Part shown: piece by piece, positions 1 to 64,000 of the stretch
Position numbering within the stretch: position 1 is the stretch's first letter
Layout: the number at the start of each line of letters is the position of its first letter
Virus record (IMG/VR): IMGVR_UViG_3300013093_000017
Coordinates: 124,001-188,000 of that record
Strand: one strand, 5' to 3'
DNA length: 64,000 nucleotides
The notes under the pieces: model-generated
Told to the model about the DNA's origin: nothing
Seen by the model: only the letters and a program-made list of their open reading frames with translations
Databases searched by the model: none
Translations under genes and position numbers: made by a program

Positions 1-978
1 TTATCCGAATTATTCCACCATAAAAAGAAACTAATAGAAGGCGGCAACGTATTTGCAGGCAAGACCACCTCTATTAAGCTCGAACACATTAAACCAACTT
101 TAGATGCGTACTTTGCAGAATTAAAACATCTGTTCCCAAAGAAAGCAGGCATATTTAACGAACAACATTTTGTTCCGCTCGGTTCAGTTGGTAAGAAAGC
201 AGTATCAGGTGACATTGATCTTGGTGTTAGTGCCAGTGAACTTGTTGATAAAGAAATGAGCGATGCCAGTATAGCCGAATGGGGTATTGATCCCAAAGAT
301 GTTGCAGCAGAAGCAGAAGCCTTGCAAAAACGTGCTAGAAGTTCTACTCCAGAACAATCACGCATGAAAGCATTTAATAAATGCCTAGTACGTTATATTA
401 ATGCACATGCCCCGACATTACACTGCGATGAAACAAAAGTAACCAACGGTAATCTATTTGGATTATTTCCGCAGATAGACGAACAAGGCAATCACGTGGG
501 CAGTGGTGTGCAAATTGATTGGATGATTGGAGATCTAAATTGGCTACGTTTCAGCTATCATTCAGCAGCATATCCAGAAGGGTCTAATGTTAAAGGTCTA
601 CACCGTACGCAATTAATGTTATCAGCGTTCCAAGTGGCAGGACTATCATTTAATCACGTTGATGGTGTTAAAGATAAAGCAACTGGAGAGATTATTGCTC
701 GGGATCCAGATCAAGCATTGACCATACTAGGACAACGTCTAGGATTTAAGATAACACAAGCAGATGCAGAAGATTATTATAAACTACATAATCTATTCAA
801 AGCAAAAATGCGCCCAGAAGAATATAGTGCATTGCTAAACATCTACTTTAAGATATTAGACAGTACTCGCGCAGATATTCCTGACGATTTACAAGACGAA
901 TGGCGCAAACGTCAATCGGCATTGGGCCTAACAGGTAAGTTCCTACCTGATAATTCAGCATTAAAGGTGAGACAATGA
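1..978 (+). CDS. Pol-beta-superfamily nucleotidyltransferase, 5'-truncated; probable head-packaged protein
   Basis: Frame 1 is open from base 1, upstream of the ORF-track start at 256: LSELFHHKKKLIEGGNVF...LGSVGKKAVSGDIDLG has the hGS...GDxD NTase motif; a candidate third Asp lies in VQIDWM. Confidence 0.65.
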   Translation, partial: LSELFHHKKKLIEGGNVFAGKTTSIKLEHIKPTLDAYFAELKHLFPKKAGIFNEQHFVPLGSVGKKAVSGDIDLGVSASELVDKEMSDASIAEWGIDPKDVAAEAEALQKRARSSTPEQSRMKAFNKCLVRYINAHAPTLHCDETKVTNGNLFGLFPQIDEQGNHVGSGVQIDWMIGDLNWLRFSYHSAAYPEGSNVKGLHRTQLMLSAFQVAGLSFNHVDGVKDKATGEIIARDPDQALTILGQRLGFKITQADAEDYYKLHNLFKAKMRPEEYSALLNIYFKILDSTRADIPDDLQDEWRKRQSALGLTGKFLPDNSALKVRQ

Positions 979-3926
979 GCGGAGTGGCCGGGGCAGATCG
1001 CATAAAGAGTCGTAACGATTTCAAGCAATTTCTTGCTTCCTATCAAAAACTGATTGCAAAGTTTCCTGGCTTTGTGTCAATGAACACCAGCGGAAGTTAT
1101 AACAGCGATCCAAGTAAAAATGATTTTGGTGATATTGATCTTATTGTACACATTAAGTCAGATAAAGATAAACCTACTGTAAAGAAAGAACTACAAGCGT
1201 TCTTACAAGCACAACCAGATACAGTTATTGTTCCGTTTACATCAGAGAAGCATGCCGGCAAACGTTCATACAATGCAGGTGAGCTAGTATCAGTTCGATA
1301 TCATGATGATCAATTAGGGTATTCGGCACAGATTGATAATATTGTTGCCCTAGACGAATCTGAAGCATCATTCAAGCAACAGTTCTTAGATTTGCCTGCT
1401 GAAAAGCAAGGACTAATTCTAGGCCTAGTTAAGATTGCTACAATTGAAACAGATCCTCAGAGGTTATTCAAAAGCCTGGGCATTACTGCACCGGTGCTTA
1501 CACAACCAAATGAAGAATACGAGTTTAATCTAAGCTCAGTTGAACTACAATTACGCAAGGTTACTTACAAACCAGGTACCTACGAACAAATTGGTCGCGA
1601 AGTTATTTGGACTAGTCGCAATTTTGACGATCTAAAGAAAGTATTATATCAATACAACCTAGATGCAGACTTTGATACACTGTTAGCACGTAGCAAACAG
1701 GTAATCAAAAATCCACGTAGCAATGCTCGTATGCAGGGTGTGTTTAGTAGTATGATTACAGTTAAATCAGGCGAGGTTGGCACTGCCAAAGGTGCCGGCA
1801 AAGAGGCTGCATTGGGCAAAATACAACAAACATTCCGCGAAGATGTATTCAAATGGACTGATTATGAAAATATAGACAACATGGATGATAGACTACATCT
1901 TGCCGAAACGTATTTTACAACTAATGATAATTTATTTGAATCCAATGAGTCCCATGCTACTAATTATTTCTTAAGTTTACGATCAGATGCTAATAATCCA
2001 GAAAAAAATAAAAAATATATTACAGTACTATTAGGATTAGTAGGTAATAGAATTATAAAAATGCAACCAATAGAATTTGGCACTTTTATAAAAAAACAAA
2101 ACGATATATTCTATATTCAATATGATAACGGTCAGATAGCAAAATTTCCGTCCGAATCAACTCAAACTAAATTAATAGCAAAAACATTTCTATTCGATAC
2201 TGTTCCTTCATATGATAAATTTAGGTCAGAAATTATGATGAAATTCAATACATCACTTCCTCCGGTTAATGAAAATCACAAGGACTACAGCTCAAAAATA
2301 AAAGAAAGCCGCTTGCTGAGAGAGATGATCAAACCACAGGCAAACACAGTGGTTTTTGCATTTGGTCGTTTTCAACCGCCTACAATTGGTCACGAGTTGC
2401 TCATTAATACAGTAAAGAACACCGCGGCAGGAAAGAGCGCAGATTACGTCATTTATGCTTCAAAAACACAAGATTCTAAGACAAATCCATTGTCAATTAA
2501 TCAAAAAATGCACTATTTAAACCTGGCATTTCCAGGTACTAACTTTGCTGCCGCTAATGCCGAAGTACGTACATTTATAGAGGCAGCAAAGATCCTTAAT
2601 AACCGATATAAGAATCTTATTATGGTAGCTGGTTCAGATCGTGTACAAGCATTTGAAGAAACACTAAACAAATACAATGGCACCGAATACAATTACGATA
2701 CAATCAAAGTAGTGTCAGCAGGTGAGCGTGATCCAGATTCAGATAGTGCAGCAGGTATGAGTGCAACTAAAATGCGCGAAGCCGCAGTAGCAGGTGATCT
2801 AAAACTGTTTATGAGTGGCCTCCCAAAAACTATCGGTACTAAGGATGCCGAACAGTTGATGAAAGATATACAACAAGGATTGGTTAAACAACCAAAGACT
2901 AATATGAAAGCAAAAGAAATTACTCCAGTGGCAGAAGGCAATGAAATGTCAGATGCAGCACAGGCTAGAGAATTGATCGGTCGTGCTATGTCCAATCGCA
3001 ATGAACGTCAAAAGTATTTTGACTTTATTAAATTCTTAATTAAAAAGAACGGCAAGGATTATGGTATTCAAGTACATCAACTTGCAACTAAGTTAGCCAA
3101 AGAAGGCCAAGATGGTATGGCAGGTGTAGGTATGGGCAACTATATTGTAGACAAAAGCACAACTAACGAACACATCGTTAAACACGGTAGTGGTTATAGA
3201 TTGGTTAGTAAAAAGACAGGTAAGAACTTAGGTGACTTTCCGACTCGTGCTGCCGCAGAAAAACACGAACGAGAAGTACAATACTTTAAACATGCCGGTG
3301 AAAGTGTAGAAACAGACGAAGCAGCAGCGTGGCAAAAATCGTCAGGTAAGAATAAGAACGGTGGCCTTAATAAAAAAGGAGTTGCCAGTTATCGCAGAGA
3401 ACATCCTGGTAGCAAACTAAAGACAGCAGTGACCAAAAAGCCTAGTGAATTAAAAGCAGGTAGTAAAGATGCTAAACGTCGCAAGAGTTTTTGCGCTCGT
3501 ATGAAAGGTATGAAGAAACATAACACTAGCTCTAAAACAGCACACGATCCAGATTCACGTATCAATAAATCACTGCGTAAATGGCACTGCGAAAGCATTG
3601 AAGAAATGGCACAGATGATTGAGAACGCAGAACGTTTCTTAGCCGAAGCCAAGGTCGAAGAAAAGTGGACTAAGAAATACAAAGACAGTATCAACTGTTC
3701 TAATCCTAAAGGCTTTAGTCAAAAGGCACATTGCGCAGGTAAAAAGAAAAACGAAGAAACAGAGATGGAAGAAGCTAAACAACGTTTAGATCCAAAGTGC
3801 TGGAAAGGTTATAAGAAACAAGGCACTAAGATGAAAGGCAACACTCGTGTAAACAACTGTGTGCCGGTAGACGAAAGCGTAGAAACTACTATAGCTAAAC
3901 TTATTAAACTATTAGAATCAAAATGA
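975..3926 (+). CDS. Multidomain protein: N-terminal Pol-beta NTase, AT-rich insert, cytidyltransferase-like (HIGH) domain and several small basic modules
   Basis: SGSY...FGDIDLIV (NTase); FAFGRFQPPTIGH, VAGSDR and GMSATKMR (T4-like phage cytidyltransferase family); C-terminal Lys-rich modules separated by Glu-rich linkers. Confidence 0.7.
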   Translation: MSGVAGADRIKSRNDFKQFLASYQKLIAKFPGFVSMNTSGSYNSDPSKNDFGDIDLIVHIKSDKDKPTVKKELQAFLQAQPDTVIVPFTSEKHAGKRSYNAGELVSVRYHDDQLGYSAQIDNIVALDESEASFKQQFLDLPAEKQGLILGLVKIATIETDPQRLFKSLGITAPVLTQPNEEYEFNLSSVELQLRKVTYKPGTYEQIGREVIWTSRNFDDLKKVLYQYNLDADFDTLLARSKQVIKNPRSNARMQGVFSSMITVKSGEVGTAKGAGKEAALGKIQQTFREDVFKWTDYENIDNMDDRLHLAETYFTTNDNLFESNESHATNYFLSLRSDANNPEKNKKYITVLLGLVGNRIIKMQPIEFGTFIKKQNDIFYIQYDNGQIAKFPSESTQTKLIAKTFLFDTVPSYDKFRSEIMMKFNTSLPPVNENHKDYSSKIKESRLLREMIKPQANTVVFAFGRFQPPTIGHELLINTVKNTAAGKSADYVIYASKTQDSKTNPLSINQKMHYLNLAFPGTNFAAANAEVRTFIEAAKILNNRYKNLIMVAGSDRVQAFEETLNKYNGTEYNYDTIKVVSAGERDPDSDSAAGMSATKMREAAVAGDLKLFMSGLPKTIGTKDAEQLMKDIQQGLVKQPKTNMKAKEITPVAEGNEMSDAAQARELIGRAMSNRNERQKYFDFIKFLIKKNGKDYGIQVHQLATKLAKEGQDGMAGVGMGNYIVDKSTTNEHIVKHGSGYRLVSKKTGKNLGDFPTRAAAEKHEREVQYFKHAGESVETDEAAAWQKSSGKNKNGGLNKKGVASYRREHPGSKLKTAVTKKPSELKAGSKDAKRRKSFCARMKGMKKHNTSSKTAHDPDSRINKSLRKWHCESIEEMAQMIENAERFLAEAKVEEKWTKKYKDSINCSNPKGFSQKAHCAGKKKNEETEMEEAKQRLDPKCWKGYKKQGTKMKGNTRVNNCVPVDESVETTIAKLIKLLESK

Positions 3927-4198
3927 AACAGTTCTACATTACCAAAGAAAATATAACACAAAATCATCCAGATGATTGCTATCTTGCTCCTGAGGATCCT
4001 ATCCAAGAATTAAAGATTGCTGCTATGATGGGTGGTCTTGGTGCACAGGCAAGGCTCGACGAATATAAAGCAAAGGTAGCCGAGACAAATAAGGTAAATA
4101 CTGGCAGTATCGACAAAGCCAAATATATGAAAGATAACAACATCAAGCCCGGCACGCCTGCCTGGTTTGAGCTATGGTTTGGCAGACAAGGAAAATAG
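3923..4198 (+). CDS. Hypothetical phage protein (IKPGTPAWFELWF)
   Basis: ATGA overlap with the upstream stop; part of a contiguous operon. Confidence 0.6.
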   Translation: MKQFYITKENITQNHPDDCYLAPEDPIQELKIAAMMGGLGAQARLDEYKAKVAETNKVNTGSIDKAKYMKDNNIKPGTPAWFELWFGRQGK

Positions 4199-4199
4199 A

Positions 4200-4565
4200 A
4201 TGAGAGCATACGAATTTATGAGAGAAGCCCGCGACTTTAAGGGCGGAAAAGGAATGAAATCAGATCAATCTGGCGCTATTCCAAACTCGCATGTTTATCC
4301 AGAATTAGACAATAGTTCAGGATATATGGCCTATAGATTTGGAATAGCCTTAGCTGGTATGCCTGATCAAAAGATGGATGTCGCTGGCCCAACTGGATTG
4401 AAACTAGTATCTATCGGATACACACCAGCAGATGAAGAAATCCTGCAAGCAGCAGCAGATTTAATCGGAACTCCGCGTGTTCGCTTAACTCCAAATGGTA
4501 GTACTGAATCACCAGGCACTAACTCTGCTAGCCCAGTTCCAGATAGGAAGAAATTAAAGAAATGA
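4200..4565 (+). CDS. Hypothetical protein, probable internal head protein
   Basis: The likely start is ATG at 4200 (MRAYEFMRE), resembling T4 capsid-targeting leaders of the MKTYQEFIAE type. Confidence 0.55.
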   Translation: MRAYEFMREARDFKGGKGMKSDQSGAIPNSHVYPELDNSSGYMAYRFGIALAGMPDQKMDVAGPTGLKLVSIGYTPADEEILQAAADLIGTPRVRLTPNGSTESPGTNSASPVPDRKKLKK

Positions 4566-5020
4566 AAATAAACGAAATCTTAGAAGCACAAGAACGTCCA
4601 TTGCCTAAAACTGATCTACGTGTAGGCGATCATGTTACAGCAGACACAAGCAAAGAACAATATCCAGGTGGTCATAAATCACGCACGGGCAAAGTAACCC
4701 GTGTTGGACAAACTGGTGTACACATTCAACCAGATGACGGTGGTGAGCGTGAATATCATCCTTACAAGATCGTAAAGAAAACTTCAGGGGTAGAAGAATC
4801 AGCAACAGCAGGTGCTACATCAAGCGGCTCTATTGCAACTGTGGTAAATCCGCAACTTAGTCCAGGTAAAGCACGCGGTAAGAAATCTTACACAGGCAGT
4901 CCAGGTCAAAGTGGTACTAAAGCACCACCGCAACCTAAACCGAAAGCACAAAAACCAACAGATAATGCATTGAATATGAAAGGTACTAGCATATTCGGTG
5001 GTCCAGCAATTAAACGATAA
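4562..5020 (+). CDS. Hypothetical protein with SH3/Tudor-like segment, probable internal head protein
   Basis: MKINEILE leader; LRVGDHV...TGKVTRVG beta-barrel-like segment; ESATAGATSSGSIA module. Confidence 0.55.
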   Translation: MKINEILEAQERPLPKTDLRVGDHVTADTSKEQYPGGHKSRTGKVTRVGQTGVHIQPDDGGEREYHPYKIVKKTSGVEESATAGATSSGSIATVVNPQLSPGKARGKKSYTGSPGQSGTKAPPQPKPKAQKPTDNALNMKGTSIFGGPAIKR

Positions 5021-5027
5021 CCCCCAA

Positions 5028-5068
5028 AAAGGTCAGATAACCTAAAAAATTATTTGACCTTTCCTTTT
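5028..5068 (+). terminator. Hairpin, probable terminator, overlapping the next promoter
   Basis: aaaggtcagataa (5028-5040) pairs with ttatttgaccttt (5050-5062), 13 bp with one G-U, followed by a pyrimidine tract. Confidence 0.5.
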
Positions 5069-5082
5069 CAACCCTATATACT
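5054..5082 (+). promoter_or_regulatory. sigma70-type promoter
   Basis: TTGACC-N17-TATACT upstream of an AAGGAG RBS and ATG 5106. Confidence 0.7.
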
Positions 5083-5105
5083 AGTATGACTAACAAGGAG
5101 ATATT

Positions 5106-5381
5106 ATGAGTAAAGCGTTTGGCGATCCAGAAAAAATTAAGATTAAACAAATTGTCTCAGAAGGTATGACTGTAATGCAAGAGATTGCTGACCTAACAGA
5201 AGGACTAAATGAAACCATTAAAGCAATTGCAGAAGAATTAGATGTAAAACCGAGTGTTATTAAGAAAGCAATTAAAATTGCACAAAAAGATCAATGGGAT
5301 CAAGTATTCCGTGAGTTTGATGATTTAGAAACAATCGTAGATATCAGTGGACACGCAAATCGTCTAACCGATTCCGAATAA
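5106..5381 (+). CDS. Small helical dsDNA-binding/transcription regulator (T4 DsbA/GapR-like)
   Basis: Size and helical pattern IKAIAEELDVKPSVIKKAIKIA; position ahead of the polymerase. Confidence 0.5.
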   Translation: MSKAFGDPEKIKIKQIVSEGMTVMQEIADLTEGLNETIKAIAEELDVKPSVIKKAIKIAQKDQWDQVFREFDDLETIVDISGHANRLTDSE

Positions 5382-5397
5382 CAATAAATAAAAACGA

Positions 5398-5460
5398 GAA
5401 AGGTTCCGCGAGCCATAAGTCGCATTTTGAAGGTCAGCCAGCCATAAGTGGTATTAGGAG
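5398..5460 (+). promoter_or_regulatory. Tandem RNA stem-loops in the DNA polymerase leader (candidate translational operator)
   Basis: GCGA-gccataag-TCGC (5408-5423) and GCCA-gccataag-TGGT (5437-5452), each preceded by AAGGT; the second abuts the AGGAG Shine-Dalgarno. Confidence 0.6.
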
Positions 5461-5466
5461 AAGTAA

Positions 5467-8139
5467 ATGTCGTATGTAGATTCCATCTGGGATCGTGACA
5501 ATGATATTGTCAAGGTCGTCGAACGAGATCCAATCAAGGGTCGTATATTCCAACAATTTCCAGCACGCTATGTGTTCTATTATCCAGACGGTCGAGGAAA
5601 ATACACATCAATCTTTGGGGAACCATTGACCAAGGTTGTTAGTAAGAGTTGGAAAGAAAATGTTAAAGAACAAAAGATTCATTCAAGTCACAAACTGTAC
5701 GAGAGCGATATCAATCCTGTATTCCGTTGTTTAGAAGAAAATTATCTAGGTAAAGATGCTCCAAAACTAAATGTAGCATTTTGGGATATTGAGGTGGACT
5801 TTGATCCAGAACGTGGCTATGCTAGTCCAGACGATGCGTTTATGCCAATTACTGCTATTGCAGTACACCTACAATGGTTAGACACTCTAGTGTGTTTAGC
5901 TGTACCTCCTAAAACATTAACTATGGCAGAAGCTCAGGAACAGGTTAAAGATTTTCCAAATACTATCCTATTCGAAACAGAATACGAAATGTTGGATACC
6001 TTCTTAAATTTAATTGAAGATGCAGATGTGTTAAGTGGATGGAACAGTGAAGGCTTTGATATGCCCTACACAGTTAATCGCATTATTAAAACTCTGAGCA
6101 AAGAAGATACTCGTAGATTATGTCTATTCGATCAACTGCCAAAAAAACGTGAATACGAAAAATATGGGAAACAGGCCGTTACTTATGATCTAGTTGGCCG
6201 TGTTCATTTAGATAGTTTAGAATTATATCGCAAGTACACTTACGAAGAACGTCACAGTTATTCGTTGGATGCTATTGCTGAATATGAACTAGGCGAACGC
6301 AAAACACAATACGAAGGCACACTTGATCAACTATACAACAATGACTTTAAAAAGTTTATTGAATATAACCGTCAAGATACTGCCTTGTTAGATCGCTTAG
6401 ATAAGAAATTAAAATTCTTAGACCTTGCTAACACACTAGCACATGATTGTACAGTATTGCTACAAACAACTATGGGTGCTGTGGCTGTTACAGAACAGGC
6501 TATTATTAACGAGGCACATCATTTAGGAATGATTGTTCCAAGTCGTCCTCGAAGAGATGATTCAGTTGACACGCAGGCCGCAGGTGCTTATGTAGCATAT
6601 CCAAAAAAAGGTATTCACGATTGGATTGGTTCAATGGATATTAACAGCTTATATCCAAGTGCAATTCGTGCCCTAAACATGGGTCCAGAAACTATTATTG
6701 GTCAATTACGTCAAGACTATACCAAAGCAGAAATCGAAGCCAAGATGGCTAAAAATGGCGGCAAGTTCGCTATGGCGTGGGAAGGTAAGTTTGGCGCAAA
6801 TGAATATGAGTTTGTTATGGCCAAAGATAAAACTAACGAAATCATTATTGATTGGGAAGATGGGCACACTGATGTAATGAGTGGTGCTCAGATCTATGAG
6901 CTAGTATTTGAAAGTAATCAACCTTGGATGCTATCAGCAAACGGAACTATCTTTACCTACGAGAAAGAAGGTATTATTCCGGGATTATTAAAACGCTGGT
7001 ATGCTGAACGTAAAGACATGCAGAAAAAACTAAAGGAAGCTATCGATGTTGGTAACAAAATTGAAGAAGAGTATTGGGATAAACGACAACTTGTTAAGAA
7101 AATTAATCTTAATAGTCTGTATGGGGCTATTCTTAACGCTGGTTGCCGCTTCTTTGATAACCGTATTGGACAATCCACCACCCTTACTGGGCGACGAATC
7201 GCTAGGCATATGGCCGCTAAGATAAATGAGATTATCACAGGCGATTACGACCATGTAGGTAAAAGCATTATCTACGGTGATACTGATAGTGCGTACTTTA
7301 GCGCATACTTAACTTTAAAGAATGAAATCAATAAAGGTCAACTTACTTGGAATAAAGATACTGTTATTGATCTATATAATACAGTAGCAGACGAAGTAAA
7401 TGGTACATTTCCTCAATTGATGCTAGATGATTTCCATTGTCCTAAATCCAGAGGCGAAGTAATTAAAGCAGGGCGTGAAATTGTTGCCATCAAAGGATTG
7501 TTTATTACCAAGAAGCGTTATGCTGTATTGTATTACGACAAAGACGGTAATCGTTATGACGTAGACGGCAAGGTTGGCAAGATCAAAGCTATGGGTTTAG
7601 ATTTGAAGCGCAGTGATACTCCGGAGTTTATGCAGAACTTTTTGAGCGATGTATTAACCAAGGTGTTAAATGGTGCTGAAGAATCAGAAATTCTTGAGAT
7701 GATATCAGAGTTCCGTACCAAGTTTAAAGTGCGTCCAGGCTGGGAAAAAGGTAGCCCAAAACGTGCTAACAACATTGCTGCCTATCAAGCCAAAGAAGAA
7801 AAGGCAGGTAAGAGTAATATGCCCGGACACGTTCGAGCTAGTATCAATTGGAATACTTTGAAGCGCATGAATGGTGACAAATATTCTATGAACATTGTAG
7901 ATGGTATGAAGGTTATCGTTTGCAAGATGAAAGACAATCCACTCGGATATACCTCAATCGCATATCCAGTAGATGAACTGCGTTTACCTAAATGGTTCCA
8001 AGAATTACCATTTGATCACGCAGAGATGGAAGCTACTATTATTAACAACAAACTAGATAATCTTATTGGAGTATTGGAGATTGACCTTGTGTCAACCCAA
8101 AACAACAATACATTTTCTTCGTTATTTGATTTTGAATAA
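5467..8139 (+). CDS. Family B DNA polymerase (T4 gp43-like)
   Basis: Exo motifs DIE, GWNSEGFD and YNRQD; polymerase motifs DINSLYPS, KINLNSLYG and YGDTDS. Confidence 0.97.
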   Translation: MSYVDSIWDRDNDIVKVVERDPIKGRIFQQFPARYVFYYPDGRGKYTSIFGEPLTKVVSKSWKENVKEQKIHSSHKLYESDINPVFRCLEENYLGKDAPKLNVAFWDIEVDFDPERGYASPDDAFMPITAIAVHLQWLDTLVCLAVPPKTLTMAEAQEQVKDFPNTILFETEYEMLDTFLNLIEDADVLSGWNSEGFDMPYTVNRIIKTLSKEDTRRLCLFDQLPKKREYEKYGKQAVTYDLVGRVHLDSLELYRKYTYEERHSYSLDAIAEYELGERKTQYEGTLDQLYNNDFKKFIEYNRQDTALLDRLDKKLKFLDLANTLAHDCTVLLQTTMGAVAVTEQAIINEAHHLGMIVPSRPRRDDSVDTQAAGAYVAYPKKGIHDWIGSMDINSLYPSAIRALNMGPETIIGQLRQDYTKAEIEAKMAKNGGKFAMAWEGKFGANEYEFVMAKDKTNEIIIDWEDGHTDVMSGAQIYELVFESNQPWMLSANGTIFTYEKEGIIPGLLKRWYAERKDMQKKLKEAIDVGNKIEEEYWDKRQLVKKINLNSLYGAILNAGCRFFDNRIGQSTTLTGRRIARHMAAKINEIITGDYDHVGKSIIYGDTDSAYFSAYLTLKNEINKGQLTWNKDTVIDLYNTVADEVNGTFPQLMLDDFHCPKSRGEVIKAGREIVAIKGLFITKKRYAVLYYDKDGNRYDVDGKVGKIKAMGLDLKRSDTPEFMQNFLSDVLTKVLNGAEESEILEMISEFRTKFKVRPGWEKGSPKRANNIAAYQAKEEKAGKSNMPGHVRASINWNTLKRMNGDKYSMNIVDGMKVIVCKMKDNPLGYTSIAYPVDELRLPKWFQELPFDHAEMEATIINNKLDNLIGVLEIDLVSTQNNNTFSSLFDFE

Positions 8140-8186
8140 TTATATTTCTATCAACAAAAAGACTAAATAGTTGATAGGAGTATTAT

Positions 8187-9077
8187 ATGAACTACAAACT
8201 ACATTATGAATTATTGATTAAAAAAGCAAAGAATCGTATACTCGATCCGCTGATTAAAGTGGAATCTCATCATATTTTACCAAGATCAATGGGTGGCACC
8301 GATATGAACGAAAATCTAATAGCGTTGTTTCCGAGAGAACATTTAATTGCGCATTTATTGTTATGGAAAATTCATCAATCTAATGCAATGACTAATGCGG
8401 CGTGGCAAATGTCACATAGGAAAATTGGAGATGAATATATTAAAATTAACTCTCGTATATATGAAAAATTAAGAATAGCCTTTAGTGAAACACAAACCAA
8501 AAGAATGGCAGACCCTAAAGTAAGAGAACACTTAAAAAATATTAATTTAGGGCATCCCGTAAGTATCGAAAGCAGACAAAAAATATCTGCCGCACTTACA
8601 GGAAAGAAACAACCAAACGAGTTAGTAGAAAAAAGATCTATAGGTATTAGAAAATATATGTCAGAATCACGTAAAGGAAAAACCTGGGAAGAAATATACG
8701 GTAAAAAAGTTTCTAAAAAAATGAGAGAAGATATCAGTAATGCTAATAAAGGAAAAATACTCACCGATTCCCACAAAGAAAATATTAGCAAAGGAAATAC
8801 TGGTAAGCTGTTATCCGAAGAAACGAAAGAAAAAATATCAACATCTAACAAAGGAAAGGTTAGAACCGAGGAGGCAAAAAAACGAATATCAGAATCCCAT
8901 ATAGGAAAACTATTATCAGAGGAACATAAAACAAAAATAAGTGAATCAAATAAAGGAAAACCTAAATCAGAAGAGACTAAACAAAAAATGTCAGAATCTA
9001 AAAAAGGAAAAACGTTCACTGAAGACCATAAGAAAAAACTTAGTGAAGCAGCAAAACAAAGAAAAAAGAGATTTTGA
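8187..9077 (+). mobile_element. Free-standing HNH homing endonuclease with NUMOD3-like repeats
   Basis: [12 protein letters not shown]...[14 protein letters not shown]; repeated SEETKxKIS...KGK units; very A-rich; own CTAAATA at 8163-8169. Confidence 0.9.
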
Positions 9078-9088
9078 GTAAAAAATAC

Positions 9089-9117
9089 TTGACATTGACA
9101 CATTTTCTAAATATACT
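9089..9117 (+). promoter_or_regulatory. sigma70 promoter with tandem TTGACA and embedded late-type TAAATA
   Basis: TTGACA(9089)-N17-TATACT(9112); a second TTGACA at 9095; CTAAATA at 9107-9113. Confidence 0.7.
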
Positions 9118-9141
9118 TAATATAACAAAGGAATCATTATA

Positions 9142-9879
9142 ATGAAAGAAATCTTACAAGACATCGTATCACATACACACAACCTAGGCTTTTTGAGTAC
9201 TGTAAAGATTACAGGCGAAGCTGATTCGACTAAAATTGACTCGATGGCAGATGACCGTACAGTTATTATGTACGCAGAAACTGCCACACCCTACGCAGAT
9301 ATGGTAGGTGTATTTGGTATGCCACAATTAGGCAAATTGAAATACCTATTAGATGGTGCTGAATACAAAGAAAATGCAAAAATTGAAGTGGTTACAGCAG
9401 ATCGTAATGGCGAAACTGTTCCAACAGGACTACATTTTGAAAACACAGATGGTAGCTTTAAGAATGATTATCGCTTTATGAACACAGAAATTATTAACGA
9501 AAAACTCAAGACTGTTAAATTCCGTGGTGCTAATTGGGATGTCGAAGTTAATCCTAGCCTACAGGCTATACAACGGTTTAGTTTCCAAGCAGGTGCTAAT
9601 AACGAGCATACAACATTCCTTGCTAAAACAGATGATCAAGGTAATTTAAAGTTTATCTTCGGTGACCAATCAACTCACGGTGGTGAATTTGTTTTTGCAA
9701 CAGGTGTAAAAGGCAAATTAACCAAAGGCTTTACTTGGCCAGTTAATGCTATCTTAAGTATTTTGAAAATTGCAGACGTAAACAACTGTACATTAAGTAT
9801 CAGTGACGCCGGAGCATTACAGATCACAATGGATAGTGGTATTGCTACTTACAAATACATTATTCCAGCACAAGCATAA
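9142..9879 (+). CDS. Probable DNA polymerase sliding clamp (gp45-like)
   Basis: 245 aa, alternating beta/alpha pattern ending YIIPAQ, downstream of the polymerase, whose C-terminus FSSLFDFE resembles a clamp-binding peptide. Confidence 0.6.
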   Translation: MKEILQDIVSHTHNLGFLSTVKITGEADSTKIDSMADDRTVIMYAETATPYADMVGVFGMPQLGKLKYLLDGAEYKENAKIEVVTADRNGETVPTGLHFENTDGSFKNDYRFMNTEIINEKLKTVKFRGANWDVEVNPSLQAIQRFSFQAGANNEHTTFLAKTDDQGNLKFIFGDQSTHGGEFVFATGVKGKLTKGFTWPVNAILSILKIADVNNCTLSISDAGALQITMDSGIATYKYIIPAQA

Positions 9880-10238
9880 TGATTAAGAATATCGTACAAG
9901 CAAGCTCATTCGTAACTGTCAGTAGTTATATGCCTCAGGTATATGGATCAGGCAATATGAGTGGGCAGATGCGATATAATACCAATTCACAATCTGTTGA
10001 AGTATATGACGGAAATAATTGGATTAGTATTAGTCAACAAGCATCAGTTGGATTGAGCTACGAAGCAGAAGAAGCAATGCGCTGGGCCATTAACAAAAAA
10101 CGCGAAGAAGCAGAGATTAAAGAACTAGCAGAGAAACATAAAGCTGTGGCTGCTGCATTAGAAAACCTAAATAAAGCACAAGAACAATTAAAGATAGTAG
10201 CACACTTATCGAAGGATACAGATGAAACAACAAGTTAA
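9879..10238 (+). CDS. Hypothetical protein
   Basis: GQMRYN...VEVYDGNNW motif plus coiled coil; translationally coupled. Confidence 0.6.
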   Translation: MIKNIVQASSFVTVSSYMPQVYGSGNMSGQMRYNTNSQSVEVYDGNNWISISQQASVGLSYEAEEAMRWAINKKREEAEIKELAEKHKAVAAALENLNKAQEQLKIVAHLSKDTDETTS

Positions 10239-11853
10239 CCTAACCCCATTACAGAAAGACTACGCAGTATATCTACCAGCGATTAGTTCATTCTATAGTA
10301 CCTATATCGCCAAACAACGATTAGAGAAATTTATTTCAGATGACCGTATTCCAGCAGGGTTTGATCGCGGTATTGAAGGTATGAATTTCTTAAATCCAGA
10401 AGAAGGATACTTTACCTACAAGTACGGTCTATATTCAGCAGGTCACGCACAGTTAGATTTGCAAAAATCAATTACACAAGAGTCAATGATTCAACAACGT
10501 GATCGTGCCAACACAATGATCTTAGGTGACTCAGGTGGTTACCAAATTGGTAAGGGCGTTCTTAAGTTTGATTGGTTAAATTTTGATGGTCCGGCTGCTA
10601 ACAAAACACGACAAAGCATCTTAGAGTGGTTAGAAATGACTGCTGATTGGTCAATGATGTTAGACGTTCCGACATGGGCATGTGATCGTATCCATAGTCC
10701 AAAGACAGGATTGAAATCTTTTGAAGACTGTTTAGAAAAAACTAGATTTAATAATGACTATTTCTTAAAAAATCGTTTAGGTCATACCAAATGGTTGAAT
10801 GTATTACAAGGTGGTGATTGGGATACTGCGGAGAAATGGTACAACGGTGTTAAAGAATATAGTGATCCAAATGGTCCTTATGCGGGCAGTGAAGCAGAAG
10901 GTTGGGCATTTGGTGGTGCTAATATGTGTAAGATGGACATCACACTTAAACGTCTAATGACTATGCGTGAAGATGGTCTACTAAAAGGTAAGAATTGGAT
11001 TCACTTCTTGGGTACAGCACAATTAGATTGGGCCTGTTACTTAACCAGCATCCAAAGACAAATAAGGAAACATATCAATGAAGAACTTACAATATCGTTT
11101 GATTGCGCATCACCATTCATTGCAACTGCGCACGGGCTTGTCTACACTAATGCACAACATACCCCAAAACGTTGGAGTGTCATTATGGACAAGGCGCCTG
11201 ATAATAAAGCACTTTCAGGTAGCGATATCCCTTTTCCGTTCGAAAGCGAGTTTGGAAGACGGTTAACCATGAAAGATATTGCCTACTATGACCTAGGTGT
11301 GCCAAAAACACAGGAAGAATTAGGCAAGGATGTTAAATTTAATCACTTAAATCCTGAACATTATACAGTAGTTCCAAAACTTAATAAGTTAGGTAAGATT
11401 CCTAACAAAACAAGTTGGGATAGTTTTGCCTATGCATTAATGATGGGACATAATGTTTACTGTCATATTGTTGCTGTACAACGTGCTAATCAATTAGCTG
11501 ACATCGAATCAACGAGATTTAAACCAGATTGGCGTCATTGGAAGAAATTAAACGCAAAAGATTCAGGTGGTGATCAGTTTAGTGATTGGGTTCCTCGTAA
11601 TATATTGTACTTCAATCAATTCATTAAAGAATTGTTTAACACCCAGACTAAAGAAGAAGCGTTTGAGATGATTCAACAGGCTCGTCCATTCTTAACAAGT
11701 TTAGAAGGTGCAAGGCTACAAGGTGGACCTGCTCAAAATACATTTACTAATTTATTTGATGTTGAAGAAATAACTACAGCAGAAGAAGTAGACTTAGAAA
11801 ATCCAGACGATGACGAACTACGTGCATTAGAACAAGGACTAAATGATGAATAG
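10222..11853 (+). CDS. Divergent TGT/DpdA-like transglycosylase (predicted DNA 7-deazaguanine insertion enzyme)
   Basis: TGT-fold motifs in order: GDSGGYQ, MMLDVP, VLQGG, WAFGG, IHFLG, SFDCAS and GHN; neighbours folE and queE. Confidence 0.75.
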   Translation: MKQQVNLTPLQKDYAVYLPAISSFYSTYIAKQRLEKFISDDRIPAGFDRGIEGMNFLNPEEGYFTYKYGLYSAGHAQLDLQKSITQESMIQQRDRANTMILGDSGGYQIGKGVLKFDWLNFDGPAANKTRQSILEWLEMTADWSMMLDVPTWACDRIHSPKTGLKSFEDCLEKTRFNNDYFLKNRLGHTKWLNVLQGGDWDTAEKWYNGVKEYSDPNGPYAGSEAEGWAFGGANMCKMDITLKRLMTMREDGLLKGKNWIHFLGTAQLDWACYLTSIQRQIRKHINEELTISFDCASPFIATAHGLVYTNAQHTPKRWSVIMDKAPDNKALSGSDIPFPFESEFGRRLTMKDIAYYDLGVPKTQEELGKDVKFNHLNPEHYTVVPKLNKLGKIPNKTSWDSFAYALMMGHNVYCHIVAVQRANQLADIESTRFKPDWRHWKKLNAKDSGGDQFSDWVPRNILYFNQFIKELFNTQTKEEAFEMIQQARPFLTSLEGARLQGGPAQNTFTNLFDVEEITTAEEVDLENPDDDELRALEQGLNDE

Positions 11854-12004
11854 ATTAAATGAATTAATTCAAAGACAAACTGAGTTAGAAGAACAAATTC
11901 GTACAGGTAAGAGTAAGTACTTAGATGATGCTAACTGCGGCAAAGCTGAACAAGAATTAATGATTGTTACTCGTTTAATAGAAGATATCAAAAATGCAGC
12001 GTGA
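11843..12004 (+). CDS. Small coiled-coil hypothetical protein (53 aa, not in ORF track)
   Basis: AAGGA RBS, then MMNRLNELIQRQTELEEQIRTG...IKNAA*; fills the gap between its neighbours. Confidence 0.55.
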   Translation: MMNRLNELIQRQTELEEQIRTGKSKYLDDANCGKAEQELMIVTRLIEDIKNAA

Positions 12005-12539
12005 TTATAATACAGGTGTAGCAGATTCAGTAATATTCTTTATCGGTGACGAGATTGAACAAACTCCTGCATACGGATTACGAACATTATTTGTTGTAGG
12101 TGTTCACGAGTCCAATGACATTCTAAAATTATTAAACACAAAACTTGCCCACAGCAACATTCAACATATCTATTTTGGGGCTAATCAGAGCTTTCCTAAT
12201 CCGGACATAAACAATGCGATTGTTTGGAAAGAATGGGAAGATATGATTATCGCCTGTCTAGAAGCAGGTTATTGGTGTACTCTAGATTTAGATGTACGCT
12301 GTGCTGAAGGATTAGTAGAAGGTCCATTGGTAGAAAATCGTAGATTTATTCCACAGTTAAGTGTAAAGATTCCATACTTGACACAGTTGGGATATAATGC
12401 TACAATTAAATTAGACGACAAAGGATTTGAGGCAAGTAATCCCGGCGTCTGGTGTCATACATTACATTCATTAACTACTAGAGATTCATTCACAAGTTGG
12501 GATGAATACGGTAAAGACGAGATAATTAAACGTGATTAA
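11994..12539 (+). CDS. Uncharacterised protein in the DNA-modification cluster
   Basis: 181-aa ORF overlapping both neighbours, with enzyme-like motifs (HIYFGANQSF, IKLDD, NPGVWCH). Confidence 0.65.
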   Translation: MQRDYNTGVADSVIFFIGDEIEQTPAYGLRTLFVVGVHESNDILKLLNTKLAHSNIQHIYFGANQSFPNPDINNAIVWKEWEDMIIACLEAGYWCTLDLDVRCAEGLVEGPLVENRRFIPQLSVKIPYLTQLGYNATIKLDDKGFEASNPGVWCHTLHSLTTRDSFTSWDEYGKDEIIKRD

Positions 12540-12921
12540 TAAACGAATTTGGGTAACCTTTCAAAAAGAAGGCATTCATTGCTATCCTGCGGCAGCAACT
12601 GACCCTAACCTTAATACTGGAGATGCATATGATGTATCGTTTCTTGCTAGTCCTCACCGCCACATTTTTCATTTCAGGGTGTCAATCAGTGTGTTCCATA
12701 ACGACAGGGACATCGAATTCATCCAGTTCAAACGGTGGCTTGAAACCATGTATGTGGGTAGCGGTGCCACTTTAGAACTAAATTATAAGAGCTGTGAGAT
12801 GATCGCAGATGATCTTTACAAAGAGATCGCTCAAAAGTATCCTAATCGTGATGTTTGGATAGAAGTATCCGAAGATGGCGAGAATGGGTGTTATCATGAG
12901 TACATTAGTACTCGTTCGTAA
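12532..12921 (+). CDS. QueD/PTPS-like T-fold protein with LxxxHRHxF motif (DpdL-like candidate)
   Basis: EGIH...LASPHRHIF...SCEMIA...VSED; the canonical QueD CxxxHGH motif is replaced. Confidence 0.7.
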   Translation: MINKRIWVTFQKEGIHCYPAAATDPNLNTGDAYDVSFLASPHRHIFHFRVSISVFHNDRDIEFIQFKRWLETMYVGSGATLELNYKSCEMIADDLYKEIAQKYPNRDVWIEVSEDGENGCYHEYISTRS

Positions 12922-12947
12922 ACTGTCACAATCTAAGGAGATTTACC

Positions 12948-13187
12948 GTGGCTAATCCAAAATGGCTAAACAAATATCTAACAATAAAGCCAGAAGTACA
13001 TAAGATCTATGATGATCTTGATGCGTGGTTAAACTATTGCAGGTTTAACTTAACCAAGTTTGATCCAGCGGATCTATACAAGTCACCAGCTTGTAAAGAA
13101 TGGCTAGAAAAACGCCGTCGTCGTCAGCAATGGCAACAACGTAATGGTCAGACCAGCAATGGTTATCAAGGTAAGAATCCACGCTAG
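12948..13187 (+). CDS. Hypothetical protein
   Basis: AAGGAG RBS and GTG start. Confidence 0.6.
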   Translation: MANPKWLNKYLTIKPEVHKIYDDLDAWLNYCRFNLTKFDPADLYKSPACKEWLEKRRRRQQWQQRNGQTSNGYQGKNPR

Positions 13188-14011
13188 GAACTGTGAGTAT
13201 ATTGTTCCATTAGTTGAGATAGGGTAATATGGCATTTAGTATTTTTGATAGAATTATCTAAATGCCACAACATACGCAGATTTGTCCAATGCCCTATAAC
13301 CTCAGGAGAGATTCCTTGTTTGAATCCTTCCTCTACAGAAAATATATGATCTAAATGGTATTTGTATCTTGCTCGTGGTAAGTTACTAGGGTTGATTTTA
13401 TAATAATGGGTATGGTAAGATTTAGCAGTAATCTTCTTTACAGCAAGTCTATAAAGTTCTAATTCGCTACGATGCTCGTCACTTACCCAATCACCTGTAG
13501 AAATACGAGATTTTCTAATTTTAGCAGTTACATCTTTTGATTTAGAAGGATTATCTACTCCGTATTTTTCTATACAGGTTTCCTTGTGTTTGTTTTTTAC
13601 CTGTTCAGATTTGAATGGGTTGTCTACTCCATATTTTTCTATACAGGTATTTTTTACTGTATTCCTAAATTCAGTAGATTGAGAGGCAAACTCTGTTCCG
13701 TATTTTGCCAAACAAGCGGCTTTGTATTTTTTCAAGAATGCTGGATTACGATTCCTGCAAGAAGAAGAGCAGTTTTGGGTATACCCGCTCCGGAGTCCGG
13801 TAAATCTTAAAGGGTTAACACGGCATACTGGACATAATATCGGAATGACAGATCCTTCTAAATATAATTCGTGAAATGCTTTTTGAAACAACGGCCATTC
13901 TGAAGGATATTCTGTTAAACAAGTTCCAATATAGTTCTTGATTATAGGTCGTAAATCTGTTATTTTATTTGGATAAGTTTCTATTAACTTTTTTATTTCA
14001 TTTTTAGTCAT
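13184..14011 (-). mobile_element. Free-standing HNH-type endonuclease with KYGxxN repeats
   Basis: CPVC...CSSSC; three KYG(V/T)xx repeats; YHLDHIFS...NLRML...N HNH-like core; antisense to the operon; TATAAATA on the - strand at 14046-14053. Confidence 0.75.
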
Positions 14012-14016
14012 AATAC

Positions 14017-14045
14017 TTGACTCTCAATAATAAGTAGTATATACT
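14017..14045 (+). promoter_or_regulatory. sigma70 promoter for the glycosyltransferase operon
   Basis: TTGACT-N17-TATACT; GGAGG RBS before ATG 14078. Confidence 0.65.
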
Positions 14046-14077
14046 TATTTATACATTATGGCACGGAGGCTTACTTA

Positions 14078-15184
14078 ATGAAACCTACAATTTGGATTTT
14101 CTCGCTTGAGCCAATTGAAACCAGATATACAGCACAATGGCATAAACATATTCCAAAACTACTCAAGAACAACTTAGGAGATAAGTTTAATATAGTTCAG
14201 GTTGATGGTATCCAGAAAGACAGCCAACTTACTCCGGGTGCTTTCTTAAACTTTTCAGATACTAACTATTGGAAAAGTTCGCAATTATGTAATTTTTTAG
14301 AGCATCATAATAGAGGAGAAACTTCCACCGACGATCACATCCTTTTTACCGACGCTTGGAATCCTACGGTTATCCAACTCAAATATATGAAGGATCTGTT
14401 AGGCTTTAACTGGACCTTACACGGTATGTTCCACGCGGGGTCATATGATCCTCAGGACTTCTTGGGTAGATTAATTGGTCCTGCGGCTTGGGTTAGAAAT
14501 GCTGAGAAGAGCTTCTTTGCAGCCATCGATCACAACTACTTTGCAACTAGATTCCATATAGATATGTTTGTTGACAATCTACTAGAAAATGGAGTACCGC
14601 GTGAGAATCCGTGGGCTGATGAAGATAAAGCAAGTTTGCTTATGAACTATAAGATTGTACGTAGTGGTTGGCCTATGGAATATATGGAACATACCTTAGA
14701 TATCTATAAAGGTATGCCCAAGCGCGATCTTATCTTATTTCCTCATCGTATCGCTCCTGAGAAACAGGTTGAGATATTTAGAGATCTAGCACAGGCATTA
14801 CCGCAGTTCGAATGGGTTATTTGTCAAGAACAACAATTAACAAAGAACGAATATCACAATCTATTAGGTGAAGCTAAGATGGTGTTTAGTGCTAACCTAC
14901 AAGAAACATTGGGCATTAGTATGTACGAAGGTGCATTACTAGATGCTATCCCAATGGTTCCAGACAGATTGAGCTACAGTGAAATGTTTGCTAATGTTTG
15001 GAAATACCCAAGTGAGTGGACAGAATCATGGGACAGCTATCTTACCCATAGAAAAGAACTATGTGAGCTGATCGTTGATTATATGGAAAATTATAACGAG
15101 TATGTTAAATTTATTAAGCAACAGGCATATAGTTTAACCAAAGAGTTTTTCAATGCTGGACAATTATTAGAGAGATTAAAATGA
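14078..15184 (+). CDS. GT-B fold glycosyltransferase (GT4-like)
   Basis: FPHRIAPEK and the ETLGISMYEG (E-x7-E) signature. Confidence 0.8.
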   Translation: MKPTIWIFSLEPIETRYTAQWHKHIPKLLKNNLGDKFNIVQVDGIQKDSQLTPGAFLNFSDTNYWKSSQLCNFLEHHNRGETSTDDHILFTDAWNPTVIQLKYMKDLLGFNWTLHGMFHAGSYDPQDFLGRLIGPAAWVRNAEKSFFAAIDHNYFATRFHIDMFVDNLLENGVPRENPWADEDKASLLMNYKIVRSGWPMEYMEHTLDIYKGMPKRDLILFPHRIAPEKQVEIFRDLAQALPQFEWVICQEQQLTKNEYHNLLGEAKMVFSANLQETLGISMYEGALLDAIPMVPDRLSYSEMFANVWKYPSEWTESWDSYLTHRKELCELIVDYMENYNEYVKFIKQQAYSLTKEFFNAGQLLERLK

Positions 15185-15951
15185 AGATTGGAATTATCGG
15201 ATTAGGATTCGTAGGTGGTGCTGTTAAGGCAGCGCACGATTTAGTAGGTATTGAAACAGTTGATGTAGATCCTCATAAGGGATTGCCAGCAACATTAGCT
15301 GATGCTAAAGCGTGTGATGCTATCTACATCTGCGTGCCTAGCCCTATTGGATCAGATGGTGCTTGCGATACCAGCATCTTAGAAAACGTTATGGAACAGC
15401 TAACAGATTACACTGGCCCTATCATTAGTAAGGTCACTGCGCCACCTAGCGTATATGTTCGCTTACAAGAAAGTCATAAGAATCTTATTCATGCTCCAGA
15501 ATTCTTAGTTGCGGCAACTGCTAACGAAGATTACATCAACGGTACTTATGCCATTATCGGTGGATATGAACCTTATGCTACTCAGGCAGAAGCGGCTATC
15601 TTGGCAGCGCAACGCCGAGTAACTAACATTACTAAGATCGGAATAGGCGAGGCAGCATTAACAAAATATGCTATCAATACATTCTTATCTACAAAAGTTA
15701 TCTTTATGAATGAGCTAAAGGCACTTGCTGACGCTGCTGGAATTGATTACAATGTAGTTAAAGATACTATTCAGTTTGATTCACGTCAGGGTAATAGTCA
15801 TTTTGATGTACCTGGTCCAGATGGTAAGTTTGGATTCGGTGGTGCTTGCTTTCCAAAAGATACTTCGGCATTATTAAAATACGCTGAAGGATTAGGAGTT
15901 GAGTTAAGTGTATTAGCAAGTGCTGTGGCGAAAAATAAAATCATTCGTTAG
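15181..15951 (+). CDS. ugd: UDP-glucose/GDP-mannose 6-dehydrogenase, short form lacking the C-terminal domain
   Basis: GIIGLGFVG, ICVPSP, PEFL, KYAINTF and GFGGACFPKD. Confidence 0.9.
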   Translation: MKIGIIGLGFVGGAVKAAHDLVGIETVDVDPHKGLPATLADAKACDAIYICVPSPIGSDGACDTSILENVMEQLTDYTGPIISKVTAPPSVYVRLQESHKNLIHAPEFLVAATANEDYINGTYAIIGGYEPYATQAEAAILAAQRRVTNITKIGIGEAALTKYAINTFLSTKVIFMNELKALADAAGIDYNVVKDTIQFDSRQGNSHFDVPGPDGKFGFGGACFPKDTSALLKYAEGLGVELSVLASAVAKNKIIR

Positions 15952-15980
15952 TTGACAGAGCCTAAATAACCCTATATAAT
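15952..15980 (+). promoter_or_regulatory. Consensus sigma70 promoter with embedded late-type CTAAATA, upstream of folE
   Basis: TTGACA-N17-TATAAT exact; CCTAAATA at 15961-15968. Confidence 0.8.
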
Positions 15981-16024
15981 ATTATTAAACATGGCAATCC
16001 ATCTGCCTTATCATCGGAGATAAA

Positions 16025-16723
16025 ATGGTAGCAAAATACACACCAGTTAGCGAAACTATTCGCAACAACTTAAAGAAAGACAACAAACGTTTCTGGGCTG
16101 GAGATAACATCTCAGAATACATCACAGAAGAAAACAAAGCCCTATTAATTGACGAAGCAACTCTAGCATTTGAAGGTGTGCTTGATACATTGTTAATTGA
16201 TCGTGAAAACGATCCTAACAGTCATGGTACAGCTAGACGTTTAGCCAAAATGTACTTTAATGAGATCATGGCCGGACGTTATGAACCTAATCCAGATGCT
16301 ACAGCATTTCCAAATGACAGCGAAGATCGTTATGAAGGTATGCTAGTAGTTCGCAGTGAACTACGCAGTATGTGTAGTCATCATCACCAACCGGTGGCGG
16401 GGGTTGCGTATATTGGGATTATTGCCGCTCAAAAGCTCATTGGTTTGTCTAAGTACACTCGTATTGCTCAGTGGTGTTCTCGTCGTGGTACTCTACAAGA
16501 AGAACTATGTAATGACATTGCTAGAGAGATTATGAAAGCAACAGGTAGTGAGGATGTAGCAGTTTATATAGAAGCCGAACACGGATGTTGCGTTAATAGA
16601 GGCATAATGGCACATTCGAGCTTAACCCAAACAACTGTATTACATGGTGCGTTTAAGAATGACTCAAGTACCAAAAAAGAGTTCTTTGATAATATCAAAC
16701 TACAAGCAAGAAACGGCAAGTAA
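16025..16723 (+). CDS. folE: GTP cyclohydrolase I
   Basis: SMCSHH, GLSK, LQE, AEHGC and RG motifs. Confidence 0.95.
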   Translation: MVAKYTPVSETIRNNLKKDNKRFWAGDNISEYITEENKALLIDEATLAFEGVLDTLLIDRENDPNSHGTARRLAKMYFNEIMAGRYEPNPDATAFPNDSEDRYEGMLVVRSELRSMCSHHHQPVAGVAYIGIIAAQKLIGLSKYTRIAQWCSRRGTLQEELCNDIAREIMKATGSEDVAVYIEAEHGCCVNRGIMAHSSLTQTTVLHGAFKNDSSTKKEFFDNIKLQARNGK

Positions 16724-17368
16724 ACTAAATCCATTCTCTCTCCAAGTTTTAGAGGAATCGATATTTAGGTGATCAATTTTCTTGCTTGCCCTACCATTGG
16801 TCACAGGGTAAGCATCTAAATTATTATAGATAGTGTTTAATGTCCATTCGGGGATATTTAGAACTTTGTGTATTTCTTTCTTAGTTTTGAATATGCCGAC
16901 TGGAGTAATGAATTTGTCTTTCAAAACACGAGGCGGGATGAAGTCTTTGGCAGCTCTATTTGCTTTCCAAGAGTTTAATCGTTTTTCCTGTATTGTAGGA
17001 TTTTTCATAGGATTATTAATGAGCATACGCAGACGAACTTGCTCAATAAGTTTGGGGGTAGAAAAAATGTTTTCTTTTCCTCGTCGATATCTAGGGCCAT
17101 TAAACGCACTTGATTTATTGAAGAAGCCATAAGCGTGACGCATTTTAATTTCATCTTGGAAATTATCCTGCATTTTGATTAGAAGGCAATGACACACTCG
17201 ATGTTCTTTATAGGTTAAATCTACTAAATTAGTAGGATCGTTTGTTCCACCTAACGATTTAGGAATGATATGATGGCATTGATTAAATTTAGAAGATTTT
17301 GTTCTATTTTCATTTAATGCTCTTGTAATTATTCTATAATATGTTATACTATATTTGTTAGTAATCAT
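16700..17368 (-). mobile_element. Free-standing HNH homing endonuclease
   Basis: CHHIIPKSLGGTNDPTNLVDLTYKEHRVCH; GAGG RBS before ATG 17368; GATAAATA on the - strand at 17395-17402; overlaps the folE 3' end. Confidence 0.88.
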
Positions 17369-17429
17369 AATACGCCTCATAAATTCTATATTATTATTTA
17401 TCTGGTTGTTGCGAAAATAGAGGTATTAA

Positions 17430-17645
17430 ATGAACGAGAAGATTAAACAACTTGCTGAACAGGCTGATAATTTTGCTGATGATAAAATTCGGATGCCTGG
17501 AGAATATCACCCAGATTGGCATGATGTGCGAGATGAAAAGTTTGCCGAGTTGATTGTTAAGGAATGTAGTAATTTCTTGAAAGATACATTGGACGATCAT
17601 TTTGCGGCAGAACAGTTAGAAGAACATTTCGGAGTTGAAGAATGA
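17430..17645 (+). CDS. Small phage protein (MNEKIKQLAEQA...EKFAELIVKEC...EHFGVEE)
   Basis: GAGG RBS; ATG start; 71 aa. Confidence 0.7.
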   Translation: MNEKIKQLAEQADNFADDKIRMPGEYHPDWHDVRDEKFAELIVKECSNFLKDTLDDHFAAEQLEEHFGVEE

Positions 17646-17743
17646 ACACAACTGTTCTTAAGGGTGCATTTAAATCTGATCCAGATACTAAGAAAGAGTT
17701 CTTTGACAATATTAAACTTCAACAGGAATTTGCTCCAAGATGA
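17642..17743 (+). pseudogene. Displaced duplicate of the FolE C-terminus (33-aa ORF)
   Basis: MNTTVLKGAFKSDPDTKKEFFDNIKLQQEFAPR* versus FolE TTVLHGAFKNDSSTKKEFFDNIKLQ: 21 of 25 residues identical. Confidence 0.85.
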
Positions 17744-17976
17744 TAGGCGCTGACGTAGTATGGTTTGGTGTAGGATTAGTCTTTGGAATATTCTTTGGCC
17801 TTAACCTTTACAATGATCGCAAGGCTAGTGATAAACAAAAGGCCTACGAACAAATAGATGAGCAGGTACGTAAAGATCTTATTCGCTATAAGAACATGAG
17901 CGAAAGTTTGTTAGAAGATGTTAAATTTTGGCGTCATCGCGCTAATACATTAAGAGATATAAAGGAAAAGAAATGA
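17740..17976 (+). CDS. Small membrane-anchored protein
   Basis: Hydrophobic N-terminus VVWFGVGLVFGIFFGL followed by coiled coil. Confidence 0.6.
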   Translation: MIGADVVWFGVGLVFGIFFGLNLYNDRKASDKQKAYEQIDEQVRKDLIRYKNMSESLLEDVKFWRHRANTLRDIKEKK

Positions 17977-18179
17977 CACCTAGCGTAGAAAATATGAAAC
18001 AAGGAACCTGCGGTTGTGGACGCAGTTTAAGTGGTGATTGCGATGGCAGTCATGCTTTGAGTGAAGAAATGTGGCAGAATAAACTAGATCAATTAATTCG
18101 TGAAGAAAAAGAACTTAAAGACGAATTAGACGATGACGATATTGACGATAATCACAATGTTAGCAACCAAGGAGGTTAG
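17973..18179 (+). CDS. CDGSH-type iron-sulfur mini-protein
   Basis: CGCGRSLSGDCDGSH motif. Confidence 0.7.
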   Translation: MTPSVENMKQGTCGCGRSLSGDCDGSHALSEEMWQNKLDQLIREEKELKDELDDDDIDDNHNVSNQGG

Positions 18180-18182
18180 TAA

Positions 18183-18530
18183 ATGAGTACAGGAATAAGT
18201 GTAGGTTATAAAGAATCAAATCGTTCAAATCGTAGAGAAACCCCAACAGGTAGAGGCATGTTAAAGAACTTAATTATCAAATGGGCAGATGCTATCTATC
18301 GTAATGAAAGCAATAAACTAACTACAATCGAAATGTCTGATCCGAGCATCAATAGCGATAAAGGTATTAACTTTAGTGTGTATAAAGCTAATGGTGGTAT
18401 GGTAATCGAAACACGGTTCTACGATGATAGTAAGGATCGCAATCGTCGTGGCTTATATGTTATTACAGAAGAACAAGATATGGGTCAAGAGATTGCTAAG
18501 ATCATCACAATCGAATCATTAAAACAATGA
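18183..18530 (+). CDS. Hypothetical protein
   Basis: GGAGG RBS; operonic. Confidence 0.6.
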   Translation: MSTGISVGYKESNRSNRRETPTGRGMLKNLIIKWADAIYRNESNKLTTIEMSDPSINSDKGINFSVYKANGGMVIETRFYDDSKDRNRRGLYVITEEQDMGQEIAKIITIESLKQ

Positions 18531-18868
18531 GTCAAATATTTCTCCCCGCTGGTGCATCTGCTAACAAGTCTGGTAATAATACCGTGATTGGTGGCGCTAT
18601 TAACAATATTACCATAGCAAATGGTGGTACAGGATATGGGGCTGGAAGCAACACTACATTTAGCGGTGCTGGTACAGCTGGTACAGTAGGACCGACAGGA
18701 ACTTTTGGATGGTCTTATACCGATCAACAGCACGAGTGGATGTTAGAATATAAACTCGATCCTATTAAAATGGGCCTGATGTGTGAAAAATTTCCAGCAC
18801 TAGCTAAGAGTTGGAGTCAGTTTAAAATGTTGTATAATCTATGTAAATCGGAAGAAGAGAATGGATAA
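18527..18868 (+). CDS. Hypothetical protein with Gly/Thr-rich N-terminal half
   Basis: Coupled ORF; MCEKFPALAKSW C-terminus. Confidence 0.55.
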   Translation: MSQIFLPAGASANKSGNNTVIGGAINNITIANGGTGYGAGSNTTFSGAGTAGTVGPTGTFGWSYTDQQHEWMLEYKLDPIKMGLMCEKFPALAKSWSQFKMLYNLCKSEEENG

Positions 18869-19382
18869 GAGACGAATCAGTTTTGAAGAATATCGAGGAT
18901 ATGTTGGCGCTATCTGCCGAGATATCACTATTAGCGATTGGATGCCTGATTATGTAGTAGGTGTTACTCGCGGCGGATTACTGGCTGCTACAATGATCAG
19001 TCATTACTTTAAGATCCCAATGCATACATTAAAAGTAGCCTTACGTGATCACGCAGACACAGAAAGCAATCTTTGGATGGCAGAGGATGCATACGGATAC
19101 AACGGCGAGGTAGGTGATCAAGTTGCTAAAAACATTTTGATTGTAGATGATATTAACGACACTGGCGAAACACTAAACTGGATTATGAAAGATTGGCAAA
19201 CTAGTTGCTTACCCAGCGATGCTCGATGGAATCATGTTTGGAATCAAAATGTAAAGTTTGCTACAATTGTAGATAACTTAGATAGTGATTGCAAGGTTAA
19301 GATGGACTATGTTGGTTTTGAAATTAATAAAGCAGAGGAAGATGTTTGGATTGATTTTCCTTATGAATCTTGGTGGGAATAA
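18861..19382 (+). CDS. Purine phosphoribosyltransferase (Gpt/Hpt-like)
   Basis: VGVTRGGL, the PRPP loop ILIVDDINDTGET, and WIDFPYE. Confidence 0.88.
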   Translation: MDKRRISFEEYRGYVGAICRDITISDWMPDYVVGVTRGGLLAATMISHYFKIPMHTLKVALRDHADTESNLWMAEDAYGYNGEVGDQVAKNILIVDDINDTGETLNWIMKDWQTSCLPSDARWNHVWNQNVKFATIVDNLDSDCKVKMDYVGFEINKAEEDVWIDFPYESWWE

Positions 19383-19396
19383 CTAAAGGAACTATT

Positions 19397-20116
19397 ATGG
19401 CTACAAAGAAACAAAAAGAAGAGTTAATGGAAACACTTAAATTCACTCCACGTGAATATAAAATTGAAATTGGCGCATATGGTGGCGAAGTTTATTTTGG
19501 TACTGTAGATCGCAAGATTTATGATTTCTTTAAAGAAAAGAAAATTGACATTGAAGAATATGCAAGTGATTGGGATGATGAGAAATGGGCCGATATCCCA
19601 GAAGACATGCGTCCATTTGAACCAGGCAATGCTTACGATTGTTCCAATCTAGCACATAACAGTGGCGCAACATTTGATGAAGGTAACACTGTTGAAGTCT
19701 ATGATGAAAATGGTGACAAAGTTTGGGAGTGTGTATTAACTACCGAAGCACTTGAAGCCGAAGGGGTTACTGTGGTATGTGATGAAGAAACCTACATCAG
19801 TGAACAGCCAGAAGGCACTGTGGTATTCTATGGTGCTCAAGGTGAAAAAGGTCTTCTATTTGGCAATGACTTTCCATTAACCTCACCATTTGATCCTAAG
19901 AAACTTACAATTAACTATGGTGACTTCGATGGTTGGGAAATGGTTATCAGTGTGTTGTATGATGGCGAAGACATTGACAACTACAATCTAGACACTACAG
20001 GTAAATGGGCTGAATCTAAGTGGATCATTGTTGGAGACGAAGAAGTCTACGAAGGTGAAACTCGCGGCGATGAAGAAGATGAGGATGAAGATGAAGAGGA
20101 TGACAACGAAGAATGA
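19397..20116 (+). CDS. Highly acidic hypothetical protein
   Basis: AAGGA RBS before ATG 19397; D/E-rich tail. Confidence 0.65.
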   Translation: MATKKQKEELMETLKFTPREYKIEIGAYGGEVYFGTVDRKIYDFFKEKKIDIEEYASDWDDEKWADIPEDMRPFEPGNAYDCSNLAHNSGATFDEGNTVEVYDENGDKVWECVLTTEALEAEGVTVVCDEETYISEQPEGTVVFYGAQGEKGLLFGNDFPLTSPFDPKKLTINYGDFDGWEMVISVLYDGEDIDNYNLDTTGKWAESKWIIVGDEEVYEGETRGDEEDEDEDEEDDNEE

Positions 20117-20286
20117 TCCTTAGCAACTATGCCCACGAAAATAGAACAGCAAATGTTTGCAAACAGAGCGGAGAGTATGTTATAATGTGTTATGAAGATG
20201 GGCATTACATACGTTCAGAAATAGCATTAAGTGAAACATCAGCTGATGATATTGCAGAAGATTGGGTATTTAAAAGTGATAACTAA
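20113..20286 (+). CDS. Small hypothetical protein (57 aa, not in ORF track)
   Basis: ATGA overlap; MILSNYAHENR...ADDIAEDWVFKSDN*. Confidence 0.55.
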   Translation: MILSNYAHENRTANVCKQSGEYVIMCYEDGHYIRSEIALSETSADDIAEDWVFKSDN

Positions 20287-20548
20287 CAAAACACAAGAAG
20301 CATTGATTATTCTGCAGGAAGAATGTGCTGAAGTAATACAGGCAGCTAGTAAAATATATCGATTTGGGCTAGATAATTCTCACAAATCAGGCCTTACCCA
20401 ACGAGCTAATTTAGAAATGGAAATTGGCGATATGCTGTCCCTGGTAGATATTTTAGTTGAGCAAGGTGTTCTAGACCTAAATAATTTAAACACTGCTAAA
20501 TTAAACAAAATTGAAAAACTTAAAATATGGTCAAAATTATATGAGTAA
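20276..20548 (+). CDS. MazG-like NTP pyrophosphohydrolase
   Basis: LQEECAEVIQA...LEMEIGD (EExxE...ExGD); probable GTG start at 20276. Confidence 0.75.
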   Translation: MITNKTQEALIILQEECAEVIQAASKIYRFGLDNSHKSGLTQRANLEMEIGDMLSLVDILVEQGVLDLNNLNTAKLNKIEKLKIWSKLYE

Positions 20549-21383
20549 AATTAAAGTAGCAGAGCTGTTTTACAGCATACAGGGCGAAGGTCGCTATATG
20601 GGAGTACCTAGCGTGTTCCTTAGAACTTTTGGCTGCAATTTTTCTTGTAGGGGCTTCGGTATGGGTAAAGGGCAATTGAGTGAAGAATACTTAACTGTTA
20701 ATCCAGAACTATACACAAAATATGATGAACTTCCACTAGTTAGTACAGGGTGCGATAGTTATGCTAGTTGGGATCCACGCTTTAAGCATTTAAGTCCAAT
20801 GTTAGAGTCAGATGCTATTGCAGAAGCAATTGCAGATATGTTGCCTTATAAAGATTGGAATGACGAACATTTAGTTATCACAGGCGGCGAGCCTTTGCTA
20901 GGATGGCAACGTGCTTATCCAGATCTATTAGATCATCCCAAAATGAAGAATCTAAAAGAGATCACATTTGAAACAAATGGTACTCAAGAATTATCACCAG
21001 AACTTAGAACATATCTACTCAATTGGCAAAGTGAAAACTTTGATAGAGAAGTAACTTTTAGTGTAAGTGCTAAATTAAGTGCAAGTGGTGAACATCCAGA
21101 CGAAGCAATTAAACCTGAGATTGTGTGTTCGTATGAAGAAGCAGGTTATACATATCTTAAGTTTGTTATTGCAACAGAAGAAGATGCAGAAGAAGCATTA
21201 GAAGCCGCAGATATCTATCAACAAAATGGGTTTACTGGTCCAATTTATCTAATGCCAGTCGGCGGGGTTGAAAGCGTTTATGCATTAAACAACCGTCGTG
21301 TAGCAGAATTAGCAATGAAACACGGCTTGCGATATAGTGATAGGCTGCAAGTTCCGTTATTTAAAAATGAATGGGGTACATAA
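20541..21383 (+). CDS. queE: 7-carboxy-7-deazaguanine synthase (radical SAM)
   Basis: ELFYSIQGEG, FLRTFGCNFSC...GCDS (CxxxC with a long insertion before the third Cys), ITGGEP, ETNG and RLQ. Confidence 0.9.
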   Translation: MSKIKVAELFYSIQGEGRYMGVPSVFLRTFGCNFSCRGFGMGKGQLSEEYLTVNPELYTKYDELPLVSTGCDSYASWDPRFKHLSPMLESDAIAEAIADMLPYKDWNDEHLVITGGEPLLGWQRAYPDLLDHPKMKNLKEITFETNGTQELSPELRTYLLNWQSENFDREVTFSVSAKLSASGEHPDEAIKPEIVCSYEEAGYTYLKFVIATEEDAEEALEAADIYQQNGFTGPIYLMPVGGVESVYALNNRRVAELAMKHGLRYSDRLQVPLFKNEWGT

Positions 21384-22478
21384 TTGAGTTATCTATTTAC
21401 ATCAGAATCTGTTAGTGAAGGACATCCGGATAAAGTAGCAGATGCTATTAGTGATGCTATTTTAGACCTAGTTATGGTACACGAAGATCCAAGTATGCGG
21501 GTTGCTTGCGAAACTTTAGTTACTACTAATCGTGTTGTACTTGCAGGAGAGTATAAAAATGTTGCCCTACACAATGCGCAGATCGATAGTGCTGTAAGAA
21601 AAGTTATCAAAAATATTGGCTACGAACAAGAAGGATTTGATTGGCGTACAGTTGAGATCACTAACTTATTACATGCACAAAGCGCAGACATTGCACTCGG
21701 TACTGATAACTTCGGAGCAGGCGATCAAGGACTGATGTTTGGGCACGCTACTAAAGAAACTCCGAACTATATGCCTGCGGCGATTTATTACAGCCATAAG
21801 ATTATGGAATATTTGACAACAATGCGTAAAGGTGGGCAAACTTGGTTAGGTCCAGATGCTAAAGCACAGGTAACATTAAATTACATTGGTAATAAAGCTC
21901 GTTATGCTACTAAGATTGTATGTTCAACTCAGCATAGTCAAGGTGTAGAAGTTGAAGAGCTACGTCCTGTAATTGAAACTTATATTAGAGAGTGTGTTCC
22001 GGAGATTATCACAGATGCTACCGAATTTCTTATCAATCCTACTGGTCGTTTTGTCATTGGTGGGCCCGACGGTGATACTGGCCTCACCGGACGAAAAATT
22101 ATCGTGGATACCTACGGTGGCAGTTGTCCTCATGGTGGCGGTGCTTTTAGCGGCAAAGATCCTACAAAAGTTGATCGTAGTGCCGCTTATATGGCTAGGT
22201 ACTTGGCTAAGAACATTGTAGCCAGCGGTCGCGCAAATGTAGCAACTGTTCAATTAAGCTATGCTATTGGTGTTGCTGATCCAATGAGTGTGTACATTGA
22301 CTGCGATGGAAATTGCGAAGGCATTAGAGATTGGATAATTAAACATGTTGATCTAACTCCAAAGGGTATTATAGATAGATTTAATATGTTTCGTCCTATC
22401 TATAGTCAAACTACTAACTACGGACACTTTGGCAAAGATTTTTTGCCTTGGGAAGCTGTAGATTTATTTAAGGTGTAA
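21384..22478 (+). CDS. metK: S-adenosylmethionine synthetase
   Basis: FTSESVSEGHPDK, GAGDQG and GGGAFSGKD; TTG start directly after the queE stop. Confidence 0.97.
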   Translation: MSYLFTSESVSEGHPDKVADAISDAILDLVMVHEDPSMRVACETLVTTNRVVLAGEYKNVALHNAQIDSAVRKVIKNIGYEQEGFDWRTVEITNLLHAQSADIALGTDNFGAGDQGLMFGHATKETPNYMPAAIYYSHKIMEYLTTMRKGGQTWLGPDAKAQVTLNYIGNKARYATKIVCSTQHSQGVEVEELRPVIETYIRECVPEIITDATEFLINPTGRFVIGGPDGDTGLTGRKIIVDTYGGSCPHGGGAFSGKDPTKVDRSAAYMARYLAKNIVASGRANVATVQLSYAIGVADPMSVYIDCDGNCEGIRDWIIKHVDLTPKGIIDRFNMFRPIYSQTTNYGHFGKDFLPWEAVDLFKV

Positions 22479-22479
22479 T

Positions 22480-22968
22480 ATGAATATTATTCAAACATTA
22501 TTTGAAAAAGTTACGGGCATTGATAAGATACGTGCTAAAGCGGCTGCAGAAGCAGAAGCGGCTATTCAATTAGCCCTAGAAGCACAAGCTGAGGCAAAAG
22601 CATCTTCATTAGCAGCAGAAGAAGCAAAGGCAGAAGAAGTCGCAGCAAAAGAAGCAGAGCGTATTGCTAAATTAACGCCAAAAGAACTTGCTACAGAAAA
22701 GAAAGAGCCTTACATTGCAGTATTAGATACCAAAGTAAATCCAGAGAATCCTCGTAATGGATTTTTTGAGCTTGATTGGAATGAATATTTTATCATGCAA
22801 TTGAAAGAAGCAGGCTATTATGGTGAAACAGATGAAGAACTAGCAGATCGTTGGTTCCAAGATTTGTGTCGCAATATTGGTGCAGAATCAGGTGTAGATA
22901 TGGATCGTAGAGGTGCAGGATACATTAATGTAAATGATTTAGGTAATGGTAAGTCAGAGATTAGTTAA
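22480..22968 (+). CDS. Hypothetical phage protein
   Basis: Ala/Glu-rich N-terminal half; NGFFELDWNEYF core. Confidence 0.65.
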   Translation: MNIIQTLFEKVTGIDKIRAKAAAEAEAAIQLALEAQAEAKASSLAAEEAKAEEVAAKEAERIAKLTPKELATEKKEPYIAVLDTKVNPENPRNGFFELDWNEYFIMQLKEAGYYGETDEELADRWFQDLCRNIGAESGVDMDRRGAGYINVNDLGNGKSEIS

Positions 22969-23627
22969 TGTCAAGATTAACAGAGTGGCTCTACGGTATT
23001 CAACAACTAGGTTTACAAATTGATACAGTATATGATATTGGTGCCTGCGTAGGCAACTGGAGCCGCGAGATACAAGATAAAGTTTGCCCCAATGCAGACT
23101 TTATCCTGTTTGAAGCTAACCCTGCATATAATGAAATTTTATCTAATAGCAAATTCCGCTATTTCAATACAGTCCTAAGCAATCCCGGTAGAGAGTTTGT
23201 CGAATTCTACAATGGAACAAACACCGGCGATAGTTACTATAAAGAAAATACCACAACATACGACAATCAAACAACTGTTAGATTGCTCTGCTCCACACTT
23301 GATGCTATAATAAATGAATACAACCTGCCAATTCCTAATCTTATTAAACTTGATACACAAGGTTCTGAATTAGATATTTTAGCAGGGGCTGAATCTATTG
23401 TAGATAAAGTAGATTTAATGTATGTAGAATGTCCAATTATAAACTATAATATTGGAGCACCTAGCATACAAGATTATTTAGATTACTTTAAGAACAAAGA
23501 GTTTGTGCCAGTTGATTTACTTGAAACGCATCAAAACGAGAATATACTATTACAAGTTGATATTATGTTTATGAAAAGAGAAACCAAAGAAAGGATCTTA
23601 ACTCCAACCCGTCAGGTAAGGATTTAA
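22968..23627 (+). CDS. FkbM-family SAM-dependent methyltransferase
   Basis: VYDIGACVG, FEANP and IKLDTQGSEL. Confidence 0.88.
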   Translation: MSRLTEWLYGIQQLGLQIDTVYDIGACVGNWSREIQDKVCPNADFILFEANPAYNEILSNSKFRYFNTVLSNPGREFVEFYNGTNTGDSYYKENTTTYDNQTTVRLLCSTLDAIINEYNLPIPNLIKLDTQGSELDILAGAESIVDKVDLMYVECPIINYNIGAPSIQDYLDYFKNKEFVPVDLLETHQNENILLQVDIMFMKRETKERILTPTRQVRI

Positions 23628-23633
23628 TACAAT

Positions 23634-24620
23634 ATGACATTCATTTTAGTAGACACAGCAAATACATTCTTTCGAGCAAGACATGTAGTACGTGGAGACA
23701 ATAGCGAAAAGGTAGGAATGAGTTTACAGATTATTTTAAACTCAGTACGCAAAGCATGGAAAGACTTTAACGGCACTCATGTTATTTTCTTCCTAGAAGG
23801 CCGCAGTTGGCGCAAGGATCATTATCCTCCCTACAAAAGACAACGTACAGAAGCTCGCGCAGCTCAAAGTCCAAGTGAACAAGAAGAAGATCGTATCTTT
23901 TGGGAAACGTTTGATGAATTTAAAGCATTTGTTACAGAAAAAACTAACTGTACAGTATTACAGCATGAACAGCTTGAAGCAGATGATTTAATTGCAGGGT
24001 GGATTCAAAGCCACCCTAATGACAATCATGTTATTATTAGTACAGACGGTGACTTTGCTCAATTGATTGCACCTAATGTTCGTCAATATAACGGTGTTGC
24101 TGGTGTTACTATCACTCACGAAGGGTACTTTGACGACAAAGGCAAACCAGTAATTGATAAGAAAACTAAACTAGCCAAAGAGATTCCAAATCCAGAATGG
24201 TTGTTATTTGAAAAATGCATGCGTGGTGATACTAGCGATAATATCTTTAGTGCATATCCAGGTGTGCGCACAAAAGGTACTAAGAACAAAGTAGGGTTAA
24301 TAGAAGCATTTGCAGACCGAGATAGTAAAGGTTGGGCGTGGAACAATTTAATGTTACAACGTTGGGTTGATCACGAAGGTGTAGAACATCGAGTGTTAGA
24401 CGATTATCAACGTAATCAACTATTATGTGATCTAACAGCACAGCCCAAAGAGATTAGAAAATTAATCAAAGAAACAATCGAAACTGGCATAACTGCTGAC
24501 AAAAATGTCAGCCAAGTAGGTATTAGATTATTAAAGTTCTGCGCAAGTTATGATCTTGTTAAAGTATCAGAACAAGCGCAAAGCTATGCAGCCCCATTAA
24601 ATGCGAGATATACACAATGA
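23634..24620 (+). CDS. T4 RNase H-like 5'-3' exonuclease
   Basis: LVDTAN, YKRQR, EADDLI, ISTDGDFAQL and GDTSDNI. Confidence 0.9.
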   Translation: MTFILVDTANTFFRARHVVRGDNSEKVGMSLQIILNSVRKAWKDFNGTHVIFFLEGRSWRKDHYPPYKRQRTEARAAQSPSEQEEDRIFWETFDEFKAFVTEKTNCTVLQHEQLEADDLIAGWIQSHPNDNHVIISTDGDFAQLIAPNVRQYNGVAGVTITHEGYFDDKGKPVIDKKTKLAKEIPNPEWLLFEKCMRGDTSDNIFSAYPGVRTKGTKNKVGLIEAFADRDSKGWAWNNLMLQRWVDHEGVEHRVLDDYQRNQLLCDLTAQPKEIRKLIKETIETGITADKNVSQVGIRLLKFCASYDLVKVSEQAQSYAAPLNARYTQ

Positions 24621-25096
24621 ATACAACAGCAAAAGTGCTAGTTCCAAATAAAGTTTGGATATTAGAAAATCGTGGTGTTAAGCTAGGTACTTTGAACAAA
24701 GAAAAGAAAGGTTATGCTTTCTTTAGACAGGGTATGAAAGTAGAATTAACTGATATAAATGAGGTTAAAGCTCGATTTGGCGAAGAGTTATTTAAAGACA
24801 GCATCAATAGTCTTAAACCTAGCAAACCCGCTGATCCAAAATCAATATACGATTTTCCGTGTAGTAGCAAACCATTTAATCCTGTATACAATGTAAAGAA
24901 TAGATTACCTATCTATGCCAAAAGTAGCAAAAGCAAGAGCTTGTACTGTGCGGGATATTATGTTATTCAGTTTCGTAAAGGATGGGTTAAATCATTCTGC
25001 CCAAAATTGATCACATTAGAACGCTATCCATACCAAGGTCCTTTCAAAACTGAACAAGAAATGAAGACCGTACTTAACCAGGTGAACAAACTATGA
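24617..25096 (+). CDS. Hypothetical protein
   Basis: Coupled ORF; YCAGYY and FCPKLITL motifs. Confidence 0.65.
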   Translation: MNTTAKVLVPNKVWILENRGVKLGTLNKEKKGYAFFRQGMKVELTDINEVKARFGEELFKDSINSLKPSKPADPKSIYDFPCSSKPFNPVYNVKNRLPIYAKSSKSKSLYCAGYYVIQFRKGWVKSFCPKLITLERYPYQGPFKTEQEMKTVLNQVNKL

Positions 25097-25320
25097 AACA
25101 ATTAAACACATTGCCCATCGAACAATTCCTAGACAAAGCTAAGATTGCCATTAAGAGCAATCAAAAGCACCTTACTCTGGATATCAAAGAAGTACAAGCA
25201 TTAAATGACAGTCTTGCTGTAGCAATGACCCGCATTGCTGGTCAACTTGATGCTCAGCTACAGGCCGCTAGCACATTACCTGACACAATTTCTGTCAATG
25301 TAGACGGTGGGGGATTTTGA
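25093..25320 (+). CDS. Hypothetical protein
   Basis: Coupled ORF ending VDGGGF. Confidence 0.6.
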   Translation: MKQLNTLPIEQFLDKAKIAIKSNQKHLTLDIKEVQALNDSLAVAMTRIAGQLDAQLQAASTLPDTISVNVDGGGF

Positions 25321-25373
25321 GTTATATGCTGCTAAATACACGAGCACTATCGTTAAGTGCTACGGAGTCGTTT

Positions 25374-25658
25374 GTGAGCAGGCCAAAACCCAATATATTG
25401 TTAGAAATAACAAACAAAAAGACTTATAAAACTGAACAGGTTTTAGAAGCTGATGCCATTTGGGCTGTTTTCTATAAAGGTAAACCAGTTAATTTGAAAA
25501 CTAGTTCAATTGTAGCACAGCAACTAGGTCCTAAATATAAGAAAGTATCATTTAGCAACAGCGGGCATGCACTTAATCTTGCAGAAAAATTAAACAAATT
25601 GTATAACTGTAATGATTTTGCTGTGTATAAACTAACTACCGGTGAACAATTATCCTAA
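25374..25658 (+). CDS. Hypothetical protein, late-promoter driven
   Basis: GCTAAATA at 25331-25338, GGAG RBS and GTG start at 25374 (MSRPKP). Confidence 0.65.
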   Translation: MSRPKPNILLEITNKKTYKTEQVLEADAIWAVFYKGKPVNLKTSSIVAQQLGPKYKKVSFSNSGHALNLAEKLNKLYNCNDFAVYKLTTGEQLS

Positions 25659-26048
25659 ATGGATACCAAAACTCTTCTAACTAAACAATTCCTTAAAGAA
25701 TTAGGCTGGCCAGGCGAACCAATTGATGTAGAAAAAGCGTTACATACCTGGTGGCGTAATCCAAGATTAGGTGAAAGAAGTTTTGGATTAACACCTATAG
25801 GGTTTGAATTATTATCAGAAAGCATTAAGCTCAAATTCTATAAAATAGATATCCCAGATAACACCAGTATCACTAATCAAATAACTATTTGGATGGACAA
25901 ATACATCGATTGTCCGTATTATCTAGACAAAAAATCCATTTATGTAAGCCGAGAAAAGGTTGCTGTACAACTGATCTTATTCAGCGGCGACTTATATAAG
26001 TTTGGAAAATCTAAAGAAATATCTCGAAAAAGCGCAGAATCAGCTTGA
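25659..26048 (+). CDS. Hypothetical protein
   Basis: Abuts the upstream stop. Confidence 0.6.
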   Translation: MDTKTLLTKQFLKELGWPGEPIDVEKALHTWWRNPRLGERSFGLTPIGFELLSESIKLKFYKIDIPDNTSITNQITIWMDKYIDCPYYLDKKSIYVSREKVAVQLILFSGDLYKFGKSKEISRKSAESA

Positions 26049-26073
26049 CATAGACCCCGTTTTGTCATATAAT
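26045..26073 (+). promoter_or_regulatory. Consensus sigma70 promoter
   Basis: TTGACA-N17-TATAAT exact. Confidence 0.85.
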
Positions 26074-26122
26074 ATGTTTGTAGGTTACACATACACACTT
26101 AATTATGCAGAAAGGTTAGAAA

Positions 26123-27205
26123 ATGGCAGAGAAGATTTCAGCAAATCGTACAGTTAGCCCCAATGAAGCAAAGAAGAGCATTCGCAAATGCGTTAAGGTT
26201 AAACGTCCAGTATTCTTGTGGGGTGCTCCAGGTATTGGTAAATCAGATATCGTTAAACAAATCGGCGATGAACAAAATCGCGAAGTAGTTGACGTTCGTT
26301 TATCACTTTGGGAACCAACTGACATCAAAGGTATTCCGTATTACAACAGCGACATGGGTACAATGACTTGGGCTCCTCCAAGCGAATTACCTACTGATGC
26401 AGATAGCACAGCTATCTTGTTCTTAGATGAATTAAATTCAGCAGCACCTGCAACACAGGCTGCGGCTTACCAATTGATTCTTAACCGTCGTGTTGGTACT
26501 TATAAGTTACCAGATGGTGTTTCAATTGTAGCGGCAGGTAACCGTGAAACAGATAAAGGTGTTACATATCGCATGCCAGCACCGTTGGCTAATCGTTTCT
26601 TGCACTTAGAACTACGTACAGACTACGAAGATTGGTTAGGTTGGGCACTTGACAATAAAGTGCATGAACAAGTTGTTGGTTATTTGGGCTTTGCAAAACA
26701 AGACTTATACGACTTTGATCCACGCAGTTCAAGTCGTGCTTTTGCTACACCACGTTCATGGTCATTTGTAAGTGAGTTGTTAAAAGATGACGACTTAGAT
26801 GACGGTACATTAACAGACTTAGTAGCAGGTGCAGTCGGTGAAGGTCTAGCAGTTAAGTTTATGGCACACCGCAAGGTAGCTAAACAAATGCCAAACCCAA
26901 CAGACATTCTAATGGGTAAAGTAGGTAAGACTTCTATCAAAGAAGTATCAGCTATGTACTCATTGAGCATTTCAATGTGTTATGAATTACAAGAAGCTGA
27001 TAAGAAACGTGCTGCCAACTGGAACGAAATGGCAGATAATTTCTTCCGCTTTATGATGGATAACTTCCCAACAGAGTTAACTGTTATGGGTGCTAAGATT
27101 GCACTTACTAACTATAACTTACCGTTTGATGCAAGCAAGTTGAAAAACTTCGACGAATTCCACGATAAGTTTGGTAAGTACATTATCCAAGCAATGGAAG
27201 GGTAA
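26123..27205 (+). CDS. MoxR-like AAA+ ATPase
   Basis: Walker A GAPGIGKS, Walker B ILFLDE, AAGN and NRF. Confidence 0.92.
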   Translation: MAEKISANRTVSPNEAKKSIRKCVKVKRPVFLWGAPGIGKSDIVKQIGDEQNREVVDVRLSLWEPTDIKGIPYYNSDMGTMTWAPPSELPTDADSTAILFLDELNSAAPATQAAAYQLILNRRVGTYKLPDGVSIVAAGNRETDKGVTYRMPAPLANRFLHLELRTDYEDWLGWALDNKVHEQVVGYLGFAKQDLYDFDPRSSSRAFATPRSWSFVSELLKDDDLDDGTLTDLVAGAVGEGLAVKFMAHRKVAKQMPNPTDILMGKVGKTSIKEVSAMYSLSISMCYELQEADKKRAANWNEMADNFFRFMMDNFPTELTVMGAKIALTNYNLPFDASKLKNFDEFHDKFGKYIIQAMEG

Positions 27206-27215
27206 TAAAGCAAAT

Positions 27216-27239
27216 AAAAGGCCCTACGGGGCCTTTTTT
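27216..27239 (+). terminator. Rho-independent terminator
   Basis: aaaaGGCCC-TACG-GGGCCtttttt (UACG tetraloop). Confidence 0.88.
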
Positions 27240-27242
27240 CAC

Positions 27243-27271
27243 TTGTGTTATGGTAAAGAAGAGTGTATAAT
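27243..27271 (+). promoter_or_regulatory. sigma70-type promoter
   Basis: TTGTGT-N17-TATAAT. Confidence 0.6.
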
Positions 27272-27299
27272 ATATACATATTAAACAGAAAGGTATATT

Positions 27300-28553
27300 A
27301 TGTCAGTAATGAAAGCAGAAAAAGTTAAGAAGCCAACAAAGACACGTGAGTATTCACCTGCTGAAAAGAACAAGATTATTGAAAAACTTGTAACTGCTCG
27401 GGTTGGGTTGCTATTACGACATCCTTTCTTTGGCAATATGGCTACACGTATGCAATTAATTGATGCAAGTGATTGGTGTAGTACACTTGCTACAGATGGT
27501 CGCAACTTCTATTATAACAACGACTTTGTCAGCAAATTAAAGCCTAAAGAAGCAGAGTTCGGATTTGCACACGAAGTATTACATAACGTGTTTGACCATA
27601 TGGGTCGTAAAGGTGACCGTGATCATCAATTGTCAAACATTGCCGCAGACTATGCTGTAAATCAAATTCTTAAAGATGAACGCATCGGTGAAGTTCCTAA
27701 CTGGATCAAAATTTTCCAAGACAATAAGTATCGTGGTATGAGCTACGAACAAATTTATGACGACTTGTATCAAAATGCCGAAAAGATCGACATTAGTTCG
27801 TTAGGCGAGATGTTAGACGAGCATTTAGATGACGGCGAAGGTGAAGACGGTCAAGGCAACGGCGGCGACCAAGAAGGTAAGAGCGGTCGTCCTAAACTAA
27901 CAGCAGAAGAAAAGAAAGCTATCCGCGATGAAATCAAAGAAGCTATGGTAGCGGCTGCTCAAAGTGCAGGTGCTGGTAAATTGCCAGCAGGTATCCGCAG
28001 ATTAATTACAGACTTTACAGAACCGCAAATGGACTGGCGTGAATTGTTACGTATGAATATCCAAAGCATTATGAAAAGTAACTTTAGTTTTAGTCGTCCA
28101 AATCGTAAGAGCCAACATTCAGGTGCTGTATTACCAGGCATGACTAACGAAGAAACTATTGATGTAAGCGTAGCAATTGATATGTCAGGTAGTATCAGCG
28201 ATAAGATGGCTAAAGACTTCTTAAGCGAAGTTAAAGGCATCATGGATGAATACGTTGACTTTAAATTAGACTTATGGTGTTTTGATACACAAGTTTACAA
28301 CTATGCTAAATTCTCAGGCGATACTGCTGACGAAATTATGTCATACGAAGTTAAAGGTGGTGGTGGTACAGACTTCGATGCAAACTACGAGTTTATGAAA
28401 GAAAACGAAATTGAGCCAAAACGCTTTATTATGTTTACTGATGGATATCCGGCCGGATCTTGGGGGGACGAAAACTATTGCGAATCACTATTTGTTATTC
28501 ACGGTAATGATTCAATTATTCCACCGTTTGGGCAGGTTGCGTATTATAAGTGA
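27300..28553 (+). CDS. Metallopeptidase-vWA domain protein (MoxR partner, DUF2201-like)
   Basis: AHEVLH (HExxH); MIDAS DMSGS, GGGGTDF and FTDG. Confidence 0.88.
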   Translation: MSVMKAEKVKKPTKTREYSPAEKNKIIEKLVTARVGLLLRHPFFGNMATRMQLIDASDWCSTLATDGRNFYYNNDFVSKLKPKEAEFGFAHEVLHNVFDHMGRKGDRDHQLSNIAADYAVNQILKDERIGEVPNWIKIFQDNKYRGMSYEQIYDDLYQNAEKIDISSLGEMLDEHLDDGEGEDGQGNGGDQEGKSGRPKLTAEEKKAIRDEIKEAMVAAAQSAGAGKLPAGIRRLITDFTEPQMDWRELLRMNIQSIMKSNFSFSRPNRKSQHSGAVLPGMTNEETIDVSVAIDMSGSISDKMAKDFLSEVKGIMDEYVDFKLDLWCFDTQVYNYAKFSGDTADEIMSYEVKGGGGTDFDANYEFMKENEIEPKRFIMFTDGYPAGSWGDENYCESLFVIHGNDSIIPPFGQVAYYK

Positions 28554-29142
28554 TTCCTAAACTGAAATCTTCATACAATTGTTCTTTGGACTTGTGAGAA
28601 GTTTTGCTTTTAGCATAGTTTTCTGTACAATGTACAAGACGAAGGTTAGTAATATCCGAGACAATATTAGCAGGTATAGAGTTTCGAAATCCGTCTGCTA
28701 CACTATAGATATGATCAATATGCCATTCTCTACCTCGTAATCCTTGCGGATCTAACATACCTTTATGTCGATTGTACATTGTATCGGCATATTGATGACA
28801 CCGATCTATATACTGTTTTAGAGTTAATCCCTCAACAGAATAATCTTTGTGGTTATGATATTCATTCCAGTATTCTTTTTTGTTAGCTTTGATTTTAGCA
28901 CGGGCTTCGGGTATATGAGCAGCATTAGATACTCCGTAACGTTCTTCCATAACTTGTTGACGTTTTTCTTTAATAGTAGGACTAGAACTAGCATTAGGTA
29001 CCCCATATCGTTTAATAGAAGTTGCTTGCATCTTAGCCTGAACCGCCGGGCATCGTGCAGGAATTTTAGAGCATTTATGTTTTCCATTCCAGGTAATATA
29101 AGTAGCTTCTTGGCCGCAGTTATTTTCGCATAGTATTTTCAT
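28516..29142 (-). mobile_element. Free-standing HNH-type endonuclease with RYGVxN repeats (same family as 13184-14011)
   Basis: WHIDHIYSVADGF...NLRLVHCTENYAK; antisense and overlapping the vWA 3' end; TATAAATA on the - strand at 29148-29155. Confidence 0.75.
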
Positions 29143-29217
29143 AAATGTATTTATATAAAGTAGCCGTCAGTAAACAAAATATAGTATCAACTAATTAATT
29201 CATCACTTCATAAATGG

Positions 29218-29265
29218 TTGACAATTATCAAAATATGTATTACACTAATTACTAATATATAAATA
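29218..29265 (+). promoter_or_regulatory. sigma70 promoter followed by a late promoter
   Basis: TTGACA-N17-TACACT (29218-29246); TATAAATA at 29258-29265. Confidence 0.65.
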
Positions 29266-29278
29266 AAGTAGGTATTTA

Positions 29279-29560
29279 ATGTCTCTAGCCAAGGAAATAA
29301 TAAATCCATTGAACGTATTAGGGCAACGCAGGTTGAACTATATACCATCTCACTTTAGTACAATGTGTATTAGTAATACTCGTATTTTTGCAGAGATCGA
29401 TCAATGGATTTATCATAACCTAGATAGTAGATATTGTGTTCGGGTTAAGCAAGGGCTCGATGCACAAAGAAGAATAGTAGACGTGATTGAGATCGGAATA
29501 GAAGATCATAAAGAATTAACTATGTTCAGTTTAGCATGTCCACTCTTGCACAAAAAATAA
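29279..29560 (+). CDS. Hypothetical protein
   Basis: AGGT RBS and ATG start. Confidence 0.6.
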   Translation: MSLAKEIINPLNVLGQRRLNYIPSHFSTMCISNTRIFAEIDQWIYHNLDSRYCVRVKQGLDAQRRIVDVIEIGIEDHKELTMFSLACPLLHKK

Positions 29561-29577
29561 TTAGGAGAACCAGAAAA

Positions 29578-29826
29578 ATGGCACAAGAAGATCAAGTAGT
29601 AGATACACCAGAAGTAGCACCAGAACAAGCAGCACCAGCACCAGAATTAACTATTGTTGATTTACAGAATTTACGTTCAATTATTGATGTAGCATCACGT
29701 CGTGGTGCATTTGGCGCAGCTGAAATGGCAGCAGTAGGTGGTGTATTTAATAAGCTAGATGCTTTCTTAGCAGTAGCAGCACCACAAGCACCAGCTGACG
29801 CACCTGCTGATCAACCAGCAGCTTAA
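29578..29826 (+). CDS. Hypothetical protein
   Basis: AGGAG RBS before ATG 29578; IIDVASRRGAF core. Confidence 0.7.
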   Translation: MAQEDQVVDTPEVAPEQAAPAPELTIVDLQNLRSIIDVASRRGAFGAAEMAAVGGVFNKLDAFLAVAAPQAPADAPADQPAA

Positions 29827-29837
29827 GGAGAAATAAA

Positions 29838-30425
29838 ATGAAACATATTGGTAAGATGAAAAACAATTCGGCTAGATTAGCCATTGTGTATCGTACAATA
29901 CCGGGCGAGCCAAATAACTGTTTAGTTGTTGGCACACAAGGATTAGGTGATAGTTATCACGATTCACTAATGTCATTGTTAGAAAGCGATGCGGCACAAC
30001 AAGCAAACGAACTAGCAGATGCATTAGCAGTACGCAAATTCCCAGATGGTAGCGTAATGTTAGGTTATCTACATTCATACGGGCATTTGAAGAAAGTTCC
30101 TACTAATATGGTTCTTATGACTCCAGATAGTCAAACACAGATCCAGTTAGATGAATTAAATCGAATCATTGCTGACCAAAAAGGTATTACAGTTGATCAA
30201 TTGGCAGTAAACGATGGATCAGCTCCTGCTCCAAAATCTACCAAAACAGTTGAAGTAGATACTACAGATACTGCCCAAGGTAAGAAAGAGTCATTCGAAA
30301 TGACTCCAGCAGAAATGCGTAGTCGTGCAGATGCTTTATATAAAGAAGCTGCTAAATTACGTAAAGACGCAGACACAATGGATCCTCCAAAAAGCAAGAA
30401 AAAAGTTGCTGCTGTAGAGGTTTAA
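29838..30425 (+). CDS. Hypothetical protein
   Basis: AAGGAG RBS; MKHIG start. Confidence 0.7.
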   Translation: MKHIGKMKNNSARLAIVYRTIPGEPNNCLVVGTQGLGDSYHDSLMSLLESDAAQQANELADALAVRKFPDGSVMLGYLHSYGHLKKVPTNMVLMTPDSQTQIQLDELNRIIADQKGITVDQLAVNDGSAPAPKSTKTVEVDTTDTAQGKKESFEMTPAEMRSRADALYKEAAKLRKDADTMDPPKSKKKVAAVEV

Positions 30426-30914
30426 TTGATAGCGGGCGTCGTAGCAGTAGAACGTAACCAGGGCATTGGATTTGAAGGTCAGATGCCCTGGCCGCACCTT
30501 AAAGGTGATATGAAATCATTTGTTAGATTAACAACAGATAAGATTGTAGTAATGGGCTCAACTACATGGAAGGGATTAGGTAAGCAATTGCCAAATCGTA
30601 TCAATGTTGTTATTAGTTCAGAACTGCATCCAGGTGCTCATCTTACTTTTACAGATCCAGTAGAAGCTATCACAGAATTACAAGAACGGTATGCAAATAA
30701 AGATATCTTCATCATTGGTGGTCAACAGTTATATGATAGCGTTAAAGATCTAATCAGCGTGTATTATGTAACCGAAATTGACGCAGCCTATACCTGCGAT
30801 AAATTCTTTAATCTAACCTATGTAGAAGATCACTATCCGTTAGTTGAGGAAATTGAACATTTTGAAGCCACTGACACAACCCCAGCATATACTATTAAAG
30901 AGTACAGAAAATGA
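30426..30914 (+). CDS. folA: Dihydrofolate reductase
   Basis: GIG..GQMPW, VVMG, LPNRINVVIS and FIIGG; TTG start. Confidence 0.93.
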   Translation: MIAGVVAVERNQGIGFEGQMPWPHLKGDMKSFVRLTTDKIVVMGSTTWKGLGKQLPNRINVVISSELHPGAHLTFTDPVEAITELQERYANKDIFIIGGQQLYDSVKDLISVYYVTEIDAAYTCDKFFNLTYVEDHYPLVEEIEHFEATDTTPAYTIKEYRK

Positions 30915-31783
30915 AACAATACCTAGCAGCACTTAAAGATGTTTTAGAAAATGGTGATCATCGTCCTGATCGAACAGGCGTTGGCACTATTAGTAAATTT
31001 GGAGTACAACTACGTTTTGATCTTGAAAAAGGTTTTCCAGCAGTTACAACAAAAAAACTTGCTTGGAAAAGTGTAGTTAGCGAACTACTTTGGTTTATTG
31101 AAGGTAGCGGCGATGAGCGCAGACTAGCTGAGATCCTATACGGTGATCGTATGGTAGAAAAGAAAACCATATGGACAGACAATGCTAATTCAGATTATTG
31201 GGTTGAGAAACGCATGAAACGCAGTCCAAGTGATCTAGGTCGTATCTACGGAGTACAATGGCGCAAGTGGCGTAAACCTATAGTACGCATTAATAAGGTT
31301 ATCTTACAGAATCACGATCAATTGATAGAATTAATCGCTGGTATAAAGGAAGATCCCTACAGTCGCAGACACATCTTATCAGCCTGGAATCCCGGAGAAC
31401 TTGATCTAATGGCATTACCGCCATGTCATGTCATGTGTCAATTCTATGTAAACAATGGTCGATTAAGTTGCCAAATGTATCAACGTAGTGCTGATATGTT
31501 TTTGGGATTACCATTTAATATTGCCAGTTACGCATTATTCACTCACATGATTGCTCAAGTTTGCCATCTTGAAGTCGGCGAGTTAGTTATTGTAATCGGT
31601 GATGCTCATATCTATGAAAATCATATCGAGCAGGTTAAAGAGCAATTAACTCGTAAACCTTTAGCTGCTCCTACATTGAAATTAAATCCAGAGATTGATG
31701 TTATCATGGATTTTGAAATGGATGATATTACATTAGAAGGGTACGAAAGCCACGACGCTATCAAAGCGCCGATGGCTGTTTAG
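30911..31783 (+). CDS. thyA: Thymidylate synthase
   Basis: DRTGVGT, SRRHILSAWN, LPPCH and YQRSADMFLGLPFN (Asn retained, dUMP-type). Confidence 0.96.
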   Translation: MKQYLAALKDVLENGDHRPDRTGVGTISKFGVQLRFDLEKGFPAVTTKKLAWKSVVSELLWFIEGSGDERRLAEILYGDRMVEKKTIWTDNANSDYWVEKRMKRSPSDLGRIYGVQWRKWRKPIVRINKVILQNHDQLIELIAGIKEDPYSRRHILSAWNPGELDLMALPPCHVMCQFYVNNGRLSCQMYQRSADMFLGLPFNIASYALFTHMIAQVCHLEVGELVIVIGDAHIYENHIEQVKEQLTRKPLAAPTLKLNPEIDVIMDFEMDDITLEGYESHDAIKAPMAV

Positions 31784-31786
31784 TCT

Positions 31787-32014
31787 TTATCCAGGGTTAG
31801 CCAGCGCAGTTAGTTGAGCCTGTATTGTTGCTAACTGTGCCTGTAGATCAGAAATTGTCGGTGGTGCAGGAGGAGGTGGCGGAGGTGGAGGTGTCCATGT
31901 GCTGGTTATATCCTCCCATCCATTGTTAATTGCTGTTTGCATGTAAGGCAGTTGATGTGATATTGTCTCATCGTATGCATATACATCGCCGTTTGGGTTT
32001 TTGAAATATCTCAT
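31787..32014 (-). CDS. Small tail-fibre-associated protein (possible chaperone)
   Basis: Follows a fibre gene; MRYFKNPNGDVYAYD, poly-Pro linker and C-terminal heptads. Confidence 0.55.
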   Translation of the reverse strand: MRYFKNPNGDVYAYDETISHQLPYMQTAINNGWEDITSTWTPPPPPPPPAPPTISDLQAQLATIQAQLTALANPG

Positions 32015-32023
32015 AATTTATCC

Positions 32024-33883
32024 TTAACTTAATTCTGCCCAGAAGGTACAATCTGCTTCACCTTGCCCACCGCCAACATAATATGTTGCGTCAACTGGTA
32101 CAATGAAAGATACTGCATTACCATTATTATTGTTATTATCATGAGACACGTTAAAGAAATATGTGCCATTTACATAAATTTGATAATTCCCACTTCTACC
32201 GTATCCTAACATAACCATTATAGGTTTTCCAGTTGAATTTGTATACGTTACTCCACAAGATCTGCTTGGGTTTGACCAAGTTTGTCCTACTCCTAATCCA
32301 GAATTAGGTGCGCTTACCCAAGTAGTACCATTAGATGTTAATACACGCCCACTTGCACCGGGTGCTACTGTCTGTAATGCAGATGTACCGTTACCTAATA
32401 ATACTGAATTAGCAGTTAACGAGTTAGTTCCTATACCACCATTTGCCACAGTTAATGCAGATGCTAGGCTAGATACAGTAACATTGCTAATAGTACCTCC
32501 ATTAATTGCAGCAGTTGAGGCAATTAACGAATTAACATTTAATGTGCTGCCTGAGCCAACTGTCCAATTTCCAGTAAGTGTGCCAGCCGTTGTTGGACTA
32601 CCTGTGGTAATATTTTGTGAAATAATATTTAAAGTGCTTCCAGCATTAACTGACCAATTCCCTGTTATTGTTCCGGCAGTTGTTGGCGATCCGCTTGTGA
32701 TAAATTGACTAGTAACATTGCCTGCAACATTGCCTGCAACATTACCTGTAACATTGCCTGTTACATTACCTGTTAGGTTTCCGGCAAAGGTTGCTGCTAC
32801 GGTATTAAATGTCCCAGCATTGGCTGTAATATTAGTAGCAGTTACCGTAACTGCGGTCATTGTAGTTGCATAAATCCCTGCAAATTTATTGTTAGGATTA
32901 CCAATATATACCGGCGGAACATTTGATCCTGAGCCAGGCAATAATGAATTACCATCAATCATTAAGATGTTAGTTGTGGTATTATTGTATTGTAAATTGA
33001 AAGATATTTTAGTAGCATTTACTCCGGTCATCTTACCTTCAGAGTTACCGTGATCTGCGTGGAATCTAAATACCCCGCCTACTCCAACCAAAATACCATC
33101 ATCAGTCGGTACATTTAATCCGATTGAAAAATCATTTTGGTAAGTTGATTTTAACAAGAAATCACCCGGAGCATAACTTCTAGTATTATCTACTAGTCCT
33201 AATGCAGAAGATGCAGTACCCCACAAATAATATCCAGATCCGTTCATGGTGCTGTTAGCTGATATACCAGAAGCATCAGTATCCGCTAATGTGATTCCTT
33301 TTCTAAGGGTAGGAAAATCTCCGTAGAACGATGTGGCAGTATTTACGCTGATATCTTCTGATGCCAGCACTGCTACTACAACATTAGAAGATCCGATTGG
33401 AACAATATGTTGTTCTACATAATGATTATTACCCAAGGAATCTTGTATAGTGGTTAATCCTTGACTTCCGCCACTTCCGCCGCTTCCGCCCGATGTAGAC
33501 GGACCTACTGCTAGCCATTTTTTGCCAGTGTAGACATTTAACACGCTTTGGCTTTGATCAAACCATAGATCCCCTGTGGTTAAATTAGTAGGAGAGCTGC
33601 CGTTACTTGAATATGAAGTATATGCTAGTGACACAAAATTTGTACCGTCAAATACTTTTAATTTTTTGTTAGTAGAATCATACCATAATTGGCCTGTAAT
33701 AGCCTTAGGTGGTTGCGCTTTATTAGCAAAGTTTTCTAATAAATGTAAGAAATTTGTATCAATGAATCCGCCGTATCCAGCATAATTCTTACCAACAAAT
33801 GTCAGGTCAGTTGATTGATTTATCGAACCGTCTTGAACAGTTGCTAGTGTAGATCCATTTGTTTTATTCAGTATGTATGGCAT
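32024..33883 (-). CDS. Tail fibre protein (paralogue 4)
   Basis: Shared N-domain (GKN...LHLLENFA...GQLWYD), VTGN repeats and a GVGQTW...YTN C-domain. Confidence 0.75.
   Translation of the reverse strand: MPYILNKTNGSTLATVQDGSINQSTDLTFVGKNYAGYGGFIDTNFLHLLENFANKAQPPKAITGQLWYDSTNKKLKVFDGTNFVSLAYTSYSSNGSSPTNLTTGDLWFDQSQSVLNVYTGKKWLAVGPSTSGGSGGSGGSQGLTTIQDSLGNNHYVEQHIVPIGSSNVVVAVLASEDISVNTATSFYGDFPTLRKGITLADTDASGISANSTMNGSGYYLWGTASSALGLVDNTRSYAPGDFLLKSTYQNDFSIGLNVPTDDGILVGVGGVFRFHADHGNSEGKMTGVNATKISFNLQYNNTTTNILMIDGNSLLPGSGSNVPPVYIGNPNNKFAGIYATTMTAVTVTATNITANAGTFNTVAATFAGNLTGNVTGNVTGNVAGNVAGNVTSQFITSGSPTTAGTITGNWSVNAGSTLNIISQNITTGSPTTAGTLTGNWTVGSGSTLNVNSLIASTAAINGGTISNVTVSSLASALTVANGGIGTNSLTANSVLLGNGTSALQTVAPGASGRVLTSNGTTWVSAPNSGLGVGQTWSNPSRSCGVTYTNSTGKPIMVMLGYGRSGNYQIYVNGTYFFNVSHDNNNNNGNAVSFIVPVDATYYVGGGQGEADCTFWAELS
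32713..32774 (-). repeat. 12-bp tandem repeat encoding (V-T/A-G-N)n
   Basis: acatt(g/a)cctg units; protein LTGNVTGNVTGNVAGNVAGNVT. Confidence 0.8.
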
Positions 33884-33897
33884 TGTTTTAACCTATT

Positions 33898-35679
33898 TTA
33901 TCTAAATTCTACCCAATTAATAATTGTTTGACCATCTGAGAGGTTGTTTACTGGTTCATCCGGGCAATAGATATTAATATAGTACGATGCTCCGGGAGGA
34001 ACAAAAAACTGTAATGTCATCCATCCTAAATAAGTCGGTCTCCCTGTTTGATTTACGGCCTCTCTCGTGACTTCTACTCCATTTACGTAAGCAATGGACC
34101 AAATAGCAGCATCTTCAGTATCAGAAGTAATATCAGCTGAACTTACAGTAGCATTTACCCAAATTACGTTACCAGTTCCATTAGTGTAGGGTGTTCCAAA
34201 TGTCCTAGCTCCGGTTACATTCTGATAAGATTGTCCTACTCCAAATCCAGAATATGAATAAGATCCACCTAGAGGTACTGGAATTCCATTCATTGTAATA
34301 CTTGAATTGTTTAAGGATGTGTTAGGTATACCAGTAACTTTTGTTCCTGCTAATCCTGTAATCCAACTTGGATTATTATACGAGCCGTTAGTATAAACAC
34401 CGTAAGTAACTGTACCGGCGTTACCTGATACATTGCCTGTCACATTGCCTGTTACATTACCCGTTACATTACCCGTCACATTGCCAATAACACTGCCTGT
34501 GTGTGTACCACTGGTATCACTCCAAACTACTCCTGCGCCGGTGCGTTGAACAATTTTATCTGCCACTGGAGGTACCGATGCGTTAGGTAAATTGTTTATT
34601 TGATTTTGTGTATTGCTAATTGCATTATCGATGTATAATTTAATAGCTTTTTGCGTTGGGATCCTATCATCGCCATTATGAGCAAATGTAGGATCAGTGT
34701 CCCAGCGTGCTATACTCAACAGCGTAGGATCTGTTAATGCTGTGAAACTAACGCTATTGGCATTTACTGTAGGTGCATCAATTGCGTAGGTCCAGATAGT
34801 GTTCCATCGTAATCCCGAACTGCCTAAATTTGCACCATTGTTTGCTACTGGACTCAGTCCATTTAATACATTCCATGTTCCAGCTAATTGGCTTGAATTA
34901 GTAGGTGATATTAATTTGTTAGCAGTTACAGAACCTGCTTGAATATTTCCGCTTCCGTCTCTTTGTACAATGGTATTAGCCTGAGTTGATGTCGATGCTA
35001 GAACATAAGATGTAGCACCATCATTTAACAATGCGTTAGCATTAGTAGCATATAGACTAGTGCCAGTTAATGTAGCATCTGTATTGCCCGCAATGTTACC
35101 ATTTTTAAGTGTTATACCTTTATGTATATGAGATATGCCAGAGATTAAATTAGTAGATGACGTAACAAAGTCATCGCCACTTATTACATAAATTACTTGA
35201 TCATTTACTAATGCTTCAATAACAGGATGTGCTACATCAGCAGTGTCTAATAATGATACAGATATAAGTCTTGTAGGATTAAATCCCGGAGCTTTCTCTG
35301 GTCCAATTAAAGTAAATCCTGTACCAGTGTTAATGAATAATTGATTGTTAACGCTATCATACCACAAATTACTTGCCGACGATGCTCCGGAGGTAGATGT
35401 ACTATATGACATCACTGCCAAAGTTTGCCATTGTGTTTCGTTATAAACTTTCAATACATTGTTAGTTTTATCAAACCATAATTGGCCTGTTAGTTTATTT
35501 GCTGGTTCTGTAGCAGCCGCAAAATTTTCTAATAAATGTAAGAAATCATTGTTCTGTATCTCACCAAACTTTGAAACATTTTTACCAACAAACGTGATAC
35601 TAGACGAAACACTGTCAGTAAATCCGTCTGCTAATTCTAATAGTATCGTGCCGTCTGATTTTGTAATTTGGTATGCCAT
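33898..35679 (-). CDS. Tail fibre protein (paralogue 3)
   Basis: Same N-domain; VTGN repeats; GVGQSY...YTN C-domain. Confidence 0.75.
   Translation of the reverse strand: MAYQITKSDGTILLELADGFTDSVSSSITFVGKNVSKFGEIQNNDFLHLLENFAAATEPANKLTGQLWFDKTNNVLKVYNETQWQTLAVMSYSTSTSGASSASNLWYDSVNNQLFINTGTGFTLIGPEKAPGFNPTRLISVSLLDTADVAHPVIEALVNDQVIYVISGDDFVTSSTNLISGISHIHKGITLKNGNIAGNTDATLTGTSLYATNANALLNDGATSYVLASTSTQANTIVQRDGSGNIQAGSVTANKLISPTNSSQLAGTWNVLNGLSPVANNGANLGSSGLRWNTIWTYAIDAPTVNANSVSFTALTDPTLLSIARWDTDPTFAHNGDDRIPTQKAIKLYIDNAISNTQNQINNLPNASVPPVADKIVQRTGAGVVWSDTSGTHTGSVIGNVTGNVTGNVTGNVTGNVSGNAGTVTYGVYTNGSYNNPSWITGLAGTKVTGIPNTSLNNSSITMNGIPVPLGGSYSYSGFGVGQSYQNVTGARTFGTPYTNGTGNVIWVNATVSSADITSDTEDAAIWSIAYVNGVEVTREAVNQTGRPTYLGWMTLQFFVPPGASYYINIYCPDEPVNNLSDGQTIINWVEFR
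34421..34500 (-). repeat. 12-bp tandem repeat encoding (VTGN)n
   Basis: Protein VIGNVTGNVTGNVTGNVTGNVSGN. Confidence 0.8.
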
Positions 35680-35689
35680 TCTTTATTCC

Positions 35690-37546
35690 TTATGAGACAA
35701 TGCTGCCGCCTTGCCATACTAATGTTCCAGACTGATTAATCACAAGGTATTCTCTAACTACTCTAGTAACTGTTGGAACAATTATTGTCGAAGCCGGAAT
35801 AATACCAGCTAGGCCGGATTGTATTATCACTGTCTGTGTATTATTGTTAATATCTTTTACCTGAACACCGCTTGAATTTAATGTAATCAATTGTTGAGGA
35901 CTAGCAGGTACAGCAATTGATAAATTTGTACATATTACTCGTACTCGTGTGCCTTCACCTAAATTAAGGTATTCGTACGGTGATGGGTTATAAATTGGAA
36001 GAGCTAGATTTAGATATGGTAGAATATCTATTGCCGGATCAGCCATGCCTGTTGTATCAATTGAGAATGTAAATCCTTTTGATCCTACCAATTGTAGTCC
36101 AGCATCAACATAGGTTTTATTTGTAGCATCATATGGGCCTGTTGGGATTGCTACGCTAGTAATTCTATTACCGGTAGCATCTACTGTGCCCGTGCCTGTT
36201 CCTGATAGATATAATGTTTTATTAGTTCCAGTTGCTTGAACGGTACTGTCATGTATCGTTACATTAGTAACTGTTAGAACAGACAGTATACCTAAACTCG
36301 TTAATCCTGGTGCAGACTTGATAACATTGCCCAGCGATGTTGCATTAACTACTGCGTTACCGCCAATTAAGTACGAACTAGCAGTTGAGGTAATGTTAGT
36401 ATTATCATTAAAGTTCCACCCTGACCCGTTATTAACCCAGGTAATGGTATGATCAGTTGTGCCGTGTAAGGTAATACCGCCGCCTGTGGCTACGCTATCA
36501 CTTGGACTACTTTGTCCGTAGGCTAATTCTATATTCTTATCATTAATCTGTAAATTTGTAGATTGTACATTAGTAACATTACCTTGTACAACTAAATTGC
36601 CTTGTATGCGAGTATCGCCATTAATATCTACAGGATACTGAGGAATTTCTGTAAATAGGCCAACTCGTTCATTTAATGAGTCTACAGCCAATGCTGTGAA
36701 ATATGCCACAGTGCTGTTTTTACTGCTAACTCCGCGAATACGTAATAGAGAATCAGTAGTATCATGCACTATGTTAGTACTGGTACTATCAACATAAATT
36801 TGTAAGTTTTGATTATTGCCAACATACAATCCAGGATTATCACTTCTAATACTTAATCCGCCAACTAAGGTTTGATCTCCTGTGTTTGCTAGATATGAAT
36901 TTGGACTAAATCCCTGCACTGAATCTGCGCTGGTTGCTGTACCTACGAATCGTATTCCCGGAATAGATTGATTTAGATTAAATCCAGGTTGTACTGAATT
37001 CATTCCATTATGTGCAACTTCAAAGGTAAATGGTATTGCTGAGGCAATTCCCAGCAATGCGTTATTACTGTATAATGAAGCAACCACTTGAGAATTTTTA
37101 GCAGTGTCTGTTATAGTTTCTACTAACCATCCAGATTTTCCGCTGACTGCTGAATACTGCGGTCCTACTAATGTGAAGTTTGTACCATCTGGGGTAAAGT
37201 ATAATTGATTATTTCCAGAATCGATCCACAAATCGCCTTGATTAGCAATAGTAGGTTGTGTTGGTGTAACCTGCGCACCTGCTACTGGTTTGAATACTTT
37301 ATCCATACCATATACATACATACGGCCGTCAACTTTGTTGTACCATAATTGCCCAACGATCGGACTGCGCGGTTGATTTAATCCGGCAAAGTTTTCTAAC
37401 AATCCTACAAGATCATTATTAAGATACTGACCGTATGAATCTACGTTCTTTCCTATTAATGCTAAACTGGTAGTAAGTTGATCAACCTTAGTATCACTCA
37501 AGGTTAATAAGATTGTTCCATCTGTTCGTGTAATTGTATATGACAT
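35690..37546 (-). CDS. Tail fibre/baseplate-attached protein (paralogue 2)
   Basis: Same N-domain; DATNKTYVD fibre motif. Confidence 0.7.
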   Translation of the reverse strand: MSYTITRTDGTILLTLSDTKVDQLTTSLALIGKNVDSYGQYLNNDLVGLLENFAGLNQPRSPIVGQLWYNKVDGRMYVYGMDKVFKPVAGAQVTPTQPTIANQGDLWIDSGNNQLYFTPDGTNFTLVGPQYSAVSGKSGWLVETITDTAKNSQVVASLYSNNALLGIASAIPFTFEVAHNGMNSVQPGFNLNQSIPGIRFVGTATSADSVQGFSPNSYLANTGDQTLVGGLSIRSDNPGLYVGNNQNLQIYVDSTSTNIVHDTTDSLLRIRGVSSKNSTVAYFTALAVDSLNERVGLFTEIPQYPVDINGDTRIQGNLVVQGNVTNVQSTNLQINDKNIELAYGQSSPSDSVATGGGITLHGTTDHTITWVNNGSGWNFNDNTNITSTASSYLIGGNAVVNATSLGNVIKSAPGLTSLGILSVLTVTNVTIHDSTVQATGTNKTLYLSGTGTGTVDATGNRITSVAIPTGPYDATNKTYVDAGLQLVGSKGFTFSIDTTGMADPAIDILPYLNLALPIYNPSPYEYLNLGEGTRVRVICTNLSIAVPASPQQLITLNSSGVQVKDINNNTQTVIIQSGLAGIIPASTIIVPTVTRVVREYLVINQSGTLVWQGGSIVS

Positions 37547-37558
37547 AGTCTTCTATTC

Positions 37559-39310
37559 TTAATATTTAATCATGTATCTAACCACATAGGTCGAAGTGTT
37601 CACCGAGTTCGATGGAACAATATTGTTTAAGTTTGGAACATTAAATGACGCAGGTCCTGTCTGTCCGTATGGCAGAGTTGTACCTCCTAATGCTGTATAT
37701 AGCGCACTGTAAATTCCACTTGAACTATAAGAGGCACCATCACACCATAACCATCCGGAAGGAGGAGTTGTACCAATAGTAGGAGATAACATTATAAATC
37801 CAGGATACACTATATTAGTATATACATCAGATAAGAAATTTTGTTTATTAATCTTATACGGTGTAGCAGTAGGTGATTGACTTGGATCTGATATAAGCAT
37901 TGTCCAAGTTCCCGCAGCGGAAGTTGCCGTTGTCTGCGCAGAAATCGAAGAATTATTTAAGGTAGCAACTAAATTAATCGCTTGTGTTCCGTTAAACGCC
38001 TGTTGATCAGCAGTAACCTGTCCAGATATTGAAAATGCTCTCGGGTTGGTTAATTGGTCAGCAGTGTATGCCGATCCTTCTAATCTTGTTGTGCCTGTTC
38101 CGATGTAATCAACCCACACTCTACGGAAGTGATTATCAATTGTTCCTAGATCATAGGTTGACGGTGTAGAAGGAATTATTGCTGCGCTGGTATTGGTTGA
38201 TGATACTGATATTGTGTCAACAAACGTTGAATTAGCAGTAACCGTTAGGTTACGATTAAGTTGTACATCACTGCCAACTGTTACTGAGCCAGTAACCTTT
38301 AATGCATTTGTAATTGTAGTAATTCCAGAAATTAATACAGTTCCATTAACATCTAATGTAGCATTTGGATTAGAATTAACGCTGTTAATACCAACACGTT
38401 GATTTTGTCCAGATATCGTTAATATACTGTTACGTATACCATTACTATCAATCTTAAAGATAATATTAGCAGAATCAGCAATATTTGTTATAACTGCATC
38501 TTGCCCTGTTTTGGTTAACAGGAAAGTAGACGAAGTTAATCCAATGCTTAGGCCGCCATTATTGTTTATTGTTAGTACTTCAGTTAATGATTGTGGTATA
38601 TCTTTTCTAAAGAAACTATTAGCTGAAATTACCTGTGTAGCAGGCACCGTTACCGCCAATGCTGCTGCCTGAGTAGCAACACCATTAAATGTTGGTGCTA
38701 TTCCGTTGTATAATTGTGTGCTTAGATTCACCCCCGGAGTTAATAAATTAAATCCTTCAATAACCGCAGATGGTCTAAATGAATCTTGAGCAATAATAGT
38801 AAGCACATTGCCATTAAGATAATTTTTGATTACGTAATGATATGCTCCGTCGGTTCCTAGAATCGAATCTGGATAATTACCAGTTTGATATGTTGAACTA
38901 AAACTTGGTCCAACTAAGGTAAAACTACTACCATTCCAAATGTTTAATTGATTATATGTTGTGTCAACCCAAATATCACCCAATCTAGCATTAGTAGGTG
39001 CTGTTAGTGTTCTAAATACTCCGCCTAGTTCTGGCGAATTGCTGTTTAAACCAGACCCGTCATTGATACGTAATCTTTTGTTTACACTGTCTGATGTATC
39101 ATACCAAAGTTGTCCTTCAGTGGTGTTAGTTGGAGGTGTAGGTGCTGCAAAATTTTCTAATAAATGTAATAAATCACTAGCGATCACTGGTCCAAATCCA
39201 GAAGCATTGCGGCCAACTAGGCCTATACTGGTACTATAATCAATAGTACCTGTATTGATGGTAATAGGTGTTTTAGAAAGATCTGAATGATTTATTGTAT
39301 ATGCTGACAT
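37559..39310 (-). CDS. Short tail fibre with tail-collar domain (paralogue 1)
   Basis: Same N-domain; C-terminal PPSGWLWCDG...FNVPNL...YMIKY collar motif. Confidence 0.78.
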   Translation of the reverse strand: MSAYTINHSDLSKTPITINTGTIDYSTSIGLVGRNASGFGPVIASDLLHLLENFAAPTPPTNTTEGQLWYDTSDSVNKRLRINDGSGLNSNSPELGGVFRTLTAPTNARLGDIWVDTTYNQLNIWNGSSFTLVGPSFSSTYQTGNYPDSILGTDGAYHYVIKNYLNGNVLTIIAQDSFRPSAVIEGFNLLTPGVNLSTQLYNGIAPTFNGVATQAAALAVTVPATQVISANSFFRKDIPQSLTEVLTINNNGGLSIGLTSSTFLLTKTGQDAVITNIADSANIIFKIDSNGIRNSILTISGQNQRVGINSVNSNPNATLDVNGTVLISGITTITNALKVTGSVTVGSDVQLNRNLTVTANSTFVDTISVSSTNTSAAIIPSTPSTYDLGTIDNHFRRVWVDYIGTGTTRLEGSAYTADQLTNPRAFSISGQVTADQQAFNGTQAINLVATLNNSSISAQTTATSAAGTWTMLISDPSQSPTATPYKINKQNFLSDVYTNIVYPGFIMLSPTIGTTPPSGWLWCDGASYSSSGIYSALYTALGGTTLPYGQTGPASFNVPNLNNIVPSNSVNTSTYVVRYMIKY

Positions 39311-39314
39311 TTAA

Positions 39315-39971
39315 TTAACTTCCGTTAGTTAGACTTTGAATTCTAACTGTGTAATCTATCTGTATCATTCTGTTCAATGCTTTTTGTACAGGATGGAAAA
39401 TAACATGAGTTAGCAATGGGCCTGTATTAGCACCAGCTGAACTGTATCCTCGCAATCCTAACTCATCAAACACAAATGTACCGTCTTGGTTTACGCTGGT
39501 GTCAAACGCTGCTTGACCACTTGGTTCGCCAAAGTCCAATAAGCAAGTAACTAATACATCCGAATAAGGTGTACCAGGTACATGACGAACTTCCATAAAG
39601 TTCCTAGATGGGTCAACATCATACGGACTTTGACCATCTACTATTTTGTAATATTGTTGGTTGTATAAGGCTGCATTAGATCCAACAGTGTTTGGTGTCA
39701 AATATGTAATAATGCCAGTTGGATCAACTCTACTACCACCGTTGCCAAATGCCATTTCAGAAATAAATCCACCGTTGTTTGAGATGCTGTTAGCCAATGC
39801 TATTGAAAAGTTTTCATAGTGAATAGCATTACGCTTGTCTACGAATACTTCCTTAGTCTCAGGATCATGTATTTTGATGTGTCCTTGGATACGTACTGTT
39901 CCCATTTCGTTAGGTTTTTTTGTATTATTTTCCATAGTTTCTTTCATCTTTTCAGTTTTAGACTTGTCCAT
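39315..39971 (-). CDS. Virion structural protein
   Basis: Lies in the tail operon; FDELGL...LLTHVIFHPVQK motif. Confidence 0.65.
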   Translation of the reverse strand: MDKSKTEKMKETMENNTKKPNEMGTVRIQGHIKIHDPETKEVFVDKRNAIHYENFSIALANSISNNGGFISEMAFGNGGSRVDPTGIITYLTPNTVGSNAALYNQQYYKIVDGQSPYDVDPSRNFMEVRHVPGTPYSDVLVTCLLDFGEPSGQAAFDTSVNQDGTFVFDELGLRGYSSAGANTGPLLTHVIFHPVQKALNRMIQIDYTVRIQSLTNGS

Positions 39972-42900
39972 AGTGATATTTATCCGGAAGGGCAGCCTGT
40001 CTATCTCGCAAGAACGTAGCTACTGCGCCAGTATCGTTCAATAGAGATGTTGCGGTACTTGCGTACCAATCTTTAGCGGTTTGTTGTACAAGGGTGATTG
40101 CAGTACCTGTGTTTAATCTGCCTGCAGGCACATTTAATGTCAGAACATTATTTGTGCCGGACGATGTGATAGTAAATTCAGGTGGTAGATAATTTAATCC
40201 CTGATACACAAATCCGTTTACCGCAGATAAATCTAGCGAGTTAGTATATACCCATACTTGGTTTGTTGATGTAACCAAATAAGCATTACCTATCACAGTT
40301 GTATTAGGTAGCGCAGTTGAAGTAGAAATTGTTCCTACAATAGTAGCAGTTACATTGTCGTATAATACCGACATATCGTGAACATACATTCCATCTTTAC
40401 GTAGTGGTATACCACCTTGATATACGCGAACTTGGTGTACAGATGCAGTTGACGTATTGAATACTATGCCATTACCTTTGGTGTTGGTCATATTCTCAAT
40501 TACATAGGCAATATCTAATGGGCTTGGAACTACAGCAGTACTAACATTCACAGTTTCAGTATATGGCATTATTTGACGCACACCCTGATCTAATACCTCA
40601 GTACCTACTGGATAACCATCTCTTGCTCCGGTTCCTAATGTAGCACGTTTAAGTCTTGATAATGTATTGCCACTCATTGCCATATATTCAATACGTTCGC
40701 CAGCAATTAATATAACGCCTGGAGCATTTTTTGCTGGATTAGGCACTGATAAATCGCTTGCCTCATCTACCACAATTGTAGTAGAAGTAGTATATAACGG
40801 CTCAGCTAGATTTGTACTATTTGTTTCGCTTATGCGTTTGAATGTTGTACGATTTAATATATCTTTAAATTGACGATATGCTATCACTGTGTTATCTGAC
40901 ACATCAGTCATACTCATTACAACTATTGTATCAGTAGATTGAATTGGATAATTATCATCAACAACTACTGTTTTATTATCAGTATCGATATAATAATCAA
41001 GACCGTTAGTTAACGGTGTTCCGTTAATTGTTACCCATACATAATTGTCATTAAGTACCGCACGATTCATTGTGTATCTTCTTAATGTTCCTGATGTGAA
41101 TACTTCTGTTCTAATCATATCACTATCTTGATTTGTGTACGTTGTGACTTTAAGTATTCCGCCTTCTGGAATTGCAAGTCTGTTGGTATTCAATATAATT
41201 TGACCATTATCAAAATAGTACTGACTATAAACAGTATTAGTAATTGCAACCGCATCACCTGTTTTCAAGATGCCTGGACGGAATACAATTAATTTATTAG
41301 GTTGATCTAAAATAAAATCAGCACCATTTTGAATTTGTATTCCGTTGACAAATACCTGCAATGCGCCTAATGAAAATACGCCTGCTGGATAATTGCTGTT
41401 TGGATCAATTTCAAATACCGTTTGATTAGCTGCCGCAGAATAATATGCAGTGTTTGGTGGTATTAATCTAAGTTTATTCAATTCAACAATTGCTTGAGCA
41501 TTAATTGGTCCAATCACGCCAGGATACTGGGTAAGAGTATACGCAGTAGTAGCAGATGATGTAACAAATATTTGGTCTTTTACTTCACTGTAGCCTTTGT
41601 ATGCTGCTTCGAATACCCACACCTGTAATGTATTTGTACCTGTTAATCCCGAAACAGTAACACCTTTACCATTTAATTTATATTGGTCTGATGTTATTGG
41701 ATTACCATTTAATGTTACATATAGACTTCCAATATCTGCCAATGGTACTCCTACTGGGACTGTAATTGAAGATTTAGTTGATGTAGCATAATCGTAAGAC
41801 GAGTACGCTGCACCTCCAATTCCTACGTTAGTCACAGCAACTACTCCTGTTGAAGTTTGTGTAGATATTGTAATAGTATTATTATTGAAGTCAATAGTAT
41901 AATCGGTACCGTAGTTTAATATACCGCGATTATATGATACCATTAATGATGATGTATTTGCTGGTAACATAGACAACGAAACAGTAGTAGAAGTTGTTGT
42001 TGTGCTTACTAAGAATGTATTCTGTGAGATCATAGGTGATCCACTCGGCACTCGGGTGTAAACACTAATACCAACACTTTCAACTACTTCGCCTGGTACT
42101 AATTCTTCAGGACCGTGGCTTACATTTGGCGATAAGAATTGATCTCCATCAACAATTAGATCTTCTGGATTTAAACCAGTTGCCATTGTATAGGCTAGAT
42201 CACCACCGTCGATAATAGTATCAAGTGATGCTTCACCATTGCCACCATCGTCCCATGCTGCTTCAGTAAATGGTAACATGTCCCAGTTTGAAGTGTAGGC
42301 AAATGGCAATGTTTGAATTTGTGTACCTGGATAATCTACTCCTGTCATTACTTGAGCAGGATCTGCTCCTGGCATACCATCCGTCGGTGCATAGTAATCT
42401 TGAATACGATCAGCAGCATGGTATAAATTAATATTTTTGTTGTAGGTAATATCTAATATCTGTCCTTTATTAGGAACAGATGTTAGTACCAATGTAGAAT
42501 ATAATTTATGATATCCGTTAGATACTTGTGTATAAGTTACTATATCATAATCTAAAGCAAAAATCTTAATACCATCTAATGTGATTTCAATTTCTGATTT
42601 TTTGTTTTCAGCTGCCCAAGATAGAGGGAATTGATAAGTGCTGCCATCACAGAAGAACTGATCTGCGGCCTGCTTATTACCAATCTCTCTAAGACCAGTA
42701 ACACGGTCAAATCGTATATCAATTTTATTAGTACGCACTTTTCCGTTGGCTAATTGAGCATAGGCACGAGCTTGTACAACACCAGTCGACCCGCCGCCAG
42801 TTAATACCACAGTAGGGGTTTGTGTATATCCACTGCCGGGATTGGTTACCTCAATTTCAATTACCTTGCCTAATGATATATAAGCAATTGCAGTAGCAGG

Positions 42901-45900
42901 GTCTGTGATTGTATCTCCTGCTGCTGGAATAATCTGTACATTAGGTACTGATGTATATGTTCCGCCACCGTCGGCTACAATGATGCTACCAACTGTGTAC
43001 TTGTAGTTATCGGCCCATCCCTTACGTGGATATACATTAAGAGAAGCATCACCTAATTCAATAGGAACAAATGTATCTGTAATATTATCGTATATTGCAG
43101 GTAGGTCGAAGTCAGTTGTATAACTTTGTGTTGGTTCTACAACATCATATACTACTTGGAAGTTACGTATTTTAGTATGGTAAGGTTTAACTTCATTTAG
43201 ATAATCTTCATAGTATTCACTATTTTGGAATTTAAATACCGAACGTTGATCCAGCGGACCTGCTAGATTACTTACATTTATAAACGCAGTTTTGAATGCC
43301 CAGTCTAAGAATATTTGTTCGCTCATAGCATAGCGTACTGCTTTAAAGAAGAATTTATTCCAATAGACTTTTAATGGTCCAACGAAGATATCTTCTTTGA
43401 TTGCCAGTAATACGTTTTCTAATTCTGATTCTGCACTTTGGTCATATAATGTTTGATCAAATGTATATAGGTAGTCAAAGTTGTATGTTGAATCTGTAGT
43501 ATTCCATAAAGATTCTTTAAATTGTATTGTACCTTTTTCGCTGTAGACTAAATCATAAGCATCATCAAATGTTCCATTTGAATCAACCTTGGCTAGAATA
43601 ATATATCTACCATTGCCCTGATTATTAACTTTAACATAATCACCAGTAGATGGAGATATTGTAGCTAATAGGTAAGGTTGGTCAACAGTTGTTACCAAAG
43701 GTTTCAATGGATCAAACGAGGTAGCTTGCCAGTCAACATAATCCCAAAATAATGTAGTATCGTAATCTTGGGTATGTGATCTATTCCATTGGTTATTATA
43801 CCATTGATATTCTGCCCATCTATTTCCGCTGGTCGCATCAACTGTTACTATTACAGTATACGGTCTTACCACCAGTATTGGTGTTTCTGTGTAGCCGTAT
43901 CCAGAATTAACTATTGTAGTGCTAACTACTCTACCTACAGAATCAATCTCAGTAGAAATAACAATACCGCTGGTGTCATTCAACACAGCGATAGTTGGCG
44001 CAATTAGGTATCCATATCCAGGATCTTCTATGCTTACACCTGTTACTCTACCATCAGTAATTTGACAAGATACTGCTGCTTGTTTAAAGTAGATAGTTGT
44101 AATTTCGTACAATGCCTGTTCATTATCAACTTGTTGATCATATAATCCAGTTTCTACATCAGGTATAGGATCTTTAGAATTTAGATTTGTAAAGTTAATA
44201 ACATCAGTTACAATATTTTGAGATAATACTGTGTTGGTGTAATCAATTGCGTTACGTAGCGCACCAATTCTATCTTTAAATAATCCTTGGCGAGGACGAA
44301 TGCTTACACCATATTTGATGCGATCTGATAAACTAGGATCAGGTACAGGATTGCCAAGACTATCACGCCCTAATAAACTATCCATTAATTTCTTTTCAAG
44401 CAATGCGTTAGGCATACTGTTAACATCGCCGTCTGCTAATAACATCCATTCGGTGTGTTGATTAATATCATTATCGATATCATCTTCGGCTATGTTAAGA
44501 TAGATATTATTTTGTGATAATGTTGAAGTAACATTAGTAACCGCAATACTATCAGCAGCTAATACAGAAATGTATTTCATTCCGTATGCTGAAGGATTGT
44601 AAATTAAATTAGCAACATCATTTGCCGAAATCTTACGGAAATCTGCTGCAGGAATTGTTACTTTATTTTTTACCCAATAGAAGTAAACATTAGTAGTACC
44701 ACCTGTTGTGGCATTATAATATTGTTTAACGCTGATTACTGAATTGTCTGCGTATTTAGGTTGACCGCTAATTCCTTTAGCAAGGCCGTCTACAGTATCA
44801 GCTAGTGAGCTCCACTGACTCGGTAAGTACTCGCTGCTTACCCATTCGTAAACATCAATACTTGCTCCTGGGAATAAAGTACCCCAAGAGTTTTTTCTAT
44901 ATTCAAGATCACTTTGCTCGTACCAGGTGTATTTTACAGTGCTTAGATCCCACCATAGTTCTCCTAGGTGATCTTCAATCCAGCTGGTATTTGTATCTAC
45001 TACTACCCCTTGAACCCCAATACTGTATACCGCAGGGTCAAAGGCTGTTTTGTATCGTACTTCTTGATCAGCAATACCTACAATACGACCTTTTGCTGGA
45101 TCAACTATATCTAGATAATCAAGAACCTGCTGACTTAATGTGTCAATAGTGATAGCACGTTTAACTTTAGATAGATCAACAAGGTCATCTTGTGATCTAT
45201 AAACATTCCAACTGTTAATAGTTACGTCTTTTTTAGCAAATACATACGCACTACCGATTGTGCTATTTGAAACAAATTTGCCAGGAGTTCCTACTAATAC
45301 TGTGCCGTTGTTAACTGCAACACTATTACCGTATTGACTGTTGGCCACAGGGGAGCCTGTTGCAGGATCTATGTTAAGAACATTGTCATCAAATAATTCT
45401 TCAGCATAGATAAATTTATCATTGTATCTATTGAATACATAGACAGCACCTGATCCTTTAGCGGTATCACCAAAATGGCAAGTTCCATTATCTAAAGTAG
45501 TTGCACCTTTATCAAATGTTATATCAATAAATTTATTATCACCGTGACCAGTTACCGTTAATAATTGTCCTAGATCATCGATTGCCAATGCTTGACCAAA
45601 ATTAAGATTAACATCAGTAGATGGATTATCTAATGTTTGATTTAATACATATTGTGTAGCAGTATTTTGTTTATAGATGAAAACCTTGCCTACATTAGTT
45701 TTGCCATCATTAACACTAGTAGATGCCACAAATAGGTAAGTGCCATCATCTGACATTAATACTGTCGATCCAAATCTGTCACCAGTTTTACACACGCTAG
45801 GTGCTGATATAAATTGTGCTTGTACAAGATTAGTAGTTCCGCTGGTAGCAGTTGAGTAAACATAAACACCGCCGATATTACCGTTTGTTCCTGGAGCAGA

Positions 45901-48900
45901 AATTGCTACCATTGTACCGTCTGCGCTACCGCAAATTGAAGCACCTACTCTATCACCTTGTGTATTTGATGGAGTTATTGTAATTGGGGAAGATTGTACT
46001 ATCGTTGTATCAGTTGACACAATCGACACATTATAAGCATATATCGCACCAGTTGAGGTATTTTGACCAGGTGCGCCAACTACTAATAATTTATTAGTTG
46101 AAGTAGTTTTGCTTACATATAATCCGGCACCGTATTCGCCAGGGTGAACGTTTGGATTTGTTATCACTGCACCAGTGCGGTGGATTTCACTTTTTGTAGT
46201 TCTGTTAATTCCAGAAATCTTTATTAAATCAACAGCAGGGGCGCCGGCAAATATAGAATCTGTTTCGATGTCATATATTAATGTTGCGCCAAAGTTTGTT
46301 GCTACAGATTTGCTGACTGTATTATTAACGATAGTATCATCAATACCATAATTTGTAATAGGAGTTAATATGTTATCTGAATATCCGTACACAAATATGC
46401 GACCATATCCGTACGATGCACCGTAATATCCTGTCGGAGCAGAAATTGCCACAATATTTGCAGTGTCTTGAGTAGCAACACGAGATCCAAATCCTTGACC
46501 AGTTATTGATAGACTAGGAAGTGTTTCGGTAGATGTGCTATAATTGCTAGCTTTTTCATATACTGCCCATTTGCCAGAATTATCACTGTCAACCCAAACT
46601 AAATCACCGTTGTTAAATGATATTGTTTTTTCTAGTTCAGCAATATTATCAAATTGTGCAGCACGCACGCTAACAAATTTAAACATCAATGCCTGCACAG
46701 TTGAAGGATTCACTGAGGCTAATGTAGTTGATATTGTAAATGTTGTCAATGACGGAATAGTTTTAATTACATAAACTCCGTCTGACCCGTTGTCTAATCC
46801 GTGAATAGATACCACATCACCCACTGATAAATTATGGAATATATCAGTTGTAAATGTTAATTCTGACGATGGAATTGTTACAGCAGAATCGACTACTTTT
46901 GGTTTTTGAATAGTATAGCGATACACATCCCATTCACCGTCATTGCGGAATCCTAACCAAATTGTATTGCCATCTTGGATGTTTCCATTGTTAGCAATAT
47001 CAAGTAAACTGTTTGTATTATAAGCAGTAGCAGTTACATCATCAGTACGAACATATCCTGCCACAGGCATTATAATGTTGTTGTCGGCATAGGTAGATGG
47101 TGTTGTAGAAAACGCAGTGTCCGAAGTGTATGTATCACTTTCCATGGTTAAATCAGTAGGAACAATATATGATATTACATCATTTGGTAATACTGGCGCT
47201 GTATCCACAAATTTAATAATCTGTGAATTTTCGCGGAAGTCTGCTTCACGTAGAGGAAACTCTAATTCATTATAAGAAACAAAATTACCATAATTACCAA
47301 CACGGAATGCCCACTCTTCTTTATATTCAATTTGCCCTTGTAGGTTATGAATACTTGCTTTAGCTAATTTAGTAATAGCATTTTGTGTGCCTTTTTCTCG
47401 AATAAATCCTTGATAGAATTTATATTGTGCAATCGGATTAACAAAGATATTATCTAGATAAGTACGTGGTGTATAGCCAATCAAATGTTGTGCCATACGT
47501 TGCTGAGCAACATCAAAGTTATCAATATCTAAACTATAGAAATCTTCAAACTGATTAATTTTATAATCAAAGTTTGGTAGTAATTGTGCTACTGGTTTAG
47601 ATCCTAGTAAATTCCAGCTGTTGAAATCAAAAGATGGTGCACCAGCAATATTAACATTAGCTGAATAGTAATTACCTACATACTTAACAATATCAGCAAC
47701 TTGATAGTCAGTATACTGTGCCCAATCTGAAATCTGTGCATCATCGTAAACAAAGCCCGGACTTAGGAATTCTCCGTTCCAATCAGCAGTTCTAAATCCT
47801 GTCAATTTAATACGACTTTGACGGTATCCTGTTTCAATGTCATATATAATATCATTAAACATACTTTTATTATTCATTACAATTGCATGTTCTTTTTGTA
47901 CAAGATTTAATCTAGCAAAGAATATTCCATCTGTTGTATTCTTAGTCTTAATAGTACATATACCACCTTCGCGGCTTAATGAAAAATTAGCTGCTGGAAA
48001 TACCTGTCCAGTGGCTTTGATTAAACTATATTCATAGAAACTGTTAAGAACATTGTCAACTACAGCATCTGTAAATTGATACTTAATAACATCTGCAAAA
48101 GGACTTAAAGTGATTACTGAACCGTCTGCCCAGTTTTGTGTAGACCAATATAGAAATTCTTTTCCAGTGAAATTCCAATCAATGACTTGATTTAGATCAG
48201 CATTGTATTCATCAAATATAAATCCCTGTGACATTAGCCACTGACCATATCCCATTATTAAATCATATACCTGTTGAATAGTACTATATTGTGTGCCGTA
48301 TGGTACTATTGTTTCTGCCGGATCGTACTGTTTAGTAACTAGAACCGATGCTCCGCCTACTGTAGACAGTTGTTTAATTGCGGCATAATATGTTGAAGTA
48401 AATGTTGCTCCAGAATTATGACTGCTGATTACTCTATAATAAACATTGCTATAGAATACAACCTGTCCTGCTTGATAGAATGAATTAGCAGTCCAAACTA
48501 AGAATGTTTCTGATTTGCCACCAACTGTGATCGCACTACCATTTGCCTGATGCAAAGGTTGATTAATAGTAAAATACGGATAGCGTTTATCATATCCCTT
48601 AACTGCAAAATAACCGTTCTTTTTCTCTACAATAATTCCAGATATTGCAGCAGATTTAACAGGGGTACTTACATTGAAATGCAAGGTGTAATCTTCGTTA
48701 GGTAGTAATACTCCAGGATTTGCTGTGTTAGGACTGATAGAATCAATTGTGATTTCTAATTTATCTTTACTTAAGAATCCGCCTGCTTTGTAAAATAAAT
48801 TAAGATTAACTGATGCTAGATCATTCTTAAGAGTGGTTAGATAATTTGAATTACGTTGACGACCATTTTCAATTAGCCAAACACTGTATCCCGATGCTAG

Positions 48901-51900
48901 AATAATATTACCGTTAGAATCTGTATCAGTGTATAACAACATTTCTGATGGGTTTAAGAATGTTTCATTTGCACCGTAGTTATATTGTCCGGTAATATCC
49001 AATTCCATTCTGCTGGTATCAAACATCATTGCGGCATAGTCAGCTGGCTTGGTTAATGCCATGATAATCTGCATGGCAAATGGCCAAGCACTAGAACGTC
49101 TCCATGCTGTTTCAGCAGGACCGTGATCGCCAAATGCCCAGTCTTGTTCAGTATTCATTATAGAATCATTTAGAGCAATACCTGCCCAGTTACGTATATC
49201 AATAATATTTCCGCTATCATCAACTGGAATGGCCTGACTCAATCCAGGACGAGCATAGGTTGGATCTACAACGATTCCAGATGGAAAACGTTTAATACCT
49301 GCTTCAAGATCTTGCCATAGGTTTAAGTTACCAGCAGTATACGGTGCGGCACCATATTCTGCATCCCACCATGTTGGTTTAATTGTAAACCCAAGCATTT
49401 CCCAAGGGCAGGTGTCTGGACGATCTGTATCAAAATACAATTTGTAAATTGCACGCCAGTTACCAGGTAATGCATTACCTAATACCAGATCACTGACAGA
49501 TTTGTAATTGTATGTCTTATGATTGTTTACATCATACGTACTATTTGTAGCAAAGTCTATTCCGTAGATACTTGCCCACTTCAAGAAATCGCCCTGTACA
49601 AGATTATAAATTTCAGCATAGTTATATTCCGAATTTCTAAATACGTTTGGCAATAGATCGTGAATATCTAAAAGATTTGAATCGTAAGTTACCTTTAAAT
49701 TATTGTAGATTCTTGTTTCATATTCTAATAATGCTAGATCGCGATAATCATCTGCTTCGTTGTAAGCAGAAAATGCCACTGTTAAACTTCCATCGTGGCC
49801 TTGGATAACTTTTTGCGGACCATTGGCATAGGTGTTATCAATATAAATTTGTGGTTCATATTTTGGGAATAGACCTAATTTAGTCGGTGTAGGCGGAATG
49901 TATGATCCTACTGTAGATACATAATCTTTAATTGTGATTACATCACCTTTGTTTAATGCTGTGATGATATTCACTCCAGATTCGTATGCTGGAAAATTAT
50001 AATCTTTACCATATACTAATTGTTTGGTTACACCGTTAGAAGTAAGATATACTAATACAGATCGATCACTCAGTGCAGTCGCTGAAAACGCAGAAGTAAT
50101 CGAATAATGTGTGTTGCGAGAATCAGTTACTGTATAAGTGCTGGTAATATTATTATTGCCGTAGCCTAACATATCGCTATGAGCATAAGGGAATGACGAA
50201 TTCTTATTTGAATTCATTTCAGTTAACGCTTGATCTAACACTTGAACTGGCATTGTATTGCCAGGTGCTTTGGTAATAAAATTAATTAGATTTAATCTAA
50301 ATTGATAGTAATCGTCAGATGCTTTTCTTGTAGCATTAATTAAATTATGTTCAGCATCGGTTATAAAGCATTGAGCAAATGTTAGTGGATTTTGATTACT
50401 AATTAATCTAGATCCATATTTTGTAATATTAGGTAAACTCTTTAGATTGCTACCATTATATTCCGGATCAGCATCAGTCATTGATGTAACGTGATCTGTT
50501 AATTCTGTAAGTGTGAAACTTGATATAAATCCGTTCAAAGGATTATTGGTTAAATTAATTGGTGTTTCATACACCCCAGTGCTATTAGGACTAGATGCAG
50601 AATAACATTTAAACAATACACGCACTGGTGTAGAGGTTCCATCTAATGCAGTGGTAAATGTTACGAATAATTTCTTACCACTAGTAGTAAGTGTATAATC
50701 GGTTCCTGCTTGTTGTTTGGTATTATTAACAAATACAGATACCGCTAGATCAGATATACTAGTTGGATTATCAAATACAGTAACTTCAATACTAGATTGT
50801 ACGGTGGTAATAACTTGGAACTGTTCCACAGGGATAAGATATTCTGCACCAGCAGTCCACGCATTTTCATAAACAGGTGTGCTATTGTTAATGCGAATGT
50901 ATGTTTCTACAGTAGGAATAGTAGTGGTAGTTCCTACTAGTGTAATTGTGTCATTATTTAGATAATTGTCAAATAAGTAGGTACCAACTGTACTAATACT
51001 TTCGGATGTGTATTGTAATGGAAAGCCTAGAATAGAATCCGCTGTGCCTGAGCCTACCGCATATCCAAATATTTGATTACCATAAAAGTCAGAATTGTAA
51101 TATGTTGGATCGCTATAACTATGGCCGTTTTCATCAAACAGATCAAATAACGGTGCTTGATTTATTGCAGTACGTTGTTGACCTTTAATCCAGATAGTGC
51201 CATTGTAATACCAAGATGTTCCTTCATTTACTGTGCCTGATTTAACAACAACCGCATCACTCTTAGAAGGAGATAATATCTCAGTTAATCTTGTTTTTTG
51301 TTTTCCATTAAATGTTGCAATGTTAACTTGGAAAATCTTTCCCTGCACCATTGGATCAGGATCAGCATTGAAAATAACCTTGTTGCCATCTTCTAATAAT
51401 ACACCATCGATATAATATCCGTATGTACCTTCTATGATAGAAAATGCATCAGTGGTTACTTCGTCAATGAAATCAACTGTATCAATAGCTGTTGAACCAA
51501 AATTCCAAAGCTGGATATCTGGTTTGAATTCAATAATAGGACGGGCACCGCGTTTATCTGCAGGATAGTTTGCGGTAGTCCCATTAGCTGCTGCTGAGGC
51601 TGTTATTACATCAGTATGTACCCAACGATTATATCTTGACCAAGGATTTAAGTCTTTGCTTGCTTTGTTGATTGTGATATAATCAGGTGTCTCTGGAATA
51701 TTCTTAAAGTTGTCAAACGGAAAATCATCAAAAGGTGTTCCGTCAAAATTTGTATCATAGGTTGTATTAAGATTTAACGGAGTTGTTAATTTAGTAAAAT
51801 CAACTAGACGAATTCCCGAGCCAATGCCTTCTACAATATATTCGTTATTAGCATAAGTTGACGGAGTTACATTGCCAACAAATTTCACTTTCATCCCATT

Positions 51901-52770
51901 GATAAATTCAACACCGTTTCCTGATTTGTATTGTAATTTTCCAATAATATCAGCATCAACATCAAGTGAAGAATTTTCTACGATAGATTTCACTAGAATA
52001 CGTCCGCTGGCCAATTGATTGTCGCCGGCTGCATAGAACAACACGCTAGGTGTTTGTTCATCTATAGTGATAATAATCTGTCCTTTGCTGGTGCCGTTGC
52101 CTGTTACACCGTGAGTATATTGTGATCCTGCCCCATCAGTAGGCTCTGTCTTAATATATAATTTATGGTTAGAATTAATATTAAACACATAGGTGATACC
52201 TCTATAGAATGTTAACATAGGATCAGGTGTTAGTCCGTCCGGAGTAAACACAAAGAAATTATCATCTGCTGAATCAGTTATAGTGTATGTGCTAACTGCA
52301 TTTTTTTGTAGACCGGCAATAGAAATTGCGTCAGGCCCGTTTGGTAACCAATAGTAGTCACGGAAGTTAATAAATTTATCCCAATCAATATGTGGGTCAT
52401 ATGAATTAAATTTAGGACGGAACAATCTATCAAGATTATCCACATTACCACCATAGTAACTTATCTGATTAACTAAGTCGTCAAATCCGTAGGCTGCTTT
52501 AATACTTTGATCAATATTCTTTAATATTACCGCAGGCTCTAGTTGATAGTTTTCACGCACCGGTAATGATTCCGGAATATAAACATCAGTTGATGGATTA
52601 TAATTAGGACTTAATTTACTGCCCACAAATCCATCTATTCGTTCCAGCGAAGGAACTTTAATTAGTTGGTCAAGTGTGCTTGATAAGAATTTATTATTCT
52701 TATCTGTTCTGAAAAAAGCAGGTAATAAATTTGCTGATTTTCTAATATTCTTTGATGTGTTGTTAGCCAT
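39958..52770 (-). CDS. Giant (4270 aa) baseplate/virion structural protein
   Basis: Single uninterrupted ORF; YQGFIREKGT, KPYHTKIR, FG-GAP-like propeller repeats and G(S/Y)GY repeats. Confidence 0.75.
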   Translation of the reverse strand: MANNTSKNIRKSANLLPAFFRTDKNNKFLSSTLDQLIKVPSLERIDGFVGSKLSPNYNPSTDVYIPESLPVRENYQLEPAVILKNIDQSIKAAYGFDDLVNQISYYGGNVDNLDRLFRPKFNSYDPHIDWDKFINFRDYYWLPNGPDAISIAGLQKNAVSTYTITDSADDNFFVFTPDGLTPDPMLTFYRGITYVFNINSNHKLYIKTEPTDGAGSQYTHGVTGNGTSKGQIIITIDEQTPSVLFYAAGDNQLASGRILVKSIVENSSLDVDADIIGKLQYKSGNGVEFINGMKVKFVGNVTPSTYANNEYIVEGIGSGIRLVDFTKLTTPLNLNTTYDTNFDGTPFDDFPFDNFKNIPETPDYITINKASKDLNPWSRYNRWVHTDVITASAAANGTTANYPADKRGARPIIEFKPDIQLWNFGSTAIDTVDFIDEVTTDAFSIIEGTYGYYIDGVLLEDGNKVIFNADPDPMVQGKIFQVNIATFNGKQKTRLTEILSPSKSDAVVVKSGTVNEGTSWYYNGTIWIKGQQRTAINQAPLFDLFDENGHSYSDPTYYNSDFYGNQIFGYAVGSGTADSILGFPLQYTSESISTVGTYLFDNYLNNDTITLVGTTTTIPTVETYIRINNSTPVYENAWTAGAEYLIPVEQFQVITTVQSSIEVTVFDNPTSISDLAVSVFVNNTKQQAGTDYTLTTSGKKLFVTFTTALDGTSTPVRVLFKCYSASSPNSTGVYETPINLTNNPLNGFISSFTLTELTDHVTSMTDADPEYNGSNLKSLPNITKYGSRLISNQNPLTFAQCFITDAEHNLINATRKASDDYYQFRLNLINFITKAPGNTMPVQVLDQALTEMNSNKNSSFPYAHSDMLGYGNNNITSTYTVTDSRNTHYSITSAFSATALSDRSVLVYLTSNGVTKQLVYGKDYNFPAYESGVNIITALNKGDVITIKDYVSTVGSYIPPTPTKLGLFPKYEPQIYIDNTYANGPQKVIQGHDGSLTVAFSAYNEADDYRDLALLEYETRIYNNLKVTYDSNLLDIHDLLPNVFRNSEYNYAEIYNLVQGDFLKWASIYGIDFATNSTYDVNNHKTYNYKSVSDLVLGNALPGNWRAIYKLYFDTDRPDTCPWEMLGFTIKPTWWDAEYGAAPYTAGNLNLWQDLEAGIKRFPSGIVVDPTYARPGLSQAIPVDDSGNIIDIRNWAGIALNDSIMNTEQDWAFGDHGPAETAWRRSSAWPFAMQIIMALTKPADYAAMMFDTSRMELDITGQYNYGANETFLNPSEMLLYTDTDSNGNIILASGYSVWLIENGRQRNSNYLTTLKNDLASVNLNLFYKAGGFLSKDKLEITIDSISPNTANPGVLLPNEDYTLHFNVSTPVKSAAISGIIVEKKNGYFAVKGYDKRYPYFTINQPLHQANGSAITVGGKSETFLVWTANSFYQAGQVVFYSNVYYRVISSHNSGATFTSTYYAAIKQLSTVGGASVLVTKQYDPAETIVPYGTQYSTIQQVYDLIMGYGQWLMSQGFIFDEYNADLNQVIDWNFTGKEFLYWSTQNWADGSVITLSPFADVIKYQFTDAVVDNVLNSFYEYSLIKATGQVFPAANFSLSREGGICTIKTKNTTDGIFFARLNLVQKEHAIVMNNKSMFNDIIYDIETGYRQSRIKLTGFRTADWNGEFLSPGFVYDDAQISDWAQYTDYQVADIVKYVGNYYSANVNIAGAPSFDFNSWNLLGSKPVAQLLPNFDYKINQFEDFYSLDIDNFDVAQQRMAQHLIGYTPRTYLDNIFVNPIAQYKFYQGFIREKGTQNAITKLAKASIHNLQGQIEYKEEWAFRVGNYGNFVSYNELEFPLREADFRENSQIIKFVDTAPVLPNDVISYIVPTDLTMESDTYTSDTAFSTTPSTYADNNIIMPVAGYVRTDDVTATAYNTNSLLDIANNGNIQDGNTIWLGFRNDGEWDVYRYTIQKPKVVDSAVTIPSSELTFTTDIFHNLSVGDVVSIHGLDNGSDGVYVIKTIPSLTTFTISTTLASVNPSTVQALMFKFVSVRAAQFDNIAELEKTISFNNGDLVWVDSDNSGKWAVYEKASNYSTSTETLPSLSITGQGFGSRVATQDTANIVAISAPTGYYGASYGYGRIFVYGYSDNILTPITNYGIDDTIVNNTVSKSVATNFGATLIYDIETDSIFAGAPAVDLIKISGINRTTKSEIHRTGAVITNPNVHPGEYGAGLYVSKTTSTNKLLVVGAPGQNTSTGAIYAYNVSIVSTDTTIVQSSPITITPSNTQGDRVGASICGSADGTMVAISAPGTNGNIGGVYVYSTATSGTTNLVQAQFISAPSVCKTGDRFGSTVLMSDDGTYLFVASTSVNDGKTNVGKVFIYKQNTATQYVLNQTLDNPSTDVNLNFGQALAIDDLGQLLTVTGHGDNKFIDITFDKGATTLDNGTCHFGDTAKGSGAVYVFNRYNDKFIYAEELFDDNVLNIDPATGSPVANSQYGNSVAVNNGTVLVGTPGKFVSNSTIGSAYVFAKKDVTINSWNVYRSQDDLVDLSKVKRAITIDTLSQQVLDYLDIVDPAKGRIVGIADQEVRYKTAFDPAVYSIGVQGVVVDTNTSWIEDHLGELWWDLSTVKYTWYEQSDLEYRKNSWGTLFPGASIDVYEWVSSEYLPSQWSSLADTVDGLAKGISGQPKYADNSVISVKQYYNATTGGTTNVYFYWVKNKVTIPAADFRKISANDVANLIYNPSAYGMKYISVLAADSIAVTNVTSTLSQNNIYLNIAEDDIDNDINQHTEWMLLADGDVNSMPNALLEKKLMDSLLGRDSLGNPVPDPSLSDRIKYGVSIRPRQGLFKDRIGALRNAIDYTNTVLSQNIVTDVINFTNLNSKDPIPDVETGLYDQQVDNEQALYEITTIYFKQAAVSCQITDGRVTGVSIEDPGYGYLIAPTIAVLNDTSGIVISTEIDSVGRVVSTTIVNSGYGYTETPILVVRPYTVIVTVDATSGNRWAEYQWYNNQWNRSHTQDYDTTLFWDYVDWQATSFDPLKPLVTTVDQPYLLATISPSTGDYVKVNNQGNGRYIILAKVDSNGTFDDAYDLVYSEKGTIQFKESLWNTTDSTYNFDYLYTFDQTLYDQSAESELENVLLAIKEDIFVGPLKVYWNKFFFKAVRYAMSEQIFLDWAFKTAFINVSNLAGPLDQRSVFKFQNSEYYEDYLNEVKPYHTKIRNFQVVYDVVEPTQSYTTDFDLPAIYDNITDTFVPIELGDASLNVYPRKGWADNYKYTVGSIIVADGGGTYTSVPNVQIIPAAGDTITDPATAIAYISLGKVIEIEVTNPGSGYTQTPTVVLTGGGSTGVVQARAYAQLANGKVRTNKIDIRFDRVTGLREIGNKQAADQFFCDGSTYQFPLSWAAENKKSEIEITLDGIKIFALDYDIVTYTQVSNGYHKLYSTLVLTSVPNKGQILDITYNKNINLYHAADRIQDYYAPTDGMPGADPAQVMTGVDYPGTQIQTLPFAYTSNWDMLPFTEAAWDDGGNGEASLDTIIDGGDLAYTMATGLNPEDLIVDGDQFLSPNVSHGPEELVPGEVVESVGISVYTRVPSGSPMISQNTFLVSTTTTSTTVSLSMLPANTSSLMVSYNRGILNYGTDYTIDFNNNTITISTQTSTGVVAVTNVGIGGAAYSSYDYATSTKSSITVPVGVPLADIGSLYVTLNGNPITSDQYKLNGKGVTVSGLTGTNTLQVWVFEAAYKGYSEVKDQIFVTSSATTAYTLTQYPGVIGPINAQAIVELNKLRLIPPNTAYYSAAANQTVFEIDPNSNYPAGVFSLGALQVFVNGIQIQNGADFILDQPNKLIVFRPGILKTGDAVAITNTVYSQYYFDNGQIILNTNRLAIPEGGILKVTTYTNQDSDMIRTEVFTSGTLRRYTMNRAVLNDNYVWVTINGTPLTNGLDYYIDTDNKTVVVDDNYPIQSTDTIVVMSMTDVSDNTVIAYRQFKDILNRTTFKRISETNSTNLAEPLYTTSTTIVVDEASDLSVPNPAKNAPGVILIAGERIEYMAMSGNTLSRLKRATLGTGARDGYPVGTEVLDQGVRQIMPYTETVNVSTAVVPSPLDIAYVIENMTNTKGNGIVFNTSTASVHQVRVYQGGIPLRKDGMYVHDMSVLYDNVTATIVGTISTSTALPNTTVIGNAYLVTSTNQVWVYTNSLDLSAVNGFVYQGLNYLPPEFTITSSGTNNVLTLNVPAGRLNTGTAITLVQQTAKDWYASTATSLLNDTGAVATFLRDRQAALPDKYHYGQV

Positions 52771-52785
52771 TATTACTAATTATCC

Positions 52786-55700
52786 TTAGCTAGTAGTTAC
52801 TATTGTAGATGCTGCTTTTAATTCAGATGCTGTTAAACTTGTGATGATTTGTATATCATTTATTGTTGCACCATTGATGAAAATCTCATTACTTAAACAG
52901 GTAATTTGATATAAACTACCAAACCCATTATCCTGTTTAGGTACTAACACAAAATTGGTTATATCAGGAGTCATTATGTTCATTACATAAGTCGATAATT
53001 CACTGAAGTTAAATGTTTGACCAAAATCCCAATTTTGAATAGCAAAGAAATCTTCAATTGCTGCCAAAATTCTTGTTTGTAAATCTGTAGTACTTACGGT
53101 TCTTGCAGGATTTACCACAGCTTTAAATGTACCCTGTAATGGACCAACTGCTTGACCACCAAACAATACTTTGTAATTTACTGGATGATAAATTAGCTCA
53201 TCACTAATTGCCTTAATTGGCTCTAATGTAGCAGCGTAGTTTTCTTCTAAACTTTGTGTTGTAGGAGGTAACGGTGCTGTTCCTGTGCCACTTGCTAGCC
53301 AATTTCTGTAATCCGAATCATATGCTTTGGTTAATAGATAGATATCTATAATGTTCGATTTGCTAGGATCAATTCTACGTTCATTGCCACTGTTATGTAC
53401 ATAATGGAATTTTAATCCACTACGTCCCGACTGTGCATAATATGTAGGTTCTAACACAAATCCGCCTAATGTAGAAGAATAGCTCTTAACCACATTTACT
53501 GTTGGATCATAGAAATAATATAATTGACCGTCTATTCGATCTTCCGGTAATACTAGATCTTCTGTAGGGTATGGTAATATATCACCTGTGTATAAAGAAT
53601 ATCGTAATCCGTCAGCCGAGGTTTGGAAATAAACAAATTTGTTAAGATATCCAGTTTGTGTACTAGTGCTGGCAGACTGAACAATATTTTCAAACGCATC
53701 CGGGTCATCAATTTGACCATCATCATTATGATCAAAGAAACTAACTGATACTTTCTTAGGTTCAATATAGCCATCTGGTTCTATTACAGCACTATCAACT
53801 TGCCATGAATAATCTATACCTAAATATCCTTGACTAGTTGGAAGTTTATTAATTGATAATACATCTACATGGTCTTTAATAACAGTATCAGTAACAAAGT
53901 CATAATTCTTCTTAGAACTATCTATGAAAAACGCAGTTTCTTGCGCACTTTCAAATATGTATTCTGTAGTACGATATCTAACTACATATTTCTTACCTGT
54001 CCATTCAAATGCCATCATCCAACTAGCATCTTTATTTGTATTAGATACATCTTGTTGGAATAGTAAACTAAATGGACTCTTCAAATCAATGTTAGCATCA
54101 GTGACTACATACCATGCTCTAGTTGTTGAATCAAAACTCAATCCAAAATTGCGTTTAGATAAACATAGATTTGTAATTTCAGTTTCTAATGAGGATGAAA
54201 TTATATTATCAAATACCGGGATAACTGCCGCAGGGCTGGCACTCGATGCCGGAATACCTGTACCTGGAATTGTACCTGTTAAGATAACTGGACCTGTTCC
54301 GTCTGAAAGATTTCCTGCGCCACTATTAGCCCCATCACCTACTACATTTACAATCTGTGTCCATATATAAGATCTAGTAGTATCATCTGATATAGATGTT
54401 AATTTACCACTTGGTAGAAAGTATTGTCCTGTAGGTGGTATCATTTTAACCAAAGCACCTGGCACAAAAAACGACAAGTTATCACTAGCATAAGATCCAA
54501 GCGTTGCCGGACCTGTGGTTAAATTTTTGAAATAACCACGTGTTTGATTTGTGGTCTTATTTGATTGATTCCATGATAGTGGATAGCTAGCAGAATCTAA
54601 TACCAATTGCGGATATTTTGATAGATAGAATGATTTGAAACTAGGAGAATCAATAACTGGTTCAACTTGAGTTTTAATCACACTTAGGATTTCGTTTCTA
54701 CTAGTAAACGTAAATTCAAAATTGTATTCTTTATCTTTTTTGTATAGAATACCATCATTGGCAAAGATATTAGTACTACTATATTTTCCACTCACATCAC
54801 TTAATTCATAATATTTGCTAATACCACTAGCAACACGATTAACACTCTTAACTTTAAGAATATCCGAATCAACAGTAATTGGAGCAATGTTATAATCTTC
54901 CGCAGTGATCATACGATTTTGTGTATAATATGCCTGTGGTGCTTTTAATTGTATATCTGCATTAGATTCACTTGCGGCAGAATTTGTAACGCTGTATTGT
55001 AGACTTAATACAATTGTTAATATATTTGACTGACCGTTACTGCTATAATAAGGAATCTGTACACTTACATTACTTAACTGTTCAGGCTTAACGGTATATG
55101 ATAGGCCGTTACTTTGACGATAGTACAGTCTGAATGGGCCGTTTGGTAAATTGCCAAAACTACCATCTGCGAATGACAAATCAATCTGATCAGTGTCTCT
55201 TGATAATACGCTATAGATATTGCGAATATTTTGGTTTAAACTGTTATAAATTACGTTATTTCCGGTGGTTGCGGCCACTTTTGTCCACAGATCTTGATGG
55301 GTTTTGCCATCTGCTGACATTTGCCATAACCACACATCTGTATCATTAATATTAGAAACATTAACACCTATTAATTCATTAGGTACCGGATTTGCAACGT
55401 TGAAATTTTGTGCTGTTAATGATCCTTGACGGAATTGTATAAAGAATCCCGTATTGGCACTCGAACTACCTTTATTATCATTTTGAAATATAATACCAAA
55501 GTTATTTCCAGGCAACGGAGTATCTTCATAGATATAAGTTTGTCCGCTAAAGGTAGATGGCACCAATTCAAAACTCATTTGTGTACCAGCTATGTTCTTA
55601 TTGAAAGAATAGATAGGCACATCAGTAGTACTGGTATTGATTTTATATTGTTCTGTTGCGATGCCGTTGATAGTTGCCGCAGCAAAAGGCTTACCAAATA

Positions 55701-56202
55701 CTGTAGGATTGGTCATCGCAGCATTAATGATAGAAATAAACTGTTGATACCAATTGCTGTTTGTAGGATCATTCCATCCTATAATTGAATTAGCAAGATT
55801 AATTCCGTTATTATCTATTACACTTTCTGTAGTGGCAATAGATGTAATTTTTAATAGGCCGTTAGCTGGTGTATTGCGTTTAGCATTATAGTTAATTAGA
55901 CGAGCAAGACGCAGGATGCTGTCACGACGTTGCGCTGTTTCTAAGAAATTTTCACGAGCATTTAGGTCGATGCGGAAACTTAGGTTCTGACCTAAGAATG
56001 CAATTAAATCGATAAGGGCAACATATTCGCTACTGTCTATATAATCATTGAAATCTTCCGGATAATTCTCACGAAGATATGTGATCATAGTACGGCGTAA
56101 TGTTTCAAAATCGTAACTTTGGAATTCAGCGTTTTTGAAACTCTGATATATCTTGGTCCAGTCTTCTGCGACCAGTAATTGATTAGTTGTTGATGGTATC
56201 AT
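52786..56202 (-). CDS. Baseplate wedge protein (T4 gp6-like)
   Basis: DFETLR...NARENFLETAQRRDS...YNAKR and TQNRMITAEDY. Confidence 0.85.
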   Translation of the reverse strand: MIPSTTNQLLVAEDWTKIYQSFKNAEFQSYDFETLRRTMITYLRENYPEDFNDYIDSSEYVALIDLIAFLGQNLSFRIDLNARENFLETAQRRDSILRLARLINYNAKRNTPANGLLKITSIATTESVIDNNGINLANSIIGWNDPTNSNWYQQFISIINAAMTNPTVFGKPFAAATINGIATEQYKINTSTTDVPIYSFNKNIAGTQMSFELVPSTFSGQTYIYEDTPLPGNNFGIIFQNDNKGSSSANTGFFIQFRQGSLTAQNFNVANPVPNELIGVNVSNINDTDVWLWQMSADGKTHQDLWTKVAATTGNNVIYNSLNQNIRNIYSVLSRDTDQIDLSFADGSFGNLPNGPFRLYYRQSNGLSYTVKPEQLSNVSVQIPYYSSNGQSNILTIVLSLQYSVTNSAASESNADIQLKAPQAYYTQNRMITAEDYNIAPITVDSDILKVKSVNRVASGISKYYELSDVSGKYSSTNIFANDGILYKKDKEYNFEFTFTSRNEILSVIKTQVEPVIDSPSFKSFYLSKYPQLVLDSASYPLSWNQSNKTTNQTRGYFKNLTTGPATLGSYASDNLSFFVPGALVKMIPPTGQYFLPSGKLTSISDDTTRSYIWTQIVNVVGDGANSGAGNLSDGTGPVILTGTIPGTGIPASSASPAAVIPVFDNIISSSLETEITNLCLSKRNFGLSFDSTTRAWYVVTDANIDLKSPFSLLFQQDVSNTNKDASWMMAFEWTGKKYVVRYRTTEYIFESAQETAFFIDSSKKNYDFVTDTVIKDHVDVLSINKLPTSQGYLGIDYSWQVDSAVIEPDGYIEPKKVSVSFFDHNDDGQIDDPDAFENIVQSASTSTQTGYLNKFVYFQTSADGLRYSLYTGDILPYPTEDLVLPEDRIDGQLYYFYDPTVNVVKSYSSTLGGFVLEPTYYAQSGRSGLKFHYVHNSGNERRIDPSKSNIIDIYLLTKAYDSDYRNWLASGTGTAPLPPTTQSLEENYAATLEPIKAISDELIYHPVNYKVLFGGQAVGPLQGTFKAVVNPARTVSTTDLQTRILAAIEDFFAIQNWDFGQTFNFSELSTYVMNIMTPDITNFVLVPKQDNGFGSLYQITCLSNEIFINGATINDIQIITSLTASELKAASTIVTTS

Positions 56203-56251
56203 AGTGTTTTCTCATTGATACCGTATTTATGGAAAATATAAAGTAGGTATA

Positions 56252-56692
56252 TTATTGTGCGATTAAACCGAGCTCTTTATCAAATGCCAGCTGCATATTG
56301 GAGGTTTGGTCAGTACCAACATATAATAATGTTACTTCTAACAGCATGCCATACTCTTGTTCGTTGATATTGATCTGTATTGGAACAACTCTAGGATCTG
56401 AATTACATATACGACTTACATCGTCACTGATTGCCTGTTTGGTAGACTGTGTAAATGGATCAAATAGTGTATCCCAAACAATAGTGCCAAATGTTGGATT
56501 CATAACTCGTTCACCCCGACGAGTGTTAAATTGATTTACAATATCTTGTTTGATAAGATCAAAATCATATAACTTAGTTGTGCCAAGGGTGTCTGCGTTA
56601 ATAGAACTATAACCTACATAGAACTGACTCTGCTTGGTCGTTTGTTGTAGACTATTTTGTGACGGATTAAGTTCAATATTTTTGTATGCCAT
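56252..56692 (-). CDS. Baseplate wedge subunit (T4 gp25-like)
   Basis: TRRGERVMNPTFGT...DPRV. Confidence 0.88.
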   Translation of the reverse strand: MAYKNIELNPSQNSLQQTTKQSQFYVGYSSINADTLGTTKLYDFDLIKQDIVNQFNTRRGERVMNPTFGTIVWDTLFDPFTQSTKQAISDDVSRICNSDPRVVPIQININEQEYGMLLEVTLLYVGTDQTSNMQLAFDKELGLIAQ

Positions 56693-56709
56693 AGTGTATT
56701 ATTTATTGA

Positions 56710-58962
56710 CTAGACCGTCACTCCTGCTTTAGATAATACTTGTTCTACTTCGCGTTTATGCACAGATACCGTAGCTTCTACCATAGCAGGAGTAAAGTAT
56801 CCTAATCTTTGAGGATCAAATCCTTTATTAGCACTATACCAAGACCCCGATTTAGGATCTCCAGCAACTGCAATTTGTTGATCAGCTGCGGCAAATCTAA
56901 ATGCCGGTAGCAAGATTGTTAGATATATATTACCTAGGGTAGGATTAGGACATTTTGCATTTGGCCAGCCCCATAATTTATTAAAATATGCTTGCACATA
57001 ATCCATTTGTCCAACACGAGACATTTGACGCAAGGCATCAGTGGTAGTCCCGAGTCCCTTAGCAGCATCTTTACCGAATTGTATTAATCCAGTAAATCCT
57101 AAATTATTTGTTATCGCAGGATCAAACGTCCTTGCACTTTCTAAGTTCATACATGCTAATAAATCAATAACAGGGAATCCCAATGCGCCGGCTACTGATT
57201 TAACTTTGTCTAAGAATGGTTGATCAGTACTCCACGGAAATGGTTGGCCTTGAAATGTACCACGGTCACTTGCTGGACCGTTCTTAGCAGGATACGGAGT
57301 ATTTGCGCTCGGATCTGCCGGAACAACCACACCATTTTTAGTAGTTTGTGTTGCTTGAATTCCACTGTTTGTTTTGTCTAATGTAAATTGATTAGGATTA
57401 ATGTTTTCATGTTGGTCCCAAGGTTCGTGCATCGGAACACGTTGCATAATTGTTAATAAATCACCGGCTTTATAGAAATGACCATTTGACCATCCTTGTG
57501 CTGGGTCTCGACGAGGAACAGAATATAAATTTAATGGTATCGGAGATGCTGCACTCATTGCGGCAATAGCAGCAGTTGCAGAAGGAGCACCACTTGGATT
57601 ATTATCGCTACTACGTGAAATAGTTGAATAATGATCAGTTGCACTAGCCCACGTATTATGGGTATCAGCCCCAGTCCATGTAAATTTAGTACCTTGCCAT
57701 CTATAACTTGATGAGCCTGTTACAGTTTCGTTGTAGGTTCCTACTGTAAATTGTTTTGCCGATACTGTTTCTAGGTAGTTTACAGATTTTACATCAATGT
57801 CCTTTGCTGCGGTTGTATAGATGGTACCATTCGAATTTACATGAATATCCCCCGATACCAGCGTCTTAGATGTTTCGCCAATCGTAACATCACTTGTTCC
57901 ACTAATTAATGTACTCATTGTGTCACATATTGTATTATAATTTGATTTAACATTAATATTCATGTCACCTGTTACTGTGGCAACATTAAAATTTCTTCCT
58001 GCTTCGATATTAAAATCTCGATCGGCTCTTAGATTAAAATCTCCTTCGGTATGGATGCTGACACTGTCTGCTGCATAGATATCAATTTTACCGTTTGAGG
58101 TAAGCTCTATCCAGGCAGTTCCTTTGCTGTTGGCAATATAAACCAAATCTGAACTATTGTGTAACAAAATTTGATGGCCGGTTCTAGTACGTATACGCAC
58201 TAATTCATTTTGACCATTCTGGTCACCATCATCCATTACGAACTGTGTTCCGCCAAGTCGACTGATAGGAACATTTGCTTTTGTTTCATATCCCACTATG
58301 CCCTGTTGTGAGCCTGCCGATTTATCCAATGGACCAGGTGTGCTAATACCAAATACCATACTAGGTACTTCACGACGAGCCGAACTAGAGGTAACTCCTC
58401 GAATGTTATCTAATAACAATCCTTGTGCTAGTAATCTATCAGCAAATGGATGTATAGGTTTAAGTTGTGCATTAGGATTTACATTATCTTTCAATGAACG
58501 TTTATGAAATTCTGCCACTGGGAGATTTTTTGTTCCGTATTTTAATTCTTGTTCAGGAGTAATGTAAACATTTTGACTGGCAGCAAGTCCCGGAATCATT
58601 TGGTCTTGGAATTGATCTGCAATACAGCCCATCCAATATCCTTGGTTGGGATCTCCGTCAACAAAAATAACTAGAACAGTGGTACCAATATCTGGAGGTA
58701 CCATCCACATACCGTAGGATTTTTGTACAGAATTGAAATCACGAGGATCTGTTCCTTCATATTTCACATTGGTAACACCGTAGAAAGGACTTAAATATTT
58801 TACAATATAGGTTTGGCTTTGTATATTTGCATCGCCGACAAATCCTTTTTCAATTACCACTTCTATCGATCCCATATATGTTGGATCTAACAGATTGGTT
58901 ATCCTAGCTATGTATGGGCCAGGTCCTGGTAATTTTCCTCTAACTCGTTGATCAATTGGCAT
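56710..58962 (-). CDS. Baseplate hub/spike (gp5/VgrG-like) with C-terminal lysozyme-like domain
   Basis: OB-fold with PPDIGTTVLV; RTRTGHQI; beta-helix repeats; C-terminal MNLES...GLIQF. Confidence 0.8.
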   Translation of the reverse strand: MPIDQRVRGKLPGPGPYIARITNLLDPTYMGSIEVVIEKGFVGDANIQSQTYIVKYLSPFYGVTNVKYEGTDPRDFNSVQKSYGMWMVPPDIGTTVLVIFVDGDPNQGYWMGCIADQFQDQMIPGLAASQNVYITPEQELKYGTKNLPVAEFHKRSLKDNVNPNAQLKPIHPFADRLLAQGLLLDNIRGVTSSSARREVPSMVFGISTPGPLDKSAGSQQGIVGYETKANVPISRLGGTQFVMDDGDQNGQNELVRIRTRTGHQILLHNSSDLVYIANSKGTAWIELTSNGKIDIYAADSVSIHTEGDFNLRADRDFNIEAGRNFNVATVTGDMNINVKSNYNTICDTMSTLISGTSDVTIGETSKTLVSGDIHVNSNGTIYTTAAKDIDVKSVNYLETVSAKQFTVGTYNETVTGSSSYRWQGTKFTWTGADTHNTWASATDHYSTISRSSDNNPSGAPSATAAIAAMSAASPIPLNLYSVPRRDPAQGWSNGHFYKAGDLLTIMQRVPMHEPWDQHENINPNQFTLDKTNSGIQATQTTKNGVVVPADPSANTPYPAKNGPASDRGTFQGQPFPWSTDQPFLDKVKSVAGALGFPVIDLLACMNLESARTFDPAITNNLGFTGLIQFGKDAAKGLGTTTDALRQMSRVGQMDYVQAYFNKLWGWPNAKCPNPTLGNIYLTILLPAFRFAAADQQIAVAGDPKSGSWYSANKGFDPQRLGYFTPAMVEATVSVHKREVEQVLSKAGVTV

Positions 58963-58964
58963 GG

Positions 58965-61900
58965 TTAACTAACACTCTTCATTAATGTAGTTAGCGGACT
59001 TGAGGCATTGGCGCTAACACTTCCGAATTTACTAACTACCGACGAACTAATACTTGATACATCTGGCAATCCACTTGGCACCATTGAACTAATATTGCCA
59101 ATTGATGCTTCTACACTTAATGATTGTCCAGTAATGCTGCCCAGGCCTGCTTGAGCTGTTGAAAGTTTTCCAGCAATACTCGAAGCATCTAATCCCAATC
59201 CGCTAGGTAAATTAATACCGCTTGATGCTAACAATTTGTCTACGCCCGGTATAGAACTTGCTCCTGGAATATTTGCTAAACTTCCGCCTCTATCTAACAC
59301 TGCTTTGATATCAGTAAGATTATAAGACGGCAACGGTGCTATTGCTATAGGTTGTGTACTAGGAATATTTGCCAGTGCTGATTTAGGAATATTGTTTAAT
59401 ATCAATCCAGATTTTACTGCTTGATTTACATCTACACCGTCTGGTATAGTTTTAATAGCATCAGTAAGTGCTCCGGCAACTTTAGATTGTAGGTTAGGAC
59501 TTAATCCTGATAGACTGCTAAGGTCTACTCCTAGATCTCCTGCAATATTTGCATTGCCTCCAGTTATTCCACTAATTTTGGCGCCAACCCCTGATATTAA
59601 TCCAGCGGCACTACTGCCTAAACTAGTAGCAGCCGACATAGCACTAGTGCCAATTGTTGATGCTGATCCTAATCCTGATGCTAATGCAGTGCTGGCTAAT
59701 GCATCTGAGGTAACATTCGGTACACCTGCAGATGCAGCAGTTTTGCCCCATTGTACTATACCTGCAGCAGCCGAAGAAACTGCGCCCGATGTTCCAGCTA
59801 CGGCGTTGGTAACTAAATTAGTTACATTGCCTAACGATAGATTACCTGCTAGACTACTAATTGAACTAGGAACCAACTGTGATAAACTACCTGGTAATCC
59901 TGCCACTGGTAACCCTGCGGTTATTGAAGATAATAAACTATTTGGATCTGCTCTCAATGTAGAAACTGGAGCAGGAGGAACTGGAGTCGGAGCATCAGCA
60001 GCGTTAGGGGCAGTATTTACTAGTGGGGTTCTAGGTTTAATAGGCACATTAGTATCTATTAGTTGTGCTGGTAAACGTACTAACGATAGCGTTTGTTTAA
60101 ATTCGCCATCAGTAAACTTGCTACTAACTTGAATAACTCTAAATACTCCACTATATGGAGCAGTTGCTTGATCAAAAATTGCCTCACCTGTGGTAAGATC
60201 AATATCACTGGGGTTACGGAATGTTACGATTACCATAACATCCTGCGTGGTGTAAGGTGCTTCACCTTCTCCTGCTTCTTTTGTGTCTGGATTAATTTTT
60301 GGTTTATAATTTCCCATGCTACCTGTTACAAGATAGAACGGATCTCCAATAATTTCTATATCCGCTGTACATTGGTCAACGTTGTTAAGAATAGCTTGAT
60401 GTAGGTTTTTTGCCAAGGCTGCAAATGGATCACTCTGCGGCTGCCCAGAATTTGCTATTCCTTTAGGGTTTACCTGTGTAAAGTCAGGGTAGGCTCTTAC
60501 TGGCTGTACACCAAGTGACGATTCTTGAGATTCGCCCGGTGGTTTACCCAACAATGTAGGAAATGTATTACCTTCTGTTTGAATTCCGCTGGTTGCCGAT
60601 GGCATACCTTTTTTATTACCCATTGCCGCAGGAATTGCTTGGAAGAATAATGTATTAAATTTCAAATTAAATTTTAATATATCAACGTTTGCACCAGTAT
60701 AGATATAATCATATTCGCGATTAACCATTGTAGATAATTTGCTAGTATCAACAGTACCGGATACTACAGAATTAGGAATTCTAGTATAATGCATCTTATA
60801 CGGAATTACCACATATCTATATTTGTAGAACGGTTTATTTGTTGTGCTATCTACTGTGCCTAGGTCTTCCATTTCAAGATGAACCATGAAGTAATTTACG
60901 AATCCTGTGTCAGGATCAACATTATTAGGAAAATCTTTTAATAGTTTTTTAGTATAATCACTGTCACGGATAATTGACACAATACATTCATGTATATTTG
61001 CATTTTCAGCAAAGAATATTGCCGGTGCCTTTGGATCATAATGCACAGTGTTTGTAGCAGTATTGGCCATTACGCCCGGATCTTCAAATTTATAAACTGC
61101 TGGATCTTTTAATAGGTTGATTCCTTGACAGGTATCCCATGATCCGTCAGTTGACCCGGCAACTATGCCAGTCTCGTCAACCTTAGGTAATACTATTTCA
61201 TATTGATCACATTTATTTGCGCTAGTATCGCCTTTGGTATTCTTGGCATCGGACTGTATCATTTTATTCAATTCATTTGAAAAATTTGATAAGATCTCCC
61301 CAACAGTATTACCTACTAATTGTATATTAGATTTTAATACCGCAGGTTCTCCAAAGCCTTTTTCATTAAACGGCACACACTTACAATGATATTTTGCGCC
61401 ACTTTCGGTGACCTCTATATCTAGTGAAGTAAACCCTAACACAAAATATCTTGTTGAATTAGGCACCGGAATAGCAGTATCTGGCAGATATTGATCATCT
61501 GGATATCCTACGAACTCCATCTTTAATAGGTATGGACAATTAGTATACTGATCGTGGCCAGCAGCAACCGCAGAAACTTGTAATGCTTCTATGAATCCTG
61601 TCATACTGTAGGGTTCTATTAAATCAAATTCTATATTAGTTGCCACACTTAGGCTGGTCTTTTCGTTTTGACCCATTACTGTGTCAATACTAACATTGTT
61701 GATGTAGAAATCAAATCTGCCTGGACTATTTTTGTTAAATGATGTTACTAGATCCGATACTGATCCGTCTATCGTGGTAATATCTGAAGTATTGGCATCT
61801 GTTGGAGGAATAATACCAGTAGATCCTTTACCTCCAGATCTAGCTATTACGAAATAATCTTGATTGATGCGATAAGATTCAGGATCAGTTAACGCTGTTT

Positions 61901-62003
61901 TCTTTAATGATGCAAGGGTGAATATATAATTGTATGACCGAAAAGAATTTAACGGATTCTTAGCTTTGGTCGTTTTAGCATTTAAGGTTGCTACATCAGC
62001 CAT
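58965..62003 (-). CDS. Baseplate hub/tail protein with Ser/Ala/Gly-rich C-terminal extension
   Basis: NPL..FRSYNYIFTL, IIGDPFYL and YSGVFRVIQVSSKF..GEFKQTL. Confidence 0.65.
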   Translation of the reverse strand: MADVATLNAKTTKAKNPLNSFRSYNYIFTLASLKKTALTDPESYRINQDYFVIARSGGKGSTGIIPPTDANTSDITTIDGSVSDLVTSFNKNSPGRFDFYINNVSIDTVMGQNEKTSLSVATNIEFDLIEPYSMTGFIEALQVSAVAAGHDQYTNCPYLLKMEFVGYPDDQYLPDTAIPVPNSTRYFVLGFTSLDIEVTESGAKYHCKCVPFNEKGFGEPAVLKSNIQLVGNTVGEILSNFSNELNKMIQSDAKNTKGDTSANKCDQYEIVLPKVDETGIVAGSTDGSWDTCQGINLLKDPAVYKFEDPGVMANTATNTVHYDPKAPAIFFAENANIHECIVSIIRDSDYTKKLLKDFPNNVDPDTGFVNYFMVHLEMEDLGTVDSTTNKPFYKYRYVVIPYKMHYTRIPNSVVSGTVDTSKLSTMVNREYDYIYTGANVDILKFNLKFNTLFFQAIPAAMGNKKGMPSATSGIQTEGNTFPTLLGKPPGESQESSLGVQPVRAYPDFTQVNPKGIANSGQPQSDPFAALAKNLHQAILNNVDQCTADIEIIGDPFYLVTGSMGNYKPKINPDTKEAGEGEAPYTTQDVMVIVTFRNPSDIDLTTGEAIFDQATAPYSGVFRVIQVSSKFTDGEFKQTLSLVRLPAQLIDTNVPIKPRTPLVNTAPNAADAPTPVPPAPVSTLRADPNSLLSSITAGLPVAGLPGSLSQLVPSSISSLAGNLSLGNVTNLVTNAVAGTSGAVSSAAAGIVQWGKTAASAGVPNVTSDALASTALASGLGSASTIGTSAMSAATSLGSSAAGLISGVGAKISGITGGNANIAGDLGVDLSSLSGLSPNLQSKVAGALTDAIKTIPDGVDVNQAVKSGLILNNIPKSALANIPSTQPIAIAPLPSYNLTDIKAVLDRGGSLANIPGASSIPGVDKLLASSGINLPSGLGLDASSIAGKLSTAQAGLGSITGQSLSVEASIGNISSMVPSGLPDVSSISSSVVSKFGSVSANASSPLTTLMKSVS

Positions 62004-62004
62004 A

Positions 62005-62307
62005 TTAGAATCCCAACGCTTTCTTTAATGTTGTTATCTTAGGAAGATATATTGTTTGTCCGGAATATAAATCATATATTGGATCTTGAATTATTGATGG
62101 ATTTCTTGTGGCAAATACCCACCATAAATCAACGTTTCCGTATAAAGTATATGCTAATAAGTCAGGACGATTTTCATATTGGCTTGTTATTGTATATTGA
62201 ACATCGTCTGCTTCAAAAGGAAAATCGCGTGATGTAAGTACATCAAGGTAAGATCCATTCAACGGAGTGGTATAATATGGACTTAATTTAGGATAATTTG
62301 ATGGCAT
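62005..62307 (-). CDS. Baseplate wedge gp53/LysM-like protein
   Basis: YENRPDLLAYTLYG...LWWVFATRN; the probable start ATG 62307 overlaps the upstream stop. Confidence 0.8.
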   Translation of the reverse strand: MPSNYPKLSPYYTTPLNGSYLDVLTSRDFPFEADDVQYTITSQYENRPDLLAYTLYGNVDLWWVFATRNPSIIQDPIYDLYSGQTIYLPKITTLKKALGF

Positions 62308-63224
62308 TATAGATATCCTTGTACTCGTTGGGTAGATGATAACCAACCATCTACTGTTCCTTTTAACATTTCGCCTCTACTGTAGATTGGAAGTAATGTT
62401 AACTGTACTGTACTGATTGTTGGAACTGAACTATTTCCGTATGCAGATATTGTCTTACCTGTATTGAAATAATCTACGTTATCTGGTAAATCTAATCTAA
62501 ATCCCGAAACTGCAACTGGTGTGTTGTTGAGCATAAAGTCACCGTAGGCTAATAATCGGCATACTGGAGGTGGACTACCGGCATTTGTGTCATCACCAAA
62601 TCGCATTTTTGTCAAAGCACGCAATAGATGTATTACACTAAGGAATATTCCGGCTTCGTTTTCATTCTGTACAGTAAATTTACCACTTATAGTGATTTCA
62701 CCTACCTGACTATTCTTATAAAAGTACTGTGTATAATTAGAATGAGGTACATTTAATCCATTATAGTTTGCTTTATGTTCAAGATTTATCGTAGGTGTAT
62801 ATGGAAAAATTATTCCGCCAGCTTTGACCAGTTCGTTCTTAGGTCCTGTTGCATGTCCTATCAAATAAGTTTGAGGAATAAGCAATTTAGTTCGGGTATC
62901 GGGTGATCCATTTATTACCGGAACTGCTGGTGTTGCAGTGCTAGGCATCGAACTAAGAGTTGTTGGTCCTGCAGAAGGAGTAGCGCCGCCACCTGTATAG
63001 TAATCCGATGGATTATTAGGATCATAACCGCCCGCTGGTTGCGTAGTATAATCAGGCCCGATATTTGTAGGGTCAGCATATTTTGCGGCTGTGTCAGCGG
63101 CTGAAGCATCTGCACCGGGAACATATCCGCCGCCGATTGATTCTTCTTGACCAGGAACATATCCGCCTGCGACAGAATAGTCTGGTACGTAGTTAGCTGC
63201 TGGTGAATTTGGATCTGTAGCCAT
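62307..63224 (-). CDS. Tail/baseplate protein (tube-initiator-like)
   Basis: IIFPYTP, GSPPPVCRL and LPDNVDY; low-complexity GGYVPG N-terminus; AAGGA RBS; GCTAAATA on the - strand at 63247-63254. Confidence 0.65.
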   Translation of the reverse strand: MATDPNSPAANYVPDYSVAGGYVPGQEESIGGGYVPGADASAADTAAKYADPTNIGPDYTTQPAGGYDPNNPSDYYTGGGATPSAGPTTLSSMPSTATPAVPVINGSPDTRTKLLIPQTYLIGHATGPKNELVKAGGIIFPYTPTINLEHKANYNGLNVPHSNYTQYFYKNSQVGEITISGKFTVQNENEAGIFLSVIHLLRALTKMRFGDDTNAGSPPPVCRLLAYGDFMLNNTPVAVSGFRLDLPDNVDYFNTGKTISAYGNSSVPTISTVQLTLLPIYSRGEMLKGTVDGWLSSTQRVQGYL

Positions 63225-63280
63225 ATTTGTTTATATCCTTATGACATATTTAGCAATAAATAATATACCTACTTAATTGG

Positions 63281-63310
63281 TTGACATTCTGTTAATCAAA
63301 CTGTTATACT
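63281..63310 (+). promoter_or_regulatory. sigma70 promoter for the late sigma gene
   Basis: TTGACA-N18-TATACT; AAGGAG RBS. Confidence 0.65.
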
Positions 63311-63333
63311 TAACAAAAGGAGTTTCGCGCCAC

Positions 63334-64000
63334 ATGACAATAACAATAACACCAACTGGCCGCAAAGTAAAATATCTTAATAATAGAGACTTACTAGCAG
63401 AAATACATAAAAGTAAATGTACATACAGTAGTTTTACACTTCCGGAATACAAGCAACACGACATTATTCTAACAAATCTTGATAAAATCAATATCAGGAC
63501 TATCGCAGATGCCAAACGAGCCCGTGCTAAACGCATGGGGTTAGAAGCATTTATGAATGCCCGCATTGCAGGTGATAAGAAAATCAAATTAGGAGAGTGT
63601 ACGCCAGACTATACCACTATTCCTAAGACAGATATTGTTATCCGCATCATGACATTCGATCATATTCCGCTCTCTCCGGGCAGAAAAAAAACAACCAAAA
63701 CAGTAGCAGACGCACACGAAAAAGTTAATTTTCCTCCATTCCAACATTGGAAGTTTAACGAGAACGATGAACTCATTTGTGTGGCAAAAAGCCATTGGAA
63801 AGGCCCTGTAGATACAGGATACTTTAGTAAAGACCATGGTCGTATTACAGAAAATCTAGGCAAGATGTATATTAAACTGTCAGAGCGTTACGCACAGCGT
63901 AGTAACTGGCGTGGCTACACCTACATTGATGAAATGAAGGGACAGGCTATTCTACAATTAAGTCAAATTGGTCTACAGTTTGATGAGTCGAAATCAGAAA
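63334..64000 (+). CDS. Late-transcription sigma factor (T4 gp55-like), 3'-truncated; not in ORF track
   Basis: Manual translation: MTITITPTGRKVKYLNNRDLLAEI...LGKMYIKLSERYAQRSNWRGYTYIDEMKGQAILQL...FDESKSE. YLNN and NWRGYTY.DEM match gp55-type motifs. Confidence 0.8.
   Translation, partial: MTITITPTGRKVKYLNNRDLLAEIHKSKCTYSSFTLPEYKQHDIILTNLDKINIRTIADAKRARAKRMGLEAFMNARIAGDKKIKLGECTPDYTTIPKTDIVIRIMTFDHIPLSPGRKKTTKTVADAHEKVNFPPFQHWKFNENDELICVAKSHWKGPVDTGYFSKDHGRITENLGKMYIKLSERYAQRSNWRGYTYIDEMKGQAILQLSQIGLQFDESKSE

Follow-up and report, generated by a model that had tools for sequence, protein, structure and literature searches.

Several systems are known in which 7-deazaguanines are built and then placed in DNA or decorated with further groups. 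Cellulophaga phage phiST, which carries DpdA3, DpdL, FolE, QueD, QueE and MazG, has 100% dDG, made by a pathway without QueC in which DpdL is proposed to decarboxylate 7-carboxy-7-deazaguanine (CDG) (Cui et al. 2023, PMC10516641). In the bacterial Dpd restriction-modification system DpdA and DpdB insert preQ0 and DpdC makes dADG (PMC10164549), and the DNA of Campylobacter phage CP220 (Firehammervirus) carries dADG without any reported sugar. T-even phages use alpha- and beta-glucosyltransferases to decorate 5-hydroxymethylcytosine in DNA and so evade restriction. Outside DNA, in the biosynthesis of huimycin and dapiramicin, a 7-deazaguanine base derived from FolE, QueD and QueE is glycosylated on its 2-amino group by HuiG and methylated by the SAM-dependent HuiC (PMC7439116). 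This pathway uses preQ0 (QueC is present), involves no TGT/DpdA and no DNA, and yields a small-molecule antibiotic of actinomycetes. It is the only documented case we found of a glycosyltransferase (GT) acting on a free 7-deazaguanine base.

Here we analysed a window of 64,000 nucleotides (IMGVR_UViG_3300013093_000017:124001-188000) from an uncultured jumbo phage distantly related to Pseudomonas phage PA5oct. Positions 10222-23627 hold a 7-deazaguanine DNA-modification module inside the replication module of the phage. A sequence-only reading had placed a TGT/DpdA-like gene, an unknown 181-aa protein, a T-fold protein, a GT, a UDP-glucose dehydrogenase, folE, a CDGSH protein, a phosphoribosyltransferase, a MazG-like gene, queE, metK and an FkbM methyltransferase in this region, and its observation is confirmed: all of these ORFs exist on the + strand, although one assignment (CDGSH) could not be confirmed.

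That reading had put the module directly after the polymerase and clamp, but these genes are not directly adjacent to each other or to the TGT-like gene; a homing endonuclease and a 119-aa ORF lie between them. The DNA polymerase (5467-8139, +), the upstream boundary of the replication module, is 53% identical in tblastn to the split polymerase of PA5oct, 50% to that of Phosso and 27% to that of ACP17. The sliding-clamp-like protein (9142-9879, +) has no Pfam hit but is 35% identical to the Phosso protein annotated "sliding clamp beta" and is conserved in 49 of 50 relatives. The sequence-only reading also omitted three free-standing homing endonuclease genes that interrupt the block. The first (8187-9077, +; Pfam NUMOD3 E 1e-16, HNH weak) lies between the polymerase and the clamp-like gene and is present in only 6 of 50 relatives. 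The second (13184-14011, -; Pfam DUF7487 E 3.5e-19, PHROG "homing endonuclease") is inserted between the gene for a 79-aa protein and the GT and was found only in the two contigs identical to the window. The third is an HNH enzyme (16700-17380, -; Pfam HNH E 7e-5, PHROG "homing endonuclease" E 1e-19). The downstream boundary of the module is an RNase H / 5'-3' exonuclease (23634-24620, +; Pfam 5_3_exonuc_N E 1e-18), 51% identical to PA5oct RNaseH.

The presumed base-exchanging enzyme is a 543-aa protein (10222-11853, +). It has no Pfam, PHROG, NCBIfam or PADLOC hit, and only profiles and motifs reveal it as a very divergent tRNA-guanine-transglycosylase (TGT/DpdA) relative. The motifs DSGGxQ, LDxP, QG, HxLG and SxD are invariant across 22 phage and bacterial homologues. 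When the 22-sequence profile was searched against the PDB, 45 of 49 hits were tRNA-guanine transglycosylases (best E 0.004). Hhalign gives 87% probability (E 4e-6) to E. coli TGT and 95.8% to the DpdA group of ACP17, BUCT-ZZ01 and BCSR5. The homologue in Vibrio phage 2.275.O sits with QueF, QueC, FolE and QueE.

Two conserved genes follow. The 181-aa protein (11994-12539, +), of unknown fold and function, is present in 50 of 50 relatives, and its homologues were found only in PA5oct-like phages and ACP17, where it lies between FolE and DpdA. Its AF2 model (pLDDT 76) has no fold match in the PDB (best E 0.1), and in BFVD only the ACP17 homologue matches. The 129-aa T-fold-like protein (12532-12921, +) carries the LxxxHRHxF motif and is homologous to DpdL. 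In tblastn it is 33% identical (E 2e-8) to phiST CGPG_00067, which is DpdL, and 55-67% identical to the proteins of PA5oct, ACP17 and Phosso; His16, His42 and His44 are invariant, and it is present in 50 of 50 relatives. Between this gene and the GT lies a small basic protein of 79 aa (12948-13187, +; pI 9.8) without any family hit, present in 49 of 50 relatives.

The base-synthesis genes are incomplete within the window. FolE (16025-16723, +) is clear (Pfam E 1e-40, PHROG E 1e-44), with a 12/12 sigma-70 consensus just upstream at 15952-15980. The QueE-like radical-SAM CDG synthase (20511-21383, +) scores below the NCBIfam cut-offs (E 3e-14 to 9e-11), but it is 49% identical to the annotated QueE of phage BUCT-ZZ01 and 31% to the annotated CDG synthase of PA5oct, and it is present in 43 of 50 relatives, a count limited by flank length. 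The CxxxHGH motif of canonical QueD does not occur in any frame of the window, and we found no QueD for this genome. QueC, QueF or Gat gave no hit among the ORFs scanned with Pfam, which were all of those of at least 100 aa outside the late structural block.

The 368-aa protein (14078-15184, +) is predicted to have a GT-B, GT4-like fold. Its AF2 model (pLDDT 76.5) hits glycogen synthase, BshA, PglA, GlgM, SenB and MshA in Foldseek at E 3e-6 to 1e-4 (probability 1.0, TM 0.5-0.6), and a profile search hits PglH/WlaC at E 0.0018. R224, K229, E276 and E284 (EX7E motif) are conserved. The absence of this gene beside the TGT-like gene in relatives had been named in advance as grounds for rejecting the idea, and this clearly did not happen. 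In IMG/VR, 50 of 50 relatives with at least 4.5 kb of flank have the DpdA-like gene, the 181-aa gene, DpdL and the GT. The GT also lies beside or near DpdL in six cultured phage lineages: PA5oct-like phages, Phosso, ACP17, BCSR5, cyanophage BUCT-ZZ01 and Xanthomonas X1/BUDD. A scan of 185,579 genomes with the GT alone gave 30 loci; 26 have a DpdA-like gene within about 2-3 kb, and the other 4 are cut by contig ends. These loci include GT-DpdL-DpdA triads in islands of Magnetospirillum, Aurantimonas and Methylobacterium. BUCT-ZZ01 carries a second GT in the same cluster. We found no paper that links this transferase to DpdA or DpdL.

One could argue that the module makes only plain dDG or dCDG, and that the GT acts on a protein, a host envelope precursor or another DNA position and sits nearby for regulatory reasons. 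phiST makes its dDG with DpdL and no GT, 7-deazaguanine offers no obvious acceptor group at C7, and jumbo phages and cyanophages often carry GTs for surface polysaccharides (PMC7824862). However, a bystander would not stay next to the DpdA-like gene in 50 of 50 phage relatives, six cultured phage lineages and about 20 bacterial islands retrieved through the GT alone. No other sugar-pathway or envelope genes accompany it. Nor is a hydroxymethyl-pyrimidine route evident in the window, which has an ordinary ThyA-DHFR pair. We consider this explanation unlikely.

It is similarly doubtful, although possible, that the GT is an obligatory helper of this DpdA clade that leaves no sugar in the DNA, by delivering or activating the base, making a transient glycosyl intermediate or serving as a structural subunit, analogous to the need of bacterial DpdA for DpdB. 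The final base would then be dDG or a similar known base. The GT is tied more tightly to the DpdA-like gene than DpdL is, as eight bacterial loci have DpdA plus GT without DpdL. Furthermore, ACP17 dpdA plus dpdL without the GT was inactive in E. coli, and the DpdA-like proteins are very divergent and lack a CxCxxC motif of the kind that binds zinc in canonical TGT. In contrast, the conserved nucleotide-sugar binding residues are as expected of an active transferase, and the coupled dehydrogenase-like enzyme described below and the second GT of BUCT-ZZ01 suggest real sugar chemistry.

The rest of the chemistry first proposed, in which, after a stop at CDG or decarboxylated DG, the base or another DNA position may be glycosylated with a uronic acid and possibly O-methylated, is weaker. 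The supposed UDP-glucose dehydrogenase (15181-15951, +) is not a canonical one. It has the Rossmann and central catalytic-Cys domains (Pfam UDPG_MGDP_dh central domain E 7e-22, N domain E 3e-12) but scores only 122 bits against a TIGR03026 cut-off of 190. The alignment keeps the PEFL, K, N and GGxCxPKD sites and ends where the C domain of E. coli Ugd begins. The UDP-binding C-terminal domain is missing in the window, in all 17 relatives and in CP220. The gene is present in only 16 of 50 relatives, always directly after the GT, and its ATG overlaps the GT stop codon (ATGA). SAM synthetase MetK (21384-22478, +) has all three Pfam domains (E 1e-34 to 1e-56) but occurs in only 1 of 34 other loci that hold QueE and the 162-aa gene described next. 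The FkbM-family methyltransferase (22968-23627, +; TIGR01444 E 3e-19, Pfam Methyltransf_21 E 1e-13) was found in 0 of 31 relatives that hold both flanking genes. Hence, a uronic acid plus O-methyl group is at best a strain-specific elaboration. Between these two genes, a conserved 162-aa protein (22480-22968, +; PHROG 13349 "virion structural protein" E 2.5e-15), also found in relatives and PA5oct, is probably a virion protein and not part of the pathway. The CDGSH assignment for a 68-aa Cys-rich acidic protein (17973-18179, +) was not confirmed: the translation contains a CGCG...CDGSH string, but the Cys spacing deviates from the canonical motif, there is no Pfam or PHROG hit, and the protein is present in 6 of 50 relatives.

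A type I phosphoribosyltransferase (18861-19382, +; Pfam Pribosyltran E 2e-11) is present in 20 of 50 relatives, and a homologue annotated xanthine-guanine PRTase sits next to QueE in BUCT-ZZ01. A MazG-like NTP pyrophosphohydrolase (20231-20548, +; PHROG 4856 E 5e-20, Pfam MazG E 5e-4, below cut-off) is present in 30 of 50. These genes raise the possibility of a pre-replicative route, in which the phosphoribosyltransferase converts the deazaguanine base to a nucleotide, MazG removes dGTP and the polymerase incorporates the analogue, so that the TGT-like protein would not be the main inserter. PRTase and MazG-like genes recur in these clusters, BUCT-ZZ01 included, phiST has MazG and a kinase-like gene, a CDG-specific PRTase is known from tubercidin biosynthesis (cited in 10.64898/2026.04.15.718813), and the ADG nucleoside was seen in cells infected with CP220 (PMC10516641). 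We regard this route as quite improbable, for the following reasons. First, PRTase and MazG are not universal in the clade, whereas the DpdA-like gene is. Second, PA5oct seems to be modified only in GA or GG contexts, which fits sequence-specific post-replicative exchange. Third, the bacterial islands have DpdA and GT but no PRTase.

Least likely of all is that the target is tRNA. TGT enzymes are ancestrally tRNA enzymes, GT4-family enzymes glycosylate queuosine in animals, and a TGT-like enzyme plus a GT4-type GT would parallel eukaryotic queuine insertion followed by mannosylation of queuosine; seven bacterial loci also carry a weak YhhQ-like transporter gene beside the DpdA-like gene and the GT. 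However, in phages the genes sit between DNA polymerase/clamp and RNase H, and the window has no tRNA genes. PA5oct DNA itself resists G-containing restriction enzymes and is targeted by sensors of modified G (PMC12191111). The Magnetospirillum island has a nuclease-like gene next to the GT and an integrase gene a few kb downstream, typical of DNA-level conflict systems.

The explanation we favour, with a probability of roughly 55%, is a QueC-less, DpdL-type 7-deazaguanine DNA-modification module with an added glycosylation step. In this view FolE, a QueD probably encoded outside the window, and QueE turn GTP into CDG, the DpdL homologue processes CDG (decarboxylation to 7-deazaguanine in the published proposal), and the 543-aa enzyme exchanges this base for guanine in phage DNA. 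The GT would then add a sugar from a nucleotide-sugar to the deazaguanine, either on the free base before insertion, for which HuiG is a precedent, or once the base is in DNA. Where present, the dehydrogenase-like enzyme, translationally coupled to the GT, may oxidise the sugar after transfer, and the phosphoribosyltransferase may recycle released guanine; MazG, MetK and the FkbM methyltransferase are likewise accessory, the last two being specific to this genome. Our analysis establishes gene identities, fold classes and co-occurrence, whereas every enzymatic step, the GT acceptor and the final structure of the base are inferred, in the absence of chemical data from any GT-containing phage. 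A glycosylated deazaguanine, which would be a modified guanine not yet described, is plausible but unproven. There are also arguments against it. Without a C7 substituent the sugar would have to sit on N2, O6 or elsewhere, and a TGT-type pocket normally reads the 2-amino group, which argues against inserting an N2-glycosylated base. The GT family is acidic (pI 5.4-7.0) and no T4-type DNA glucosyltransferase is among its top 50 fold hits, which gives no positive sign of DNA binding. The bacterial loci without DpdL make the link to DG specifically loose, and the activity of DpdL is only proposed even in phiST. The interpretation of the sequence-only reading is partly supported: this is a QueC-less 7-deazaguanine DNA-modification locus, and stopping at CDG or DG matches the published proposal for DpdL, but glycosylation of the base itself remains an inference.

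Compared with phiST, the locus shares the QueC-less CDG pathway, the DpdL homologue, a TGT-superfamily inserter, a MazG-like gene and a location next to the DNA polymerase. phiST lacks the GT, the 181-aa gene and the dehydrogenase-like gene and has a kinase-like gene instead, and its DpdA3 is 259 aa and not detectably related to the 543-aa protein in our profile tests (probability below 10%). T-even phages share the principle of a GT-B enzyme decorating an already modified base, but there the base is a pyrimidine whose acceptor hydroxymethyl group is made at nucleotide level, and T4 beta-GT is not among the top 50 structural matches of our GT. As in the bacterial Dpd system, a TGT-family enzyme would insert a 7-deazaguanine into DNA, and the bacterial GT-DpdL-DpdA islands sit with nuclease-like, HEPN and integrase genes, reminiscent of defence islands. 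However, no PADLOC model, DpdA included, matches the window protein or its bacterial homologues, and a GT is present instead of DpdB-K genes. CP220 encodes, one gene away from QueE, a 256-aa UGDH-like protein with the same truncated architecture as that at 15181-15951, but it has no homologue of the GT. Its DNA carries dADG without any reported sugar, so the short dehydrogenase need not act on a sugar. The true relatives are the uncharacterised clusters of Acidovorax phage ACP17 and of the PA5oct-like Pseudomonas jumbo phages (Wroclawvirus), which hold the same gene families (43-55% identity for PA5oct). ACP17 has QueD-FolE-181-aa gene-DpdA-GT-DpdL-QueE, and PA5oct has pol-clamp-DpdA-GT-DpdL...QueE...RNaseH in the same order as the window. 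Both lack the UGDH-like, MetK and FkbM genes, and PA5oct keeps FolE, QueD and the 181-aa gene elsewhere in its genome.

The ORFs named in the sequence-only reading exist where it placed them, all on the + strand and mostly abutting or overlapping, and its observation is confirmed. The order begins with the DNA polymerase (5467-8139, +), an HNH/NUMOD3 homing endonuclease (8187-9077, +), a clamp-like protein (9142-9879, +), and a 119-aa ORF (9879-10238, +). It continues with the 543-aa TGT-like protein (10222-11853, +), a 181-aa protein (o181; 11994-12539, +), the 129-aa T-fold-like protein (12532-12921, +), and a 79-aa basic protein (o79; 12948-13187, +). A homing endonuclease on the opposite strand (13184-14011, -) then precedes the 368-aa glycosyltransferase (GT; 14078-15184, +), a 256-aa UGDH-like protein (15181-15951, +), and FolE (16025-16723, +). 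After an HNH endonuclease (16700-17380, -) and a stretch of small ORFs that are mostly on the + strand (about 17400-18900) come a phosphoribosyltransferase (18861-19382, +), a MazG-like protein (20231-20548, +), a QueE-like protein (20511-21383, +), MetK (21384-22478, +), a 162-aa virion-like protein (o162; 22480-22968, +), an FkbM methyltransferase (22968-23627, +), and RNase H/FEN (23634-24620, +).

FolE, MetK, the phosphoribosyltransferase, and FkbM have clear family matches, and the assignments of QueE and MazG are weaker but consistent. For QueE, five equivalog models hit at E 3e-14 to 9e-11 with scores of only 42-53 bits against cut-offs of 200-300, although the protein is 49% identical to the annotated QueE of the cyanophage BUCT-ZZ01. 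The CDGSH protein proposed from sequence alone has no database support. There is no CxxxHGH QueD motif in any frame of the window, and no QueC, QueF, or Gat family appears among the ORFs scanned. A search for the QueD of the source genome with the PA5oct QueD as query, followed by one iteration, returned only unrelated or CP220-like contigs.

With a further DUF7487 gene, four free-standing homing endonuclease genes pepper the replication and modification module (8187-9077, +; 13184-14011, -; 16700-17380, -; 28516-29142, -). Two are HNH, one of them with NUMOD3 motifs, and two are DUF7487. Those at 13184 and 16700 are absent from nearly all relatives, so they are recent insertions between pathway genes. 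A perfect TTGACA-17-TATAAT sigma-70 consensus lies directly upstream of folE (15952-15980, +) and a 10/12 match lies upstream of the GT (14017-14045), but promoter and terminator scans are not above chance overall. Elsewhere in the window, a 983-aa protein (975-3926, +) combines a weak cytidylyltransferase-like nucleotidyltransferase region with a C-terminal DUF6321; Campylobacter phage CP220 has a protein with a nucleotidylyltransferase domain a few genes from its QueE. A MoxR-like AAA_5 ATPase is followed by a DUF2201 metallopeptidase/VWA protein (26123-28553, +), a conserved two-gene pair of unknown role in phages. A single 4270-aa ORF (39958-52770, -) lies within a block of large minus-strand ORFs next to a gp25-like baseplate gene and is presumably a giant structural or fibre protein.

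A megablast search of the region against 50,697 deposited phage genomes gave no match. By protein, the nearest cultured relatives are the PA5oct-like jumbo phages of Pseudomonas aeruginosa, with 43.5% identity for the 543-aa protein and the same gene order (pol, clamp, TGT-like, GT, DpdL, QueE, RNase H). IMG/VR holds 350 loci that encode relatives of the 543-aa protein. The best 80 are 79-100% identical, and the window matches two contigs of 230 and 259 kb. The source contigs are IMGVR_UViG_3300013093_000017 and 3300013094_000017. Hence, this is an abundant, uncultured jumbo-phage clade.

The 543-aa protein is a member of the TGT superfamily, but a very divergent one. It has no Pfam, PHROG, NCBIfam, or PADLOC hit, nine family members gave no Pfam hit at E<=1 (PF01702 included), and neither phmmer with the single sequence nor a 9-sequence profile found anything relevant in the PDB. 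Only a profile of 22 sequences that includes bacterial homologues was informative: 45 of its 49 PDB hits are tRNA-guanine transglycosylases (best E 0.0043), and hhalign to E. coli TGT gives a probability of 86.8% (E 4e-6). The signal is weak but specific. Across these 22 sequences, down to 14% identity, D103-S-G-G-x-Q108, D148-x-P150, G197 (preceded by Q196), H261-x-L-G264, and D294 are invariant, and they line up with the DSGGFQ, LDEC, QG, MGVG, and catalytic FDC motifs of E. coli TGT (the Asp residues of the DSGGFQ, LDEC, and FDC motifs are Asp102, Asp156, and Asp280 in Z. mobilis numbering). A homology chain also runs through the shorter proteins of ACP17, BUCT-ZZ01, and BCSR5, the first of which we take to be the dpdA expressed by Cui et al. 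The window family links to that group at 95.8%, and that group links to E. coli TGT at 90%. In contrast, a link to phiST DpdA3 (CGPG_00065) is not supported, with hhalign probabilities of 10% or lower, and the protein has no CxCxxC motif of the kind that binds zinc in canonical TGT. It is best treated as a separate long DpdA clade.

Independent support from genomic context comes from Vibrio phage 2.275.O, where the homologue sits after pol and clamp and next to QueF, a YhhQ-type transporter, QueC, an amidohydrolase, FolE, and QueE. Gene 469 of that phage, which follows the DpdA-like gene, is not a GT homologue. That the window protein exchanges guanine in DNA is inferred only indirectly, from genomic context and from the restriction resistance of PA5oct DNA. 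An RNA target is a rival explanation, although we consider it very unlikely.

The 129-aa protein is a homologue of DpdL. It carries the LxxxHRHxF motif (LASPHRHIF at residues 38-46) that Cui et al. 2023 (PMC10516641) defined for the proposed CDG decarboxylase of phiST, a phage whose DNA has all G replaced by 2'-deoxy-7-deazaguanosine. H16, H42, and H44 are invariant in 16 homologues, and in three homologues (PA5oct, Ahp1, and Vibrio D479) the motif varies at one position: the Arg is replaced in two and the first Leu in one. The protein is 33% identical to phiST CGPG_00067 over 91% of the query (tblastn, E 2e-8) and 55-67% identical to homologues in PA5oct, ACP17, and Phosso. We found no Pfam PTPS hit at E<=0.01, and hhalign to a QueD alignment gave only 37% over 40 columns, a weak match, whereas Cui et al. 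report 99.9% by HHpred for the phiST protein. The context of the window, with DpdA-like, FolE, and QueE-like genes and without a QueC among the ORFs scanned, is that expected of DpdL. Decarboxylation remains a proposal even for phiST and ACP17: expression of dpdL plus dpdA from either phage in E. coli gave no dDG, and the authors noted that other enzymes might be required. In phiST, the protein between DpdL and DpdA3, CGPG_00066, has been described as unknown, yet it matches the P-loop kinase-like family AAA_18 (E 9e-7; positions 7320-7799 of our phiST locus), which might point to a nucleotide-level step in the dDG pathway.

The 368-aa protein is predicted to be a GT-B glycosyltransferase. Pfam is silent at E<=0.01 (neither Glycos_transf_1 nor Glyco_transf_4 matches), and none of 120 listed homologues carries a precomputed Pfam domain. 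A family profile hits the GT4 enzyme PglH/WlaC at E 0.0018, in an alignment that covers the R..K region. An AF2 model of moderate quality (pLDDT 76.5) matches GT-B enzymes by Foldseek with probability 1.0 and TM 0.5-0.6, including glycogen synthase, BshA, PglA, GtfA, GlgM, SenB, and MshA. R224, K229, and E284 are invariant and E276 is at least 90% conserved in an alignment reaching 24% identity; these residues form the R/K pair and the EX7E motif typical of GT4 donor sites. UDP-GlcNAc 2-epimerases share the fold and also appear among the hits, but the sequence motifs favour a transferase. T4 beta-glucosyltransferase (GT63) is not among the top 50 PDB matches. The possibility that the GT acts on hydroxymethyl-pyrimidines was set aside, since the window has a canonical DHFR-ThyA pair (30426-31783, +; ThyA E 1e-106) and no hydroxymethylase, and thymidine synthesis looks ordinary.

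Our key result is the co-occurrence of the GT with the DpdA-like gene. Fifty IMG/VR relatives have at least 4.5 kb downstream of the TGT-like gene; all 50 have o181, DpdL, and the GT, and 49 have o79. In cultured phages, GT homologues lie beside or close to DpdL homologues in six lineages: PA5oct-like phages, Sinorhizobium phage Phosso, Acidovorax phage ACP17 (QueD-FolE-o181-DpdA-GT-DpdL-QueE), Burkholderia phage BCSR5, the T4-like Synechococcus phage BUCT-ZZ01 (QueE-PRT-x-QueD-FolE-GT2-DpdA-DpdL-GT), and Xanthomonas phages X1 and BUDD. The second glycosyltransferase of BUCT-ZZ01 (Glyco_trans_1_4, E 3e-5; 4001-5344 of the locus) sits directly upstream of the DpdA gene, which hints at a disaccharide or two glycosylation steps in that phage.

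A scan of one genome per prokaryotic species with the GT alignment alone returned 30 loci. In 26 of them a TGT-like homologue lies within about 2-3 kb of the GT, and the other four are cut by contig ends. Eight of the loci look like mis-binned jumbo-phage contigs of this clade, which carry the pol, clamp, DpdA, DpdL, GT, QueE, RNaseH block within bacterial and archaeal MAGs; they include PBPT01000016.1 (335 kb, binned as Neomarinimicrobiota) and contigs binned as Pacearchaeota, Legionellales, and Methanobacteriota. The rest are chromosomal islands in Magnetospirillum, Pelagibacterium, Devosia, Ochrobactrum, Aurantimonas, Methylobacterium, Azospirillum, and Roseobacter. Thirteen have the GT-DpdL-DpdA triad, and eight have DpdA plus GT without DpdL, mostly with a weakly YhhQ-like membrane protein next to the GT (a weakly YhhQ-like transporter is found in seven loci). 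The Magnetospirillum aberrantis island reads HEPN, kinase, regulator, CoiA-nuclease-like, GT, DpdL, DpdA, x, QueD, then further genes and an integrase. Neighbours in the islands include CoiA-nuclease-like, HEPN, and integrase or resolvase genes, and no PADLOC model matches. The islands may represent an undescribed self-marking or defence system.

The GT is thus bound to this DpdA clade more tightly than DpdL is, which cannot be chance or mere hitch-hiking. One could still argue that the module makes plain dDG and that the GT is unrelated to it, or that the GT is an obligatory helper of DpdA that leaves no decoration on the base. We regard both as unlikely.

The UGDH-like protein is not the UDP-glucose dehydrogenase that the sequence-only reading took it for. 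It keeps the N-terminal Rossmann domain (Pfam E 3e-12) and the central domain (E 7e-22) with all catalytic residues (GxGxxG, PEFL, K162, N166, C223, and D227 are conserved), but it ends about 30 residues after the catalytic Cys, where the UDP-binding domain of E. coli Ugd begins. All 17 copies in relatives are equally short (256-273 aa full length; one ORF was called at 215 aa). TIGR03026 scores 122 bits against a cut-off of 189.8, and equivalog models score 56-95 bits against 670-757. The gene occurs in 16 of 50 relatives, where it always starts 0-65 nt after the GT stop and is followed by FolE; in the window the start and stop codons overlap as ATGA. Campylobacter phage CP220, whose DNA carries dADG, has a protein of the same truncated architecture (gp019, 256 aa; 6992-7762 of the CP220 locus) one gene from QueE, and it has no GT homologue. 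So this is a recurrent short dehydrogenase of phage deazaguanine clusters, perhaps an unrecognised component of these pathways, and not a UDP-glucuronate supplier. Oxidation of a sugar after transfer is one possibility, but the CP220 case warns that the enzyme may act on something else.

MetK is found in 1 of 34 comparable loci and FkbM in 0 of 31, and both are recent additions to this genome. The phosphoribosyltransferase (20 of 50 relatives) and MazG (30 of 50) recur, also in BUCT-ZZ01 and phiST, and may recycle released guanine or deplete dGTP. A nucleotide-level route to the modified base is a further rival, although an improbable one. o181 is conserved in the clade, in PA5oct, and in ACP17 only. 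It has no Pfam, PHROG, NCBIfam, or PADLOC hit, its AF2 model has no significant PDB match, and in BFVD the model matches only its ACP17 homologue. We had suspected a nucleoside 2-deoxyribosyltransferase or DNPH1-like fold, but nothing supports this, and hhalign found no relation to the Phosso 'glycosylase', to phiST CGPG_00066, or to neighbours in the bacterial islands.

The best-supported reading has four steps. GTP would go to CDG through FolE, QueD, and QueE; DpdL would process CDG; the long DpdA would insert the base into DNA; and the GT would add a sugar to the deazaguanine. QueD probably lies elsewhere in the genome, as in PA5oct, where FolE, QueD, and a second PTPS-like protein (1-3453 of that locus) lie 51-54 kb from the DpdA-GT-DpdL block, among ClpX, ClpS, and ribosomal protein S21 genes. 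The coupling of the GT to DpdA is real, but all catalytic steps are inferred, including base exchange in DNA, decarboxylation by DpdL, and the donor and acceptor of the GT. The earlier interpretation, that the deazaguanine or another DNA position may be glycosylated with a uronic acid and possibly O-methylated, is supported only in part: the uronic-acid and O-methyl details are not conserved. Pterin-glycoside synthesis, by analogy with cyanopterin, which contains 4-O-methyl-glucuronic acid, was also considered and set aside, because QueE and a TGT-like gene are always present and DpdL lacks the catalytic Cys of QueD/PTPS.

The GT accompanies DpdA both with DpdL (base presumably DG) and without it (base presumably a host-made or imported preQ-type compound). 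The attachment point is therefore more likely a position common to all 7-deazaguanines than the C7 substituent. The acidic pI of the GT family and its structural neighbours with small-molecule acceptors (BshA, MshA, SenB, GlgM) lean weakly towards action on the free base, whereas a TGT pocket that reads the 2-amino group argues the other way.

More speculatively, these phages and a set of bacterial genomic islands may put a glycosylated 7-deazaguanine, made by a dedicated DpdA-GT pair, into DNA, which to our knowledge would be the first sugar-bearing purine described in any genome. In about a third of the clade, a UGDH-derived enzyme that has lost its UDP handle would oxidise the sugar to a uronic acid after transfer, and in this one genome an FkbM methyltransferase might methylate it further. 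In bacteria the same pair, next to nuclease-like genes, would mark self DNA in a new restriction-modification-like system. This extended scenario is not excluded, but it is tentative, and we hold it to be less likely than not (a probability of roughly 0.35).

The DpdA-GT pairing is common: the GT family exceeds 8000 clusters at 90% identity in metagenomes. It also occurs in phages that can be grown and tested, namely PA5oct and Paride, both studied for therapy against P. aeruginosa, ACP17, Phosso, and BUCT-ZZ01. The pairing could explain why dpdA plus dpdL alone failed to give dDG in E. coli, and what the unidentified G modification of PA5oct is. Knowing the modification matters for sequencing these phages, for predicting which defences (type IV enzymes, END nucleases, DNA glycosylases) hit them, and for the enzymology of DNA-modifying tools.

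7-deazaguanine DNA modifications are a known anti-restriction strategy. Eight derivatives have been described, none of which carries a sugar, and as far as we know no glycosylated purine has been reported in DNA. Within a limited literature search, we found no paper that connects a glycosyltransferase, the short UGDH-like enzyme, or o181 to DpdA or DpdL. The only precedent we found for the proposed sugar transfer is HuiG of huimycin biosynthesis, which puts GlcNAc on the 2-amino group of a preQ0 derivative (PMC7439116). PA5oct was already noted to carry a deazaguanine system (PMC7824862), and its DNA resists G-containing restriction enzymes and is sensed as G-modified, although the base was not identified (PMC12191111). 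GA or GG has been suggested as the modified motif. DpdL and the cluster of ACP17 are in Cui et al. 2023. We therefore regard the module as a GT-coupled branch of the 7-deazaguanine DNA-modification systems, one that is widespread in environmental jumbo phages, in several cultured phages, and in bacterial islands.

What the first reader, a model, noticed from the sequence alone, without database searches (positions are those of the whole stretch)
16631..17743. FolE C-terminus exists twice: a recoded replacement and a displaced copy with its own start
Seen: 16631-16705 and 17648-17722 encode 25 residues with 21 identities, and 10 of those 21 use different codons. Between them lie an antisense HNH gene and a small ORF. 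The downstream copy has a GGAG RBS, an ATG at 17642 and an intact 33-aa frame coupled to the next gene. Inference: the endonuclease arrived with a recoded, cleavage-resistant folE 3' end that displaced the original. The remnant may persist for translational coupling or as a peptide acting on the FolE oligomer.
Basis: partly seen in the sequence, partly recalled or inferred. Interest (0 to 1): 0.6.

Follow-up and report, generated by a model that had tools for sequence, protein, structure and literature searches.

The report
Homing endonuclease replaced phage folE end
A selfish homing-endonuclease gene entered the end of a lake phage's folE gene with its own differently spelled copy of that end, pushing the original end downstream, where it probably survives because it holds the next gene's translation start signal; this kind of event is known, but here it is unusually well documented.

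Summary
16631-16705 and 17648-17722 encode 25 residues with 21 identities, 10 of them through different codons. It is incomplete: a third piece of the displaced copy, GCCENRGI, lies at 17404-17427. The 71-aa ORF therefore sits inside the displaced copy.

In the 85 alleles compared, 71 end ...QQEFAPR-like. Seventy of those have no endonuclease gene. One (L005) has the same downstream gene joined by ATGA. A diverged phage (L085) shares window ~16511-17440 at 94-100% identity, while its flanks are 50-82% identical. The transferred unit is thus about 200 nt of foreign folE 3' end, an antisense Mob-type HNH gene and its upstream region.

The 14 replaced-tail alleles differ from native ones only at 16571-16606, around the catalytic His/Cys codons. 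This is the likely target site. The left edge of the displaced copy falls inside it.

HNH-less alleles ending RNGK/N carry deletion scars or only the replaced tail. Every remnant keeps KLQQEFAP(R/L)* with ATGA, and in native alleles this tail serves as the next gene's ribosome-binding and start region.

Cleavage, immunity and translation were not tested. This is a new phage member of a kind known from fungal mitochondria.

The parts
15952..15980 (+). Sigma-70-type promoter-like site (TTGACA-17-TATAAT, 12/12) ahead of folE
   Evidence: a consensus match only, function not tested
16025..16723 (+). Hybrid folE (GTP cyclohydrolase I, 232 aa): native body plus foreign 3' end
   Evidence: Pfam PF01227, E = 1.3e-40. 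Aligns with E. coli FolE, including the His179/Cys181 equivalents. Mosaic structure shown.
16511..16723 (+). Foreign (co-converted) 3' tract of folE. The left edge is approximate, a homologous crossover somewhere in 16490-16540.
   Evidence: Identity to L085 rises from 0.82 to 0.94-1.00 here. Mismatch rate to the closest native relatives rises from 0.15-0.17 to 0.23-0.29.
16571..16606 (+). Candidate endonuclease target site in its presumed immune spelling (IEAEHGCCVNRGI; native alleles read IQATHGCCENRGI)
   Evidence: The only cluster of nucleotides that separates 71 native-tail alleles from 14 replaced-tail alleles. It spans the catalytic His and zinc-ligand Cys codons. Cleavage was not tested.
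16583..16705 (+). Copy A of the duplicated segment (GCCVNRGIMAHSSLTQTTVL...KLQ), part of the functional gene
16706..16723 (+). New FolE tail ARNGK plus stop, encoded antisense to the C-terminal codons of the HNH gene (..LLAVSCL)
   Evidence: It lies beyond the Pfam domain, which ends at residue 224.
16700..17380 (-). Free-standing Mob-type HNH homing endonuclease gene. The probable true start is the ATG at 17368 (MITNKYS, GAGG 7 nt upstream), as in L085. Its tail overlaps folE by 24 nt.
   Evidence: Pfam HNH 23.3 bits against a cut-off of 21.4. PHROG 655 'homing endonuclease', E = 1.1e-19. tblastn hits to MobE and other homing endonucleases of T4-like phages. 99% identical in L085, 42-68% in six other folE-linked loci.
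17394..17401 (-). ATAAATAA motif just 5' of the HNH gene, conserved as (T/G/C)ATAAATA in all related cassettes; possibly a T4-late-type promoter
   Evidence: TATAAATA is not enriched in the window as a whole, so the promoter role is only a guess.
17404..17427 (+). Relic of the displaced native folE copy (GCCENRGI). Its left edge lies between the His and Gly codons of the candidate target site.
   Evidence: The same relic sits 5' of the HNH gene in L085, L025, L057/L063, L086, L012 and L084.
17430..17645 (+). orf71, a member of a very large family of small uncharacterised phage proteins, inserted inside the displaced copy where MAHSSLTQ would be
   Evidence: No Pfam or PHROG hit. More than 1100 related protein clusters. 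Family members occur in tandem with ATGA overlaps in lake metagenomes.
17642..17743 (+). 33-codon remnant ORF. An ATG-AAC start of the same form as the orf71-family start is fused to the displaced native folE end: copy B at 17648-17722, native tail QEFAPR plus stop at 17723-17743.
   Evidence: Copy B is 93% identical to native L008 and 89% to L006. A junction of the same kind occurs in L069 and L085.
17740..17976 (+). 78-aa gene. Its ATG overlaps the remnant's stop (ATGA), as it overlaps the folE stop in the empty-site relative L005.
   Evidence: 228/254 nt identical to L005.

Best explanation
A free-standing Mob-type HNH homing endonuclease gene occupies the 3' end of folE in a large freshwater myovirus that has a T4-type DNA polymerase.

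The mobile unit is about 0.9 kb (window ~16511-17440). It holds a foreign, differently spelled copy of the last ~70 folE codons, a new 5-residue tail encoded antisense to the endonuclease's C-terminus, the endonuclease gene itself and its short upstream region.

Inferred steps:
- The enzyme cuts endonuclease-free folE alleles near the His/Cys active-site codons (native spelling ...CAT GGT TGY TGT GAG AAT CGT GGC ATT).
- Repair copies the donor's immune spelling together with the endonuclease gene.
- The gene downstream of folE varies between phages, so at some point the right-hand break end was joined without homology. The recipient's own folE end, from the cut site to the stop codon, was left downstream as a displaced copy.

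That copy has since been interrupted by orf71. It persists at least partly because its last codons (KLQQEFAPR, with AGGA and an ATGA overlap) are the ribosome-binding and start region of the next gene.
For: Shown:
- The duplication and its codon pattern; the third piece of the displaced copy.
- HNH identity.
- 71 of 85 related alleles end ...QQEFAPR-like, 70 of them without an HNH gene. L005 is an exact empty site with the same downstream gene.
- The cassette is 94-100% identical to L085 while the flanks are 50-82% identical. Copy B is only 76% identical between the window's copy and L085's functional gene, and 89% between the two remnants.
- Lake runs from other studies hold 16370-17690 but not the flanks. 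They also hold contigs that fit up to 16705 and then continue with a native QDFAPR tail.
- All 14 replaced-tail alleles differ from all 71 native alleles within 16571-16606 and nowhere else before the tail.
- Seven folE-linked HNH genes of 42-99% identity all lie antisense and overlap the folE end.
- Degenerate and deleted stages carry scars.
- In an independent cultured pair, Vibrio phage phi-ST2 (with a mob-like HNH) and phi-Grn1 (without) are near-identical except for a ~140-nt respelled folE 3' tract that starts just before the same His/Cys motif.
- Native folE tails act as the next gene's start region: 40 of 71 end in ATGA, and AGGA in the tail is associated with that overlap (32/8 against 5/26, p = 7e-8).
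Against: No cleavage, immunity, transcription or translation data exist.
- The closest endonuclease-free relatives are themselves only ~83-85% identical. The native/foreign call for the 75-nt copies alone is therefore statistically modest (5 against 15 mismatches to L008, p = 0.03; other relatives p = 0.17-0.36).
- The near-identity with L085 ends in the 5' end of orf71, not in the remnant. The most recent transfer therefore went into a genome that already carried the orf71-remnant structure, so the original duplication event is reconstructed, not observed.
- One locus (L084) has an HNH gene next to a native-type folE end, and L088 lacks the relic.
- The ATGA/AGGA association is not corrected for relatedness.
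Confidence: 0.8

Rival explanations
1. The 33-aa remnant is kept because the peptide itself is functional, for example by inserting into or modulating the FolE oligomer. It corresponds to the last strand and the C-terminal helix of FolE.
For: All four long remnants (window, L085, L069, L088) have an ATG, an open frame and no stops. They differ from each other with pN/pS 0.06-0.25, like functional copies at 0.17. A GGAG lies 7 nt before the ATG.
Against: The same pN/pS is expected if each remnant was recently displaced from a functional gene, or is refreshed by recombination with native alleles. Copy B is 93% identical to a functional relative. Other cassettes keep only ~10 codons (L025, L057/L063, L012) or none (L086), and phi-ST2 has no remnant. 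The start codon and GGAG have the same form as the orf71-family stop/start junction seen in tandem family members, not a dedicated signal. No binding test was run.
Confidence: 0.07
2. The duplication arose in place, as a tandem duplication of the folE end that then diverged. The endonuclease gene and orf71 landed between the copies later, and no foreign folE sequence was imported.
For: Both copies encode nearly the same peptide. Synonymous divergence (76% nt identity) could in principle accumulate in place.
Against: Copy A and the HNH gene are 99-100% identical to L085, whereas the 5' part of folE is 82% identical and copy B 76-89%. Copy A carries the class-specific substitutions shared by all 14 replaced-tail alleles, and these alleles are scattered among native alleles in the folE body. 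The new tail is the antisense of the HNH C-terminus.
Confidence: 0.04
3. The arrangement is a metagenome mis-assembly that joins two phage strains at the conserved folE end.
For: The window comes from an uncultured virus contig. The region holds sequences that are highly repeated in lake metagenomes: the orf71 motifs reach very high summed depth and show many joints.
Against: The same arrangement is found at 99.98% identity in a second IMG/VR contig (L087). It also appears in contigs from two separate public runs that bridge 16448-17457 and 16639-17754 without a difference. The same architecture recurs in L085, L088, L025 and L069.
Confidence: 0.02

Closest known systems
Mobile endonuclease ORFs (mORFs) that create 'gene hybrids' in fungal mitochondria: Allomyces macrogynus atp6; Glomus atp6, atp9, cox2 and nad3 (PMC3630166)
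   Same: An endonuclease ORF arrives with a foreign C-terminal coding segment that replaces the host gene's end in frame. The native C-terminal segment is left downstream. The native piece is closer to relatives (91-98% nt) than the inserted piece (64-81%), with mostly synonymous differences. That is the pattern seen here.
   Different: Here the host is a phage, not an organelle. The endonuclease is a Mob-type HNH, not LAGLIDADG or GIY-YIG. It is encoded on the opposite strand, and its C-terminal codons overlap the new gene tail. The displaced piece is split by another small gene and ends in a stop-start overlap with the next gene.
Free-standing homing endonucleases of T4-type phages (MobE, SegF, SegG and others) with co-conversion of flanking markers (reviewed in PMC2988022; mobE in PMC2790892)
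   Same: A free-standing HNH gene lies next to a conserved metabolic gene. It is present or absent among relatives, and a tract of flanking sequence is inherited with it. The presumed target lies in the neighbouring gene at some distance from the insertion point. The N-terminal HNH region is 30-42% identical to annotated MobE and other homing endonucleases.
   Different: A search of the T4 mobile-elements review found no occurrence of 'duplicat', 'remnant' or 'pseudogene'. No activity data exist for this enzyme.
Mob-like HNH gene next to GTP cyclohydrolase I in Vibrio phages phi-pp2 and phi-ST2 (PMC3468402, PMC5107563)
   Same: Same host gene, same antisense orientation and a 29-nt overlap with the folE end. 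Comparison with phi-Grn1 shows a ~140-nt respelled 3' tract that starts just before the His/Cys motif, and a changed tail.
   Different: The endonuclease is only distantly related (37% over ~100 residues). No displaced folE copy is left behind. The searched passages of those papers note the gene's position; the searches were not designed to find any mention of a respelled tract.
Integrative elements that carry a replacement 3' end for the gene they integrate into (e14 and phage 21 in E. coli icd; many elements in tRNA genes). From my own knowledge, not checked here.
   Same: The incoming element restores the target gene with its own, synonymously different 3' end. The original end remains as a displaced fragment at the far junction.
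   Different: Those elements use site-specific integrases and attachment sites. This element has no integrase and is expected to move by break repair.

Membership tests
HNH homing endonuclease, free-standing Mob type | HNH catalytic motif in the N-terminal part of the protein | tested here: met
   Pfam PF01844 at residues 31-53, 23.3 bits against a cut-off of 21.4. PHROG 655 'homing endonuclease', E = 1.1e-19, residues 4-100. The sequence reads ..CHHIIPKSLGGTNDPTNLVDLTYKEHRVCH...
HNH homing endonuclease, free-standing Mob type | Free-standing gene (not in an intron or intein), present or absent at the same site among related genomes | tested here: met
   70 endonuclease-free native alleles, including the exact empty site L005. 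Seven occupied loci. One degenerate locus and several deleted ones.
HNH homing endonuclease, free-standing Mob type | Flanking host sequence moves with the gene (co-conversion tract) | tested here: met
   Window 16511-17440 is 94-100% identical to L085 inside 50-82% identical flanks. Contigs from other lakes hold the cassette without the flanks.
HNH homing endonuclease, free-standing Mob type | Site-specific cleavage of the endonuclease-free allele, and immunity of the carrier allele | not testable with these tools
   Only a candidate site (16571-16606), derived from class-specific substitutions.
HNH homing endonuclease, free-standing Mob type | C-terminal DNA-binding module (zinc finger, NUMOD or similar) | tested here: inconclusive
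   No Pfam or PHROG match beyond residue ~116. The C-terminal half is conserved among the folE-linked relatives (67% identity over 224 residues in L025). No fold was predicted.
Endonuclease-borne C-terminal replacement ('gene hybrid') with displaced native end | Inserted C-terminal segment in frame with the host gene and more divergent from relatives than the displaced one | tested here: met
   Copy A has 15-16 mismatches per 75 nt to L006, L008 and L009, against 5-9 for copy B. Copy A is 99% identical to L085.
Endonuclease-borne C-terminal replacement ('gene hybrid') with displaced native end | Displaced native end contiguous with the native downstream context | tested here: met
   The QEFAPR stop / ATGA / 78-aa gene junction is as in L005, 228/254 nt identical.
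Endonuclease-borne C-terminal replacement ('gene hybrid') with displaced native end | The hybrid gene is the expressed, functional copy | not testable with these tools
   The frame is intact, the Pfam domain is complete to position 178/179, and the catalytic motifs are present. No suitable RNA data: the only RNA run held 0.05 of the words.
GTP cyclohydrolase I (FolE) | Full-length domain with zinc and catalytic residues | tested here: met
   PF01227, E = 1.3e-40, covering profile positions 11-178 of 179. Alignment to E. coli FolE (1fbx) covers the CSHHH motif and the His179/Cys181 equivalents.
Translationally coupled gene pair (stop-start overlap) | ATGA overlap with a Shine-Dalgarno-like sequence inside the upstream coding tail | tested here: met
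   The remnant ends CAACAGGAATTTGCTCCAAGATGA. In native alleles AGGA in the tail goes with the ATGA overlap (32/8 against 5/26, p = 7e-8). Actual coupling was not measured.

The most novel reading that the evidence does not exclude
The duplicated folE pieces may be working parts of the mobile element, not just debris.
- The relic at 17404-17427 begins inside the candidate target site and lies next to the HNH gene's upstream motif in cassettes whose enzymes are only 42-68% identical. It would mark the cleavage position.
- It could also serve as a short right-hand homology arm, as could the longer remnant.
- It could be a non-cleavable operator for the endonuclease, as described for I-TevI.

A cassette that carries target-gene homology on both sides could home into any folE, whatever gene follows it. 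This would explain how one element family spreads through phages whose folE neighbourhoods all differ.
Probability: 0.3. Interest if true: 0.6.

Novelty: new member of a known kind. Interest (0 to 1): 0.42.

Why it matters
The locus shows several stages of a homing-endonuclease life history at one site in uncultured lake phages: empty, occupied, degenerate and deleted with scars.

It gives a precise, testable prediction of the enzyme's target: about 36 bp around the catalytic His/Cys codons of folE. It also predicts the substitutions that would confer immunity.

It shows that C-terminal replacement with a displaced native end, described for fungal mitochondria, also occurs in phages. It offers a concrete reason why the displaced end is not lost: it carries the translation start region of the next gene.

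For annotation, the 33-codon ORF should be labelled a displaced folE fragment, and the functional folE a hybrid gene.

Tried and rejected
- Megablast of the region against GenBank phages found nothing. Relatives came from IMG/VR instead.
- At nucleotide level the 3' ends of replaced-tail alleles do not cluster together, apart from window-L085 and L014-L025. Synonymous sites are saturated. I therefore could not show a single origin for all foreign ends, and rely on amino-acid and codon markers.
- I considered a T4-type late promoter for the HNH gene. The (T/G/C)ATAAATA motif is conserved 5' of all related HNH genes, but TATAAATA is depleted in the window overall (3 found, 11.9 expected). The promoter reading stays a guess.
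- In phi-ST2 a KHYCV-like stretch lies 5' of the HNH gene, a possible relic of the same motif. It matches 12 of 18 nt. By my own rough binomial estimate this is not beyond chance for the number of positions compared, so I do not count it as evidence.
- Other candidate mobile ORFs in the window have no displaced copy of the neighbouring gene's end. These are the HNH+NUMOD3 ORF after the DNA polymerase and the two antisense DUF7487 ORFs.
- orf71 has only one copy in the window's own genome record.
- I did not run a complex prediction of the remnant peptide with FolE. I do not claim binding, and a fragment of a protein placed back on that protein would be uninformative.
- No usable RNA run was found, so expression is untested.
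Full report
**1. What is in the sequence**

The window belongs to a 230-260 kb uncultured freshwater myovirus. Its DNA polymerase and baseplate genes are of T4 type, and the closest cultured polymerase is that of Sinorhizobium phage Phosso at 50%.

- 16025-16723 (+) encodes a complete GTP cyclohydrolase I (PF01227, E = 1.3e-40). It aligns with E. coli FolE through the CSHHH motif and the His179/Cys181 equivalents.
- 16700-17380 (-) encodes an HNH protein. It passes Pfam's HNH cut-off, matches PHROG 655 'homing endonuclease' (E = 1.1e-19), and finds MobE-type and other homing endonucleases of T4-like phages by tblastn. Its last eight codons are the antisense of the last FolE codons and stop codon.
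- 17430-17645 (+) is a 71-aa ORF with no family match.
It shares ATGA overlaps with both neighbours.

**2. The observation**

The two 75-nt segments give 21 of 25 identical residues, 10 of them with different codons. Nucleotide identity is 57/75, and the differences fall 5/2/11 on codon positions 1/2/3. The second copy is found at E = 4.9e-10 when the FolE C-terminus is searched against the window.

17404-17427 reads GGTTGTTGCGAAAATAGAGGTATT = GCCENRGI. It matches 16583-16606 of the functional gene and, more closely, the native spelling in relatives. The displaced copy therefore originally ran from the Gly after the catalytic His to the stop codon, about 49 codons. The 71-aa ORF sits inside it, in place of MAHSSLTQ.

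Independent contigs confirm the arrangement.

**3. Relatives**

A scan of IMG/VR with FolE returned 80 loci at 80-91% protein identity. A scan with the HNH protein returned five more, one of which (L087) is the window's own genome.

Of the 85 alleles compared, including the window, 71 end ...KLQQEFAPR or a close variant. Seventy of these have no HNH gene. The exception, L084, carries a 43%-identical HNH. L005 is an exact empty site: the folE stop overlaps the start of the same 78-aa gene, and 228 of 254 nt match window 17723-17976.

**4. What moved**

L085 is a diverged phage. The neighbouring UDP-glucose dehydrogenase-like protein is 63% identical, and flanking DNA is 50-82% identical. Yet window ~16511-17440 is 94-100% identical to it. 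Identity falls again inside the 5' end of the small ORF.

The same left boundary appears against the closest endonuclease-free relatives, L006-L009:

| Comparison with L006-L009 | Mismatch rate or count | Note |
|---|---|---|
| Window 16073-16510 | 0.15-0.17 | folE body |
| Window 16511-16705 | 0.23-0.29 | p = 3e-4 to 0.13 |
| Copy B (75 nt) vs L006, L008, L009 | 5-9 mismatches | 93% identical to L008 |
| Copy A (75 nt) vs L006, L008, L009 | 15-16 mismatches | |

(All.)

Contigs of two lake metagenomes from other studies hold 16370-17690 at 99% or more in the cassette part, but not the flanks. They also hold contigs that fit up to 16705 and then continue CAAGACTTTGCACCTCGATGA, a native QDFAPR tail.

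The recently transferred unit is therefore the foreign folE 3' end, the new tail, the HNH gene and its upstream region. The downstream copy belongs to the resident genome.

**5. A family of folE-linked endonucleases and its life history**

Seven loci carry intact HNH genes 42-99% identical to this one. All lie antisense and overlap the folE end. The replaced tails differ: QARNGK, QSRNGK, QQQVGGKGVY and QTNSSLSSYR. One locus, L084, has a native-type tail.

The HNH-less alleles ending RNGK or RNGN are not counter-examples:
- L089 keeps 28 C-terminal HNH codons.
- L011 keeps ...SWRENGFD in antisense.
- L044 and L057/L063 keep a few codons.
- L069 keeps about 60 nt of an L012-type HNH end, plus the last codons of the small ORF and a 33-codon remnant.
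- L014 and L020 keep only the tail.

In the folE body these alleles are scattered among native alleles, as expected if the 3' end moves with the endonuclease.

An independent cultured example exists. Vibrio phages phi-ST2 and phi-Grn1 are nearly identical through folE up to a ~140-nt tract full of synonymous changes. It starts just before the His/Cys motif and is followed in phi-ST2 by an altered tail and an antisense mob-like HNH gene. The position of that gene has been noted in the literature (PMC3468402, PMC5107563).

**6. Candidate target site (inference)**

I compared the 71 native-tail alleles with the 14 replaced-tail alleles. Every strongly discriminating nucleotide before the tail lies in 16571-16606 (one weaker one lies at 16552). 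None lies between 16607 and 16705.

| Feature | Native-tail alleles | Replaced-tail alleles |
|---|---|---|
| Motif | I-Q-A-T/V-H-G-C-C-E-N-R-G-I | I-E-A-E-H-G-C-C-(T/V/L/I)-N-R-G-I |
| Arg codon | CGN | mostly AGR |
| Ile codon | ATY | mostly ATA |
| HGCCENRG intact | 71 of 71 | 0 of 14 |

The site spans the codons of the catalytic His and the zinc-ligand Cys. Homing endonucleases typically exploit conserved sequence of this kind; that statement rests on general knowledge of the family.

The left edge of the displaced copy (17404) falls between the His and Gly codons of this site. The same relic lies 5' of the HNH gene in L085, L025, L057/L063, L086, L012 and L084.

My reading is that the relic's edge marks the break. 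At the founding event the left end was repaired from the donor through the endonuclease gene. The right end, lacking downstream homology because the gene after folE differs between phages, was joined as it was. This is a reconstruction, not an observation.

The latest transfer between the window and L085 lineages ended in the conserved 5' end of the small ORF. It therefore went into a genome that already had the structure.

**7. Why the displaced end persists**

In native alleles, 40 of 71 folE stops overlap the ATG of the next gene, and that gene belongs to at least a dozen different families. An AGGA inside the tail codons (CAG GAR) goes with the overlap: 32/8 against 5/26, p = 7e-8, not corrected for relatedness. 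The folE tail therefore doubles as the start region of whatever gene follows.

Every remnant, even the shortest, keeps KLQQEFAP(R/L) with the ATGA: the window, L085, L069, L088, L025, L057/L063 and L012. In L085 a further inserted gene also ends ...KQEFAPR with ATGA.

The window's remnant starts with ATG-AAC, which overlaps the stop of orf71. That junction, with GGAG 7 nt upstream, has the same form as the stop-start junction by which members of this very large small-ORF family follow each other in tandem in lake metagenomes. The result is a chain of coupled frames: orf71, the remnant, the 78-aa gene and the 68-aa gene.

The remnants differ from one another with pN/pS 0.06-0.25, like functional copies. 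This fits recent displacement or refreshment from functional genes. It does not require a functional peptide.

**8. Verdict**

- Its main inference is supported by comparative evidence.
- 'Cleavage-resistant' remains untested, but now has a defined candidate site.
- Translational coupling is the better supported of the two suggested reasons for persistence.

The closest precedent is the endonuclease-borne C-terminal replacement in fungal mitochondrial genes (PMC3630166), together with the co-conversion biology of free-standing T4 endonucleases (PMC2988022, PMC2790892). I file this as a new member of a known kind, of moderate interest. The open and more novel question is whether the duplicated pieces act as built-in homology arms or as an operator.

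Noticed in passing
window 8187-9077 (+): A second free-standing homing-endonuclease-like ORF (NUMOD3, E = 1.1e-16; weak HNH) lies directly after the DNA polymerase gene (5467-8139). No displaced copy of the polymerase end follows it.
   Followed up: partly
window 13184-14011 (-) and 28516-29142 (-): Two antisense ORFs with DUF7487 sit among plus-strand genes. Each is preceded by one of only three TATAAATA sites in the window (14046 and 29148, minus strand). They may be further mobile ORFs with T4-late-type promoters. No displaced gene ends lie next to them.
   Followed up: partly
window 17430-17645; L085 (reverse complement) 3208-3459; lake runs X1, X3, X8, X9: orf71 belongs to a very large family of small uncharacterised phage proteins (more than 1100 clusters). 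The family has conserved N-terminal (MNEKIKQLAEQA), middle (FAELIVKEC) and C-terminal (EHFGVEE) motifs and variable stretches between. In metagenome contigs members follow each other in tandem with ATGA overlaps. Function unknown.
   Followed up: partly
L085 (reverse complement) 3560-4027: A 155-aa ORF inserted between the folE remnant and the homologue of the 78-aa gene also ends ...KQEFAPR with an ATGA overlap. The folE-tail start region has therefore been duplicated a second time. This suggests that this ~20-nt junction is a recurrent site of gene insertion.
   Followed up: no
window 16571-16594 versus native alleles: In replaced-tail alleles the Glu after the Cys-Cys pair is lost (to T/V/L/I), while Glu appears at two positions just before the catalytic His (Q to E, T/V to E). 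This looks like a compensating shift of an acidic residue around the active site.
   Followed up: no
window 8107-8136 and 11821-11850: The DNA polymerase and the 543-aa protein (10222-11853) share a C-terminal NTF(S/T)xLFD(F/V)E motif. It may be a sliding-clamp-binding tail.
   Followed up: no
window 14078-15951 and 18861-24620: folE sits among sugar and nucleotide modification genes: a UDP-glucose dehydrogenase-like gene, a phosphoribosyltransferase, a QueE-like radical SAM gene, a SAM synthetase and an FkbM-type methyltransferase. This fits a 7-deazaguanine-type DNA modification pathway.
   Followed up: partly
L004 (Vibrio phage phi-ST2) 3802-3833: 5' of the phi-ST2 HNH gene lies AAGCATTACTGTGTTAAT (K H Y C V N), next to a perfect TATAAATA on the HNH strand. 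It resembles the folE KHYCVK motif (12 of 18 nt), but by my rough estimate not beyond chance.
   Followed up: partly
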